Origin: an archaeon
GTDB lineage: Archaea > Iainarchaeota > Iainarchaeia > Iainarchaeales > CSSED10-239
Direction of reading: 5' to 3'
DNA length: 31,317 nucleotides
Assembly (NCBI GenBank): GCA_041657425.1
Contig: JBBABY010000013.1
Coordinates: 1 to 31,317 of the forward strand
Made by a program: the position numbers and the translations under genes. Below, in pieces: positions 1 to 31,317 of this stretch; position 1 is the first letter of the stretch, and each line of letters begins with the position of its first letter. The notes under the pieces were generated by a model, which was not told the origin of the DNA, ran no database searches, and saw nothing but the letters and a program-made list of their open reading frames with translations.

Positions 1-1660
1 TTGGTTCAGAAATAATAAGTGGAGTATTTTCAGAATATATTCCTGCAATGGTTTCAATTATTGGAACAACTGTTTCCTGACCAACAAGCATCTTAGCAGT
101 CATCGTATAACTATTTGGTAGAGAATTAGTCTCTAATTTTATATTTGTATTTAATCCATCGTAAGATATAGATGTAAAATCAAATGTTGCACTATAATAT
201 GGGCATTTATGCGCATTTCCATCAAAAAGTGAAAGGTTACAAGTTCCACTTGGAGGGTTATAAAAATATAAATCTTTGTTTGTACTATTGCTTGAATATT
301 GTGCTAAATTACAACGCTCAACATTATTTTGTTCAAATGTAATTCCTGAATGACTAAGTATATCACTACAAATATTTAAATCAGAATCTGATTGAGGATT
401 ATTATATAAATCATTATATTTTTCTGAAATTTTAGTTTCATCAACATGATATATTCCAAAACCACCATAAGTGCTATCACCTCTTAAAAACATACAAGCA
501 TCTAGATTATTTGGATCATTAATATTTCTGTACCTATTCTCAACAATAAAATATTCTTGTTCACTCATATTGTTATTTCTTAAAATAACTGCGTCTGGAT
601 AATCGTTTATGCTTCTTAAACTTATTTCTTTATTGCTGTCTATTGTTAATTCTATTGGATTATGAATCCAATCTAAAAAATATCTTGACCAAACATCAAG
701 ATTAATGGGATTAATAAAACAATACCCCCTATTAGATTCGCTAATAGAATTATTCATCATTGTGACACCATTCATTGGGCCATTACTAGGTGCGCCATTA
801 GTTATTGAATATAAATCAAATAACCCAAGAATATGTGCAAATTCATGAGTTGCAAGTTCTATTGAAAAATTATTAAAATCAGATTGCGTACTTTTTTCTG
901 GGACAAATGCAACATTACCTAAATATTTTCCATCTACTGGATTAGAATTATATTGTTTTAATATTCTAGTTTGTGGCCATATTCCTATTGAAGAATTAAC
1001 GCCAACACCAGGATAAATTAAAATTACGCCATCTAATCTCTCATCATTATTATAATCATACTGTGTAAAATCAACATACGGATCAAATAAATTCATAGAA
1101 TGTATTGCTAATTGAAATTCAGTCGCTGCATTATCAGCATAATATGAAAATGGATGTGGTGCTTCTCTCCAATCATAAACATCAAAAATAATATTTAAAT
1201 CTCCATAGGATTGCTTTGTATAGTATTTGCTTACGCTTATTCCAGAATATCCTGGAATAGAATAATTATTACTGTTAAATGCGTTGTTGATATCTGCCCA
1301 TGAAGTTAAAGATGAGTTCCTATCTGAAAATTTTACTAACAATACTGGTATCTTTATTGTCCCTGATAGTGGTGCAGTTCCCCAAAGATTTGAAACTCCT
1401 GAATTTCTATTTTTTGAGGCATTATTTCTTAATAACTGTTTATATTGTTCTGTGGTTATTCCCATTTCCTTTAGTAATACTTCTTCTGGGGGATAAAATA
1501 CATCTTGATAATTATTTATTCCTAAAGCGTCTATTTCTTCTACTTGTAAAACTTCTAAAGAATTAGACTCTGATTTTTCTGGATTTATAATTTCAGAAGC
1601 TGCAAATATATTTGATAATATTAATATAAAAAATATACCTAAAACAATTCTTGGATTCAT
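1..1660 (-). CDS. Secreted M6-like (immune inhibitor A type) zinc metalloprotease, paralog A; C-terminus runs off the window
   Basis: Absent from the ORF track because no stop lies in the window. Hand translation from ATG 1660 gives MNPRIVLGIFFILILSNIFAAS (Sec-type signal), then ATHEFAHILGLFDLY (HExxH plus LGLxDLY as in peptidase M6), then TAKMLVGQETVVP. I translated the start and bases 298 to 2; the middle is inferred open because the track lists no minus-strand ORF there. Colinear with the 29467..31317 protein. Alternative in-frame ATG at 1678. Confidence 0.8.
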   Translation of the reverse strand, partial: MNPRIVLGIFFILILSNIFAASEIINPEKSESNSLEVLQVEEIDALGINNYQDVFYPPEEVLLKEMGITTEQYKQLLRNNASKNRNSGVSNLWGTAPLSGTIKIPVLLVKFSDRNSSLTSWADINNAFNSNNYSIPGYSGISVSKYYTKQSYGDLNIIFDVYDWREAPHPFSYYADNAATEFQLAIHSMNLFDPYVDFTQYDYNNDERLDGVILIYPGVGVNSSIGIWPQTRILKQYNSNPVDGKYLGNVAFVPEKSTQSDFNNFSIELATHEFAHILGLFDLYSITNGAPSNGPMNGVTMMNNSISESNRGYCFINPINLDVWSRYFLDWIHNPIELTIDSNKEISLRSINDYPDAVILRNNNMSEQEYFIVENRYRNINDPNNLDACMFLRGDSTYGGFGIYHVDETKISEKYNDLYNNPQSDSDLNICSDILSHSGITFEQNNVERCNLAQYSSNSTNKDLYFYNPPSGTCNLSLFDGNAHKCPYYSATFDFTSISYDGLNTNIKLETNSLPNSYTMTAKMLVGQETVVPIIETIAGIYSENTPLIISEP

Positions 1661-1753
1661 AAATAGATTATAAATCATTGGGTTTTTAAATATTAACTCA
1701 ATTGATTTTCTAATTATCTTATCTAAATAAATATTATAAATCTATTCGTTTAT

Positions 1754-1778
1754 AAAAATCTGAAATATTTCTATTTCA
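1754..1778 (-). terminator. Hairpin plus T5, candidate terminator for the 879-aa gene
   Basis: Minus strand reads TGAAATA-GAAA-TATTTCA (7-bp stem, 4-nt loop; 1761..1778) followed by GA TTTTT (1754..1758), about 90 nt after the stop at 1868. Confidence 0.3.
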
Positions 1779-1840
1779 CAAAGTTTAAATAAAGAAATCG
1801 TAGATAATTTCGCCAAACAACAATATTACACTAAAATTTT

Positions 1841-1869
1841 AAGATGTGTTTTTTTATTATTCACATCTT
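1841..1869 (-). terminator. Hairpin overlapping the stop codon of the 879-aa gene
   Basis: AAGATGTG (1862..1869 on minus) pairs with CACATCTT (1841..1848), an 8-bp stem with a 13-nt A-rich loop, followed by AAAATTTT. Function uncertain. Confidence 0.2.
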
Positions 1870-4507
1870 ATCTAAACTTTAGTGGTTTATAATTTGTTTG
1901 TATTGGACAATATTCAAATATATTTGTCCAAGATGTTACCTTAGAAACATTCCAATTACTTATATTTTGATTAAAACTTGTGGCCCAAAACATAAACGCC
2001 ATATTTGTAACCTTCGAAGTATCCCAATTACTTATATCTTGATTAAAGGCATAAGCCAATTGAAACATACTACTCATGTCTATAACTTTTGAAGTATTAA
2101 AATCTAAAGGTTGATTAAAATTAGATGCCCCCACAAACATAGCAGACATATTCATTACATTTGAAGTGTTAAAATCTAGTGGTTGATTAAAGTCAGTAGC
2201 GTTGCGAAACAGGGCAAACATAGAACTTACCTTTGAAGTATCAAAATTTAAAGGCTGATTAAAACTAGACGCTCCCGCAAACATAGCGTCCATATTAATT
2301 ACATTTGAAGTGTTAAAATCTAATGGTTGATTAAAACTAGAAGCAGAATAAAACATGTTATCCATATAAGTTACATTTGAAGTATCAAAATTTAAAGGCT
2401 GATTAAAACTAGATGCCTCTTCAAACATATTTGACATAGCCGTAACATTTGAAGTATCCCATTCGTTTATTCTTGGAATATCCGTTAATGACCAACATCC
2501 ACTAAACATATAAGACATATCTGTAATTTCACTTGTATCTAAAATATCTGTTGCAGTTATAATTAAATTACTTGCATTAGAAAAATCTCCGTTTTGACCT
2601 AGTATTAAAGATCCCCATTGAGAGATTTCTTCTATCTTTAAAGCATCTAATGTATACTTTAAATCACGATTATAAAATTGGAATCCATCAATCGTTCCTG
2701 TTATTGTTACTGTGTATACTCCTGGAACACTATAAGTATGTACACCCTGTCCTGAATATACTCCGTTGTTTTCAAACAATTCTCCAGAAGTTACATGAGA
2801 GGTTGTTCCGTCTCCCCAATCAACTATAAAATCATAATTTCCACTAGATATTAAAGGCAAAATAATCTGATTATTTTCGCTTGATCCAGATCCATCATAA
2901 TTTGTATCCCATTTAGAAATAAATGATAAAGATGAAGGGACTATTTCTTCTGAATCTGTTCTTAAATATGGATACCCATTATTAATTGTAGAATTTATAT
3001 CCCACACATTTACAAAATCCCAATTATTAAATGTAATTTTTTGTTTCATTTGGGAAGTTGTCTTACCTAATCCAATTACAGAATTTTGCTGATTAGAACT
3101 CTCAGTGTCCCAAAAATTATTAGTAGATGCTATAAGATTTTTACCACCACCATATGTGTGTCCAGCCATATTTAATCCAATAACTAACCCTGTAGAATAA
3201 GTATTTATTACGGTTGAGTTTCCCATAATCCCTATTAATCCTGCAGTTGCATTATCTCCTGTAACGCTTCCTGTTGCATAACTATTATATATATTCCCGC
3301 TTGTTAAATATCCAACTAATCCTCCGACAGTATGAATCCCATTCACATCTCCTGTTGCATAACTTTTTGAAATTATTGAAGTTAAATAAGGACCATTGTT
3401 AAAAGTGCCTATTAATCCCCCAATCCAATCTGCTCCTGTAACTTGACAACTAGAACTAGATCTTGAAATATTTCCATAACCTGCCCCAATTAATCCTCCA
3501 ATTGCAACACCACTTTTTCCTCCAGAAACTATCCCTGTCACATGAACATTATCAATTAAAGAATATTCTACTATTTGTCCAACTAAACCTCCAACAAACA
3601 TATTTCCACTTATTTTTATATCCTCTAAAAATAAATTTTTTATTGTTGCATCCTCTATTGCACTAAATAAACCAACATCACTATTTTCTGGGGTATCTAT
3701 TGTTAAATTTGTAATCCTATGATTATCGCCATCAAAAAAACCAGTAAATCTCTCTACTCCCGATTCTCCTATTGGTATAAAATCTACACCAGATAAATTT
3801 ATATCTGCACCTAAAATATATTCTCCTGATAACACTGTTCTTATCACTTCTAAATCATCTGCATTACAAATTACAAACTTTTCTATATCTTCATTAAAAC
3901 CTGATACACAAATGTCTATTTGCGAACAATCAGAGGGACAAGAATCAATAGTCTCTCCTGCATCACATTCTAAATCAAAATTACATTGATTTACAGAACA
4001 ATCAGAGGGACAAGAATCAATAGTCTCTCCTGCATCACCATCACAATCTCCATTCCCACAAGTAAAAAATCCTACACCACAATCTTCCGAACAATTAAAA
4101 CCTGTTTCTCCAAGGTCTGAATTACAAGTGCCATCTCCACAAAAAGGAACAGGATCTCCATCTCCACCACCGCCAGTTCCATCATCATCTCCACCGGTTC
4201 CTCCACCGCCAGTGCCACCGTTACCACCACTACCACCAGCGCTAGTGCCTCCTCCGGTTGCCATGTTTGTTTGATCTACACCATCATAAATAATTGATTT
4301 ATCAAAACTACTTTCTATGTCGCTTGTCTTATTATTGTCTTGCTTTGACCCTGAAGAACCAGTTATCTTTTCTCTTATACTTCCAAAATATAAAGCTCCA
4401 AAAATTATTACTCCAATAACTAATACACCAAATATTAATAACACTTCTAAAGCTGCTTGTCCTTTCTTTGTTACTTTCTTATGTTTTGTTTTATTCATAA
4501 ATATCAT
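1868..4507 (-). CDS. Large surface adhesin with class III (type IV pilin-like) signal peptide, Gly spacer, CPxDC cysteine modules, GLUG motifs and DUF285/BspA-type repeats
   Basis: 879-aa ORF. N-terminus (MIF)MNKTKHKKVTKKG|QAALEVLLIFGVLVIGVIIFGALYF. Gly-rich run GGGTSAGGSGGNGGTGGGG. Cysteine modules CGDGTCNSDLGETGFNCSEDC and CGNGDCDGDAGETIDSCPSDC. Repeated VGGLVGQ/IGGLIGAG/IGGLIGTF/VGGLVGYL motifs. DWGDGTTSHV..HTYSVPGVYTVTITG domain. At least 8 copies of FNQPL.F.TS.V..M..MF. ATG at 4507 or 4498. Confidence 0.85.
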   Translation of the reverse strand: MIFMNKTKHKKVTKKGQAALEVLLIFGVLVIGVIIFGALYFGSIREKITGSSGSKQDNNKTSDIESSFDKSIIYDGVDQTNMATGGGTSAGGSGGNGGTGGGGTGGDDDGTGGGGDGDPVPFCGDGTCNSDLGETGFNCSEDCGVGFFTCGNGDCDGDAGETIDSCPSDCSVNQCNFDLECDAGETIDSCPSDCSQIDICVSGFNEDIEKFVICNADDLEVIRTVLSGEYILGADINLSGVDFIPIGESGVERFTGFFDGDNHRITNLTIDTPENSDVGLFSAIEDATIKNLFLEDIKISGNMFVGGLVGQIVEYSLIDNVHVTGIVSGGKSGVAIGGLIGAGYGNISRSSSSCQVTGADWIGGLIGTFNNGPYLTSIISKSYATGDVNGIHTVGGLVGYLTSGNIYNSYATGSVTGDNATAGLIGIMGNSTVINTYSTGLVIGLNMAGHTYGGGKNLIASTNNFWDTESSNQQNSVIGLGKTTSQMKQKITFNNWDFVNVWDINSTINNGYPYLRTDSEEIVPSSLSFISKWDTNYDGSGSSENNQIILPLISSGNYDFIVDWGDGTTSHVTSGELFENNGVYSGQGVHTYSVPGVYTVTITGTIDGFQFYNRDLKYTLDALKIEEISQWGSLILGQNGDFSNASNLIITATDILDTSEITDMSYMFSGCWSLTDIPRINEWDTSNVTAMSNMFEEASSFNQPLNFDTSNVTYMDNMFYSASSFNQPLDFNTSNVINMDAMFAGASSFNQPLNFDTSKVSSMFALFRNATDFNQPLDFNTSNVMNMSAMFVGASNFNQPLDFNTSKVIDMSSMFQLAYAFNQDISNWDTSKVTNMAFMFWATSFNQNISNWNVSKVTSWTNIFEYCPIQTNYKPLKFR
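1900..2540 (-). repeat. Coding tandem array of about 72-nt (24-aa) DUF285-type units with a 144-nt higher-order repeat
   Basis: tttgaagtatcaaaatttaaaggctgattaaaactaga occurs identically starting at 2232 and 2376 (144 nt apart). Protein repeats are SSFNQPL(N/D)F(D/N)TS(N/K)V..M..MF. Array boundaries are approximate. Confidence 0.8.
3924..4038 (-). repeat. 43-bp perfect direct repeat (2 copies, 72-nt period) inside the cysteine-module region
   Basis: gaacaatcagagggacaagaatcaatagtctctcctgcatcac occurs at 3924..3966 and again at 3996..4038. It encodes the duplicated DAGETIDSCPSDCS peptide. Confidence 0.9.
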
Positions 4508-4598
4508 TATTTAAATTGTAAAATATTATAAATATAAAACAAACAACAATATTTAAAGTTTTGGTTTTGAAAAAATAGAAGAAAACTAATGAAAGAAA

Positions 4599-5324
4599 TT
4601 ACTTCTTCCAATAATCATCAAAATGAGATGTTAATGCTTTCATTAAACTTGGATTGTTTTTTAAAATTGTTAAATGATATGTTTCTTTTGGCATTGATAA
4701 ATCGTTTAATGACATAACTACTTTATTTTTATCAATAATAAAAGCATCCATTGAATGTTCTCTTTCTTGCATTGTGAAATTCTTTGGAAGATCGTATTGC
4801 TTAGTGTTTGGCTTTGATATTAATTTTACTGCTAAATCTGGTTTATCATAAATACTTTTAAAAGCATCTATTCTTTCATCAAAATGTGTAAAACCAGTTA
4901 TCTCTTTTTTTGCGCCTTCAAATTCTTGAGATAATAATTTATTATAATCTTTTAAACTTTTTACTTGTAATATCTTTTCTTGAGCACCATTTACTTGACC
5001 TGCCCAAATTTCTTTACTTAAAACTTCTTTAACGTGTTTATCAAGAACTGATAATTGATTTTGCTTTGCATCTAAAAGATATTTAAAAATCTCAGTTGGG
5101 TCTATTACCTTATATTTTTTAGGTCTACCATATACTTCTAGAACAAGACCTTTCTCTTTTAGTTTATCTAAAACATCGTAAATTCTGGTCTTTGGAATTT
5201 CTGCATTTCTACTAATATGTGGAGCATCTGCTTCTACAAAATTAAATAAAGTAGTTAATGTTCTTGCCTCATATTCTGTAAGACCAAAATCTAATAACAA
5301 ACTTAATATTTTACTATTTTGCAT
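4599..5324 (-). CDS. TrmB-family transcriptional regulator (N-terminal winged HTH plus C-terminal domain)
   Basis: 241 aa. GLTEYEARTLTTLFNFVEADAPHISRNAEIPKTRIYDVLDKLKEKGLVLEVYGRPKKYKVIDP resembles the TrmB wHTH. The C-terminus ends ..LMKALTSHFDDYWKK. GTGA motif 7 nt upstream of the ATG. Confidence 0.75.
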   Translation of the reverse strand: MQNSKILSLLLDFGLTEYEARTLTTLFNFVEADAPHISRNAEIPKTRIYDVLDKLKEKGLVLEVYGRPKKYKVIDPTEIFKYLLDAKQNQLSVLDKHVKEVLSKEIWAGQVNGAQEKILQVKSLKDYNKLLSQEFEGAKKEITGFTHFDERIDAFKSIYDKPDLAVKLISKPNTKQYDLPKNFTMQEREHSMDAFIIDKNKVVMSLNDLSMPKETYHLTILKNNPSLMKALTSHFDDYWKK

Positions 5325-5366
5325 AACCCATTCACATTAATCTATTATATCATATAATTAATAAAC

Positions 5367-6383
5367 CTATTCTTTTGCTTCTGTTTTTTCAGATTTCTCT
5401 GATTTTACATGCTTTTCTGCTTTCGCATGTGCTTCTGCTTTCGCATGTGCTTCTGCTTTTGCAGGAGCTTCTGTTGCTACAGGGGCATCTACAGGCTTAT
5501 TTTCTGTTGTTGCTGCAGGAGCAACAGCAGCTGCAGGAGTAATTAATGATGGCCTTCTTACATATGGTCTTCTAGGAGCATCGCCAGTTGGTCTTCTACC
5601 GCCAACTGTTGGTTTTCTGCCAGCTAATGCTTTAGCAGAAACTTTTCTAACTCTCTTTCCTGGAAGAGGTTGTTCTTCATCAACTTCCTTTTCTCCATTT
5701 TCGCTATTATAAACTAAGTCTTCAACAGAATATGCATAATCTTTATCTGATTTTATTATTCCATTTTTTAATTCTAATTCTCTAATTAATAACCAAAAGA
5801 ATAATGCTACTGATTTTCTTCCTTTGTTATTATATGGTACAATTAAATCAATGTTTCTTGTGTTACTTGAAGTAGTACATAAACCAATAACTGGAATATT
5901 TGCAGTTGTTGCTTCAACAATTGCTTGTCTATCAACATTAGGATCTGCAATAAATACTAATTTTGGTTCTATGAAATGTTCTGATTCAGGGTTTGTGAAT
6001 GTTCCTGGAATAAATCTATTTAATTTTGATTTGTAACCAAATGTTTGTTCAAGGATTTTAACTCCTGGAAGTGCATATTTCTTTCTTGAAATAAAAACAA
6101 TATCTGTTGGTTCATATTTAGAAATAAAATCGATTGCAATTTTTATTCTCTTATCAATTATTTGAACATCCATTACATTAATTTTATCACTTCTTGATTT
6201 AAAAACAAATTTACGCATTGGACCGTTTTTATATTTTGTTCCAATATGTATTCCGTTCTTTAGATATAAATCAACATTAACAAGAGTTCTATTTTGTGTT
6301 CTGTTTTCTGTTGGTCTATTCTCAGTTGGTGTTTCTTTAACTGTTCTTGGTTTTATAGTTGTATTCTCCATTTTTATCCACAT
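5367..6383 (-). CDS. rps2: 30S ribosomal protein uS2 with long N- and C-terminal low-complexity extensions
   Basis: Core NGIHIGTKYKNGPMRKFVF..IVFISRKKYA..VFIADPNVDRQAIVEATTANIPVIGLCTTSS matches uS2. It is preceded by TENRPTENRTQNRT and followed by about 100 aa of Pro/Ala/Lys-rich tail with (AKAEAH) repeats. Second ATG at 6371 is also possible. Confidence 0.9.
   Translation of the reverse strand: MWIKMENTTIKPRTVKETPTENRPTENRTQNRTLVNVDLYLKNGIHIGTKYKNGPMRKFVFKSRSDKINVMDVQIIDKRIKIAIDFISKYEPTDIVFISRKKYALPGVKILEQTFGYKSKLNRFIPGTFTNPESEHFIEPKLVFIADPNVDRQAIVEATTANIPVIGLCTTSSNTRNIDLIVPYNNKGRKSVALFFWLLIRELELKNGIIKSDKDYAYSVEDLVYNSENGEKEVDEEQPLPGKRVRKVSAKALAGRKPTVGGRRPTGDAPRRPYVRRPSLITPAAAVAPAATTENKPVDAPVATEAPAKAEAHAKAEAHAKAEKHVKSEKSEKTEAKE
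5417..5460 (-). repeat. 18-bp tandem repeat (about 2.4 copies) encoding AKAEAH units in the uS2 tail
   Basis: ctgctttcgcatgtgctt occurs at 5417..5434 and 5435..5452, then a partial copy ctgctttt at 5453..5460. Confidence 0.9.
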
Positions 6384-6384
6384 T

Positions 6385-6579
6385 TTAATTATACTTCATA
6401 ATATCATCAATAACTTCAACATGAGTCAAAAACATTCTTCTACAGCAATATTTATTTATGCCTAAGATATTAAGTGCATCTTCCGCACTTTTCTTTTCTT
6501 GAGTCGTTAATCTAACATACTCATCATATTTGTCAGCTACAACCTGACCACAAGAAAAACATCTTACTGGACATATCAT
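6385..6579 (-). CDS. rpoN: DNA-directed RNA polymerase subunit N (Rpo10)
   Basis: MICPVRCFSCGQVV...KYCCRRMFLTHV is the zinc-binding Rpo10 signature. I use ATG 6579 (GGTGA 7 nt upstream, embedding the rps9 TGA stop) instead of the track's GTG at 6621, which overlaps rps9. Confidence 0.9.
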   Translation of the reverse strand: MICPVRCFSCGQVVADKYDEYVRLTTQEKKSAEDALNILGINKYCCRRMFLTHVEVIDDIMKYN

Positions 6580-6586
6580 AATTATT

Positions 6587-6988
6587 TCACCTTTTTGAAT
6601 GTTGCTTTTTCTTTCTAGCACCTTTACCTAATTGGTGCTTTTGTTCTTTTTGTCTAACATCATCAACAAGAAGATGTCTATCATACTTCATTATTTTTTC
6701 TTTAACTTTTTCTTTATTGTTTGCAGACAATACTGCTTTAGCAATACAGGATCTTGTTGCTTGAACTTGAGACATTACTCCGCCGCCCTTTACATTAATA
6801 AAAAAATCAAGCTTTGCAGTTTCTTCATCAAGAAGAATCATTGGTTCTCTAACAAGCCCTTGCTTATAACCACCATAATATGCTTCTAATGGTGTTCCGT
6901 TAATATGAACTTTACCAGTTCCTGTTCTTGCCATACATCTTGCAATTGCAGTTTTTCTGGATGCTTTTACTAAATAGTTTTTTACCAT
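6587..6988 (-). CDS. rps9: 30S ribosomal protein uS9
   Basis: GKVHINGTPLEAYYG...INVKGGGVMSQVQATRSCIAKA..., ending in the basic tail ..KKKQHSKR typical of uS9. Confidence 0.93.
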   Translation of the reverse strand: MVKNYLVKASRKTAIARCMARTGTGKVHINGTPLEAYYGGYKQGLVREPMILLDEETAKLDFFINVKGGGVMSQVQATRSCIAKAVLSANNKEKVKEKIMKYDRHLLVDDVRQKEQKHQLGKGARKKKQHSKR

Positions 6989-7003
6989 AATTTTTCACAT
7001 CTT

Positions 7004-7420
7004 TTAAATTTTTAATTTTGCACCTAATAATTTACAAATTTCGTTTAAACCCATTCCTTTTAATTTTGGTTTTTCTACTTCCTTTGGCATATCCTTAATA
7101 TAAGCCTCTGGAGCATCAATAAATACTTTTAAATTCTTTAATGCAGATTGTCCTCTTGAGTTTCTTGGTAGCATTCCTCTAACAGCAAACTTAACCATCT
7201 TATCTGGATATCTTGGATACTTTGCATTTTTTAATTGGTTTCCTTTTCCTTTTCTATGTGTTCTTTCTTTAAATCTTTCCATAATGTTTTCTCTAGAACC
7301 ACTAATCATTGCATCATTTGCATTAACAACAATTATCTTTTCATCAGATCTTAAAAGCTTAGAAGAAACTTCTGTACATAATCTTCCAAGTATTTTATTT
7401 TTTGCATTTAGTACTATCAT
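7004..7420 (-). CDS. rpl13: 50S ribosomal protein uL13
   Basis: MIVLNAKNKILGRLCTEVSSKLL..IIVVNANDAMISG..VRGMLPRNSRG matches uL13. GGTGA upstream. Confidence 0.93.
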   Translation of the reverse strand: MIVLNAKNKILGRLCTEVSSKLLRSDEKIIVVNANDAMISGSRENIMERFKERTHRKGKGNQLKNAKYPRYPDKMVKFAVRGMLPRNSRGQSALKNLKVFIDAPEAYIKDMPKEVEKPKLKGMGLNEICKLLGAKLKI

Positions 7421-7444
7421 ATATTTTCACCAAATAATTTTATT

Positions 7445-7798
7445 TTACTTTATTAATTTTAATTTCTTGTAATCAATATTATCTTTACAAAAATCCTGTA
7501 TTGTTTTTATTCCTTTATATTTCTTTTTTGCAGATTCTGAAATTCCAACTGCATAGATTGTAATTTTCTTTTCTAAATTTCCTACTCCAAGTACTTTTCC
7601 TAGAACAACGATTGTATCTCCTTCAACAACATAAGTCATTTTCTGTAAATTAAATAAATTAACTGAAGTTTGTTTTCTTGTTGGAGATTCTAACATCTGA
7701 GCAACTGTTGCATAAACATCTTTCTTTTTATCTTTAGATAATTTATATAAATTTTCAATTAACTTTTGTGTTTGTAAATTCTTTTTATCTTTTTTCAT
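7445..7798 (-). CDS. rpl18e: 50S ribosomal protein eL18 (L18e)
   Basis: 117 aa. ..ATVAQMLESPTRKQTSVNLFNLQKMT..GDTIVVLGKVLGVG.. has the L18e pattern. Canonical position after rpoD/tRNA and before rpl13. Confidence 0.88.
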   Translation of the reverse strand: MKKDKKNLQTQKLIENLYKLSKDKKKDVYATVAQMLESPTRKQTSVNLFNLQKMTYVVEGDTIVVLGKVLGVGNLEKKITIYAVGISESAKKKYKGIKTIQDFCKDNIDYKKLKLIK

Positions 7799-7838
7799 AA
7801 TCTTTCTCTTTTTTAATTTTTTTAAATTTTATTTTTTA

Positions 7839-7889
7839 TCGCGTTCAAACGCGAAAACTACTGCGCGCGAGCCTAGCGAAACAGGCTCA
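7839..7889 (-). other. GC-rich structured element immediately 3' of tRNA-Leu (candidate trailer/processing element or small RNA)
   Basis: By hand count, 28 of 49 nt (about 57% GC) across 7841..7889, in a window that is very AT-rich by eye. Hairpins GAGCCT-N8-AGGCTC (7869..7888) and TCGCG-N6-CGCGA (7839..7854), plus GCGCGC at 7863..7868. Confidence 0.3.
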
Positions 7890-7971
7890 TGCTGGGGACA
7901 GGATTCGGACCTGCGAAGCACTAAGCACTGGATCTTAAGTCCAGCCCCTTTGACCGCTCGGGAACCCCAGC
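7890..7971 (-). tRNA. tRNA-Leu (anticodon UAA), no encoded CCA
   Basis: Minus strand GCTGGGGTTCCCGAGCGGTCAAAGGGGCTGGACTTAAGATCCAGTGCTTAGTGCTTCGCAGGTCCGAATCCTGTCCCCAGCA. It has a 7-bp acceptor stem GCUGGGG/CCCCAGC, an anticodon arm CUGGA-CUUAAGA-UCCAG, a long variable arm (class II) and a T arm GCAGG-UCCGAAU-CCUGU. Confidence 0.9.
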
Positions 7972-7982
7972 AAAAGATTAAA

Positions 7983-8720
7983 TTACTTAAATTTTTTCTT
8001 AAGTAACATAAAATATTCTTTTGTATATCTATCTAGTAACTTTACTATGGATTCTATAGGTAATTGCCCGATTAATTCAATTGATAATATGTAATTATCA
8101 GTATCATTTAACTTTAAACAATTTTTTGGACAAACATCAACACAAGCTTGACAATTAATACATTTTGCTTGATCTTCCATCTTTGGTTTTCCTGATGTTA
8201 ATTTCATACACTTAATAGGGCATGCATCAACACAAAGATTACAACCATCACAACCTCTTAAGATTTCAAACTCTGGTAATTGTTTAAATGCAACAATTGC
8301 AGGAGAATACTTTACGTGTGTTCTTCCTTGTCCTTGAATAGCATAAGCATCTAATCTTATTCTTTGATTGTCTTTTAATTTTGTTAATGGTATTGTGTCA
8401 TATATTGGTTTAACTTCATCATCATTGGATTTTAAATCCCCTGAATAAACTGTTGCTGGACCATCTTTCTCTAAACTTAATGTGACTTTCTTACCTGTGG
8501 ATTCTTCAGGTGTTGATAATGGAACTAATGCAATTCTGTTTGCAAGCATTTCATCAACAATTACTGAATCATTTTCGTAAAAATCAATTTCATCAACTGC
8601 ATAAACTGATAAACAATAACTTATCTTCTTTCTTAAAGTATTCATTGCAATTGGTTCAAAACCCTCTGCAAGATATCTATAAGTTTTTCCTATCTTTTCT
8701 AGAAAAGTTATTTTTGGCAT
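7983..8720 (-). CDS. rpoD: DNA-directed RNA polymerase subunit D (Rpo3) with ferredoxin-like 2x[4Fe-4S] motif insert
   Basis: 245 aa in the canonical position after rps11. Two CxxCxxCxxxCP motifs are present: CDGCNLCVDACP and CINCQACVDVCP. Confidence 0.88.
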   Translation of the reverse strand: MPKITFLEKIGKTYRYLAEGFEPIAMNTLRKKISYCLSVYAVDEIDFYENDSVIVDEMLANRIALVPLSTPEESTGKKVTLSLEKDGPATVYSGDLKSNDDEVKPIYDTIPLTKLKDNQRIRLDAYAIQGQGRTHVKYSPAIVAFKQLPEFEILRGCDGCNLCVDACPIKCMKLTSGKPKMEDQAKCINCQACVDVCPKNCLKLNDTDNYILSIELIGQLPIESIVKLLDRYTKEYFMLLKKKFK

Positions 8721-8739
8721 AGTTTATCTCTTTTTATTT

Positions 8740-9129
8740 TTAGTTTTTCTTTCTAAACTTCTTCTGCTTTCTACAACCATCGTGTGGTACTGGAGTAGTG
8801 TTTGAGATACTTAAAATATTAAGTCCTGCTCTTGTTAATGTTTTTAAAGATGATTCTGCTCCTTGTCCTGGATTATAATATAAATTTCCGCCAGGTGCTC
8901 TAATCTTAACATGAACATTTTTTATTCCTCTTTCATTTGCTTTTTCAGAAACTACTTGAGCAATCTTTGTTGCAATGTAGGGAGAACCTTCTTTATGTTG
9001 AGCCTTTGTCATTTGTCCACCAGAACATTTTGCAATAATCTCTGAACCGGTTTCATCTGTTAATACTATTAAAGTATTATTTCTTGAAGCAAAAATATTT
9101 ACAATCCCTGTTTTACCAATTGCGGCCAT
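8740..9129 (-). CDS. rps11: 30S ribosomal protein uS11
   Basis: GIVNIFASRNNTLIVLTDETGSEIIAKCSGG...VHVKIRAPGG matches uS11. Confidence 0.93.
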   Translation of the reverse strand: MAAIGKTGIVNIFASRNNTLIVLTDETGSEIIAKCSGGQMTKAQHKEGSPYIATKIAQVVSEKANERGIKNVHVKIRAPGGNLYYNPGQGAESSLKTLTRAGLNILSISNTTPVPHDGCRKQKKFRKKN

Positions 9130-9131
9130 AC

Positions 9132-9692
9132 TTATTCACTCTCCTCTTTTTTTACTTCTTTTGGTTTGTCCTTTAAGAATGGCTTTCCTTTTTGTTCTTG
9201 TGCTCTATCAATTGCTGCTTTTATACTTGTGTCAATATAAGCAATTGAATCCCCTGCATGAACTAAAGATCCTGGTGCTGTTCTTTTTACTCCATTAATT
9301 ATTATGTGTCCGTGTGTTATTAATTGTCTTGCTTGCTTTGGGGTTAATGCTAAACCTCTTCTAAAAACTTGCGTTTGTAATCTTCTCTCTAATATATCTG
9401 ATGCTTGTAATTTTAAAACATCGTCTATTGTGTGATCTTTTGTAAACATTCCAATCTTTTGTAATCTTCCTAAAAGTTCATTCATTCTTTTATCGTAATT
9501 ATCAACGTTACCTGCTAAAAGATTTCTTGCAAGCTTTCTATAGTTTCTAACTACAGTCTCTGCTTTCCAAATTTCTTTTTTCGTTTTAAGTCCATATTCT
9601 CTTTCAAGTTTTCTGTCAATGACCATCTTTTGTTTATCATGTAACTTTCTTGGAACATCAAACTGTCTGTTTAATCTTTTTGGTTCACCCAT
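9132..9692 (-). CDS. rps4: 30S ribosomal protein uS4
   Basis: Starts MGEPKRLNRQFDVPRK (archaeal uS4 N-terminus) at ATG 9692 with AGGTGA 9 nt upstream. The track's GTG at 9704 lies inside that SD. S4 RNA-binding domain LQTQVFRRGLALTPKQARQLITHGHIIINGV. Confidence 0.92.
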   Translation of the reverse strand: MGEPKRLNRQFDVPRKLHDKQKMVIDRKLEREYGLKTKKEIWKAETVVRNYRKLARNLLAGNVDNYDKRMNELLGRLQKIGMFTKDHTIDDVLKLQASDILERRLQTQVFRRGLALTPKQARQLITHGHIIINGVKRTAPGSLVHAGDSIAYIDTSIKAAIDRAQEQKGKPFLKDKPKEVKKEESE

Positions 9693-9724
9693 ATTGTTTT
9701 TCACCTAATTTTTTTTAACGCGCC

Positions 9725-10321
9725 TTATTTCTTCTTCGTAACACCAACGGTTGTATGACTTCTTCCTGAGGATCTTGTCTTTTGACCTCTTACTCTTAAA
9801 CCCCATTGTAGTCTTAAACCTCTGTAACTTTTCATTTTTCCAAGTCTTTGAAGTTCTTTTCTTTCAACAAGCTTTAAATCAGCCATGGTGTACTGAGCTT
9901 CTTTGCCATCAACCTGTTTAGGTCTATTAAGCATCCAAGCAGGCACTCTTTTGTCTAATGTTTGTATAATATCTTCTATCATAACTATATCTTTATCTTC
10001 TAAATTTCCTACTTTCTTTACAACTTTTCCTGCATCTTTAAAGAATATTTCTTCAACAGCTTTACTTAATCTTTGACCAATTCCGTAAATTAAACTTACA
10101 CCTTCAGCAACTGTAACATAACCTGGAATATCTCTATTTGAGATTCTTACAATGTGCTTAAATTCTGCTCCTTCTTTTCCTGGATTAAAATGACTTGGCT
10201 TTGGCTTTGGTTTCATTAATTTTAATTTATCTGATGAACCACGAGTTGCGCCGTCACTCTTATCTGATTTTTTAACAATCTTATGCATTGGTGCATTTGC
10301 TGCATTATCTTTTTTTGACAT
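9725..10321 (-). CDS. rps13: 30S ribosomal protein uS13 with about 50-aa basic N-terminal extension
   Basis: EFKHIVRISNRDIPGYVTVAEGVSLIYGIGQRLSKAV is the uS13 core. ATG 10321 has GTGA upstream. The internal Met codons lack SD motifs. Confidence 0.88.
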   Translation of the reverse strand: MSKKDNAANAPMHKIVKKSDKSDGATRGSSDKLKLMKPKPKPSHFNPGKEGAEFKHIVRISNRDIPGYVTVAEGVSLIYGIGQRLSKAVEEIFFKDAGKVVKKVGNLEDKDIVMIEDIIQTLDKRVPAWMLNRPKQVDGKEAQYTMADLKLVERKELQRLGKMKSYRGLRLQWGLRVRGQKTRSSGRSHTTVGVTKKK

Positions 10322-10339
10322 ATCATTTCACGTATTTAA

Positions 10340-10498
10340 TTATTCTATTGGGAAAACATGAAGTATCCCTATTTTTTCTTCCTTTTCTTTATTCTTATAG
10401 TATATAAACTTCGTATCCATTTTATCAATTAATATCTTCTTTCCAAAGTTTCTACCTTGCATGATTATGCATTTTTTTCCTTTTGTTAATAAACCCAT
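10340..10498 (-). CDS. rpl14e: Small KOW-type protein, probable 50S ribosomal protein eL14 (L14e), 52 aa
   Basis: Below the track size cutoff. Hand translation gives MGLLTKGKKCIIMQGRNFGKKILIDKMDTKFIYYKNKEKEEKIGILHVFPIE, and G..C....GR..GKK..I.....F fits the L14e KOW core. Canonical position after rpl34e. Confidence 0.6.
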   Translation of the reverse strand: MGLLTKGKKCIIMQGRNFGKKILIDKMDTKFIYYKNKEKEEKIGILHVFPIE

Positions 10499-10504
10499 AA
10501 TTAA

Positions 10505-10846
10505 TCACTCTAATTTTTTTAATATCATCTTTATATATTTTATATATCTTAAATCAATATCTTTTTCTTCCTTGATTTTATTCTTTAACATTACTGCTTC
10601 TTGATATGCTACTTTTCTACATTTTGGACAAAGCATACTTGAAAGTAAATTTTCTGGTCTTCTTTCAGTCTTACTTAGTTTCTTTACTTCAAATGATCTA
10701 AGGCCGTGTGGCATACCATGTAACATTTCTTTACATACTGCACACTTGTGCTTTCCTGTTTTCTTCTTAACAATAACTCTTGTTGCTCTACCGCCTGGAG
10801 TAATTACTGTTTTATGTTTTTTAAATTTTTGATTTGGATTTGGCAT
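10505..10846 (-). CDS. rpl34e: 50S ribosomal protein eL34 (L34e)
   Basis: KTVITPGGRATRVIVKKKTGKHKCAVCKEMLHGMPHG is the L34e zinc-ribbon signature. GGTGA upstream. Confidence 0.9.
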   Translation of the reverse strand: MPNPNQKFKKHKTVITPGGRATRVIVKKKTGKHKCAVCKEMLHGMPHGLRSFEVKKLSKTERRPENLLSSMLCPKCRKVAYQEAVMLKNKIKEEKDIDLRYIKYIKMILKKLE

Positions 10847-10863
10847 ATAACTTTTTCACCGTT

Positions 10864-11340
10864 TTATTTCTTCTTATAATCTGCTGGCGTATAATCAGCA
10901 TATTTTTTTTCAAATATTTTATCATAAATATTATTTGTAATTAATGACAATATAAATGTCATTATGAAAAATGTCCAGAAACCAAAAAGATCAAACTTCC
11001 ATGGTATTGCTGTATTTATATACATTATTGTGCCATAAAATTTATTTACTACATACAAAAATGGAATAGCTAAGATCATTAATGGAATCATTGTTTTAAA
11101 CATTCCTTTAAACTGTCTTCCCATTAAATCAAATGCCTCTTTTTGTTTTTCTTGAACTTCTGGAAATTTATTTTCCTTCATTAATACTTTCATTTCATCT
11201 TGTATTTCTTTATTTCTTCTTTTTATAAAGAAATATTCTTTTGGATCTGAAAAAAGATGTTGTACTAATCTGTTAATAACTACAAATAATACTGCAATTA
11301 TTATCAAATCTACCCATTGATTTATTATTGGTACAATCAT
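10864..11340 (-). CDS. DUF106 family membrane protein (archaeal YidC/Oxa1/EMC3-like, Mj0480-type)
   Basis: 158 aa with TM1, a charged coiled segment (KRRNKEIQDEMKVLMKENKFPEVQEKQKEAFDLMGRQFK), then TM2 and TM3. It sits directly after secY, as in many archaea. Confidence 0.7.
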   Translation of the reverse strand: MIVPIINQWVDLIIIAVLFVVINRLVQHLFSDPKEYFFIKRRNKEIQDEMKVLMKENKFPEVQEKQKEAFDLMGRQFKGMFKTMIPLMILAIPFLYVVNKFYGTIMYINTAIPWKFDLFGFWTFFIMTFILSLITNNIYDKIFEKKYADYTPADYKKK

Positions 11341-11346
11341 CTAACA

Positions 11347-12681
11347 TCACTTATTTAACATTTGTTTCAAGAAATTTCCTGATTCAAATAACTGTTCTTT
11401 TGCTAATTGTTCATAGAATCTATAAACAATACCTACTGTTAATAATATTCCAGTTCCTGTTCCTATTGCGCCTGTTAAATCAGCAACAACTGCTAAAATA
11501 CCAACTGCAAGAGAACCTAAGATTACTATTGTTGGAATATATCTATCAAGTACTGTAACTAAAACTCTTTCATCTCTTCTAAATCCTGGTATTGACATTC
11601 CTGATCTTTGAAGTTGCCCAGCAACATTAGCTGTTCCTTGACCACCCACTTCTACCCAGAATTTTCCAAAGATTACACAAACTAAAACAAATAATATTGC
11701 ATAACCAAATGCAGCTAAAGCCATCCCCCAAGTTGCTCCTCCAAAAATTGCTGTTTGAAGTAAACCGTTTGGTGGATTTAGGAAATTTGCAATTGGTGTT
11801 AAAATATTTCCTGCTGCTGTTCCTTTAGCAAGGCTTCCAAAGAGAGCAAAGTTTGCAAACAATGTTCCTGTTAAGATTACTGGCATATTTGAAACATACA
11901 TTAACTTAACTGGAAAATTTGCACCCATTCCACTTCTTCCAACAGTTAATGGAATATTCACATGAATACTTTCCACATAAACAACTGCAAAGAAAACTAA
12001 TAATGTAAATAATATTGGAAGTAACACATATGTTAACAACTCAATTGTTGCACCAGTCATTATGTAATTAAATCCTTGAAAGATTAATCCACCAGGATAA
12101 TTACTTGCAACAATTGGAAGACTAAATATTCTCCAAATAATTGCTTGACAAACTCCTGCTGCAATGAATAGCCCAATTCCTGAACCAATTCCATATTTAC
12201 TTACTACTTCATCTAGATAAATAACTATTATTGCACCTATTACAATCTGTAATACTACTAACCAAAGCAGTCCTGGCATCGGAACTAACATACCAAATGC
12301 AGAATAGACAAATGCTTCTACTATTGCAAGAACAATTGCTAAAAGTTTTTGACAACCTGTAAATTTTGCTCTTTCTTCTGGTTTTGAGAAATCAAAATTA
12401 ATAATTTTGACTCCTGCTAATAACTGTAAAATAATTGATGCTAAAACTATTGGACCAATTCCTAATGTAATTAATGTTCCAATATCACTTGCAAGTATCA
12501 TTTGATACATGTTTATATTTGCGGTTTGACTTTGGTCAAGACCGATTAAAGTAACTGTTCCTAATATAAAATAAATAACAAGAACAACTAATGTCCAAAG
12601 TAATTTTTGTCTTACATTTGGAACTTTACTTGGATCTTTGACTGTTGGCATTAGCCCTAAGATATTATCTAAGAAACTCAT
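11347..12681 (-). CDS. secY: Preprotein translocase subunit SecY
   Basis: 444-aa polytopic membrane protein after rpl15, with an ATGA overlap onto the rpl15 stop. The multi-TM pattern and position are canonical. Confidence 0.93.
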   Translation of the reverse strand: MSFLDNILGLMPTVKDPSKVPNVRQKLLWTLVVLVIYFILGTVTLIGLDQSQTANINMYQMILASDIGTLITLGIGPIVLASIILQLLAGVKIINFDFSKPEERAKFTGCQKLLAIVLAIVEAFVYSAFGMLVPMPGLLWLVVLQIVIGAIIVIYLDEVVSKYGIGSGIGLFIAAGVCQAIIWRIFSLPIVASNYPGGLIFQGFNYIMTGATIELLTYVLLPILFTLLVFFAVVYVESIHVNIPLTVGRSGMGANFPVKLMYVSNMPVILTGTLFANFALFGSLAKGTAAGNILTPIANFLNPPNGLLQTAIFGGATWGMALAAFGYAILFVLVCVIFGKFWVEVGGQGTANVAGQLQRSGMSIPGFRRDERVLVTVLDRYIPTIVILGSLAVGILAVVADLTGAIGTGTGILLTVGIVYRFYEQLAKEQLFESGNFLKQMLNK

Positions 12682-13046
12682 TGAATCTTGCCCCCTGCTT
12701 TTTCAATTTTCTCTTTAGCAATTTCTGTTGCTTTTGCATTCTTAAATATCACTGCTTTATTTATAGAACCTTTACCAAGGATCTTATCAAAACCTAATTC
12801 CTTTAAATCAATTTCTTTTCTATCTTTTATTATTTCAGAAAGTGACTCTAAAGTAATTGTAGTTTCCTTTTCCTTAGCCATTAAAGTTACTCTTTGTCCG
12901 AAATCAACATAATATTTTGAGAACTTATGTTTGTGTGAACCTGCTCTTCCCTTTCCACCAGTACACCCTGAACCTCTAGCGTTCTTTGTGTTTCCGTGAC
13001 CGTGAGTTCTTTTTCCTCTTAATCTATCAACTTTTGTTCTTCCCAT
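12678..13046 (-). CDS. rpl15: 50S ribosomal protein uL15
   Basis: RLRGKRTHGHGNTKNARGSGCTGGKGRAGSHKHKF is the uL15 N-terminal signature. Confidence 0.92.
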   Translation of the reverse strand: MGRTKVDRLRGKRTHGHGNTKNARGSGCTGGKGRAGSHKHKFSKYYVDFGQRVTLMAKEKETTITLESLSEIIKDRKEIDLKELGFDKILGKGSINKAVIFKNAKATEIAKEKIEKAGGKIQ

Positions 13047-13067
13047 ATTATTTCACAAATTTATAAT

Positions 13068-13532
13068 TTATATCATCTTTATAAGTAATTTATTTATTTG
13101 ATCAGCTCTGTAACCTAATACTCCGCCTTCCTTAAATGTTTTCTTAATTCCTTTTCTATCATAACCTTTTGTTGGAGGCTTTAATCTAAATACTGGTTTA
13201 ATTCCCAAATCATTTAATTTTGCTTTTCCTGAAAGTAAATCTGCAATAACTTTATCTGCTTTCTTTTCGTCTTTATAATGTTCTTTGAATTTTACTAATT
13301 TTCCTTTCTCATTATAAACAAAACCTCTTTTTACAAGCATTTTCTTTAAAGTTTCATTTGTGATTTCTCCATATGTCACCATATTTCTTACTTTATGAAG
13401 CATTCCTTTTATTACTGTATTTTCTGGATAAATTACACAATGATTAGATCTTGTTAGATTTAATAACTTCATTGTTGTTTCAATATCTATATTTACTTTT
13501 GCTGGACTTCTTACTCTAATTATTGCAAACAT
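13068..13532 (-). CDS. rpl30: 50S ribosomal protein uL30
   Basis: MFAIIRVRSPAKVNIDIETTMKLLNLTRSNHCVI..GMLHKVRNMVTYGE matches archaeal L30/L7e. Confidence 0.92.
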   Translation of the reverse strand: MFAIIRVRSPAKVNIDIETTMKLLNLTRSNHCVIYPENTVIKGMLHKVRNMVTYGEITNETLKKMLVKRGFVYNEKGKLVKFKEHYKDEKKADKVIADLLSGKAKLNDLGIKPVFRLKPPTKGYDRKGIKKTFKEGGVLGYRADQINKLLIKMI

Positions 13533-13546
13533 ATTTAATTCCTTTT

Positions 13547-14239
13547 TTATTCTTTATTTTCAACTTCTTCTTTTTCTTTATATCTTAAATCTGAAATATT
13601 ATATAAAGCATCAATTGTTGCTCTAACAAAGTTAAGTTTTGTGTCTGTTGCACCTCTAGTGTTTGACCACAAATCTTTAATTCCAACTAATTCAAATAAT
13701 GGCTTAATGGTGTCACTTACTGCAAGACCAATTCCGTTTGGTGCAGGAATTAATTCAACTCTTAATGATGCACATTTTCCCATAACCTTGTATGGCACTG
13801 AATGTTTCTTAGAACAATTACATTCCCAAGATCCACAACCTCTTCTTACTGGAACAATATTTAATTTTGCATCTTTAATTGCTTTTTGTTGAGCAACTAT
13901 TCTTTCAATATTCTTTCCGGTTCCTACTCCAATGTGTCCATTACCGTCTCCAATTATTACTGAAACTCTAAAAGAAAAGTGCCTACCTGCTCTTGTAACT
14001 CTTGTTGTTTTCTTAACATCAATAACTTTCATTTGAAGATCAGGAATAAAACAATCAACAATTTCTGATTCCATTATTTTTTTTCCAAGTTTAAAAACAT
14101 CATCTAATGAATCCAGTTCTCCTGCTTTAACTTTTCTACCAAGTTCTGTTTTTGGAGTCCATGAATCTTTATCAAATGGTTTTTCTTTTTCCTTTTCTCT
14201 TCCTCTTCCTTTATTAGTTCTTTCTCTAAATGCACACAT
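13547..14239 (-). CDS. rps5: 30S ribosomal protein uS5
   Basis: TRAGRHFSFRVSVIIGDGNGHIGVGTGKNIERIVAQQKAIKDAK matches uS5. Confidence 0.93.
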   Translation of the reverse strand: MCAFRERTNKGRGREKEKEKPFDKDSWTPKTELGRKVKAGELDSLDDVFKLGKKIMESEIVDCFIPDLQMKVIDVKKTTRVTRAGRHFSFRVSVIIGDGNGHIGVGTGKNIERIVAQQKAIKDAKLNIVPVRRGCGSWECNCSKKHSVPYKVMGKCASLRVELIPAPNGIGLAVSDTIKPLFELVGIKDLWSNTRGATDTKLNFVRATIDALYNISDLRYKEKEEVENKE

Positions 14240-14243
14240 AAAA

Positions 14244-14756
14244 TCACATCTTTAATATTTTTTCTTTAACGATTGTAAATTCTTTATCTACTGGTTTCTT
14301 TAAATATTCTGCCATTGTCTTTCCTTCAATTCTGTCCTTTGTTGGAAATGCTTTTTCATTATATGGACAAACTAATCCACTATCAACTATTGCTTTTAAT
14401 CCTGCAAAGATTTTATTGCCTGATTTATAGTTTTTTGCACCTAAATCATAAATTACTTCTTTAATATTTGCTTTCTTTGCTTTTGCAGATAACAATAATG
14501 CTGTAAGATAAACTGCAGGAGTATTCTTTAATGCTCCTGTGTAACCAAGAACAACAAGTTCTCTAGATGTTGCTGAAACTACTGTTTTATCTCCGTCTTT
14601 ATCATATCTAATAATTTGTGCTTTTACAAGACTATTAGTTACTCTTAAAACAAATCTATCTTGCTTTGATTTTAATACGGCTAATCTTTTCTTATAGTCA
14701 GTTTTCTGTTCTCTTCTTCTTTTGAAGGCAACCTTAAATATTGGTCCTGATTTCAT
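14244..14756 (-). CDS. rpl18: 50S ribosomal protein uL18
   Basis: FKRRREQKTDYKKRLAVLKSKQDRFVLRVTNSLVKAQII matches uL18. ATGA overlap with the rpl19e stop. Confidence 0.92.
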   Translation of the reverse strand: MKSGPIFKVAFKRRREQKTDYKKRLAVLKSKQDRFVLRVTNSLVKAQIIRYDKDGDKTVVSATSRELVVLGYTGALKNTPAVYLTALLLSAKAKKANIKEVIYDLGAKNYKSGNKIFAGLKAIVDSGLVCPYNEKAFPTKDRIEGKTMAEYLKKPVDKEFTIVKEKILKM

Positions 14757-15202
14757 TTATTTTCACCACTAATATATTCTTCTAAATGTTTCTTTCCTCT
14801 AAAGTAATTTCCTTTAACCATTAAGTAAATCTTACTATAGACTTTTCCATTTAATTTATCTTCTTTCTTTAATTCACTTAGTCTTTTTCTAAGTCCTCTT
14901 ACTCTTAAATTATAAGTATCTGCATTTTGTCTTGCTTTTGGTGTTCCCTTTCTTTTTCCTTGGCCTCTCTTTCTCTTTAATTTCTTCTTTACTAAAAGAA
15001 CTCTTGCTCTTCCTCTTGATTGGCCGGTATCTGGTTTTTTCTTGATAACTCCTTTTGAAATTATATCTCTAACATCTTGTCTTGTTATTGCTTTATCTAC
15101 AAATTCTTTATTATCTGCATAAACTTTTGTATCAACAACTAACTTGTGTTTACTTTTCTTTAGAAGTTTTCCTGAAAATGTTTTTAACTTATCTAGTTTC
15201 AT
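14753..15202 (-). CDS. rpl19e: 50S ribosomal protein eL19 (L19e)
   Basis: ITRQDVRDIISKGVIKKKPDTGQSRGRARVL...KRKGTPKAR is the L19e pattern. Confidence 0.92.
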   Translation of the reverse strand: MKLDKLKTFSGKLLKKSKHKLVVDTKVYADNKEFVDKAITRQDVRDIISKGVIKKKPDTGQSRGRARVLLVKKKLKRKRGQGKRKGTPKARQNADTYNLRVRGLRKRLSELKKEDKLNGKVYSKIYLMVKGNYFRGKKHLEEYISGENK

Positions 15203-15216
15203 AGGCTTACACCATT

Positions 15217-15555
15217 TTAATTAATTATTTTAAATTTTTTCTCTTTTGCTAATTTTGTTAACTCTAGTTTTTTCTTTTGACCAAGAGTTCCACTAAATCT
15301 AATTGCTACATCATTTGTAGTAAGTTTAAGAAGATCAGTTTGTGATCTTACTAATACTTCTTTAAGTCCGCATGGATGTTTGAACTTGTCTTCATTATCG
15401 TGACCATAACCTATCTTTGGTTGTGGACCCTTCTTCTTAGACATGTGTCTATCGATACCTCTTGGATATCTCCATTTCTGAACTTTTCTATTATGTTTAG
15501 TTCTTCTTAATGTTATTGGGAAATGCCCTCTAAAATTTGGTGTATCATTACTCAT
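15217..15555 (-). CDS. rpl32e: 50S ribosomal protein eL32 (L32e)
   Basis: KWRYPRGIDRHMSKKKGPQPKIGYGHDNEDKFKHPCGLKEVLV is the L32e pattern. Confidence 0.9.
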   Translation of the reverse strand: MSNDTPNFRGHFPITLRRTKHNRKVQKWRYPRGIDRHMSKKKGPQPKIGYGHDNEDKFKHPCGLKEVLVRSQTDLLKLTTNDVAIRFSGTLGQKKKLELTKLAKEKKFKIIN

Positions 15556-15569
15556 AAATATCCACTCTT

Positions 15570-16151
15570 TTATTCGTGTTTTGCTTTTTCAACAATATAA
15601 CAACCATCATCAAATATTCTGAAATCCTTTCCTACAACTCTTGTAGTTTTTTCAATATTTCCTGCGGTTTGACCTGCGTTATATTTATTATGACTTCTAA
15701 CAATTATATCTTTTCCTTTTACTTCAACTTTACAACCAGGAAGTATTCTTGTTTTTCTAGGTTTTTTCTCTCCTAAGAAATTTGAAATTATTATTTCATT
15801 TCCTTCAGCCTTGACAGTTATTGGGAAGTGAGAATAAACAATTGCAAGCTTATATACGTATTCATGGTCAAGCCCTTTAATTGCATTAATCATGTGCTTT
15901 TCTGTAGTGTTAATTACTGCCTTTGTTGTTTTCTTTTTATTCTTTGGAGTTAATTCTACTTCTCCATTTAATAATTTTACACTAATATAAACTGGATTAA
16001 AAGAAATGTCTGTTTTCTTTCCAGATTTTTCAAAAGTCACATTTTGTAATCCTACTGCCACTTTAATGTCGCTTGGAAATTTAACAATTGTATTCTTTAA
16101 TTCCTTTTTTACAGATTTTTCTTTTGCTACAATCTTTTCTGTTTTTTTCAT
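15570..16151 (-). CDS. rpl6: 50S ribosomal protein uL6
   Basis: ISNFLGEKKPRKTRILPGCKVEVKGKDIIVRSHNKYNAGQTAGNIE matches uL6. Confidence 0.92.
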   Translation of the reverse strand: MKKTEKIVAKEKSVKKELKNTIVKFPSDIKVAVGLQNVTFEKSGKKTDISFNPVYISVKLLNGEVELTPKNKKKTTKAVINTTEKHMINAIKGLDHEYVYKLAIVYSHFPITVKAEGNEIIISNFLGEKKPRKTRILPGCKVEVKGKDIIVRSHNKYNAGQTAGNIEKTTRVVGKDFRIFDDGCYIVEKAKHE

Positions 16152-16172
16152 AATCTTATTCCTTTTTTAAAT

Positions 16173-16562
16173 TTAATAAACGAACCCAACAACTCTTCCG
16201 CCAAGTCCTTTTTCCTTAGCGTCTTTATGGCTCATGATTCCTTGTGTAGTACTTACAATTAAAACACCAACATCTCTTGAAATAAGATATGATTTTTCAA
16301 ACTTCTCATAATCTTGTTTCTTTACAGGGTATCTTGGCTTAACTGCCTTACACTTATTGATTCTCCCACCTAAATAAACAACAATTTGCTTAACTGGCTT
16401 TCTTTCCATAACTTTATACTGCTTAACATATCCTTCTTTCTTTAAAAGTACTAAAACACTTTCAAGAAATTTAGAATGGTTAAGTGTACAGGTTTGTTTA
16501 GAAGCCATTTCCGCATTATTTATATTGTTTAATGCATTTGCCATTGGATCATTTAAACTCAT
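16173..16562 (-). CDS. rps8: 30S ribosomal protein uS8
   Basis: MSLNDPMANALNNINNAEMASK...GIMSHKDAKEKGLGGRVVGFVY matches uS8. AGGTGA upstream. Confidence 0.93.
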   Translation of the reverse strand: MSLNDPMANALNNINNAEMASKQTCTLNHSKFLESVLVLLKKEGYVKQYKVMERKPVKQIVVYLGGRINKCKAVKPRYPVKKQDYEKFEKSYLISRDVGVLIVSTTQGIMSHKDAKEKGLGGRVVGFVY

Positions 16563-16587
16563 TAATTTTCACCTAATAAATATCATT

Positions 16588-16761
16588 TTAATCTAATTTT
16601 TTAAAACCTAATTTTTCTGCATAATCTTTGAAACATCTTCTACAGATATACAAATTATACTTTCTTATAAGTCCTCTTCTTGTTTTACAAAATCTACAAA
16701 CTCTTGTTCTTTTGAGTTCTTTACTAGTTTTACTTAACTTTTTATGATCAATTTCGCTCAT
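16588..16761 (-). CDS. rps14: 30S ribosomal protein uS14 (zinc-binding type), 57 aa
   Basis: Below the track cutoff. Hand translation gives MSEIDHKKLSKTSKELKRTRVCRFCKTRRGLIRKYNLYICRRCFKDYAEKLGFKKLD, with the CxxC..CxxC uS14 signature. ATGA overlap with the rpl5 stop. Confidence 0.9.
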   Translation of the reverse strand: MSEIDHKKLSKTSKELKRTRVCRFCKTRRGLIRKYNLYICRRCFKDYAEKLGFKKLD

Positions 16762-17282
16762 TCAACCACTACTTTTAATTTTTCTTTTGCAAAAGCTATT
16801 GCTTCGTCTTTTGTAATTCTATGTTTCTGTCCTACTTTTGAGATATCATATTTTCTTAGCTTTACTCTGTAACCTCTTCTCCTAAGTGTAATACAAACAT
16901 CAAATCCTCTTATTCCTAAGTTTGGATCATATTTAATTCCTGGAACATCTAAGTATTCTTTTATACCATATGAAAATATTCCGTCATTTGTAAATGATCT
17001 TTTACTTATTTTATTTTCTTTAGCTTTTAATGTTAATTCAATGAAATCAAGAGCAGCTTTTCCTCTTAATGTTGCTTTACCACCTATTGGTAGCCCAGGT
17101 CTTATTCCCCAGGTTGGTAATTTTACTTTTGCGTGAGTCTTAACTGGTTTTTTTTTAGTTACTAATTGTAAGATCTTTAAACCTTTCTCTAGTTCTTCAC
17201 CAGCTTCTCCAATACCCATATTTACAGTAACCTTTTCAACAAAGATTTCTTTATTTGGGTTGTTGTTTGATTCTTTAGTCAT
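16758..17282 (-). CDS. rpl5: 50S ribosomal protein uL5
   Basis: VEKVTVNMGIGEAGEELEKG...WGIRPGLPIGGKATLRG matches uL5. Confidence 0.93.
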   Translation of the reverse strand: MTKESNNNPNKEIFVEKVTVNMGIGEAGEELEKGLKILQLVTKKKPVKTHAKVKLPTWGIRPGLPIGGKATLRGKAALDFIELTLKAKENKISKRSFTNDGIFSYGIKEYLDVPGIKYDPNLGIRGFDVCITLRRRGYRVKLRKYDISKVGQKHRITKDEAIAFAKEKLKVVVE

Positions 17283-17295
17283 AAAATATCACTCT

Positions 17296-17985
17296 TTAAT
17301 TAATCACAAAAACATTGTTTTGTGTGGTTTCAAATTCCTTATCATCAATCTTTAATTTTACTAATTCTTTCTTAATCATATTTCCTTTTGAAATACTTAT
17401 AATTGTTCCTGATTTTCCAATATGCTTACCACCAATTAAGAAAACTTTTCTTGCTTTTTCAAGTGGATAATATTCTTTAATTGTGTTGTCTTCTAAATCA
17501 AGTTTTATTGATGCTTTTGTCTTATATGCTTGATTAGTTGTAATAACTGTTCTTCCATCGTTTGTTACTAATTGGATTTCTCCTTTTTTTGTAATTAACT
17601 TCTTAACAATCTTACAAAGTTTATATTTTGTTTCATCACTATTTATTTCAATTAATGTAATTAATGCATTTTGCTTATAGATAACCTTGTAACTTTTTTT
17701 TATTTTTGGAAATTCAATAATATCAAATAAACCAATTGCTAAATTAATAGTTTTTGCTGGTTTTTTATCAACAATTACTTCTTTGTTTCTTAAAAGATAA
17801 ATTGACTCTCTATTATTTTCTGTTAAATGTAATATATCTCTTAACACATAACCTAAACTTACAACTTTTTTAAGTGTGTGCTTTCCTGGATTTGGTCTTG
17901 TCACAAATGTTTTATTCTTATCAATCTTGTGTACCTTTCCAACACATTGTGTCTTTAATACTTTTGTACTTCCTTTTTTAGTCAT
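17296..17985 (-). CDS. rps4e: 30S ribosomal protein eS4 (S4e)
   Basis: FVTRPNPGKHTLKKVVSLGYVLRDILHLTENNRE is the S4e pattern. ATG 17985 has AGGTGA 8 nt upstream, and the track's GTG at 17997 lies inside that SD. Confidence 0.92.
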   Translation of the reverse strand: MTKKGSTKVLKTQCVGKVHKIDKNKTFVTRPNPGKHTLKKVVSLGYVLRDILHLTENNRESIYLLRNKEVIVDKKPAKTINLAIGLFDIIEFPKIKKSYKVIYKQNALITLIEINSDETKYKLCKIVKKLITKKGEIQLVTNDGRTVITTNQAYKTKASIKLDLEDNTIKEYYPLEKARKVFLIGGKHIGKSGTIISISKGNMIKKELVKLKIDDKEFETTQNNVFVIN

Positions 17986-17997
17986 CTTATAAGTCAC

Positions 17998-18366
17998 CTA
18001 TTTCTTTTTAGCTGGTTTTTTTGTAACAAATCTTTTTTTATCATTTAATACAGGTGTTGTAATTATTACATTTGCTGCTCTTATTGGTAATAATTTTTCC
18101 TGACCTTTTGAATTTGTTACTTTGAAATCCTTTAAGTATATTACTCCTTTATCATAATTAACTCTTTCAACTGTACTTGTTTTGCCTTTATTGTCTCCAA
18201 CTCTGACTTTAACAACATCGCCTTTTCTTATTACTGCTTTTGATTTAGAAACATCTTTAGCTGCTGCTTTATCTATTGGAGCAACTAGTCTTTTTCTTTT
18301 AATATGATATACTCCTACTAATGCTCTCTTTCTGTTCTTTGATGGTCTAATTGTTTTATTTTGCAT
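17998..18366 (-). CDS. rpl24: 50S ribosomal protein uL24
   Basis: KOW motif AVIRKGDVVKVRVGDNKGKTSTVERV. Canonical position between rpl14 and rps4e. Confidence 0.92.
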   Translation of the reverse strand: MQNKTIRPSKNRKRALVGVYHIKRKRLVAPIDKAAAKDVSKSKAVIRKGDVVKVRVGDNKGKTSTVERVNYDKGVIYLKDFKVTNSKGQEKLLPIRAANVIITTPVLNDKKRFVTKKPAKKK

Positions 18367-18379
18367 TTTAATTTCACCT

Positions 18380-18778
18380 TTAAATTACTGAACTTGCAAG
18401 ACCTGCAATCTTAGGATATCTTTCTCCAACTTCTTTAGCAACACAACCTTTAATTTCAGAACCTTTTGGAAAACCTTTAGGATCAGTTAAAACAACTGCG
18501 TTGTCTTCAAAGCAAACTCTCCAGCCATTTTTTCTTCTGTATTCTTTTCTTACTCTTACAACCACTGCTCTTTCCATTTTCTTCTTCATAGTTGGTTTAC
18601 CTTTCTTAATAACAACATTAAGTAAAGAAGCAATACCTGCTGTTTGAACTCCTTTTCTTCTAGTTTTAATTTTAATTACAGAAATAATCTCAATTTCCTT
18701 AGCACCACTATTGTCTGTACAGAAACATCTAGAGCCCGTCTGAAGGCCTCTTGTTACATTTGCACTTATTTGCTTCAT
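18380..18778 (-). CDS. rpl14: 50S ribosomal protein uL14
   Basis: GLQTGSRCFCTDNSGAKEIEIISV...AVVLTDPKGFPKGSEIKG matches uL14. Confidence 0.93.
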   Translation of the reverse strand: MKQISANVTRGLQTGSRCFCTDNSGAKEIEIISVIKIKTRRKGVQTAGIASLLNVVIKKGKPTMKKKMERAVVVRVRKEYRRKNGWRVCFEDNAVVLTDPKGFPKGSEIKGCVAKEVGERYPKIAGLASSVI

Positions 18779-19143
18779 TCTTTATCACTCTCTACTTTTT
18801 CTTCGTATTTGTCTTCTTCACTATCTGTAATGTCTTCTAAGTGGCTTATTTGTCCTACTTTCTTTAATATTACAAATGATTTAGTTTTACTTAATTTTTT
18901 AGTTTCTCCAACTAAAACAACATCTCCAATCTTAACATCCATACATTCTGGACAATGAACTGGAAGTTTTACAGTTTTCTTCATGTATCTTTCGTACTTT
19001 CTAATGTACTTTGTTTTTTCCATTTGAATAACTGCGGTTTTAAGTGCTTTCTTCTTGACTACAATTCCTTGTAAGGATTGGCCTCTTACACTTATTTGTC
19101 CATGAACTGGGCAGTTTTTATCGTGACATGTTTTACTATCCAT
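18775..19143 (-). CDS. rps17: 30S ribosomal protein uS17 with acidic C-terminal tail
   Basis: CHDKNCPVHGQISVRGQSLQGIVVKKKALKTAVIQ..VKIGDVVLVGETKKLSKTKSFVILK matches uS17. Tail is DITDSEEDKYEEKVESDKE. Confidence 0.92.
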   Translation of the reverse strand: MDSKTCHDKNCPVHGQISVRGQSLQGIVVKKKALKTAVIQMEKTKYIRKYERYMKKTVKLPVHCPECMDVKIGDVVLVGETKKLSKTKSFVILKKVGQISHLEDITDSEEDKYEEKVESDKE

Positions 19144-19149
19144 AATTTT

Positions 19150-19341
19150 TCACTTGCTTGTAATTTCTAAATTAATTATTTCATTATTTTTTATTATTAT
19201 TATTTTTTCTTTATTTCTTAATTTTAATAATTCTTTTGTTTGGTAAATGGCTAATCCTTTTGCTCCAATCTTTGTTTTGTCAGTTGAGTTTTTTATTAAA
19301 ACTTCTTTTCCTATAAGATCAGAATATTTTACATTAAGCAT
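19150..19341 (-). CDS. rnp1: RNase P protein component 1 (Rpp29/Pop4 homolog), minimal 63-aa form
   Basis: LIGKEVLIKNSTDKTKIGAKGLAIYQTKELLKL fits the Rpp29 Sm-like core. Canonical position between SUI1 and rps17. ATG 19341 (GGAG upstream) is preferred over the track's TTG. Confidence 0.72.
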   Translation of the reverse strand: MLNVKYSDLIGKEVLIKNSTDKTKIGAKGLAIYQTKELLKLRNKEKIIIIKNNEIINLEITSK

Positions 19342-19636
19342 CAATTAATTCTCCAAGATATCCTTTTTCAATTAATAATTTTTTTATTCTTTCTTTTTGC
19401 TCGCCTTGTAGTTCAATAATATTATTCTTTACTGTTCCACCGCAAGCTAATTTCTTTTTTAAATATTTTAATACATCTTGTTGTTCAGGAAGTTCTGAAA
19501 ACCCTGAAATCAATGTTGCATATTTTTTAAATTTCTTTCTTTCTGTTCTTATTTTTATTTGTTGAGTTTCTTTAACTCTAATATCACAAGTACAGATTGT
19601 TTTTGGTAAATGACATACGTTACAAATCTCAGCCAT
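19334..19636 (-). CDS. Translation initiation factor aSUI1 (eIF1 homolog)
   Basis: MAEICNVCHLPKTICTCD...KKYATLISGF...LKKKLACGGTVKNNIIELQGEQKERIKKLL matches SUI1. ATG 19636 with GAGGTG upstream is preferred over the track's GTG at 19651. Confidence 0.88.
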   Translation of the reverse strand: MAEICNVCHLPKTICTCDIRVKETQQIKIRTERKKFKKYATLISGFSELPEQQDVLKYLKKKLACGGTVKNNIIELQGEQKERIKKLLIEKGYLGELIDA

Positions 19637-19654
19637 AACTTTAACTAACACCTC

Positions 19655-19915
19655 TTATTTCTTTTTCTCCTTAACTTGTTTAGCTGGAGCAATTGATTTT
19701 ACAATTTGCTTTGTTTCTTCATTTCTAAAGATTTGGTTTTTCTTTGTAAGTAATCTTGCAATTTGTTTCTTTAAAGTAATCTTCTTACTTGGGTTAGTTG
19801 ATTTTGTTTTAGATGCAAGAAGTCCTTTCTCTTTTGCTAAATCTAATTTTAAATCTCTAACTTTATTTTCAATTTCTTGAATTGAATTAAGAGTTACTGC
19901 GTTTTTCTTTGTCAT
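19655..19915 (-). CDS. rpl29: 50S ribosomal protein uL29
   Basis: Small helical protein with LNSIQEIENKVRDLKLDLAKEKG..., in the canonical position after rps3. Confidence 0.88.
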   Translation of the reverse strand: MTKKNAVTLNSIQEIENKVRDLKLDLAKEKGLLASKTKSTNPSKKITLKKQIARLLTKKNQIFRNEETKQIVKSIAPAKQVKEKKK

Positions 19916-19919
19916 CTAA

Positions 19920-20750
19920 TCACTCTTTAATTTCTTCTTCTGTTTCTTTTTTTTCAGCTACTTTTTTTACTCTTGGTTTTTTTTCTACAGGCTTTTCTTC
20001 TGCAGATTTTTCAGCCTTTATTTTTGTTTCTGCTTTCTTTTCTGTAGCTTTCTTTTTTTCTTCTACTTTTTCTTTAGTATCTTTAAGTGTTTTTTCAACT
20101 TCGTCTTCTCTGATTTCTAATCTCTTTTGTTCTCTTGCTAATTTGAATCTATGAGATAATTCTTTAACATCTATCTTATCTGAGAAAACTGTGCCTGGAT
20201 GAACTATTCTAAGTCTTATTCCAATTGTTCCAAGACCTGGAAATGTTGTTCTTTTTTCAAATGCTACAAGATCTTTTTGAGATCCTGCTTTCTTTAAGTA
20301 TCCAAATGCATATCTTGATGATCTTTTTCTTTGACCTTTTCCTGCAGTGTTTCCTTTTGCTACAATTTCTGCACCAACAGCGCCTGCCGCTTTCATTCCA
20401 GTCATTGCTCTATATACTGCTGACTTCCAAGCAACGCCTCTAGAGATATCATTTGCTAAATTTTCAATTATTACTTTTGGATCTAAATCTCTATTTTGGA
20501 TTTCTCCAATTTCTATATGAACTTTATTTAAACCAAAATCCTTTTCTAAATCTTCAGTTAATGCTTTAATATTATATCCACTTTTTCCGATTACAAAACC
20601 TGGTCTTAATGCGTATATTACAACTCTTGTGGAGATTGGAGATTTAATAACTTCTACATCAATAAATCCTGATTGTCTAATTTTCTTTTGTAAGTATTGA
20701 GCAATTGCCATCTTTTTAAGTTTGTCTTTAACAAAAACATTTTCCTTCAT
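19920..20750 (-). CDS. rps3: 30S ribosomal protein uS3 with Lys/Glu-rich C-terminal tail
   Basis: KH-domain core VEVIKSPISTRVVIYALRPGFVIGKSGYNIKALTEDLEK. ATG 20750 (MKENVF..) has GGAGG 12 nt upstream, whereas the track's TTG at 20771 overlaps rpl22. Confidence 0.92.
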   Translation of the reverse strand: MKENVFVKDKLKKMAIAQYLQKKIRQSGFIDVEVIKSPISTRVVIYALRPGFVIGKSGYNIKALTEDLEKDFGLNKVHIEIGEIQNRDLDPKVIIENLANDISRGVAWKSAVYRAMTGMKAAGAVGAEIVAKGNTAGKGQRKRSSRYAFGYLKKAGSQKDLVAFEKRTTFPGLGTIGIRLRIVHPGTVFSDKIDVKELSHRFKLAREQKRLEIREDEVEKTLKDTKEKVEEKKKATEKKAETKIKAEKSAEEKPVEKKPRVKKVAEKKETEEEIKE

Positions 20751-20757
20751 GTTAATC

Positions 20758-21231
20758 TTAAGCCTCCACAACTATAACTTCAACATTTGTTGATTTTGAT
20801 TCTCTGGTCTTACCGCCAATTCTTCCCATTGGTTGTAATTTCTGTCTTGTAACACCTTTTGTTGCAAACATTGATTCTATTTTTAATTTTTCAGTATCCA
20901 TATTTTTATTTTCTGCATTTGCCTTTGCTTCTTGGATTAATTCTCTTACGTACTTTGAACACTTGACTGGATATCTTCCAATTGTTGTTCCTCTTTTACT
21001 TTGTCCTTTTCTATTTGGAACTTTTTTTGCATATTTTACAAGAGGCAAAAAGTCTTTCTTTGCTTCTATGTCTACTAAGATCTTTAATGCTTTTTTTACT
21101 GGCATATCTCTAAAATAATTTCCGAATTCTGTTGCATATTTAACAGAGATTGGAGCGTTATGCTTAGATGCTCTTGCAGACTTCTTAGGATCCAATTTTT
21201 TTTGGTAATTGTAATTATGATCTGATGACAT
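20758..21231 (-). CDS. rpl22: 50S ribosomal protein uL22
   Basis: PISVKYATEFGNYFRDMPVKKALKIL...GRYPVKCSKYVRELIQEAKANAE matches uL22. Confidence 0.92.
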   Translation of the reverse strand: MSSDHNYNYQKKLDPKKSARASKHNAPISVKYATEFGNYFRDMPVKKALKILVDIEAKKDFLPLVKYAKKVPNRKGQSKRGTTIGRYPVKCSKYVRELIQEAKANAENKNMDTEKLKIESMFATKGVTRQKLQPMGRIGGKTRESKSTNVEVIVVEA

Positions 21232-21245
21232 ATTTTTTCACACTT

Positions 21246-21629
21246 TCACTTTCTTGCAGCAACTGCAGTACTTGACTTTGTAGCACCGATTCCTGCTTTT
21301 CCATGTCTTATTCTTCTTCTAGTAAATGCGAATTCGCCTAAATAATGTGCAAGCATATCAGGAACTATATCAACTTGAATAAATTCCTTTCCATTGTACA
21401 CATATATTGTTTTACCAATCATCTTAGGTGTAACTACCATATCTCTTTTATGTGTTCTTATTTTCTTTGTTGGATTTACATTTTTTTCTATATCTTCATA
21501 GAAAATATCACTATGGTTTCTTGCTAAATGTCTTTTTGCTCTTGATCCTGCAATGTTTGCAAATTCAAGTAATGACATCTTCTGTAATTGTTCTAGAGTG
21601 TGTCCTCTAAATTTAAATTCTTCTGCCAT
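21246..21629 (-). CDS. rps19: 30S ribosomal protein uS19
   Basis: IGKTIYVYNGKEFIQVDIVPDMLAHYLGEFAFTRRRIRHG matches uS19. Confidence 0.93.
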   Translation of the reverse strand: MAEEFKFRGHTLEQLQKMSLLEFANIAGSRAKRHLARNHSDIFYEDIEKNVNPTKKIRTHKRDMVVTPKMIGKTIYVYNGKEFIQVDIVPDMLAHYLGEFAFTRRRIRHGKAGIGATKSSTAVAARK

Positions 21630-21648
21630 GTTTACACCGTTTAATTAT

Positions 21649-22353
21649 TTATTTCTTCTTTCTTCCTGTTCTCTTTGAAGCGATTGCACCAACCATTCTT
21701 CCTGCAGGAGCATGTCTTGAAGTTGATTTAGAGTGACCAACGTGATGTTGTGATCCACCGAAAGGGTGATCTACAGGATTCATTGCTACACCTCTAACTC
21801 TTGGATACTTCTTTCCTTTTGCAGCCATTGCTTTAAACTTTGCACCAGCTGTTACATAAGGCTTTGTACTTCTTCCGCCACCAGCAATTGTTCCAATTGT
21901 TGCTCTTGCATCAAGTGGTAATTGTTTTAATTTTCCTGATGGTAATTTTATTGTTGCTTTTTCTTTTCTATTGACAAGGATTGCGGTTTGTCCGCCTGCT
22001 CTTACAAACTTTCCACCGTCTCCAAAGTTTTTCTCAATATTAAATATTGTTGTTCCTGGTTCTATTTCCCCTAATGGTAAAACATTTCCTGTTGTCTTTT
22101 TTGCACCTGGCCCAAATTCTAATTTTTGTCCTGTAACTAATCCTTCTGCACAGATTACATATTCTTTTGTTCCATCTGTCATTAAGATTTCAGCAACTGG
22201 AGCTGATCTTATTGGGTCTGTGACCATATCTATAACTTGGCCAACTTCTAAGTTTTTATTAGTTCTATAATTAATATCAAACTTTGCATCATTAGTTGCA
22301 GTGTATACTGGTCCACCTTTTCCTCTTCTCTGGCTTTTTAAACGTCTACCCAT
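21649..22353 (-). CDS. rpl2: 50S ribosomal protein uL2
   Basis: MGRRLKSQRRGKGGPVY...VRGVAMNPVDHPFGGSQHHVGHSKSTSR matches uL2. Confidence 0.95.
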   Translation of the reverse strand: MGRRLKSQRRGKGGPVYTATNDAKFDINYRTNKNLEVGQVIDMVTDPIRSAPVAEILMTDGTKEYVICAEGLVTGQKLEFGPGAKKTTGNVLPLGEIEPGTTIFNIEKNFGDGGKFVRAGGQTAILVNRKEKATIKLPSGKLKQLPLDARATIGTIAGGGRSTKPYVTAGAKFKAMAAKGKKYPRVRGVAMNPVDHPFGGSQHHVGHSKSTSRHAPAGRMVGAIASKRTGRKKK

Positions 22354-22367
22354 TTTTAATCACGAAT

Positions 22368-22637
22368 TTATATTATTCCTAGTTTATTAGCTAAATCTTG
22401 AGCACTAAATCCTTTCTTTAAAGTTACAAATGCTTTCTTTCTATTTTTTCTATCAAATAATACATTTACTGTTTTTACTTTAACTGCATATAATTTTTCA
22501 ACAGCTTCTTTGATTGCTTTTTTTGTTGATGCTTTGTTTACAACAAAAGTTACTCTATTAGTTGTTGAAATCATATTTACTGTTTTTTCTGTAATAACAG
22601 GATATTCGATTACTTCGTAGTATTCTAATGTTTTCAT
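22368..22637 (-). CDS. rpl23: 50S ribosomal protein uL23
   Basis: IEYPVITEKTVNMISTTNRVTFVVNKASTKKAIKEAVEKLYAVKV matches uL23. Confidence 0.92.
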   Translation of the reverse strand: MKTLEYYEVIEYPVITEKTVNMISTTNRVTFVVNKASTKKAIKEAVEKLYAVKVKTVNVLFDRKNRKKAFVTLKKGFSAQDLANKLGII

Positions 22638-22643
22638 AACTTA

Positions 22644-23453
22644 TCACTTATTAAATCTAGTTTTTAATTCCTCAATTGCTGCTTGGCTATAAATTGTAAG
22701 TCTTCCAGCATGTGTTCCTGGAGCTAATTCCTTAATTGATAATTGTCTTGCACAAACCACATCTGCACCTTCAAGGTTTGCAAATGCTTTGTAGTTTTTA
22801 CTGTCTGCAAGAACGAATAAAATACTTTTTCTCTTTTTGTATTTTCTTCCTCTCATCTTTCCTTTTCCTGCTCTTACTGTTTTCTTGTCCTTTGCTTTAA
22901 TAATATCTTTATCTAATCCAAACTTTTCAAGAATTGTATAAATTTGAGAAGTCTTTGTTAATGTTTCTAGTTTATTATCAAAGATAATTGGTAATGTGAT
23001 TTTCTCAGGAAGTATGTGTCCTCTATCAGCAACAAGTATTCTACTTGCTGTTGCTGCAACTGCAGAGATTATTGCTTTTGTTCTTTCCTTTGAATTAATC
23101 TTTCTAATTAATACGTCTGCAACCTTAGGAGGATGTGCCTTTGGTCCACCAACAGCTTGACTAACTCTCATTACTCTTCCAGCCATTAACACTCTTTTGT
23201 TCTTGGTTCTTGGAAGTCTTGCTTTCCCTGTGTTGATTGTAATATTAGCTTTGTTTTCCTTTCTTCTACCCCTATATTCTGCAGTGTAACCTCTGTTTGA
23301 ATAAGGAGAAACCCCCATAGCCTGATAATCTCTTGACTGACTTGAGATTACTGCTCTTTTGATTAAGTCAGGCCTATAGTCTTCTGCAAAGTATTCAGGT
23401 AAGTCCATTTCCTTTATTACTTTTCCTTCTAAGTCATAAATATTTGCTTTCAT
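22644..23453 (-). CDS. rpl4: 50S ribosomal protein uL4
   Basis: 269 aa. ..SRDYQAMGVSPYSNRGYTAEYRGRRKE..ARLPRTKNKR..GGPKAHPPK is the archaeal L4 pattern. Positioned between rpl3 and rpl23. Confidence 0.92.
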   Translation of the reverse strand: MKANIYDLEGKVIKEMDLPEYFAEDYRPDLIKRAVISSQSRDYQAMGVSPYSNRGYTAEYRGRRKENKANITINTGKARLPRTKNKRVLMAGRVMRVSQAVGGPKAHPPKVADVLIRKINSKERTKAIISAVAATASRILVADRGHILPEKITLPIIFDNKLETLTKTSQIYTILEKFGLDKDIIKAKDKKTVRAGKGKMRGRKYKKRKSILFVLADSKNYKAFANLEGADVVCARQLSIKELAPGTHAGRLTIYSQAAIEELKTRFNK

Positions 23454-23477
23454 ATTTGCATCAATACCTTTTTAATT

Positions 23478-24464
23478 TTACTTATTAATATAGCTAATAT
23501 CTGTTAATTCTAACTTTAATTTTTGTGGTCTTGTTGTGTGTCTTAATACTACAACTCTATTTGTTGTTCCTGGAGTACTTCCAGCAACTAGAACGTATTT
23601 ATTTTTTAATACGCCGTAATTCTTTAATCCACCTTTTCTATTTACTTTTGTAATATCAGAATCAATCATTAATAATTTTTTATTAGTTTCTGTTCTATTA
23701 TGAAAACCATATTGTCCTGCTCTTGCTACAGTAAACATAATTGTAGAAGGATTCCAAGGATTAATACTTCCAACATGTCTTTGAGATTTATTTGCTTTTC
23801 TTCTTTGAATCTTTACATTAAATCTTTCAACAACACCTGTTGTTCCATAACCTGTGGTTATGCTTTTAACATCTAAGTAATCATCTGCTTTAAATACTTC
23901 ATCAACTGAGATTACTTTATTAAATTTTTCTTTTAAATAAGCTATTTGTTCATCGTATGTTCCAGATAAAGGGATTTCTACGATAACTGGTTTTTTCTGT
24001 CCAGATCCTGTTGCCTTATAGTTAACCATTGCAATTAATGTTAAAGAATCAGCTTTATCTTTATTTTTTAAAACATCTTCTAGAACTGGCGCTATTTTTT
24101 GTTTCTTTCCTGTTACTCTCTTTTTAAAATCAGTATCTTGGTGAGTAAATTCAAATGTTGCTGCTTTTCCTGCATTAACATTATATCCTTTATAGAATCT
24201 TGCTCCGACAACCTTAAGATCAGGAGTTTCAATAATTGTTACTGGAACTGAAATTTCTTGACCATAAGAAGAAGCGCCTTTTTTTGCATTCTTGCCCATT
24301 ACAAAAGTACTTCCTGCTTTTATAGCAAAAAAACAAAGCGGTTTACATCCTTTAATATCTTTTGCGACATTACCAAAAGAAGTAAACTTAGGAATAATAC
24401 TAGCTGCTCTAACTCTTGGATAGAAAGCCATAGAACCTGCGTGAGGTTTATTATCATGCGTCAT
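23478..24464 (-). CDS. rpl3: 50S ribosomal protein uL3 (first gene of the superoperon)
   Basis: KPHAGSMAFYPRVRAASIIP...GYGTTGVVERFNVKIQRRKANKSQRHVGSINPWNP matches archaeal uL3. No GGTGA upstream, unlike the internal genes. Confidence 0.93.
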   Translation of the reverse strand: MTHDNKPHAGSMAFYPRVRAASIIPKFTSFGNVAKDIKGCKPLCFFAIKAGSTFVMGKNAKKGASSYGQEISVPVTIIETPDLKVVGARFYKGYNVNAGKAATFEFTHQDTDFKKRVTGKKQKIAPVLEDVLKNKDKADSLTLIAMVNYKATGSGQKKPVIVEIPLSGTYDEQIAYLKEKFNKVISVDEVFKADDYLDVKSITTGYGTTGVVERFNVKIQRRKANKSQRHVGSINPWNPSTIMFTVARAGQYGFHNRTETNKKLLMIDSDITKVNRKGGLKNYGVLKNKYVLVAGSTPGTTNRVVVLRHTTRPQKLKLELTDISYINK

Positions 24465-24783
24465 AATTCATCTTATTTTGTAAATTTTATTTAATTATTT
24501 AAATTTAAATCCTGCAGAAGTAGAAGAAATCAAGAGATAATCTCTAGAATAATCTTCTGCATTTAAATGTTGGTTAATGGCAGTTATCCATTTATTTTGG
24601 TACCAACAAGCAGTCTACAGAAAGCTTTTTATTGCCAAAAATCAAACAAAAGAACTTTGTTTGCTTAAATAAGGTCAATTTAAGGTCTTTTTTCTTTAAC
24701 CTGTCAACAGCCTTAGCCGTTTAACAAATTAAAAATATAATATATAGAATAATTATAGATGCAAAAGGTTTATAAAAGGAAAG

Positions 24784-24813
24784 GAAAAAAAGACCTCTAT
24801 CTAATAGAGATCT
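24784..24813 (-). terminator. Stem-loop plus oligo-T directly after, and overlapping, the stop of the 658-aa gene
   Basis: Minus strand AGATCTCTAT-TAG-ATAGAGGTCT (10-bp stem with one G-U pair; 24791..24813), followed by a T run of 6-7 and CCTTTCCTTTT. Confidence 0.45.
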
Positions 24814-26788
24814 AACTTTGGAGGGTACATCCGCTAATCAAAAATGTCTTTGAAAATCGTGATCCTGTTTTTATATCATAGGTTGTCATATTTATTTTTA
24901 TATTTGTTGGGGCCGTGCCTTTTGTAAAATCGCTAGTTATCCAAATTGGTGTTGGTGTCTGGCGATAGTTATAATTACCAGGAATACAACCAGTAGTTGG
25001 ATCTGATTCTAATCCTACATTTGCACACCAGTAATAATATCCTGCAGATTGTGTTGAAAACCAGGCATTATATTGCACATGGATATTATAAGTAGTAGAA
25101 GTAAAAGGGACAATTCCTGGCACAACTGTGTAAGTGCAAGCTTGCTGAGAAATATCTATATCCGATGAATTATTATAGAAGTTCATAATTGTTGCAGCCG
25201 CTCTAGCTTTATTAGAACTAGGATTAGCTAAATTCGTATATATTACCAAAATTCCTTTCTTCGTAGTCATTTTTTTAATATGTATCCTTTTTGTTAATGA
25301 ACCACTGCTATCTGTAGTTACTGTAAAATTATTACTTAAAGTTTCTCCAATTGTAGCTCCTACTATTGCTGATGACAAATCAGAACAATCAGACCAACCT
25401 GAAGGATCTGAATAACCTAGATATTCGTGCTCAGAATCGCTATAACCCATAGTACATTCTTTAATTGTAACTTTATAATTTTGATTTGGACCTCCAGAAC
25501 TTAATCGAAGATCTATTGGCACATATTTACCTATACCAATGTGTCTTCTATCTGGTCTGTAAGAACTATTTTGAGTGTAATCAGGAAATGGTGCATAATC
25601 AAATACTTTATAGCCAACTTCTGGTGGATATGTTGAAGAATATTCTGCTCCTGTTTTTCTCTCCCAAGTTGAATCAAATGTCTGATATGTAAGTAAATTT
25701 CTAAAAGCAAATGCTCCGAAATTATTAGATGCATAAATTGGCACATAATAAGTGTTACCATTACCATCATAAATCATATAGTATTTTCCAGTTACGGCAG
25801 TAAGTCCCGAAGCAGAATTATCTGTTTCTAAACTACCTATTCTATTTCTTAAATCTGAGCTTAAATGATCTATTTCGATACTTTCATTACTAATATCTAA
25901 ATATTCATTTGTAACATTAGTTATATTAAACTGCAAATTATCAAGATAAGTCATAACCTCTTCAGAAAAATGATTTAAATTAATTGCTCCAATTGCTATA
26001 TTATCTCCAATTATTGCGCCAGACTTTAATTTTATTTTTCCTGCGGTTTGTGAATATTGAGTTCCATTAATATAACATCCTGCATTTGGACAGGCAGTAA
26101 ATTGAGTAGGCAAAAAATCACTTAAAACAAGGCCTGATCCCCCTGTACCATTATTGATAGGTGTCCATACATAACTTCCTGACGACACATCAGAAGAAGA
26201 ACATTGTTTTAAAACACCGTCTACTACCATTATGTCCCCCTTACTATTAGAATTACAAATCCCCTGCGTACCTTCAATTTTTGACGTTAATTTATCAGCG
26301 CCAATTACATTTTCTGTAACATTTGGATTTGGCAAAACTATTGTTGTTTCAAGTAAATATGAAGGAGATGTATCTTGCTTTATTTTAACTTTAAAGTCTA
26401 ATGTAGTTGTGGTAGTTATTGGTGCAATAAAACCAGTAATTATTCCGTTCTTTAATCCACTTTTAATTAACTCTGCAGTTAAATTACTATTACTATAGAC
26501 TATCTGATTATTAGGAGAATAAATTTCTAAAGTACAGCCACTTGGAGCAACAGCAAAAAATAATTTTTCAAATAAATTACCTTGAGATAAATTGCCTCCA
26601 ATACCAGTATCATTTGTTGATGTTCCTGAACTCCAAGTTCCTGTTCCGCCAGAACAAGCCGCGTTTAACGCAGGAGTTATTACTAAATCACCAGTTATAC
26701 GATACTGTTTTGTTATAGATCCTGCAAAGATTAAATTTAAAGACAATAGTCCAATTACTAAAATTAATAATGTTTTTGAAATTTTCAT
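24812..26788 (-). CDS. Secreted protein of unknown function (658 aa, Sec-type signal peptide)
   Basis: MKISKTLLILVIGLLSLNLIFAG|S is a signal peptide. GGTGA lies 8 nt upstream of the ATG. The protein is Ser/Thr/Asn/Gly-rich with many Cys, and I recognise no family signature. Confidence 0.75.
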   Translation of the reverse strand: MKISKTLLILVIGLLSLNLIFAGSITKQYRITGDLVITPALNAACSGGTGTWSSGTSTNDTGIGGNLSQGNLFEKLFFAVAPSGCTLEIYSPNNQIVYSNSNLTAELIKSGLKNGIITGFIAPITTTTTLDFKVKIKQDTSPSYLLETTIVLPNPNVTENVIGADKLTSKIEGTQGICNSNSKGDIMVVDGVLKQCSSSDVSSGSYVWTPINNGTGGSGLVLSDFLPTQFTACPNAGCYINGTQYSQTAGKIKLKSGAIIGDNIAIGAINLNHFSEEVMTYLDNLQFNITNVTNEYLDISNESIEIDHLSSDLRNRIGSLETDNSASGLTAVTGKYYMIYDGNGNTYYVPIYASNNFGAFAFRNLLTYQTFDSTWERKTGAEYSSTYPPEVGYKVFDYAPFPDYTQNSSYRPDRRHIGIGKYVPIDLRLSSGGPNQNYKVTIKECTMGYSDSEHEYLGYSDPSGWSDCSDLSSAIVGATIGETLSNNFTVTTDSSGSLTKRIHIKKMTTKKGILVIYTNLANPSSNKARAAATIMNFYNNSSDIDISQQACTYTVVPGIVPFTSTTYNIHVQYNAWFSTQSAGYYYWCANVGLESDPTTGCIPGNYNYRQTPTPIWITSDFTKGTAPTNIKINMTTYDIKTGSRFSKTFLISGCTLQS

Positions 26789-26856
26789 TTTTTATTCACC
26801 GTTTTATTTTTATTCTCCTATATTTTTATATAAATTTGTTTTTTAAATATATGTTT

Positions 26857-28407
26857 TTATTCTGTAACATATACTGTTAATGTTCCATAAGGATTAGTAG
26901 TAGTTCCTGATGATTGATCAGCATATACTTTTAATAGGCCATAACCATTATTTTGCCAATAATCTGTATTATATCCTAATCCCCCCATTGGTAATGCACA
27001 AGCTTGAAGAACTCCATAACCTGATGCAAAACTATTACAATTACCTGATTTAAATAATAAATCATAACCTACATAAAAAAGTGTATATTTTCCATTAAAT
27101 ATTGCATTTACTGGTTTTAGATTATCTTGTGATTGATACATTGCTTTTGGACAAGTTGTAGGAAGTAATTTATAATACACATTTGTTCCATTTACAATAT
27201 CATAACCGGAAATTGCTCTAGTCAAATCAATATTACAATTAATACTGTCTGTAAAAGTAATAGTGGGATTTGTTAATAAATTTTGAGTCATACTTGCGAT
27301 TTTTATATTAAATTCTTCTCCAACATATTGAGTTGGGGGATTTATAGTTAAATAAGCCACAGTTGGATCAGATTTATAAATATTAATCATTTTCTCATCT
27401 TTGCTTTGAATAGAAATTCCATCTATTACTTTTGTGGCATATACTATTACTTTCTGTTCTCCTATAATTTCTGGCAAAGTTAATGTAGCTAAATCAAAAG
27501 AATAATTACAAGACTTATCTACAGATACAAATCTATCTCCAATATGCCATTCACAAGAAATTCCGGTAGTTCCAAAATCAAGTTCTGTAGCAGTTAATTG
27601 GATACTTTGATTATTAAAATATGCTTGTCCTTCAATTGGGCTAGTGATTGAAATATTAAAAACTGGAGTTGGTGGTGGAGGAATTAACCCAGAAGTGATT
27701 ATTTTAGTAATTGCCCCAGATAATGTTGGAGTTGTTAATTCATTTGGGGTAACTCCCGAAAATGAAAATGTATATGTTCCGGGAGTTTTACAAGTAAAAT
27801 CAAATGTATTCTCAATAGATCCTGCTGGAATCGTTTGATTTAATCTTCCTAAATTAGTAAATGTATTATTATATACTCCATTATAAGAACAATTTGAAGT
27901 TGGAGACCCTGTAGAATCAGAGATATCTAATTTGCCAACATTTCCTAAATCATAACTTGAATTCGCAACTTTTACTTTTATTCCAAAACTCGCATCTATT
28001 GCCGAATTTCCTGTTGGATCTAATGTTAATTGTAAAGTTGCAAAATCTGGTATTGTATCAGGGCAGTCTATTGGACAAGATCCATAATTTTCCGAAGGAG
28101 GTAAACAAAGACCATCTCCACAGCTACAATCATCTGGACAATTGCCATTATCTTCTCCTAATGAAGTTTCACAATTACCATTTCTATTACAAATTACTGA
28201 TGGAATGTTTGGAACATTTGGATGACCTGTTCCATCACCTAACTGATCTTCAAAACCATCAAGGACGCTTGCAACTTTTGAACTATCAGAAATATTTTTA
28301 TTTATACTACTAATATAATATGCTCCAAAAACTATTGAACCAATTACAACTACCCCAAGAATTGCTAAAACTTCAATAGAAACTTGTCCTTTTTTTCCTG
28401 ATAACAT
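26857..28407 (-). CDS. Surface protein with class III (type IV pilin-like) signal peptide and CPxDC cysteine modules (516 aa)
   Basis: MLSGKKG|QVSIEVLAILGVVVIGSIVFGAYY fits the QxSxExxxL-type class III signal. It is followed by CNRNGNCETSLGEDNGNCPDDCSCGDGLCLPPSENYGSCPIDC, a PPPP linker and beta-rich Ig-like segments. AGGTG upstream. Confidence 0.8.
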   Translation of the reverse strand: MLSGKKGQVSIEVLAILGVVVIGSIVFGAYYISSINKNISDSSKVASVLDGFEDQLGDGTGHPNVPNIPSVICNRNGNCETSLGEDNGNCPDDCSCGDGLCLPPSENYGSCPIDCPDTIPDFATLQLTLDPTGNSAIDASFGIKVKVANSSYDLGNVGKLDISDSTGSPTSNCSYNGVYNNTFTNLGRLNQTIPAGSIENTFDFTCKTPGTYTFSFSGVTPNELTTPTLSGAITKIITSGLIPPPPTPVFNISITSPIEGQAYFNNQSIQLTATELDFGTTGISCEWHIGDRFVSVDKSCNYSFDLATLTLPEIIGEQKVIVYATKVIDGISIQSKDEKMINIYKSDPTVAYLTINPPTQYVGEEFNIKIASMTQNLLTNPTITFTDSINCNIDLTRAISGYDIVNGTNVYYKLLPTTCPKAMYQSQDNLKPVNAIFNGKYTLFYVGYDLLFKSGNCNSFASGYGVLQACALPMGGLGYNTDYWQNNGYGLLKVYADQSSGTTTNPYGTLTVYVTE

Positions 28408-28474
28408 CTTTGTTGCACCTTTTAATATAATCTATAACTAAAATAAATGATAAAAGTATTTATAAATGGTATTG

Positions 28475-29503
28475 TTATTTATTCATTTCTTGAGTTGGAA
28501 TTAATTTCTTTTCTGCCTTAACTTTATTATTATTTTTTCTTGTAATTGTATAATTTTCAGTCATAAGCTCACTAGATTCCCAAATTATTGTTGCTTCTAA
28601 TAAATCTGATAGACTCTTTACACTAGCTGTACCTCTATTATCTAATGGACTTCCAAATGTAGGACCTACATAAAGATATGCTTTTGCTTTTAATGTTTTT
28701 GATGAACTTATTGTTATTGGACTGGTGTATGTTTGACTTGTTCTTAAATTTGGAATACTCCCATCAAGAGTATACTTTATTATTGCACCTTCTGTTTCAG
28801 TCATTAACTCCACAGTTATTGGTTGAGAATAATTTCCTCCATCAATGCTTGCTTCTGGTGGATATACTGCTGGACTATTTGTAACAGTAACTGTATAATT
28901 TCGTGTGCCAGTTACTGAACTTACTGTATAGTTTACTGAATTAATAAAACTTTGAGAGATCCCACTTTCTGGATAAACAGTACACCCCTCTTCAACTATT
29001 ATTATTGGAGTTAAACCACTTCTATTTACTCCGTATGGAATGATTATATTTATTATATTGTAATCATTATTTATTACTGTTTGACTTTCTACTTCTTGAA
29101 AAGTAAAACTTAATATTAAGTTTTGTGGAGCGTTACCTGTAGTATAATTGTAAGTTACTACTTGGCTTGGTGCATATCCTGTTTTGTATGCAATTAAATT
29201 TAAAGTAAAATTATGATCTATCATTATTGGGGCGGCATATATTGTTGAAAACTCATTTGGAGTTGTTCCATTTATTGTGTATCTAATTGTTGCGCCTGCA
29301 GTTGTAGTATACGCTTCAGTTATAGTTCCATAATTATAATATCCTGATTGAAGAGTGGATATTGGATTGTTTACAACTAATACTTGATAATTATAAGTTG
29401 CTGTTGCACTTGGCTCGTAACCTGTCTTGTAAGCTTTTGCTTTAATATTTGTTGTTTGAAAAATATTTATTGCTGTTGAATAAATGCTTGATGATTCAGT
29501 TGG
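28475..29503 (-). CDS. C-terminal remainder of the M6-like protease paralog B, in the -1 frame (CHB_HEX_C-like repeats); not an independent gene
   Basis: The frame is open from 29503 to the stop at 28475. Hand translation gives PTESSSIYSTAINIFQTTNIKAKAYKTGYEPSATATYNY..AGATIRYTINGTTPNEFSTIYAAPIMIDHNF... This continues the repeat interrupted at 29504. The track's ATG at 29224 is an internal Met. Confidence 0.7.
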   Translation of the reverse strand, partial: PTESSSIYSTAINIFQTTNIKAKAYKTGYEPSATATYNYQVLVVNNPISTLQSGYYNYGTITEAYTTTAGATIRYTINGTTPNEFSTIYAAPIMIDHNFTLNLIAYKTGYAPSQVVTYNYTTGNAPQNLILSFTFQEVESQTVINNDYNIINIIIPYGVNRSGLTPIIIVEEGCTVYPESGISQSFINSVNYTVSSVTGTRNYTVTVTNSPAVYPPEASIDGGNYSQPITVELMTETEGAIIKYTLDGSIPNLRTSQTYTSPITISSSKTLKAKAYLYVGPTFGSPLDNRGTASVKSLSDLLEATIIWESSELMTENYTITRKNNNKVKAEKKLIPTQEMNK

Positions 29504-31317
29504 CTACTGTTATCCAGAGTATATCTGATTGTTGCACCAGATGTTGCTGTGCTTAAAATTACTTGACTATTATAATCTATTACTCCAGAAACCTGATTTG
29601 CTGTTGGAGTTGCAACTGTTCCAGTAACTGTATAAACACTTGTCATTACATCACTAACATAAAAATTATTTTTTTTAGCAATTGCTTTTATTGTTGTTAC
29701 TGCATTAGCAGGAGCAGTTATTGGGGTTGTATAAATGGATGATGAAGTTGTTGGAGTGCTTCCATTTGTAGTATAATAAATTGTTGCGCCAGGAGTTGAT
29801 GTACTTAAAGTTATTTGAGTTGGAACATAATACACTTGAGCCGAAGATGGGCTAGTTACTGGAGTTGCCGTTTCTTCACCAACAAGCATCTTTGCAGTCA
29901 TTATTGATTGATTAGATGAAGAAATTGCTGTAAACCTTATCTTTGGATTTTGAACACCACTATACGTACTAGTTGTTCTATCCAAAATCCCGTATGGTGC
30001 ACACAAATATTGGTTTTCATCGAAATATTTAAATGAATCACAACTATTTATTATGTCATCAAAATATAAATCATTTGGGAAAATTAAAATACTTGTAGAA
30101 TTAATTGTATTTTCTTCATATAATACTCCTGGCCAAGAAACTGTATCATTAAAATAATTATTATCTCTATCCCAGTTTACCCAATTGTTTGGATAGTCAA
30201 ATTCAATTTTGTTTTCATCAACATGATAGATTGCAAATCCACCATAAGTGGTTGGAGCATTAATAAACATACAATTGTCTAAATTACTAGAATCGCTATG
30301 ATTTCTATAACGATTTTCAATTATAAAATATTCTCTTGCACCCATATTGCTATTTCTTAAAATCACTGCGTCTGGATAATCGTTTATACTTCTTAGACTT
30401 ATTTCTTTATTGCTGTCTGTTGTTAATTCTATTGGAGCAACCCAACCTAAAAAATATCTAGACCAAACATCAAGATTAATTGGCTTATTTAAACAATATA
30501 CTTCTTCAAACATCATCATTGACATTCCTGACAATGGACCATTATCTATCTGCCCTTGTGGGCCAATAGCATACAAATCTGGAAGACCAAGAACGTGTGC
30601 AAACTCATGAGTAGTTACAGAGATTTCAAATTGATTTGATTGTCTTACTCCCTTTTCTGGAACTAGTGCTACATTCCCTAGATATTTCCCGTCTACTATA
30701 TTTTGAGTATATTGTTTTAATATTCTAGTGTGTGGCCAAACAGCAGTTGGTGCAATTCCCCCAACACCTGGATAAATTATAACAAATCCATCTATTCTTC
30801 CATCATTGTCATTATCATATTGACTAAAATTAACATTACTGCCGCCAGTAGTGGAATTAAATAAATTTATAGAATCTAATACTAATTGAAAATTTCTAGA
30901 ACTGTTTAAACTATACCAAGAATAGGTTTGCGGTGCAGTTCGCCAATCGTAAACATCATAAATAATATTTAAATCTCCATAGGATTGCTTTGTATAATAT
31001 TTGCTTACACTTATTCCTTGGCCATTTAAATAATTAGAACTATTAAATGATTCATTTATTGCGCTTTGTGTTTGAGTAGACAGATTGTCTGTAAATTGAA
31101 CTAGAAGAACCGGGATATGTATTGTCCCTGTTAATGGAGCAGTTCCCCAAATGTTTGTTACACTTGAATTACGATTTATTGGAGCTTTCCTTTTTAATAA
31201 TTGTTTATAAGTTCTTAAATTTAAACCTTGCTTTCTTAATTCGCTTTCTGGAGGATATAAAACATCATTATATTTCTCTAGAACAGTCATTGCATTATCT
31301 TCTGAACCCTTTGTTAT
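29467..31317 (-). CDS. M6-like zinc metalloprotease paralog B. The N-terminus runs off the window, and the reading frame is broken at about 29503 by a 1-nt frameshift
   Basis: TTHEFAHVLGLPDLY (HExxH), colinear with paralog A. The frame stays open upstream of the track's Met (ITKGSEDNA-MTVLEKY), and no signal peptide is in the window. C-terminal GATIYYTTNGSTPTTSSSIYTTPI repeats resemble chitobiase/hexosaminidase C-terminal domains. Confidence 0.8.
   Translation of the reverse strand: MTKGSEDNAMTVLEKYNDVLYPPESELRKQGLNLRTYKQLLKRKAPINRNSSVTNIWGTAPLTGTIHIPVLLVQFTDNLSTQTQSAINESFNSSNYLNGQGISVSKYYTKQSYGDLNIIYDVYDWRTAPQTYSWYSLNSSRNFQLVLDSINLFNSTTGGSNVNFSQYDNDNDGRIDGFVIIYPGVGGIAPTAVWPHTRILKQYTQNIVDGKYLGNVALVPEKGVRQSNQFEISVTTHEFAHVLGLPDLYAIGPQGQIDNGPLSGMSMMMFEEVYCLNKPINLDVWSRYFLGWVAPIELTTDSNKEISLRSINDYPDAVILRNSNMGAREYFIIENRYRNHSDSSNLDNCMFINAPTTYGGFAIYHVDENKIEFDYPNNWVNWDRDNNYFNDTVSWPGVLYEENTINSTSILIFPNDLYFDDIINSCDSFKYFDENQYLCAPYGILDRTTSTYSGVQNPKIRFTAISSSNQSIMTAKMLVGEETATPVTSPSSAQVYYVPTQITLSTSTPGATIYYTTNGSTPTTSSSIYTTPITAPANAVTTIKAIAKKNNFYVSDVMTSVYTVTGTVATPTANQVSGVIDYNSQVILSTATSGATIRYTLDNSSQLNHQAFIQQQ

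What the first reader, a model, noticed from the sequence alone, without database searches (positions are those of the whole stretch)
1..31317. Paralogous protease plus pilin-signal-adhesin modules flank the ribosomal superoperon, with patchy near-identical DNA about 29.8 kb apart
In transcription order the genes read: M6-like protease B, pilin-signal protein, secreted orphan, then the uL3..uS2 block, then TrmB, pilin-signal adhesin, M6-like protease A. The two protease genes are moderately diverged overall but contain two near-identical DNA tracts.
- 574..659 versus 30351..30436 differ at 4 of 86 nt by hand alignment.
- 1171..1243 versus 30945..31017 differ at 4 of 73 nt.
Such mosaic identity, including at third codon positions, suggests gene conversion between the copies. 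A repeated two-component surface module (zinc protease with glycan-binding-type repeats plus a pilin-anchored adhesin) next to a TrmB regulator may be an uncharacterised host-interaction or cell-surface remodelling system. Direct repeats flanking an essential locus are also structurally unusual.
Basis: partly seen in the sequence, partly recalled or inferred. Interest (0 to 1): 0.72.

Follow-up and report, generated by a model that had tools for sequence, protein, structure and literature searches.

The report
Gene conversion between archaeal surface-protease paralogues
Two old, diverged copies of a secreted zinc-protease gene sit at either end of the ribosomal-protein gene block of a tiny uncultured (DPANN-type) archaeon, and they have swapped two short DNA patches by gene conversion: a real but familiar kind of multigene-family evolution.

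Summary
Two M6/InhA-like metalloprotease genes (1..1678 and 28475..31317, both minus strand) bracket the uL3..uS2 block. Each lies next to a large protein with an archaeal class III (pilin-type) signal peptide.

The copies share 54% amino-acid and 66.5% nucleotide identity. They contain the two reported tracts, with exactly 4/86 and 4/73 mismatches.

The tracts lie on the two most conserved motifs of the family. With this genome's AT-rich codon usage, about 85% identity is expected there without any conversion. That does not explain 95%:
- With the amino acids fixed and codons drawn from the genome's usage, p=0.001 and 5e-5.
- No other old pair among 14 homologues from related genomes exceeds 83% in the tracts, including pairs that are closer overall.
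- dS falls to 0.23 in the tracts against 0.82 outside, in this pair only.
- Triplet tests show a mosaic.

Short-tract ectopic gene conversion is therefore supported.

A third paralogue in the same MAG is also a mosaic, and so are paralogues in another genome. The protease-plus-pilin-signal-protein pairing and both flanking positions recur in related Iainarchaeota, although what occupies the site downstream of TrmB varies between genomes.

Function as a host-interaction or surface module is inferred, not shown. This is a new member of a known kind, of moderate interest.

The parts
1..1678 (-). Left M6/InhA-like metalloprotease. The N-terminal 559 codons are in the window. The full gene is 1044 aa in L003, with a Sec signal peptide, an HEFAHILGLFD zinc motif and C-terminal CHB_HEX_C/Fn3_assoc repeats.
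574..659 (-). Near-identical tract 2, left copy. It encodes PIELTIDSNKEISLRSINDYPDAVILRN. The high-identity zone extends to about 548..730 across a 3-nt indel.
1171..1243 (-). Near-identical tract 1, left copy. It encodes GISVSKYYTKQSYGDLNIIFDVYDW. The high-identity zone is about 1139..1243 and holds the 37-nt longest exact match (1186..1222).
1868..4507 (-). 879-aa surface protein. It has a class III (pilin-type) signal peptide (KKG/QAALEVL), Cys-rich modules, an M26_N/GLUG region and DUF285/PARCEL repeats.
4599..5324 (-). TrmB-family HTH regulator. It is conserved directly after uS2 across Iainarchaeota, with or without the module.
5367..24464 (-). Ribosomal-protein superoperon, uL3 to uS2. 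It includes SecY, an EMC3-like protein, SUI1, RpoD and RpoN.
24812..26788 (-). 658-aa Sec-signal orphan protein with no family match. A homologue follows the pilin516 homologue in L091.
26857..28407 (-). 516-aa protein with a class III signal peptide (KKG/QVSIEVLAIL) and Cys-rich modules. No Pfam or NCBIfam match, and only 5 homologues were found.
28475..31317 (-). Right M6/InhA-like metalloprotease, a single gene of about 990 aa. Its N-terminal 43 codons, including the signal peptide, lie beyond the window and are seen in L086. It has an HEFAHVLGLPD zinc motif and CHB_HEX_C/Fn3_assoc repeats.
29505..29505 (-). 1-nt deletion relative to L001 and L002 (AACAGT[G]AGCC). It splits the right protease into two ORFs in this contig.
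30351..30436 (-). Near-identical tract 2, right copy.
30945..31017 (-). Near-identical tract 1, right copy.

Best explanation
The window is a complete contig from an AT-rich DPANN archaeon, most likely of the Iainarchaeota/Diapherotrites.

It carries two members of a multi-copy family of secreted M6 (immune-inhibitor-A-like) zinc metalloproteases. Each has C-terminal CHB_HEX_C/Fn3-associated repeats. Each is paired with a gene for a large surface protein that has an archaeal class III (prepilin-type) signal peptide. One pair lies upstream of uL3. The other lies in a variable site between TrmB and L7Ae, downstream of uS2.

The two protease genes are old paralogues. Each has equally close or closer relatives in other genomes.

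The two ~75-85-nt near-identical tracts are products of non-crossover, short-patch ectopic gene conversion between in-genome paralogues, possibly by way of the third copy. The tracts lie on the two most conserved motifs of the family. There, amino-acid constraint plus AT-biased codon usage already keep the DNA at about 80-85% identity. That is where heteroduplex formation can start, and where a converted patch is selectively neutral.

A crossover between the two copies would delete the 29.8-kb ribosomal block, so only non-crossover outcomes can persist.

Shown here: the paralogy, the tract identity, the local dS drop, the mosaic structure, the recurrent gene pairing and the synteny.

Inferred, not shown: that the protease and the pilin-signal proteins act together at the cell surface, for example by attaching to and proteolytically remodelling a host or partner envelope.
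For: Tracts and genes:
- The tracts are exact as reported.
- The family is M6. The motif HEXXHXXGXXD is invariant in the alignment. TIGR03296 scores 125 bits against a 110.8 cut-off for the right copy. PF05547 matches. The top fold match is B. anthracis InhA2, 4yu5, E=4e-9.

Identity beyond constraint:
- In the 53 tract codons the left-right pair has 95% nt identity and 44/50 identical codons at degenerate sites with the same amino acid. Every other non-recent pair among 14 homologues has at most 83% and at most 0.74, including pairs with 64-77% aa identity outside the tracts.
- The in-genome control pair L009/L012 has 75.5%.
- NG86 dS is 0.23 inside the tracts and 0.82 outside for left-right. 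In eight other pairs compared, tract dS was not comparably reduced (0.9-1.7 in the old pairs against 0.8-1.6 outside; the recent in-genome pairs L008/L014 and L005a/b fell by less than twofold).
- The codon-usage null gives p=0.001 and p=5e-5.

Mosaic structure:
- In triplet tests, 25-42 informative sites inside the tracts group left with right, against 2-5 that group with the outgroup. Outside the tracts, right matches left at 153-191 sites against 178-241 for the outgroup (left as child: 113-182 for the outgroup). Fisher p runs from 1.8e-3 to 3e-8, and the max-segment permutation p from 0.0002 to 0.08, which does not depend on the chosen coordinates.
- With the tracts masked, the two copies are not sisters. 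Right ranks left 16th of 23 by nt identity outside the tracts and first inside.
- The third paralogue of the same MAG (P0002) is left-like over aa 55-85 (26 consecutive identical residues) and right-like elsewhere.
- In-genome paralogues of another genome are also mosaic.

Reproducibility and synteny:
- The sequences recur in other assemblies.
- The gene pairing and flanking positions recur in relatives.
Against: - The tracts are exactly the most conserved motifs, and about 85% identity is expected there without conversion. The excess is about 8 differences observed where roughly 25-30 would be expected.
- A permutation test of the longest run of identical codons is not significant (p=0.22).
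- When each pair picks its own best 25-codon window, some between-genome pairs reach 89-91%. The left-right excess is then z=3.3 rather than overwhelming.
- Two of the fourteen triplet max-segment tests are above 0.05.
- The DNA of the third paralogue could not be obtained, so donor and direction are unknown.
- Nothing here shows expression, secretion, proteolysis or any link to a host.
Confidence: 0.72

Rival explanations
1. No recombination. The tracts are simply the two most constrained peptide motifs, and extreme AT-biased codon usage makes the same codons recur.
For: The tracts coincide with the family's most conserved motifs. The expected same-codon rate from usage alone is already 0.56-0.60, and the expected best-window identity is about 85%. 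The longest-run test is not significant.
Against: The observed 94.7% in two separate windows exceeds the null (p=0.001 and p=5e-5). Other pairs under the same constraint and similar GC3, including an in-genome pair, reach only 61-83% in the same columns. The dS drop is specific to this pair. Triplet site patterns cluster.
Confidence: 0.1
2. The two copies were not converted by each other. Both were converted by the third in-genome paralogue (P0002), which lies just upstream of the right copy, or all three exchange patches in a network.
For: P0002 has tract 2 identical in amino acids to the left copy and tract 1 differing at one residue. It carries a 26-aa left-type block in an otherwise right-type gene. 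It belongs to the same MAG. The C-terminus of another protease lies upstream of the right copy in L086.
Against: Only the protein sequence of P0002 is available, so synonymous sites cannot be compared. This is a variant of the best explanation, not an alternative to conversion.
Confidence: 0.3
3. A recent duplication followed by rapid divergence everywhere except the two constrained motifs.
For: The same-codon rate outside the tracts (0.67) is slightly above the between-genome level (0.52-0.64), and overall nt identity is 5 SD above the codon-usage null.
Against: dS outside the tracts is 0.82, similar to between-genome pairs. The right copy is 57-68% identical to many proteins from other genomes but only 54% to the left copy. 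With the tracts masked, the copies fall in different clades.
Confidence: 0.05
4. An assembly or binning artefact: chimeric consensus between paralogues, or a misjoined contig.
For: The contig begins and ends inside the paralogues, and other assemblies break in the repeat-rich C-terminal region. The contig carries a 1-nt indel that other assemblies lack.
Against: The left copy including its tracts is identical in L003 (ENA assembly). The right copy is 100% identical over 1665 nt in L086, a JGI contig of a second MAG. Each tract still has 4 copy-specific differences. Exact matches are 37 nt at most. Both flanks are seen in other species.
Confidence: 0.03

Closest known systems
Ectopic (interlocus) gene conversion between paralogues in prokaryotes, including archaea. 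An example is the duplicated mtrA genes of methanogens (PMC4632066). Archaeal chaperonin paralogues and bacterial tuf genes are recalled from my own knowledge.
   Same: Old paralogues in one genome carry short segments with sharply lower synonymous divergence and a discordant phylogeny. The outcomes are non-crossover.
   Different: Here the genes encode secreted proteases in a multi-copy surface-protein family of a DPANN archaeon. The tracts are very short (about 75-180 nt) and confined to the most conserved motifs. At least three copies take part. Two of the copies bracket the ribosomal-protein superoperon.
Immune inhibitor A / MEROPS family M6 metalloproteases (Bacillus InhA1/InhA2, PDB 4yu5 and 4yu6; TIGR03296; PF05547).
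   Same: The HEXXHXXGXXD motif, profile matches, an N-terminal secretion signal and the best fold match.
   Different: Only 17-19% identity to InhA2. The host is archaeal. The C-terminal extensions are 3-6 CHB_HEX_C/Fn3_assoc repeats rather than the InhA VEG and MAM-like domains. The left copy scores just under the TIGR03296 cut-off. Activity is untested.
Archaeal type IV filament (TFF) pilin-like proteins and adhesin-like proteins with class III signal peptides (bioRxiv 10.64898/2026.04.22.720090; PF04021).
   Same: An N-terminal K-K-G/A | Q-x-S/A-x-E-x-L motif followed by a hydrophobic helix, fused to large, putatively adhesive domains.
   Different: The genes are not in a TFF assembly locus: no ATPase, platform protein or peptidase is nearby. 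They are instead paired with a secreted protease. PF04021 itself does not score on the window proteins.
Programmed antigenic-variation cassette systems (Neisseria pilE/pilS, Borrelia vlsE, Mycoplasma genitalium MgPa); recalled from my own knowledge.
   Same: Surface-related multigene families exchanging short patches by non-reciprocal recombination.
   Different: There are no silent or truncated donor cassettes, since all copies are full-length with signal peptide and active-site motif. Conversion homogenises the conserved core rather than diversifying variable regions.

Membership tests
MEROPS M6 / InhA-like metalloprotease (TIGR03296, PF05547) | Zinc-binding motif HEXXHXXGXXD | tested here: met
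   Left copy HEFAHILGLFD, right copy HEFAHVLGLPD. H237, E238, H241, G244 and D247 are invariant in 18 family members.
MEROPS M6 / InhA-like metalloprotease (TIGR03296, PF05547) | Profile match above the curated cut-off | tested here: met
   Right copy: TIGR03296 125.2 bits against 110.8, and PF05547 29.4 against 22. Left copy: PF05547 22.2 against 22, but TIGR03296 108.8 against 110.8, just below the cut-off.
MEROPS M6 / InhA-like metalloprotease (TIGR03296, PF05547) | InhA-type catalytic fold | tested here: inconclusive
   The AlphaFold model is poor (mean pLDDT 54.5). Foldseek's top three hits are B. anthracis InhA2 (4yu5, 4yu6) at E=4e-9 to 4e-8, but TM is only about 0.3. A sequence profile against the PDB finds 4yu5 at E=0.0057.
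MEROPS M6 / InhA-like metalloprotease (TIGR03296, PF05547) | Proteolytic activity | not testable with these tools
   Needs expression and an enzyme assay.
Archaeal class III (prepilin-type) signal peptide proteins (PF04021) | N-terminal [KR][GA]|Q-x-[SA]-x-E-x-x-x-L followed by an uncharged hydrophobic helix of about 20 residues | tested here: met
   KKGQVSIEVLAILGVVVIGSIVFG (26857..28407) and KKGQAALEVLLIFGVLVIGVIIFG (1868..4507). The same motif is in the partner ORFs of 12 related loci.
Archaeal class III (prepilin-type) signal peptide proteins (PF04021) | Pfam PF04021 profile match | tested here: not met
   No PF04021 match at E<=0.01 for either window protein. There is only a faint precomputed hit on the partner protein in distant locus L095.
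Archaeal class III (prepilin-type) signal peptide proteins (PF04021) | Cognate prepilin peptidase and assembly genes in the genome | not tested
Ectopic gene conversion between paralogues | Local drop in synonymous divergence, specific to the in-genome pair | tested here: met
   dS is 0.23 in the tracts and 0.82 outside. Other old pairs show 0.9-1.7 in the tracts and 0.8-1.6 outside.
Ectopic gene conversion between paralogues | Phylogenetic discordance between tract and flanks | tested here: met
   Each copy is the other's nearest sequence in the tracts (95% against at most 82%). Outside the tracts, left ranks only 16th of 23 for right. Triplet tests agree, as does the masked tree.
Ectopic gene conversion between paralogues | Identity not explained by amino-acid constraint plus codon usage | tested here: met
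   Simulation null: p=0.001 and p=5e-5. Binomial test for 44/50 against 0.564: p=1.5e-6, post hoc.
Ectopic gene conversion between paralogues | Sequences reproducible independently of one assembly | tested here: met
   L003 reproduces the left copy. L086 reproduces the right copy. Whether the read sets are fully independent is not known.
Programmed antigenic-variation cassette system | Silent or truncated donor cassettes feeding one expression locus | tested here: not met
   The left, right and P0002 copies are all full-length, with signal peptide and HEXXH motif.
Programmed antigenic-variation cassette system | Exchange concentrated in variable, surface-exposed regions | tested here: not met
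   The tracts lie on the most conserved motifs of the family.

The most novel reading that the evidence does not exclude
The protease plus class III signal surface-protein cassettes are a dedicated, recombination-shuffled toolkit that these ultra-small archaea use to attach to a partner cell and cut into its envelope. They occur in three or more copies around the translation supercluster of Iainarchaeota, and they exchange segments within genomes (this MAG and the L088/L014 genome). Segmental exchange among the copies would generate new protease and adhesin combinations, while conversion keeps the catalytic core uniform. Placement beside the ribosomal operons would give growth-coupled expression.
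Probability: 0.15. Interest if true: 0.65.

Novelty: new member of a known kind. Interest (0 to 1): 0.4.

Why it matters
This is a clean, checkable case of short-patch gene conversion between old paralogues in an uncultured DPANN archaeon. These organisms have tiny genomes, and how they maintain their DNA and vary their surfaces is poorly known.

It also defines a recurrent, unstudied gene pairing: a secreted M6 protease with glycan-binding-type repeats next to a large protein with a pilin-type signal. This pairing is a reasonable candidate for the cell-cell contact machinery of Iainarchaeota.

There is a practical lesson for MAG analysis as well. These paralogues and their repeats are where assemblies break, and one copy carries a probable indel error.

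Tried and rejected
- Fetching the DNA of the third in-genome paralogue P0002. Exact-protein look-ups of P0002 and its cluster mate P0091 found nothing. The metagenome scan returned only relatives at 68% identity or less. The three-way conversion analysis at synonymous sites could therefore not be done.
- Exact look-up of the 879-aa adhesin failed because gene callers used another start codon.
- The permutation test of the longest run of identical codons was not significant (p=0.22). It has little power because it ignores amino-acid changes.
- The structure prediction of the catalytic domain was poor (pLDDT 54.5). The tracts could not be mapped on a reliable structure, and the fold match is only supportive.
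- The 516-aa pilin-signal protein has no Pfam, NCBIfam or PDB match and only five homologues.
- I looked for both flanks in one long contig of a relative. The distant 671-kb Iainarchaeum contig has uS2-TrmB-L7Ae with no module, and its proteases lie elsewhere. Closer relatives L097 and L098 have only the adhesin in that site. The upstream end of those contigs could not be reached with the look-ups left.
- An antigenic-variation cassette reading was rejected (see the membership test).
- Bacterial promoter and terminator scans were not run, because they do not apply to archaea.
Full report
WHAT IS IN THE WINDOW

The window has about 30% G+C, and every gene of note is on the minus strand. In transcription order the genes are:
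- An M6-like metalloprotease, 28475..>31317 (the 'right' copy).
- A 516-aa protein with a class III signal peptide, 26857..28407.
- A 658-aa Sec-signal orphan, 24812..26788.
- The ribosomal superoperon from uL3 (23478..24464) to uS2 (5367..6383), with SecY, an EMC3-like protein, SUI1, RpoD and RpoN.
- A TrmB-family regulator, 4599..5324.
- An 879-aa class III signal protein with M26_N/GLUG and DUF285 (PARCEL) repeats, 1868..4507.
- A second M6-like metalloprotease, <1..1678 (the 'left' copy).

These assignments rest.

The window is an entire 31,317-bp contig held by JGI and by an NCBI MAG. Other assemblies of the same population extend it.
- L003 gives the full 1044-aa left protease, followed by a dCMP deaminase on the other strand and L7Ae-S28e-L24e.
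- L086 gives the missing N-terminus of the right protease (signal peptide MGSLLSQKIILSTLVILSLIFFLNIISA). Upstream of it lie an AAA_14/DUF4143-like ATPase and the C-terminus of yet another protease paralogue.

The ORFs 29467..31290 and 28475..29224 are one gene. This contig lacks a G at about 29505 that two other assemblies have.

TrmB homologues are named Ca. ainarchaeum or Diapherotrites by their sources. The nearest complete genome with the same local synteny is Ca. Forterrea. The organism is therefore most likely an Iainarchaeota-type DPANN archaeon. This is an inference.

THE OBSERVATION

The two tracts are exactly as reported: 4 mismatches in 86 nt and 4 in 73 nt. The repeat finder sees the same diagonals.

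Over 499 aligned codons the genes are 54% identical in amino acids and 66.5% in nucleotides. The tracts reach 95%. Tract 2 continues across a one-codon indel to about 548..730. The longest exact match is 37 nt. The C-terminal repeat regions are only 66-68% identical, and no further long identical stretch exists.

IS IT MORE THAN CONSTRAINT?

The tracts encode GISVSKYYTKQSYGDLNII[FY]DVYDW and PIELT.DSNKEISLRSINDYPDAVILRN. These are the two most conserved motifs of the whole subfamily.

In a genome with GC3 of about 0.15, two independent draws of a codon for the same amino acid agree 56-60% of the time. A simulation that keeps both protein sequences and draws codons from the window's usage gives a best 25-codon window of 84.7% on average. 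Most of the visual impression is therefore constraint plus codon bias. Four tests show an excess beyond that.

1. The same simulation almost never reaches the observed values. The best window is 94.7% (p=0.001) and the second-best, non-overlapping window is 94.7% (p=5e-5).

2. I collected the coding DNA of 12 (later 22) homologues from related MAGs and metagenome contigs. In the same 53 codons, left-right has 95.0% nt identity and 44/50 identical codons. Every other pair except one obviously recent tandem duplicate has at most 83% and at most 0.74. That includes pairs far more similar overall. It also includes L009/L012, two paralogues of one other genome with similar GC3 (75.5%; 0.68).

3. 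Nei-Gojobori dS for left-right is 0.23 in the tracts and 0.82 outside. In the old pairs compared, tract dS (0.9-1.7) equals flank dS (0.8-1.6).

4. I ran triplet tests with right or left as the 'child', the other copy as one 'parent' and a homologue from another genome as the other parent.
- Inside the tracts, 25-42 informative sites match the in-genome copy and 2-5 match the outgroup.
- Outside the tracts, the right copy matches left at 153-191 sites and the outgroup at 178-241; with left as the child the outgroup count is 113-182.
- A max-segment permutation that does not use the tract coordinates gives p between 0.0002 and 0.08, with 12 of 14 tests below 0.05.

Weaker points should be stated.
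- A longest-run test restricted to positions with identical amino acids is not significant (p=0.22).
- When each pair chooses its own best window, a few between-genome pairs reach 89-91%. The left-right excess is then z=3.3.

THE COPIES ARE OLD

The right copy is 57-68% identical to about 18 proteins from other assemblies, but only 54% to the left copy. With the tracts masked the two fall in different clades. Outside the tracts, left ranks 16th of 23 for right. A recent duplication with divergent flanks is therefore unlikely.

The sequences are not an artefact of one assembly. The left copy is identical in L003, and the right copy is identical over 1665 nt in L086, from a second MAG. Each tract also keeps four copy-specific differences.

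A THIRD COPY AND A GENERAL HABIT OF THE FAMILY

P0002 first looked like the closest orthologue of the right copy. It is in fact encoded by the same NCBI MAG: the protein accessions are 196 apart, on a 49-kb contig.
- It is right-like overall (68%).
- It carries a block of 26 consecutive residues identical to the left copy, where left and right differ at about half the positions.
- It shares tract 2 exactly with the left copy.

In another genome (L088, L008, L014), in-genome paralogues are also mosaics.
- One pair is 75-85% identical, then 100% identical over the last ~60 codons.
- Another pair is 85-97% identical, then 55-70%.

Segmental exchange among in-genome copies therefore looks like a property of this family, not a single accident.

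THE MODULE AND ITS POSITION

A large ORF starting with the motif KK[GA]Q[VIA][SA][IL]E[VIA]L plus a hydrophobic helix lies directly beside the protease in about 13 of 21 loci with enough flank. This includes a distant Iainarchaeum, where the partner also carries CHB_HEX_C repeats. This motif matches the class III signal pattern QxSxExxxL, which I recall from the PF04021 description.

Position upstream of uL3:
- It recurs in a 182-kb scaffold of another species. There, two to three protease copies, GLUG proteins and the same ATPase precede a 1000-aa class III protein and uL3.

Position after uS2-TrmB:
- It recurs in AMR_MDS_2477 and Ca. Forterrea as TrmB-protease-adhesin...L7Ae.
- Closer relatives L097 and L098 have only the DUF285 adhesin there.
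- A distant genome has TrmB directly followed by L7Ae.

The downstream 'flank' is therefore a variable island inside a larger translation supercluster. TrmB belongs to the conserved backbone rather than to the island.

MECHANISM

The best-supported reading is short-patch, non-crossover ectopic gene conversion among three or more paralogues. It is seeded where constraint and codon bias keep the DNA similar enough to pair. A crossover between the two direct copies would delete the ribosomal block and be lethal, so only conversions can be seen. This step is an inference.

From memory, not tested here: short, sometimes discontinuous conversion patches that need little homology have been described for Sulfolobus. 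Homologous recombination has been reported to shape the Ca. Forterrea population (PMC5905446, abstract as returned). Donor and direction cannot be decided without the DNA of P0002.

For function, several features make an extracellular proteolysis-plus-adhesion role plausible:
- the Sec signal peptides and the intact HEXXHXXGXXD motif;
- the InhA2 fold match (weak model);
- the glycan-binding-type repeats;
- the constant pairing with pilin-signal proteins.

For a DPANN archaeon the target could well be a partner cell's envelope. Nothing here tests that.

COMPARISON AND VERDICT

Gene conversion between paralogues is well known, in archaea as well (for example mtrA, PMC4632066). M6 proteases and class III signal adhesin-like proteins are known families.

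This case is not an antigenic-variation cassette system. There are no silent copies, and the exchange homogenises the conserved core.

What is new is the instance:
- the family, lineage and position;
- the very short tracts confined to conserved motifs;
- the three-copy network.

The gene-conversion interpretation is supported. The functional interpretation is plausible but untested. The claim of structural unusualness is overstated. This is a new member of a known kind, of moderate interest.

Noticed in passing
window 29505 (within 28475..31317, minus strand): This contig lacks one G (AACAGT[G]AGCC) that is present in two other assemblies (L001 from ENA, L002 from Logan). The loss splits the right protease into two ORFs. 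It is probably an assembly or consensus indel, or else a strain-level pseudogene.
   Followed up: yes
window 1 and 31317; L001, L002 and L086 ends at 29691, 29662 and 29653: The window is a whole contig, and both ends fall inside the protease paralogues. Three other assemblies break inside the CHB_HEX_C repeat region of the right copy. The last ~20 nt at the left end differ from L003 at 3 positions, which looks like contig-end noise.
   Followed up: partly
L086 1..2178 (upstream of window position 31317): Upstream of the right protease lie a 314-aa ATPase with no NCBIfam match, in the same position as the AAA_14/DUF4143 ATPase of L005, and the C-terminus of another protease paralogue, which ends in the same ...YTITRKNNN.KAEKK...QEM.K tail as the right copy. 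The same protease-ATPase-protease layout is in L005.
   Followed up: partly
P0002 (NCBI MFA5746167.1, 49,269-bp contig of the same MAG): A third in-genome protease paralogue. It is right-like overall, but has a block of 26 residues identical to the left copy near the N-terminus, and a left-type tract 2. Its DNA could not be retrieved.
   Followed up: partly
window 1934..2516 and 3924..4048 (in 1868..4507): The adhesin gene has five or more 72-nt (24-aa) DUF285/PARCEL repeats, and two 92%-identical Cys-rich CGDGxC...DC modules 72 nt apart. It also has a weak NCBIfam hit (E=4e-6, far below the cut-off) to PamR, a pilus-system protein of CPR bacteria.
   Followed up: no
window 5367..6383: uS2 is 338 aa long, with a low-complexity C-terminal tail rich in P, A, K and E (…KAEAHAKAEAHAKAEKHVKSEKSEK…). 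The relatives L097 and L098 also have a long uS2 (351 aa), whereas a distant Iainarchaeum has 267 aa.
   Followed up: no
L094, L097, L098, L012, L017 and L003, compared with window 1..5324: The site between TrmB and L7Ae-S28e-L24e is a variable island. It is empty in a distant Iainarchaeum, holds the adhesin only in L097 and L098, protease then adhesin in L012 and Forterrea, and adhesin then protease here. A dCMP deaminase on the opposite strand marks its far edge in the closer relatives.
   Followed up: yes
L088 (two tandem adhesin-protease modules), L008, L014: In another genome the protease paralogues are strongly mosaic: 100% nt identity over the last ~60 codons of an otherwise 75-85% identical pair, and an 85-97% then 55-70% pattern in another pair. 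This suggests frequent recombination in the family.
   Followed up: partly
L003 1..230 (window 7343..7573): The first ~230 nt of L003 are about 20% diverged from the window, while the remaining 7.3 kb is essentially identical. This is either a chimeric contig end or a strain-variable segment in the L18e/uL13 region.
   Followed up: no
window 26857..28407 and 24812..26788: The 516-aa pilin-signal protein belongs to a very small family (5 homologues in 5.8 billion proteins). It is followed by the 658-aa orphan here, and the homologues of both are adjacent in L091. Neither has any family or PDB match.
   Followed up: partly
L013, L015 (record titles): Contigs carrying close homologues of this archaeal protease are filed under a Cloacimonetes bacterium and an 'uncultured bacterium' MAG. 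These are probably mis-binned archaeal contigs.
   Followed up: no

Follow-up and report, generated by a model that had tools for sequence, protein, structure and literature searches.

A class III signal-like N-terminus joined to an adhesin-like modular cargo in a gene of an uncultured archaeon

The stretch of DNA analysed here (the window, 31,317 nucleotides of an archaeal contig) carries on its minus strand one intact, unbroken open reading frame of 879 amino acids (1868..4507 in the ORF list of the window), so that the mosaic gene described in an earlier note stands as a single coding sequence. The database start is the second Met, at position 4498, which yields a product of 876 aa that matches P0001 (NCBI MFA5746321.1) exactly. 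From N- to C-terminus the protein consists of a leader, a hydrophobic helix, a Gly-rich linker, three Cys modules, a GLUG beta-helix, a WGDG domain and eight DUF285/PARCEL repeats. The features on which the following argument draws are:

1868..4507, minus strand: whole gene, modular surface protein of 879 aa (ORF list; exact match to P0001).
4460..4507, minus strand: basic leader, residues 1-16 ending KKG, with a predicted class III cleavage site at G16/Q17 (sequence; Pfam Class_IIIsignal in register).
4361..4459, minus strand: hydrophobic stretch predicted to open the mature protein as a helix, residues 17-49 (QAALEVLLIFGVLVIGVIIFGALYFGSIREKIT; Glu at +5) (only hydrophobic segment; AlphaFold).
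4142..4360, minus strand: conserved post-helix segment (KQDNN..SIIYDG), then Gly-rich flexible linker, residues 50-122 (family alignment; pLDDT about 30).
3926..4141, minus strand: three short 4-Cys modules (C..C..GE..C..DC), residues 123-194 (regex; common to a second window protein).
2963..3886, minus strand: GLUG / Peptidase_M26_N-like right-handed beta-helix, residues about 208-515 (Pfam; PDB match; model; Foldseek).
2588..2938, minus strand: WGDG beta domain, PKD/Fn3-like, residues about 524-640 (shared with P0131; weak PKD_4 and PamR matches).
1871..2587, minus strand: eight 24-aa DUF285/PARCEL repeats forming a solenoid, conserved tail CPIQTNYKPLKFR (DUF285; TIGR02167; stacked repeats; model).
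4599..5324, minus strand: TrmB-family regulator directly upstream of the 879-aa gene (Pfam TrmB 5.8e-19).
26857..28407, minus strand: paralogous 516-aa protein with the same cassette (MLSGKKG/QVSIEVL..., two Cys modules) and unrelated cargo (BLASTP; Class_IIIsignal).

P0001 is publicly named 'BspA family leucine-rich repeat surface protein [archaeon]'. A Pfam scan of the 879-aa protein returns no LRR family at E<=1 and the repeats are of the DUF285/PARCEL type, so that we reject a BspA-type LRR (Pfam LRR_5) identity; nor is an LRR indicated by structure, the Foldseek match to LGR4 (E 7.5) lying at chance level. A search for full-length homologues was dominated by multi-GLUG proteins and recovered no full-length homologue. 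Structure prediction by AlphaFold from the single sequence was uninformative (pLDDT 41), and with an alignment of GLUG and DUF285 slices it recovered just two domains.

The TrmB gene is part of a recurrent arrangement. The order S2, TrmB, class III protein is common to loci L001, L006, L007 and L013, the same slot is held by the relatives P0131, P0170 and P0135, and in related genomes the slot reads S2-TrmB-...-dCMP deaminase with cargoes other than the one found here. TrmB is thus a conserved neighbour of a variable class III slot, and may have a regulatory role there. M6-type metallopeptidase genes flank the region, and Rfam and tRNA scans of the window detected a tRNA-Leu only.

The N-terminus reads MIFMNKTKHKKVTKKG/QAALEVLLIFGVLVIGVIIFGALYFGSIR (here and below, a slash marks a predicted cleavage site). 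A basic leader ending ...KVTKKG/QAALE, with K-G at -2/-1, Gln at +1 and Glu at +5 (Q17, E21), runs into a helix of about 33 aa that is the sole hydrophobic segment of the 879-aa protein and that AlphaFold places at residues 11-46 (P0001 numbering; pLDDT 72-81). KGQ with +1 Gln and +5 Glu is a hallmark of EppA-processed Methanococcus pilins (review PMC4371748), and the sequence marks of an EppA-substrate-type class III signal are present: a leader ending in [KR]-[GA] before a hydrophobic segment, Gln at +1 and an acidic residue at +5. The archaeal class III layout that had been proposed for this N-terminus is therefore borne out, in its EppA-substrate form. The Pfam Class_IIIsignal profile gives a more qualified answer: it aligns exactly in register, over residues 14-38, yet at E 0.011 and 16.1 bits it falls below its gathering cut-off of 23.7. 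A FlaFind-like rule, run on all six-frame ORFs of the window, picks only three of them, namely the 879-aa protein, the 516-aa protein and one antisense artefact. We regard the pilin-type reading of the N-terminus as well supported but unproven.

What follows the helix does not resemble a pilin. No globular pilin domain is detected there by profiles, and residues 47-200 are modelled at a pLDDT of about 30-45. The poly-Gly spacer seen earlier is indeed present, and of the three Cys modules reported behind it two conform strictly to CxxGxC..GE..CxxDC (residues 123-143 and 150-170, by regex), while the third is an off-pattern variant (residues 175-194, CNFDLEC...CPSDC). Pfam has no model that matches these modules, which we read as a disulfide-stabilised stalk. 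A TafF match (E 0.003) falls within the low-complexity linker and was discounted.

Word-indexed searches gave the impression that this design is unique: the N-terminal 220 aa retrieved just two homologues, both matching through the Cys modules, and a 51-column N-terminal alignment retrieved none. An exhaustive HMMER search with the N-terminal cassette overturned that impression, returning 540 proteins at E<=1e-3. Among the best 150 of these 540, most match via the Cys-module part of the profile and 20 match from their own N-terminus. The further cassette proteins, about 20 in number, span 77-685 aa; several are fragments, and those that look complete measure 145 to 685 aa. The N-terminal relatives include a protein from a Woesearchaeota MAG.

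All 22 family members keep the motif [KR][GA]/Q-x3-E, although their leaders measure anything between 5 and 26 aa. When the family is aligned, no column but Gln +1 and Glu +5 is invariant (L, G, G, F and G are near-invariant); part of this is to be expected, since Q and E were already built into the search profile. Class_IIIsignal matches nine of the 22 at E<=0.01 (best 1.8e-5) and, in addition, a small homologue in L002 at 8.6e-5. A family-like neighbour protein in L006 has its Glu at +4 (SKG/QALEM). Cargo, by contrast, varies: DUF285 occurs in 6/22 members, the others carrying CHB_HEX_C, PKD or unassigned sequence. The family is lineage-specific, its N-terminal cassette being kept and its cargo exchanged. 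The 516-aa paralogue matches the N-terminal 115 aa at a BLASTP E of 2e-13 (Class_IIIsignal E 0.03), and P0191 (561 aa) shares the paralogue's N-terminal cassette and, by eye, its C-terminal end. The closest relative of the 879-aa protein, P0131, shares 57% identity with it over residues 524-876 and 45% over the N-terminus and has no GLUG block, so that, as far as sequence comparison goes, the main difference between the two is an extra GLUG module. P0017, an archaeal GLUG protein of 1324 aa, has a pilin-like N-terminus by eye that Pfam does not confirm, and it carries no weight in the argument.

Where might the machinery for such a signal reside? Neither a Peptidase_A24/EppA prepilin peptidase nor T2SSE or T2SSF genes were found within the 31-kb window, in which SecY and an EMC3-like protein are the sole polytopic membrane proteins; because of this, cleavage and filament display can only be inferred for the protein itself. 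In another archaeal MAG (L004), a T2SSE ATPase gene and two T2SSF genes are directly followed by genes of 180 and 162 aa that start MKKTKKGQAALEF and MKRGQSAFEF, one of them nearly identical to the KKGQAALE start described above. These small proteins are called pilins by motif and context alone, with no Pfam match. One ATPase with two platform genes is, according to a 2026 preprint, the 'system 1' layout of methanogens and some DPANN archaea, and the L004 gene set fits it; for the 879-aa protein this is indirect evidence. Around the small family members in L002 and L009, the neighbours are a KaiC-like ATPase and ScpAB, with no pilus genes adjoining.

On these grounds we consider it probable that the gene encodes a cell-surface and likely adhesive protein, exported and held through a class III (prepilin-type) signal of EppA-substrate, or 'system 1', type. 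The basic leader and hydrophobic helix would insert the precursor with its N-terminus in and its cargo out. A class III signal peptidase would then cut after KKG, as motif and conservation suggest, to leave a new N-terminal Gln with Glu at +5. The helix of about 33 aa might subsequently hold the protein in the membrane, in the manner of the Sulfolobus bindosome subunits; alternatively, it might pack into a filament core like that of a type IV pilus, the 879-aa protein then being a minor or tip subunit. The Gly-rich linker and three disulfide-knotted modules would form a stalk, and this stalk would display the GLUG beta-helix, the PKD-like beta domain and the DUF285/PARCEL solenoid, folds supported by model and homology, as presumptive ligand-binding surfaces. 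The filament reading is weakened by the lack of a globular pilin domain behind the helix, such as solved pilins and PilB possess. Of the earlier proposal that this is a filament-displayed or membrane-anchored adhesin, the adhesin-like domains are real, but the pilin head that one would look for in a filament subunit is absent.

One might suppose instead that the N-terminus is never cut: the protein would be a type II membrane protein held by an uncleaved signal-anchor, with the KKGQ...E motif inherited from an ancestor and its processing lost. Several of the observations above sit comfortably with such an anchor, among them a single long hydrophobic segment (about 25-30 aa, longer than a Sec h-region), a window without peptidase or pilus genes, the missing pilin head domain and the sub-threshold class III match in Pfam. 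However, if the helix served as an anchor only, there would be no reason for G or A at -1, Gln at +1 and a Glu within the helix to persist in 22/22 members while the leader varies freely, nor would we expect the same type of N-terminus on the small genes of the L004 pilus operon. We therefore think an uncleaved anchor unlikely, and favour a processed class III signal.

The case for an adhesive function rests on the cargo. In the GLUG part, Pfam Glug matches at 2e-9 (37.6 bits, cut-off 20.5; three stretches) and Peptidase_M26_N at 1.1e-10 (41.6 bits, cut-off 27.7). At least five GLUG motifs had been reported; a regex recovers four GG[LI][VI]G motifs plus one AGLIG, although Pfam counts only the three stretches. 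A phmmer search of PDB sequences matches the N-domain of IgA1 protease (6e-10), and the GLUG part is modelled as a beta-helix at pLDDT >90 with Foldseek matches to 3n6z, 6xja and 7uvk; by phmmer and Foldseek alike, it resembles the N-domains of IgA1 proteases, which are non-catalytic. The WGDG domain had likewise been recognised correctly: the WGDG sequence lies at about residue 565, similarity to PKD is weak (PKD_4, E 0.83) and model confidence is low, and the domain is collinear with bacterial P0008 and P0011. A match to the CPR pilus protein PamR (NF058578; 25.9 bits, E 4e-6, against a requirement of >=300) reflects local beta-domain similarity confined to residues 535-605, and we do not accept that identity. 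In the C-terminal repeats, DUF285 (PF03382) matches at E 1.3e-65 (219 bits, cut-off 25) and the TIGR02167 PARCEL repeat at 9e-27 (92.3 bits, cut-off 30; seven stretches); these matches, like those of the GLUG part, lie far beyond chance. Stacked by eye, one FSG-type and seven FNQ-type units give eight 24-aa repeats, in keeping with the at least eight claimed before; the underlying DNA has tandem periods of 72 and 144 nt (72-79% matches), and the solenoid is modelled at pLDDT 85-93. Judged from these domain families, the cargo appears adhesin-like.

Could it be an enzyme instead, either a ZmpA/IgA1-protease-like peptidase or a polysaccharide lyase or hydrolase built on a beta-helix scaffold? 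The Peptidase_M26_N and ZmpA profile matches, the pectate lyases and polygalacturonases that appear in the Foldseek list at weak E-values, and the flanking M6-type metallopeptidase genes would all be compatible with one. Yet the profile matches are confined to the non-catalytic N-terminal GLUG region, no catalytic domain is matched, an HExxH motif was sought in the 879-aa protein and is absent, and the pectate lyase matches do not exceed a TM-score of 0.26 at 11% identity. ZmpA/IgA1 protease (M26) itself is rejected, the ZmpA model scoring 37.9 bits against a cut-off of 3000 in the N-terminal region only and HExxH being missing. An enzymatic role thus seems very improbable to us, and an adhesin-like surface protein remains the preferred reading. 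Least credible of all is a Sec signal peptide of the usual kind, which signal peptidase I would cut to release a soluble secreted protein. A basic n-region with a hydrophobic stretch behind it does fit the Sec outline, but here that stretch is roughly double the normal length and includes a conserved acidic residue, and no small-x-small site comes after it. The evident Sec signals of other exported window proteins, which serve as an internal control, look quite different, being short and ending IFA/G or IFA/A (for example MKISKTLLILVIGLLSLNLIFA/GS and ...LILSNIFA/AS).

How does this architecture compare with known systems? Modular pilins that carry DUF285 or GLUG have already been described from bacteria, as have large class III proteins from archaea, and on present evidence the gene extends known designs and is not a new mechanism. 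In the bacterial modular pilins (S. sanguinis PilB/PilC, PMC8179133) a class III signal and helix likewise bear a bulky, presumed adhesive module; the published catalogue includes IPR012902-IPR005046 (DUF285) and IPR012902-IPR011493 (GLUG) combinations and one example of 860 aa (PMC8179133), and P0113, a bacterial N_methyl plus GLUG protein, has a modular pilin architecture. Set against the definition of a modular pilin (PMC8179133), the present protein has a signal-like N-terminus and GLUG/DUF285 cargo, but neither the IPR012902 motif nor a pilin module: its signal is of the archaeal KGQ/+5E type where the bacterial proteins have the IPR012902 N_methyl motif, a disordered linker and Cys modules stand in place of the pilin module, and three cargo modules are combined. 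With the EppA-processed pilins of M. maripaludis (EpdA-E; PF04021 Class_IIIsignal/DUF361) it shares K-G-Q-[VLI], Gln +1, Glu +5 and the helix; those are small and have a pilin domain, whereas this protein has 879 aa and unrelated cargo and scores below the Pfam cut-off.

The Sulfolobus bindosome proteins and other large archaeal class III proteins offer a further parallel, being large non-pilin proteins with a borrowed prepilin-type signal. The bindosome proteins depend on prepilin peptidase and a PilB/PilC pair (PMC4371748; 2026 preprint), and archaeal T4P loci are noted to contain large proteins with such a signal, termed 'adhesin or minor pilin'; large FlaFind positives are likewise known in archaea. 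The bindosome proteins differ in carrying solute-binding cargo behind a PibD-type signal without +1 Gln, whereas Pfam finds no solute-binding domain here. Because large family members, large archaeal class III proteins and bacterial pilin fusions all exist, size is not exceptional for such a signal, contrary to what had first been supposed.

We tentatively entertain a more far-reaching possibility, namely that one lineage of small-genome archaea deploys 'plug-and-play' adhesins, in which a headless prepilin cassette (leader, Q+1/E+5 helix, short conserved segment and Cys stalk) would show swappable modules on, or at the tip of, a pilus-like filament. The cargo would be swapped at a fixed chromosomal hot spot beside TrmB, perhaps tuning the choice of partner or surface, and the 879-aa protein, with a GLUG beta-helix gained along the way, would stand as the most elaborate form. 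Few attachment proteins of uncultured small-genome archaea have been identified, and this gene with its about 20 relatives supplies concrete, testable candidates. If processing and display hold true, archaea would join bacteria in using the modular-pilin principle, and the exchanged cargoes would indicate what determines specificity.

The origin of the cargo can be viewed against two groups of bacterial proteins. P0011 and P0008 are GLUG-WGDG-DUF285 surface proteins, and P0011 can be aligned over residues 239-870 (265 bits), with one GLUG unit, the WGDG domain and the DUF285 repeats in the same order; unlike the archaeal protein, both use Sec signals, P0011 in addition a C-terminal T9SS sorting domain, and they have neither a class III signal nor a Cys stalk. 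The PARCEL/DUF285 lipoproteins of Mycoplasma (PMC2996958) are similar in that they, too, sit on the surface of small-genome organisms and carry tandem repeats, some 24-25 aa long, that DUF285 and TIGR02167 recognise, but are bacterial and lipid-anchored where the present protein has a prepilin-type helix and belongs to an archaeon. PARCEL repeats have a history of horizontal spread (PMC2996958), and there was no archaeal example among 2010 genomes (Roske et al. 2010, PMC2996958). The suggestion that domains were acquired from bacteria is plausible for the domain families, although codon composition bears no sign of a recent event: in a comparison of GC and GC3 by module, made with recent transfer of the GLUG block in mind, GC3 is low and host-like throughout (0.11-0.22). 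The C-terminal half, moreover, has as its nearest relative P0131, itself an archaeal family member, at 57% identity.

The modular surface protein with a pilin-like N-terminus (hereafter the target; MFA5746321.1) is encoded as follows:

1868..4507, minus strand: target ORF, 879 aa without interruption

The public record starts at the second Met (4498), giving 876 aa, under the name 'MAG: BspA family leucine-rich repeat surface protein [archaeon]'. The window has a G+C content of about 30%; an archaeal ribosomal-protein/SecY operon takes up most of it, and surface-protein genes lie towards either end. Motif scans and profile searches recovered every element that the earlier note had named for the target: two strict CxxGxC..GE..CxxDC modules plus one variant, GLUG-type motifs (four GG[LI][VI]G, one AGLIG), a Gly-rich linker, a WGDG segment and eight 24-aa repeats (seven FNQ-type, one FSG-type). 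Profile matches comprise DUF285 (E 1.3e-65), the TIGR02167 PARCEL repeat (9e-27), Peptidase_M26_N (1.1e-10) and Glug (2e-9), along with a weak Class_IIIsignal match (E 0.011, 16.1 bits against a cut-off of 23.7) that aligns in register over residues 14-38. In the DNA, too, the DUF285 repeats stand in tandem (2088..2458), one period being 72 nt (5.2 copies with 72% matches) and the other 144 nt (2.6 copies with 79% matches), which suggests expansion by two-repeat units. A repetitive 64-aa ORF (1898..2092) lies antisense to these repeats.

The N-terminus reads ...KVTKKG|QAALEVLLIFGVLVIGVIIFGALYFG, with Lys-Gly at -2/-1, Gln at +1 and Glu at +5. The same residues make up the processing motif of EppA-cut Methanococcus pilins (KGQV/KGQL/KGQI), where +1 Gln and +5 Glu are conserved (review PMC4371748). 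A second window protein (26857..28407, 516 aa) starts MLSGKKG|QVSIEVLAILGVVVIGSIVFGAYY and continues, after the signal, with two Cys modules of the target's kind and then unrelated cargo. The remaining exported proteins of the window have Sec signals of the usual short type, with IFA|G or IFA|A at their end, so that the organism has both signal kinds in use. Together with a pilus locus found elsewhere (L004, below), this paralogue and the contrast with the Sec signals raise the target's signal above a mere motif match.

Word-indexed searches had suggested that the architecture of the target was unique, a view overturned when 1.84 billion representative proteins were searched exhaustively by HMMER with the N-terminal cassette (basic leader, Q+1/E+5 helix, short conserved segment, Cys modules) of the two window proteins. 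This search returned 540 matches at E<=1e-3. Most of the best 150 align to the Cys-module part of the profile only, and Cys modules of this type are also found behind Sec or lipoprotein signals. In 20 of the best 150, the profile start aligns at the protein's own N-terminus; all 20 have [KR][GA]|Q-x3-E followed by a helix, with one or two Cys modules in many of them. Leader length spans 5 to 26 residues and protein size 77 to 685 aa, the shortest being fragments and complete-looking members starting at 145 aa. The signal motif is conserved across the family: in a 22-member alignment, +1 Gln and +5 Glu are the sole invariant columns, an invariance partly favoured by the search profile itself. 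Even so, a plain membrane anchor would not explain why a buried acidic residue and the residues at -1 and +1 have been kept. Pfam searches over the 22 members found Class_IIIsignal in nine (best 1.8e-5), DUF285 in six, PKD in two and CHB_HEX_C in one, so bulky cargo is normal with this signal in this lineage; the target is the longest member seen.

Scanning species-representative genomes with conserved N-terminal peptides yielded four loci. In one of these (L004), a T2SSE ATPase gene and two T2SSF platform genes are directly followed by genes of 180 and 162 aa that start MKKTKKGQAALEF and MKRGQSAFEF, respectively. The ATPase/platform layout equals that of archaeal TFF 'system 1', defined by one ATPase and two platform genes and present in methanogens and some DPANN archaea (2026 preprint). 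The target's type of N-terminus is hence tied to a pilus operon elsewhere. A Woesearchaeota MAG (L005) has a series of small genes with KKGQ-type starts. We also noted a small conserved protein in two genomes:

L002 9992..10423: 143-145-aa protein with a KKGQVSIE class III start
L009 3936..4373: the same protein

It has a PKD-like domain (Class_IIIsignal 8.6e-5), has a KaiC-like ATPase, transcribed divergently, on one side and ScpA/ScpB on the other, and is a candidate for the true pilin of the lineage.

The target's neighbourhood reads ...L13-S9-RpoN-S2-TrmB-[slot]-dCMP deaminase(-)-L7Ae-S28e, and three relatives share its slot:

L006: P0131, 514 aa
L007 (429-kb contig): P0170, 685 aa
L013: P0135, 507 aa

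Cargo is swapped within this syntenic slot. P0131 comprises signal, linker, two Cys modules, WGDG domain and DUF285 repeats (end ...CPIQTSYKPPKFR). Its identity with the target is 57% for residues 524-876 and 45% for the N-terminus, but it has neither the GLUG block of 310 aa nor a third Cys module. P0170 has another beta domain at that position, and the cargo of P0135 is wholly different. On the best reading of the comparison with P0131, either a P0131-like gene acquired a GLUG unit to become the target, or P0131 lost its own. GC and GC3 by module are uniformly low throughout the target, with no sign of recent foreign insertion. A TrmB-family regulator (4599..5324, minus strand) separates ribosomal protein S2 from the variable class III slot, an order found in all four genomes examined (window, L006, L007, L013); it is possibly dedicated to the surface-protein genes.

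Model and homology together show a modular cargo and its folds. An AlphaFold model built from aligned slices of homologues (876-aa numbering) has a helix at residues 11-46 (pLDDT 72-81), a beta-helix at 205-512 (above 90) and a solenoid at 655-868 (85-93); the WGDG domain is of low confidence, and the linker and Cys modules gave no confident structure (about 30-45). No globular pilin domain follows the helix. By Foldseek and phmmer, the beta-helix matches BACOVA_03286 (3n6z) and the non-catalytic N-domains of IgA1 proteases. Motif and profile searches found neither HExxH nor a catalytic-domain match, which makes a function as protease unlikely. Residues 239-870 of the target are collinear with two bacterial proteins from outside the family, P0011 (265 bits), which has a T9SS sorting tail, and P0008, so the GLUG-WGDG-DUF285 order also occurs behind bacterial Sec signals. 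Among the genomes of their time, Roske et al. (2010, PMC2996958) saw no DUF285 in archaea, and they made a case for horizontal spread; it is plausible that the cargo's domain families arose long ago in bacteria.

How might such a protein work? The precursor would insert into the membrane, a class III signal peptidase would cut after KKG, the helix would retain the protein at the cell, and the GLUG and DUF285 surfaces would mediate adhesion. The helix may become part of a filament, in the manner of a modular minor pilin, or it may remain in the membrane, the arrangement proposed for bindosome subunits. The +5 Glu speaks for contact with pilus machinery; the missing pilin head and long disordered linker fit tip-located and membrane-anchored placement alike. 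No prepilin peptidase, pilus ATPase or platform gene was found in the window, where SecY and an EMC3-like protein are the only polytopic membrane proteins.

The design principle is already known. Bacterial modular pilins join a pilin signal to DUF285 or GLUG, with one case of 860 aa (Raynaud et al. 2021, PMC8179133), and P0113 is a bacterial N_methyl-GLUG example. Large archaeal class III signal proteins are also known, namely bindosome solute-binding proteins and large FlaFind positives (PMC4371748 among sources), as are large 'adhesin or minor pilin' proteins with class III signals in archaeal T4P loci. What is new is an archaeal KGQ/+5E signal at the head of GLUG/DUF285 cargo, with no pilin domain in between, a conserved Cys stalk and a cargo-swapping hot spot adjoining TrmB. 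No description of the cassette family turned up in the literature searched.

Other window genes deserve mention. Adjoining the target is a Sec-signal protein that resembles M6-family metallopeptidases and is a paralogue of the M6-peptidase-like gene described below (2..1678, minus strand, continuing in L001 5891..9025); in that longer contig it has 1044 aa and several CHB_HEX_C/Fn3_assoc repeats. L006 and L007 have a CHB_HEX_C protein in the same slot, in reversed order relative to the class III protein. The called start of the one in L006 (5147..6772, plus strand) falls inside its helix; from an upstream ATG it reads MKIHKLTSKG|QALEMLVIFGVLVIGG, which is class III-like with Glu at +4 rather than +5, followed by a Cys module. 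Two minus-strand ORFs, 28475..29224 (249 aa, CHB_HEX_C) and 29467..31290 (607 aa, M6-peptidase-like), are one gene, frameshifted near 29,500-29,520, where another frame reads through ('...PTESSSIYSTAINIFQTTNIKAKAYKTGYEPS...'); the break marks a pseudogene or else stems from an assembly error. A 658-aa Sec-signal protein (24812..26788, minus strand) with no Pfam or NCBIfam match is encoded immediately downstream of the second class III protein, and the pair is adjacent on two further contigs (L010, L011). Ribosomal protein S2 (5367..6383, minus strand) has an N-terminal extension with a TENRP repeat and, at its C-terminus, a long tail of low complexity (…PAATTENKPVDAPVATEAPAKAEAHAKAEAHAKAEKHVKSEKSEKTEAKE). 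ARAGORN and Rfam detected a single RNA gene in the window, a tRNA-Leu(UAA) (7889..7972, minus strand), which lies within the ribosomal protein cluster.

Follow-up and report, generated by a model that had tools for sequence, protein, structure and literature searches.

A modular, probably pilin-like surface protein from a DPANN-type archaeon, with a class III-type signal, cysteine modules and an Ig-like head

Analysis of a 31317-nt stretch of archaeal DNA (the window) places one of its genes, encoding a protein of 516 aa, in a large mix-and-match family of surface proteins, of which it is an uncharacterised member and not a new kind of system. The product probably acts at the cell surface of a DPANN-type archaeon as a modular, pilin-like protein, by the five steps proposed below. 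It was already established that archaeal proteins other than pilins can bear class III signals and that bacteria have modular pilins.

The window is coextensive with its contig, has a GC content of about 30% and carries all of its genes on the minus strand. The gene of interest adjoins a ribosomal-protein operon, not pilus genes, and has the following features.

28457..28466, minus strand: TATA-like box TTTATAAATA of archaeal type, about 50 nt ahead of the start codon
28416..28419, minus strand: GGTG, 8 nt upstream of the ATG
26857..28407, minus strand: complete open reading frame, 516 aa, ATG start, stop codon at 26857..26859
28387..28407, minus strand: leader MLSGKKG, residues 1-7, whose K-K-G end precedes the site at which a prepilin peptidase is predicted to cut
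28309..28386, minus strand: predicted mature N-terminus QVSIEVLAILGVVVIGSIVFGAYYIS, residues 8-33, with Q+1, S+3 and E+5, then the hydrophobic alpha-1 helix
28192..28308, minus strand: polar linker, residues 34-72 (AF2 pLDDT <50 for 41-69; family mean pairwise identity 33%)
28126..28191, minus strand: 4-Cys module 1, CNRNGNCETSLGEDNGNCPDDC, residues 73-94, no Pfam or NCBIfam model
28063..28122, minus strand: 4-Cys module 2, CGDGLCLPPSENYGSCPIDC, residues 96-115, no Pfam or NCBIfam model
27688..28041, minus strand: D1, predicted beta-sandwich, residues 123-240, pair C173/C206 (AF2 strands, pLDDT about 60-90)
27670..27681, minus strand: PPPP hinge, residues 243-246, read from the sequence
27373..27663, minus strand: D2, putative Big_7/X1-like Ig domain, residues 249-345, invariant pair C285/C300 (AF2 pLDDT 81-94)
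27088..27366, minus strand: D3, predicted beta domain, residues 348-440, invariant pair C391/C419 (AF2 pLDDT 84-94)
26860..27087, minus strand: D4, C-terminal domain, residues 441-516, invariant pair C457/C470 (AF2 confidence low from about residue 450)

An identical protein is publicly deposited under the name “hypothetical protein WCX82_04280 [archaeon]”. That the gene is real and constrained is indicated by full-length homologues (28-43% identity) which lie in conserved synteny in five other genomes; the plus-strand open reading frames inside it were rejected as spurious, their translations being low-complexity and unsupported. The TATA-like box and the GGTG are weak evidence, since they were found by inspection only in DNA of about 70% A+T. 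Across 24300..29600, Rfam returned no RNA families, and Tandem Repeats Finder a single short AT-rich intergenic repeat and nothing else. N-glycosylation sequons are not enriched in the protein (9 observed, 7.7 +/- 2.4 expected).

The protein starts MLSGKKG/QVSIEVLAILGVVVIGSIVFGAYY (here and below, a slash marks the predicted cleavage site), which places K and G at -2 and -1 and Q, S and E at +1, +3 and +5; about 25 hydrophobic residues come next. The leader is short and charged, has a [KR]-[GA] end and is followed by Q+1, and a QXSXEXXXL-type start leads into a hydrophobic stretch modelled as a helix (about 20 residues are expected for this type), with the difference that position +9 is I (QVSIEVLAI) where the published motif has L. 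The match had been described as almost exact in an earlier reading made from the sequence alone (the sequence-only reading); Q, S and E agree with the motif, the L position does not. Signals of this QXSXEXXXL/DUF361 type, with Q at +1, are cut by a dedicated peptidase, EppA (PMC2910488). The Pfam model PF04021 (Class_IIIsignal) aligns to the protein over all 27 model positions, scoring 14.7 bits in the full-length search and 19.8 bits (E 7.5e-4) with the N-terminus alone, in both cases under the gathering score of 23.7 bits. The same model matches 39 of 46 related N-termini (E <= 0.1, best E 1e-7). Among 143 relatives chosen by Q+1 and E+5, where those two positions are forced, the unforced positions show K-2 in 94%, G or A at -1 in 99%, S+3 in 83%, L+7 in 87%, G+16 in 92% and Y+24 in 83%. 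The AF2 model has a helix over residues 11-55, and neither a second hydrophobic segment nor a C-terminal sorting signal or anchor is present in the sequence. Family-level evidence and the genomic context of relatives support the proposal of the sequence-only reading that the N-terminus is a signal of class III (prepilin type), here of the DUF361/QXSXEXXXL kind.

That context is provided by two helix-only proteins of 57 and 59 aa (P0174 and P0181), which start KKG/QVSLEVL and to which the N-terminus of the 516-aa protein is 44-47% identical. Both bear the NCBI name “class III signal peptide-containing protein”, and one is from Candidatus Diapherotrites. Directly before their genes lie T2SSE and two T2SSF genes, and after them come further Class_IIIsignal proteins and Peptidase_A24/Arc_PepC. 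The layout T2SSE-T2SSF-T2SSF-pilins-Peptidase_A24 is seen on six contigs from archaea of about 30% GC (related DPANN genomes), and in these relatives this type of N-terminus is linked to pilus machinery and a prepilin peptidase. Within the window, up to the ends of the contig, there is no gene for a prepilin peptidase, ATPase or platform protein; the machinery is therefore documented in relatives only, and these relatives are not established as carriers of the 516-aa family. The sequence-only reading had called the protein pilin-anchored; the contig and the window being one, such anchoring is an inference.

The same N-terminal architecture occurs a second time in the window, in a paralogue that is related in this part only.

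1868..4507, minus strand: 879-aa paralogue, KKG/QAALEVL signal, Gly-rich linker
3926..4141, minus strand: the paralogue's three 4-Cys modules, at residues 123-143, 150-170 and 175-194

In a BLASTP comparison the two proteins match over residues 7-115 only (E = 5e-12). Over the segment at residues 8-33 of the 516-aa protein they are 59% identical, and the two modules of the 516-aa protein line up with the three of the 879-aa protein by their Cys columns. The alignment of N-termini that the sequence-only reading had proposed as a check bears its observation out. The linker of the 879-aa protein is much longer, and its distal part, after the modules, consists of GLUG/M26_N followed by DUF285/PARCEL repeats. 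DNA similarity between the genes is limited to the signal/helix region (nt 12-129, 71%), and a recent exchange of Cys modules between them was rejected because there is no DNA similarity elsewhere. Also rejected were the NCBIfam matches of the 879-aa protein to haloarchaeal TafF, a protein of Tat-dependent fimbriae (16.6 bits, cut-off 420), and to CPR PamR (25.9, cut-off 300), both being far too low.

Exhaustive HMMER searching retrieved 152 cluster representatives, and the same N-terminal pattern is present in 131 of them, with lengths from 54 to 2123 aa. A 4-Cys module starts in the first 140 residues (median residue 74) of 46 of the 112 representatives that have at least 140 aa. The distal domains of 78 longer representatives include GLUG (25), CHB_HEX_C_1 (21), DUF285 (3) and RCC1 (2). 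One N-terminus is thus joined to many distal domains across the 131 representatives, and since the heads differ (GLUG, CHB_HEX_C, DUF285, RCC1 and others), the earlier idea of a modular family with exchangeable heads is supported.

The two Cys modules that had been quoted from the sequence were both recovered, at residues 73-94 and 96-115. They hold 8 of the 16 Cys of the protein, the other 8 forming four pairs in the head, and their Cys probably form disulfides. Orthologues have 0, 1, 2 or 3 modules, and the stalks of family members contain 0, 4, 8, 10 or 12 Cys. The claim that the two window proteins have signal, linker and Cys stalk in common therefore stands for the signal and the modules, which align, but not for the linker and stalk, which are not fixed. 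Over residues 73-115 no Pfam or NCBIfam match was found at E <= 1, curated Cys-repeat models (e.g. DUF4215/myxococcal Cys-rich repeat) do not match the modules, and P0145, with at least 16 copies of the module, is likewise without a curated-model match. The sole PDB sequence match of the Cys-module array, a designed zinc-finger consensus (E 0.016), was judged to be a composition artefact.

The head is made up of three predicted Ig-like beta-sandwiches and a small C-terminal domain, with one conserved Cys pair each. Three of the pairs are invariant, and C206 of the fourth is retained in 14 of the 16 aligned family sequences. The AF2 model, built with an 18-sequence alignment, has three beta-sandwich domains (pLDDT up to 94), which gives D1-D3 an Ig-like beta-sandwich fold class. 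PF17957 (Big_7) reaches 11.4 bits (E 0.52; gathering score 24.1 bits) on the protein and matches 4 of 18 family members (best E 6.7e-4), and the family profile finds 9kvu_A, “bacterial immunoglobulin domain B1” (E 0.0015), and the CbhA X1 modules (E 0.03) in the PDB. Foldseek searches of PDB and viral libraries returned multi-Ig adhesion molecules, adhesins, the S-layer protein SbsB and phage tail proteins only; with poorer and better models alike these are generic multi-Ig matches (TM-scores <= 0.25), and the structural check that had been proposed for this region yielded Ig-like folds but no specific function.

The domains differ in their distribution. The D1 HMM matches 53 representatives beyond the family, 52 of which bear the pilin-type signal; matches of the D3 and D4 HMMs are confined to the family and P0021. 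Conservation within the ectodomain is highest in D4, with a mean pairwise identity of 43% as against 26% for D1, and in some orthologues a Cys-rich insert replaces the PPPP hinge. By these comparisons, D3-D4 (about 170 aa) is the sole family-specific part of the head, and D2 appears to be a generic Big_7-like Ig domain. What the sequence-only reading had said of the region's composition (beta-rich, a PPPP linker, many Cys) is borne out by the model, by residues 243-246 and by the 8 Cys. Its statement that there is no family signature holds for the curated libraries (Pfam, NCBIfam), which are silent, but relatives exist, and the head is not an orphan, as about 16 clusters at 50% identity have all of it. 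A globular pilin domain packed on the helix is absent from the AF2 model, in which the linker and Cys modules are of low confidence. The idea that D1 is the missing globular pilin domain found no support, as the D1 HMM matches no pilin of the pilus-machinery loci.

The reading that we favour can be put as a sequence of five steps. The hydrophobic N-terminal segment would insert the preprotein into the membrane, and a prepilin peptidase of the A24 family (EppA/Arc_PepC type) would cut after KKG, so that the mature protein would start at Q8 (QVSIE..., with Glu at +5). The helix, like the helix-only (Flp/Epd-like) pilins of 57-59 aa, would then bring the protein into or onto a filament, where it would most plausibly be a sparse minor subunit or sit at a tip, or else hold it in the membrane. 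The flexible linker and the two small modules, each presumably with two disulfides, would serve as a stalk of variable length. Finally, the Ig-like D1-D3, with a single putative disulfide each, and the conserved D4 would project outward as the binding part, which would most likely attach to a surface, to a host cell or to a co-encoded partner.

A candidate for such a partner is encoded directly downstream.

24812..26788, minus strand: partner gene, 658 aa, Sec-like N-terminal signal, hypervariable remainder

The order of the 516-aa gene, the partner gene and the rpL3 operon is conserved in six genomes, this one and five others; the locus search for synteny used a 4-sequence alignment, and the partner family is known from these six loci, a number of pairs too small for covariation analysis. 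In the alignment of partner homologues only the N-terminal 165 aa or so are conserved, and two homologues have PT-HINT at their C-terminal end. Among the neighbouring genes are ones for M6 metalloproteases, and the signals of the partner and of an M6 protease paralogue are ordinary Sec-like ones, visibly unlike that of the 516-aa protein.

It is unlikely that the pair instead forms a two-component surface layer or docking stalk, in which the 516-aa protein would be no filament subunit: its N-terminal helix, possibly processed, would be an anchor, and D3-D4 would hold the conserved N-terminal domain of the partner, which would be a canopy, adhesin or effector, much as SlaB carries SlaA. The conserved pairing beside the rpL3 operon is consistent with this arrangement, as are the complementary conservation of D4 and of the first 165 or so partner residues, the PT-HINT ends, the S-layer protein among the Foldseek matches and the position of the gene outside pilus loci. 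However, codon adaptation, taken as a proxy for expression, does not single the pair out (0.686 and 0.589, ribosomal genes 0.731 +/- 0.040), and the clearly pilin-type N-terminus would be needless for a simple anchor. Docking is compatible with prepilin processing, and this alternative therefore overlaps with the filament-associated or membrane-held pilin-like protein that we favour. It is a rather unlikely conjecture that the two proteins together make up a surface device conserved in one DPANN lineage, in which an Ig rod anchored by its pilin helix would dock, with an invariant D3-D4 tip, the N-terminal domain of a polymorphic secreted partner, as an archaeal counterpart of contact-dependent polymorphic effector/adhesin display. 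If so, an episymbiont would engage its hosts with a pair of proteins kept beside the ribosomal-protein operon, and the C-terminal half of the partner would be swapped between genomes, sometimes for a self-cleaving pretoxin-HINT end.

The protein might also be an ordinary Sec-dependent membrane or secreted protein, with a signal anchor or a signal-peptidase-I peptide whose likeness to pilins reflects ancestry and no longer serves a function. The sub-threshold PF04021 score, the absence of machinery from the window and weak PDB matches of the N-terminal profile to transmembrane helices of unrelated proteins (for example a monofunctional glycosyltransferase, E 0.03) would fit; but a generic anchor needs none of the unforced positions conserved in the motif-selected relatives, the same motif occurs in the segment-only proteins of 57-59 aa, whose genes lie in pilus loci that also encode an A24 peptidase, and the partner and M6 paralogue show what Sec-like signals look like here, which makes this very unlikely. 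A bindosome-like display of a substrate-binding or enzymatic protein, as with the Sulfolobus sugar-binding proteins that bear class III signals, has precedent in archaeal non-pilin functional proteins with such signals (PMC2910488; bioRxiv 10.64898/2026.04.22.720090) and could draw on the neighbouring M6 metalloproteases, but is hardly credible for a protein in which Pfam and NCBIfam searches find no solute-binding or catalytic signatures and all modelled folds are Ig-like sandwiches.

A single pilin-type N-terminus is the universal carrier for dozens of surface modules in one DPANN lineage. DPANN archaea are mostly uncultured, many of them are attached to other cells, and to our knowledge almost nothing is known of their attachment molecules. 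The pattern K-[GA]/Q-x-S-x-E plus a hydrophobic helix offers a sequence rule for candidate surface and host-interaction proteins, and the conserved gene pair is a candidate attachment complex. Three unnamed building blocks missing from curated libraries also emerge, namely the 4-Cys stalk module, the signal-tied D1 and the D3-D4 unit.

Known systems resemble the protein in part. In the S-layer of Sulfolobales, SlaB, which has a Sec signal and a C-terminal helix anchor, is the membrane-anchored stalk that carries SlaA. By analogy only, the 516-aa protein would also be a membrane-anchored beta-sandwich rod encoded beside a larger, more variable outer protein, although no sequence or specific fold similarity to SlaB was found and the anchor would be at the opposite end. 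The substrate-binding proteins of the Sulfolobus bindosome likewise use a pilin-type signal to display a non-pilin protein on an archaeal surface, but the 516-aa protein lacks a solute-binding domain and belongs to another lineage and another pilus system. With Flp/Tad and EpdE-type helix-only pilins it shares a pilin part cut down to the N-terminal helix, to which it adds a stalk and Ig-like domains, together about 480 residues. The DUF361 proteins of Methanococcus maripaludis (Epd pilins, EppA substrates, PF04021) have the same basic K-G leader, Q+1, S+3, E+5 and helix, and the loci of the relatives follow the “system 1” plan, in which a single ATPase gene is joined by two platform genes, several pilin genes and a gene for a dedicated peptidase of the A24 family; unlike those pilins, the protein is 516 aa long, is encoded outside a pilus locus, has I at +9 and scores under the Pfam threshold. 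By the definition of modular type IV pilins (Raynaud et al. 2021, PMC8179133), it has the signal and the non-pilus domains (the predicted Ig-like D1-D3) but not the complete pilin module of alpha-1 helix and globular domain: in PilB the graft follows a globular pilin module that is complete, whereas here only the helix is recognisable. It also differs from the bacterial proteins in being archaeal, in having putative disulfide mini-modules in its linker and in its DUF361-type signal, as against IPR012902. What it shares with bacterial modular pilins such as PilB and PilC of Streptococcus sanguinis and CofB of ETEC (PMC8179133) is a pilin N-terminus with grafted modules, and in both cases one carrier supports many architectures, for which the expected role would be ligand binding at the filament.

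The window has a GC content of about 30%, carries all its genes on the minus strand, and comprises a long archaeal ribosomal-protein/SecY operon at its centre (L3, L4, SecY and a TrmB regulator confirmed with Pfam) with surface-protein genes on both flanks. One of these encodes the target, recorded as “hypothetical protein WCX82_04280 [archaeon]” on a 31317-bp contig that the window spans in full, with relatives whose source records read “archaeon”, “Candidatus Diapherotrites archaeon” and “Candidatus ainarchaeum sp.”. Going by these names, the host is a DPANN-type archaeon, probably close to Iainarchaeota.

26857..28407, minus strand: target open reading frame, 516 aa
8 nt 5' of the target ATG, minus strand: GGTG, by inspection
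about 50 nt 5' of the target ATG, minus strand: TTTATAAATA box, by inspection

We consider it fairly probable that the target is a modular pilin-like surface protein processed by prepilin peptidase, with a binding unit displayed on a stalk and Ig rod. We are more confident of the class III signal and extracellular Ig rod than of this overall picture, and less confident that the protein sits in a filament or is an adhesin. Prepilin peptidase would process the N-terminus, a helix-only carrier would set the protein on an Epd-like filament or keep it in the membrane, and the disulfide stalk and Ig rod would hold out a conserved distal unit for binding.

The PPPP stretch and beta-rich composition described from sequence were found, as were 16 cysteines, and an AF2 model built on an 18-sequence alignment (mean pLDDT 71.9) divides the protein as follows.

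residues 11-55: helix
residues 123-240: D1, beta-sandwich, Cys pair 173/206
residues 249-345: D2, beta-sandwich, Cys pair 285/300
residues 348-440: D3, beta-sandwich, Cys pair 391/419
residues 441-516: D4, less certain C-terminal domain, Cys pair 457/470

One Cys pair is kept in each domain, and pLDDT reaches 94 in the D1-D3 sandwiches. Foldseek searches of PDB and BFVD with the model matched solely Ig-like arrays (cell-adhesion receptors, cadherins, the adhesin FdeC, the S-layer protein SbsB and phage tail proteins), with TM-scores that are low because the relative domain positions are undefined in the model. The head had been taken for an orphan, which is incorrect: a word-indexed search gave three full-length homologues, and an exhaustive search about 16 clusters at 50% identity. 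The HMM of D1, an unnamed beta-sandwich domain (27688..28041, minus strand) with the signature ...NCSYNG...FxCxxxGxYxF, matched 53 other representatives, 52 of them with the pilin-type signal, so that D1 occurs almost only behind this signal; some proteins have 2-4 copies. D2 is Big_7/X1-like and generic by domain HMM search. The D3 and D4 HMMs matched only the target family and one 403-aa protein, which leaves only the final ~170 residues as family-specific head. Within the ectodomain, conservation is highest in D4 (mean identity in the family of 43%, versus 26% for D1).

In five other genomes (L001/L003, L002, L004, L005 and L006) the gene next after the target homologue encodes a protein of 623-691 aa, and rpL3-L4-L23-L2 comes after it. 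This partner (24812..26788, minus strand, in the window) carries a Sec-like signal together with a conserved N-terminal domain of ~165 aa; its C-terminal two-thirds are essentially unalignable between genomes. In L005:2484-4559 and L006:3200-5170 a pretoxin-HINT domain (PF07591; E 1e-11 and 5e-10) stands at the partner's C-terminal end, with a tail of only 20-35 aa behind it; PF07591 is absent from the window copy and three other partner copies. Conservation is complementary, falling on the target C-terminus and the partner N-terminus, which suggests that these two ends may dock. The main rival to the pilin-like reading, in which the target would be a stalk anchored in the membrane and bearing the partner, overlaps partly with it. 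The archaeal pair of L004 lies on a 4.5-kb contig (CAZDEU010000191.1) binned as “uncultured Bacteroidales bacterium”, probably a binning error.

Where upstream sequence exists, the target homologue is preceded by the CHB_HEX_C-rich end of an M6 metalloprotease gene. In the window, a 607-aa M6 metalloprotease ORF and a 249-aa ORF upstream of the target (28475..31290, minus strand, extending past the window end) form a single gene with a frameshift near 29503..29506: the contiguous homologue L006:18-1601 aligns in frame -1 up to 29506 and in frame -3 from 29503 on. Either this gene is a pseudogene or the assembly is in error here. A second M6-like paralogue with an ordinary Sec-like signal (2..1678, minus strand, truncated by the window start) lies directly 3' of the gene for the 879-aa protein of similar N-terminal architecture; each of the two pilin-signal genes therefore has an M6 protease gene as its neighbour, one such pair at either end of the ribosomal superoperon. 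The sole tRNA of the window, tRNA-Leu(TAA) (7889..7972, minus strand), lies inside the ribosomal-protein operon.

Both cysteine modules proposed for the stalk are present (residues 73-94 and 96-115), and in an alignment their four Cys columns match those of the three modules in the 879-aa protein, as the sequence-only reading had expected. BLASTP similarity between the two proteins is significant over residues 7-115 only (E 5e-12). As DNA similarity is confined to the signal/helix region (71% over 118 nt), recent exchange of modules between the two genes is ruled out. The module, C-x4-5-C-x9-10-C-x3-C (typically CG[DN]GxC...GE...C[PS]xDC), presumably forms two disulfides and was not confidently modelled by AF2. 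Of the 112 representatives that have the signal and are 140 aa or longer, 46 contain a module that starts within the first 140 residues (median start residue 74). Stalks in the target family have 0, 1, 2 or 3 modules (0, 4, 8, 10 or 12 Cys), which makes the module a length-variable spacer and no fixed part of the architecture. The exhaustive search also retrieved P0145, a protein of 1255 aa with 109 Cys and no pilin signal, in which at least 16 copies (16-22) of CGDGxCxxxLGExxxxCPxDC are interspersed with PPC-like and Lamin-tail (LTD) domains. By composition P0145 looks bacterial in origin, and the module would thus not be confined to archaea. It is widespread and has no name or model in Pfam and NCBIfam, and no solved relative was found.

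The target N-terminus, MLSGKKG/QVSIEVLAILGVVVIGSIVFGAYY (slash before position +1), had been read as a class III signal. This stands at the level of the family, although the target alone falls below the PF04021 threshold (14.7 bits at full length and 19.8 for the N-terminus alone, gathering score 23.7) with a match that covers the whole model. Exhaustive HMMER screening yielded 225 hits in 1.84 billion representatives; among the 152 representatives retrieved, 131 have the motif inside the first 45 residues, and PF04021 is matched by 39 of 46 N-termini of this kind (best E 1e-7). In a set of 143 sequences chosen for having both Q at +1 and E at +5, residues outside this choice are also strongly conserved, namely K-2 94%, G/A-1 99%, S+3 83%, L+7 87%, G+16 92% and Y+24 83%. 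The family-level evidence is much stronger than the target's own score, and judged by sequence the signal belongs to the DUF361/QXSXEXXXL type, in which Q occupies +1. EppA, a prepilin peptidase dedicated to this type, cleaves such signals in Methanococcus (PMC2910488). The target N-terminus is unlikely to be a plain Sec signal anchor, because the processing-site pattern is conserved and mini-pilin relatives exist.

These relatives, retrieved with the N-terminus profile, are 53-62 aa proteins with little beyond the signal/helix segment, some named “class III signal peptide-containing protein” by NCBI. Two of them, P0174 and P0181 (KKG/QVSLEVL...), were traced to six long contigs of archaea of ~30% GC; on all six they directly follow a single ATPase gene (T2SSE) and two platform genes (T2SSF), and precede other Class_IIIsignal proteins together with a Peptidase_A24/Arc_PepC gene.

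~6200-13900 of each of L008-L013 (contigs of related DPANN archaea): compact type IV filament locus with T2SSE, two T2SSF, one helix-only pilin of 57-59 aa, two to four pilins of greater length, and Peptidase_A24/Arc_PepC

Sequence identity of the target N-terminus is 44-47% with these mini-pilins and 59% with the N-terminus of the 879-aa protein. N-termini in the filament locus are of two subtypes, KKG/QVSLEVL and KKG/QGALEYL, the target being of the first.

A Pfam scan of 78 longer proteins sharing the target-type N-terminus, a sample biased by the retrieval route, found GLUG in 25, CHB_HEX_C_1/Fn3_assoc in 21, M26_N in 4, DUF285 in 3, Big_7 in 3 and RCC1 propellers in 2, besides InlB B-repeats, Fib_succ_major, Laminin_G_3 and PKD. 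This variety bears out the idea of exchangeable heads, and the modular principle of one N-terminus on many different heads is clear despite the bias.

No description of the target family, the 4-Cys stalk module, D1 or the target-partner gene pair was found in the libraries searched; the kind of biology is already known. The gene order of the relatives' locus is that of the “system 1” (Epd-like) layout reported in methanogens and DPANN archaea (bioRxiv 10.64898/2026.04.22.720090). Archaeal non-pilin proteins with class III signals, which follow the same principle, are established (bioRxiv 10.64898/2026.04.22.720090; PMC2910488), and the modularity seen here resembles that established for bacterial modular pilins (PMC8179133).
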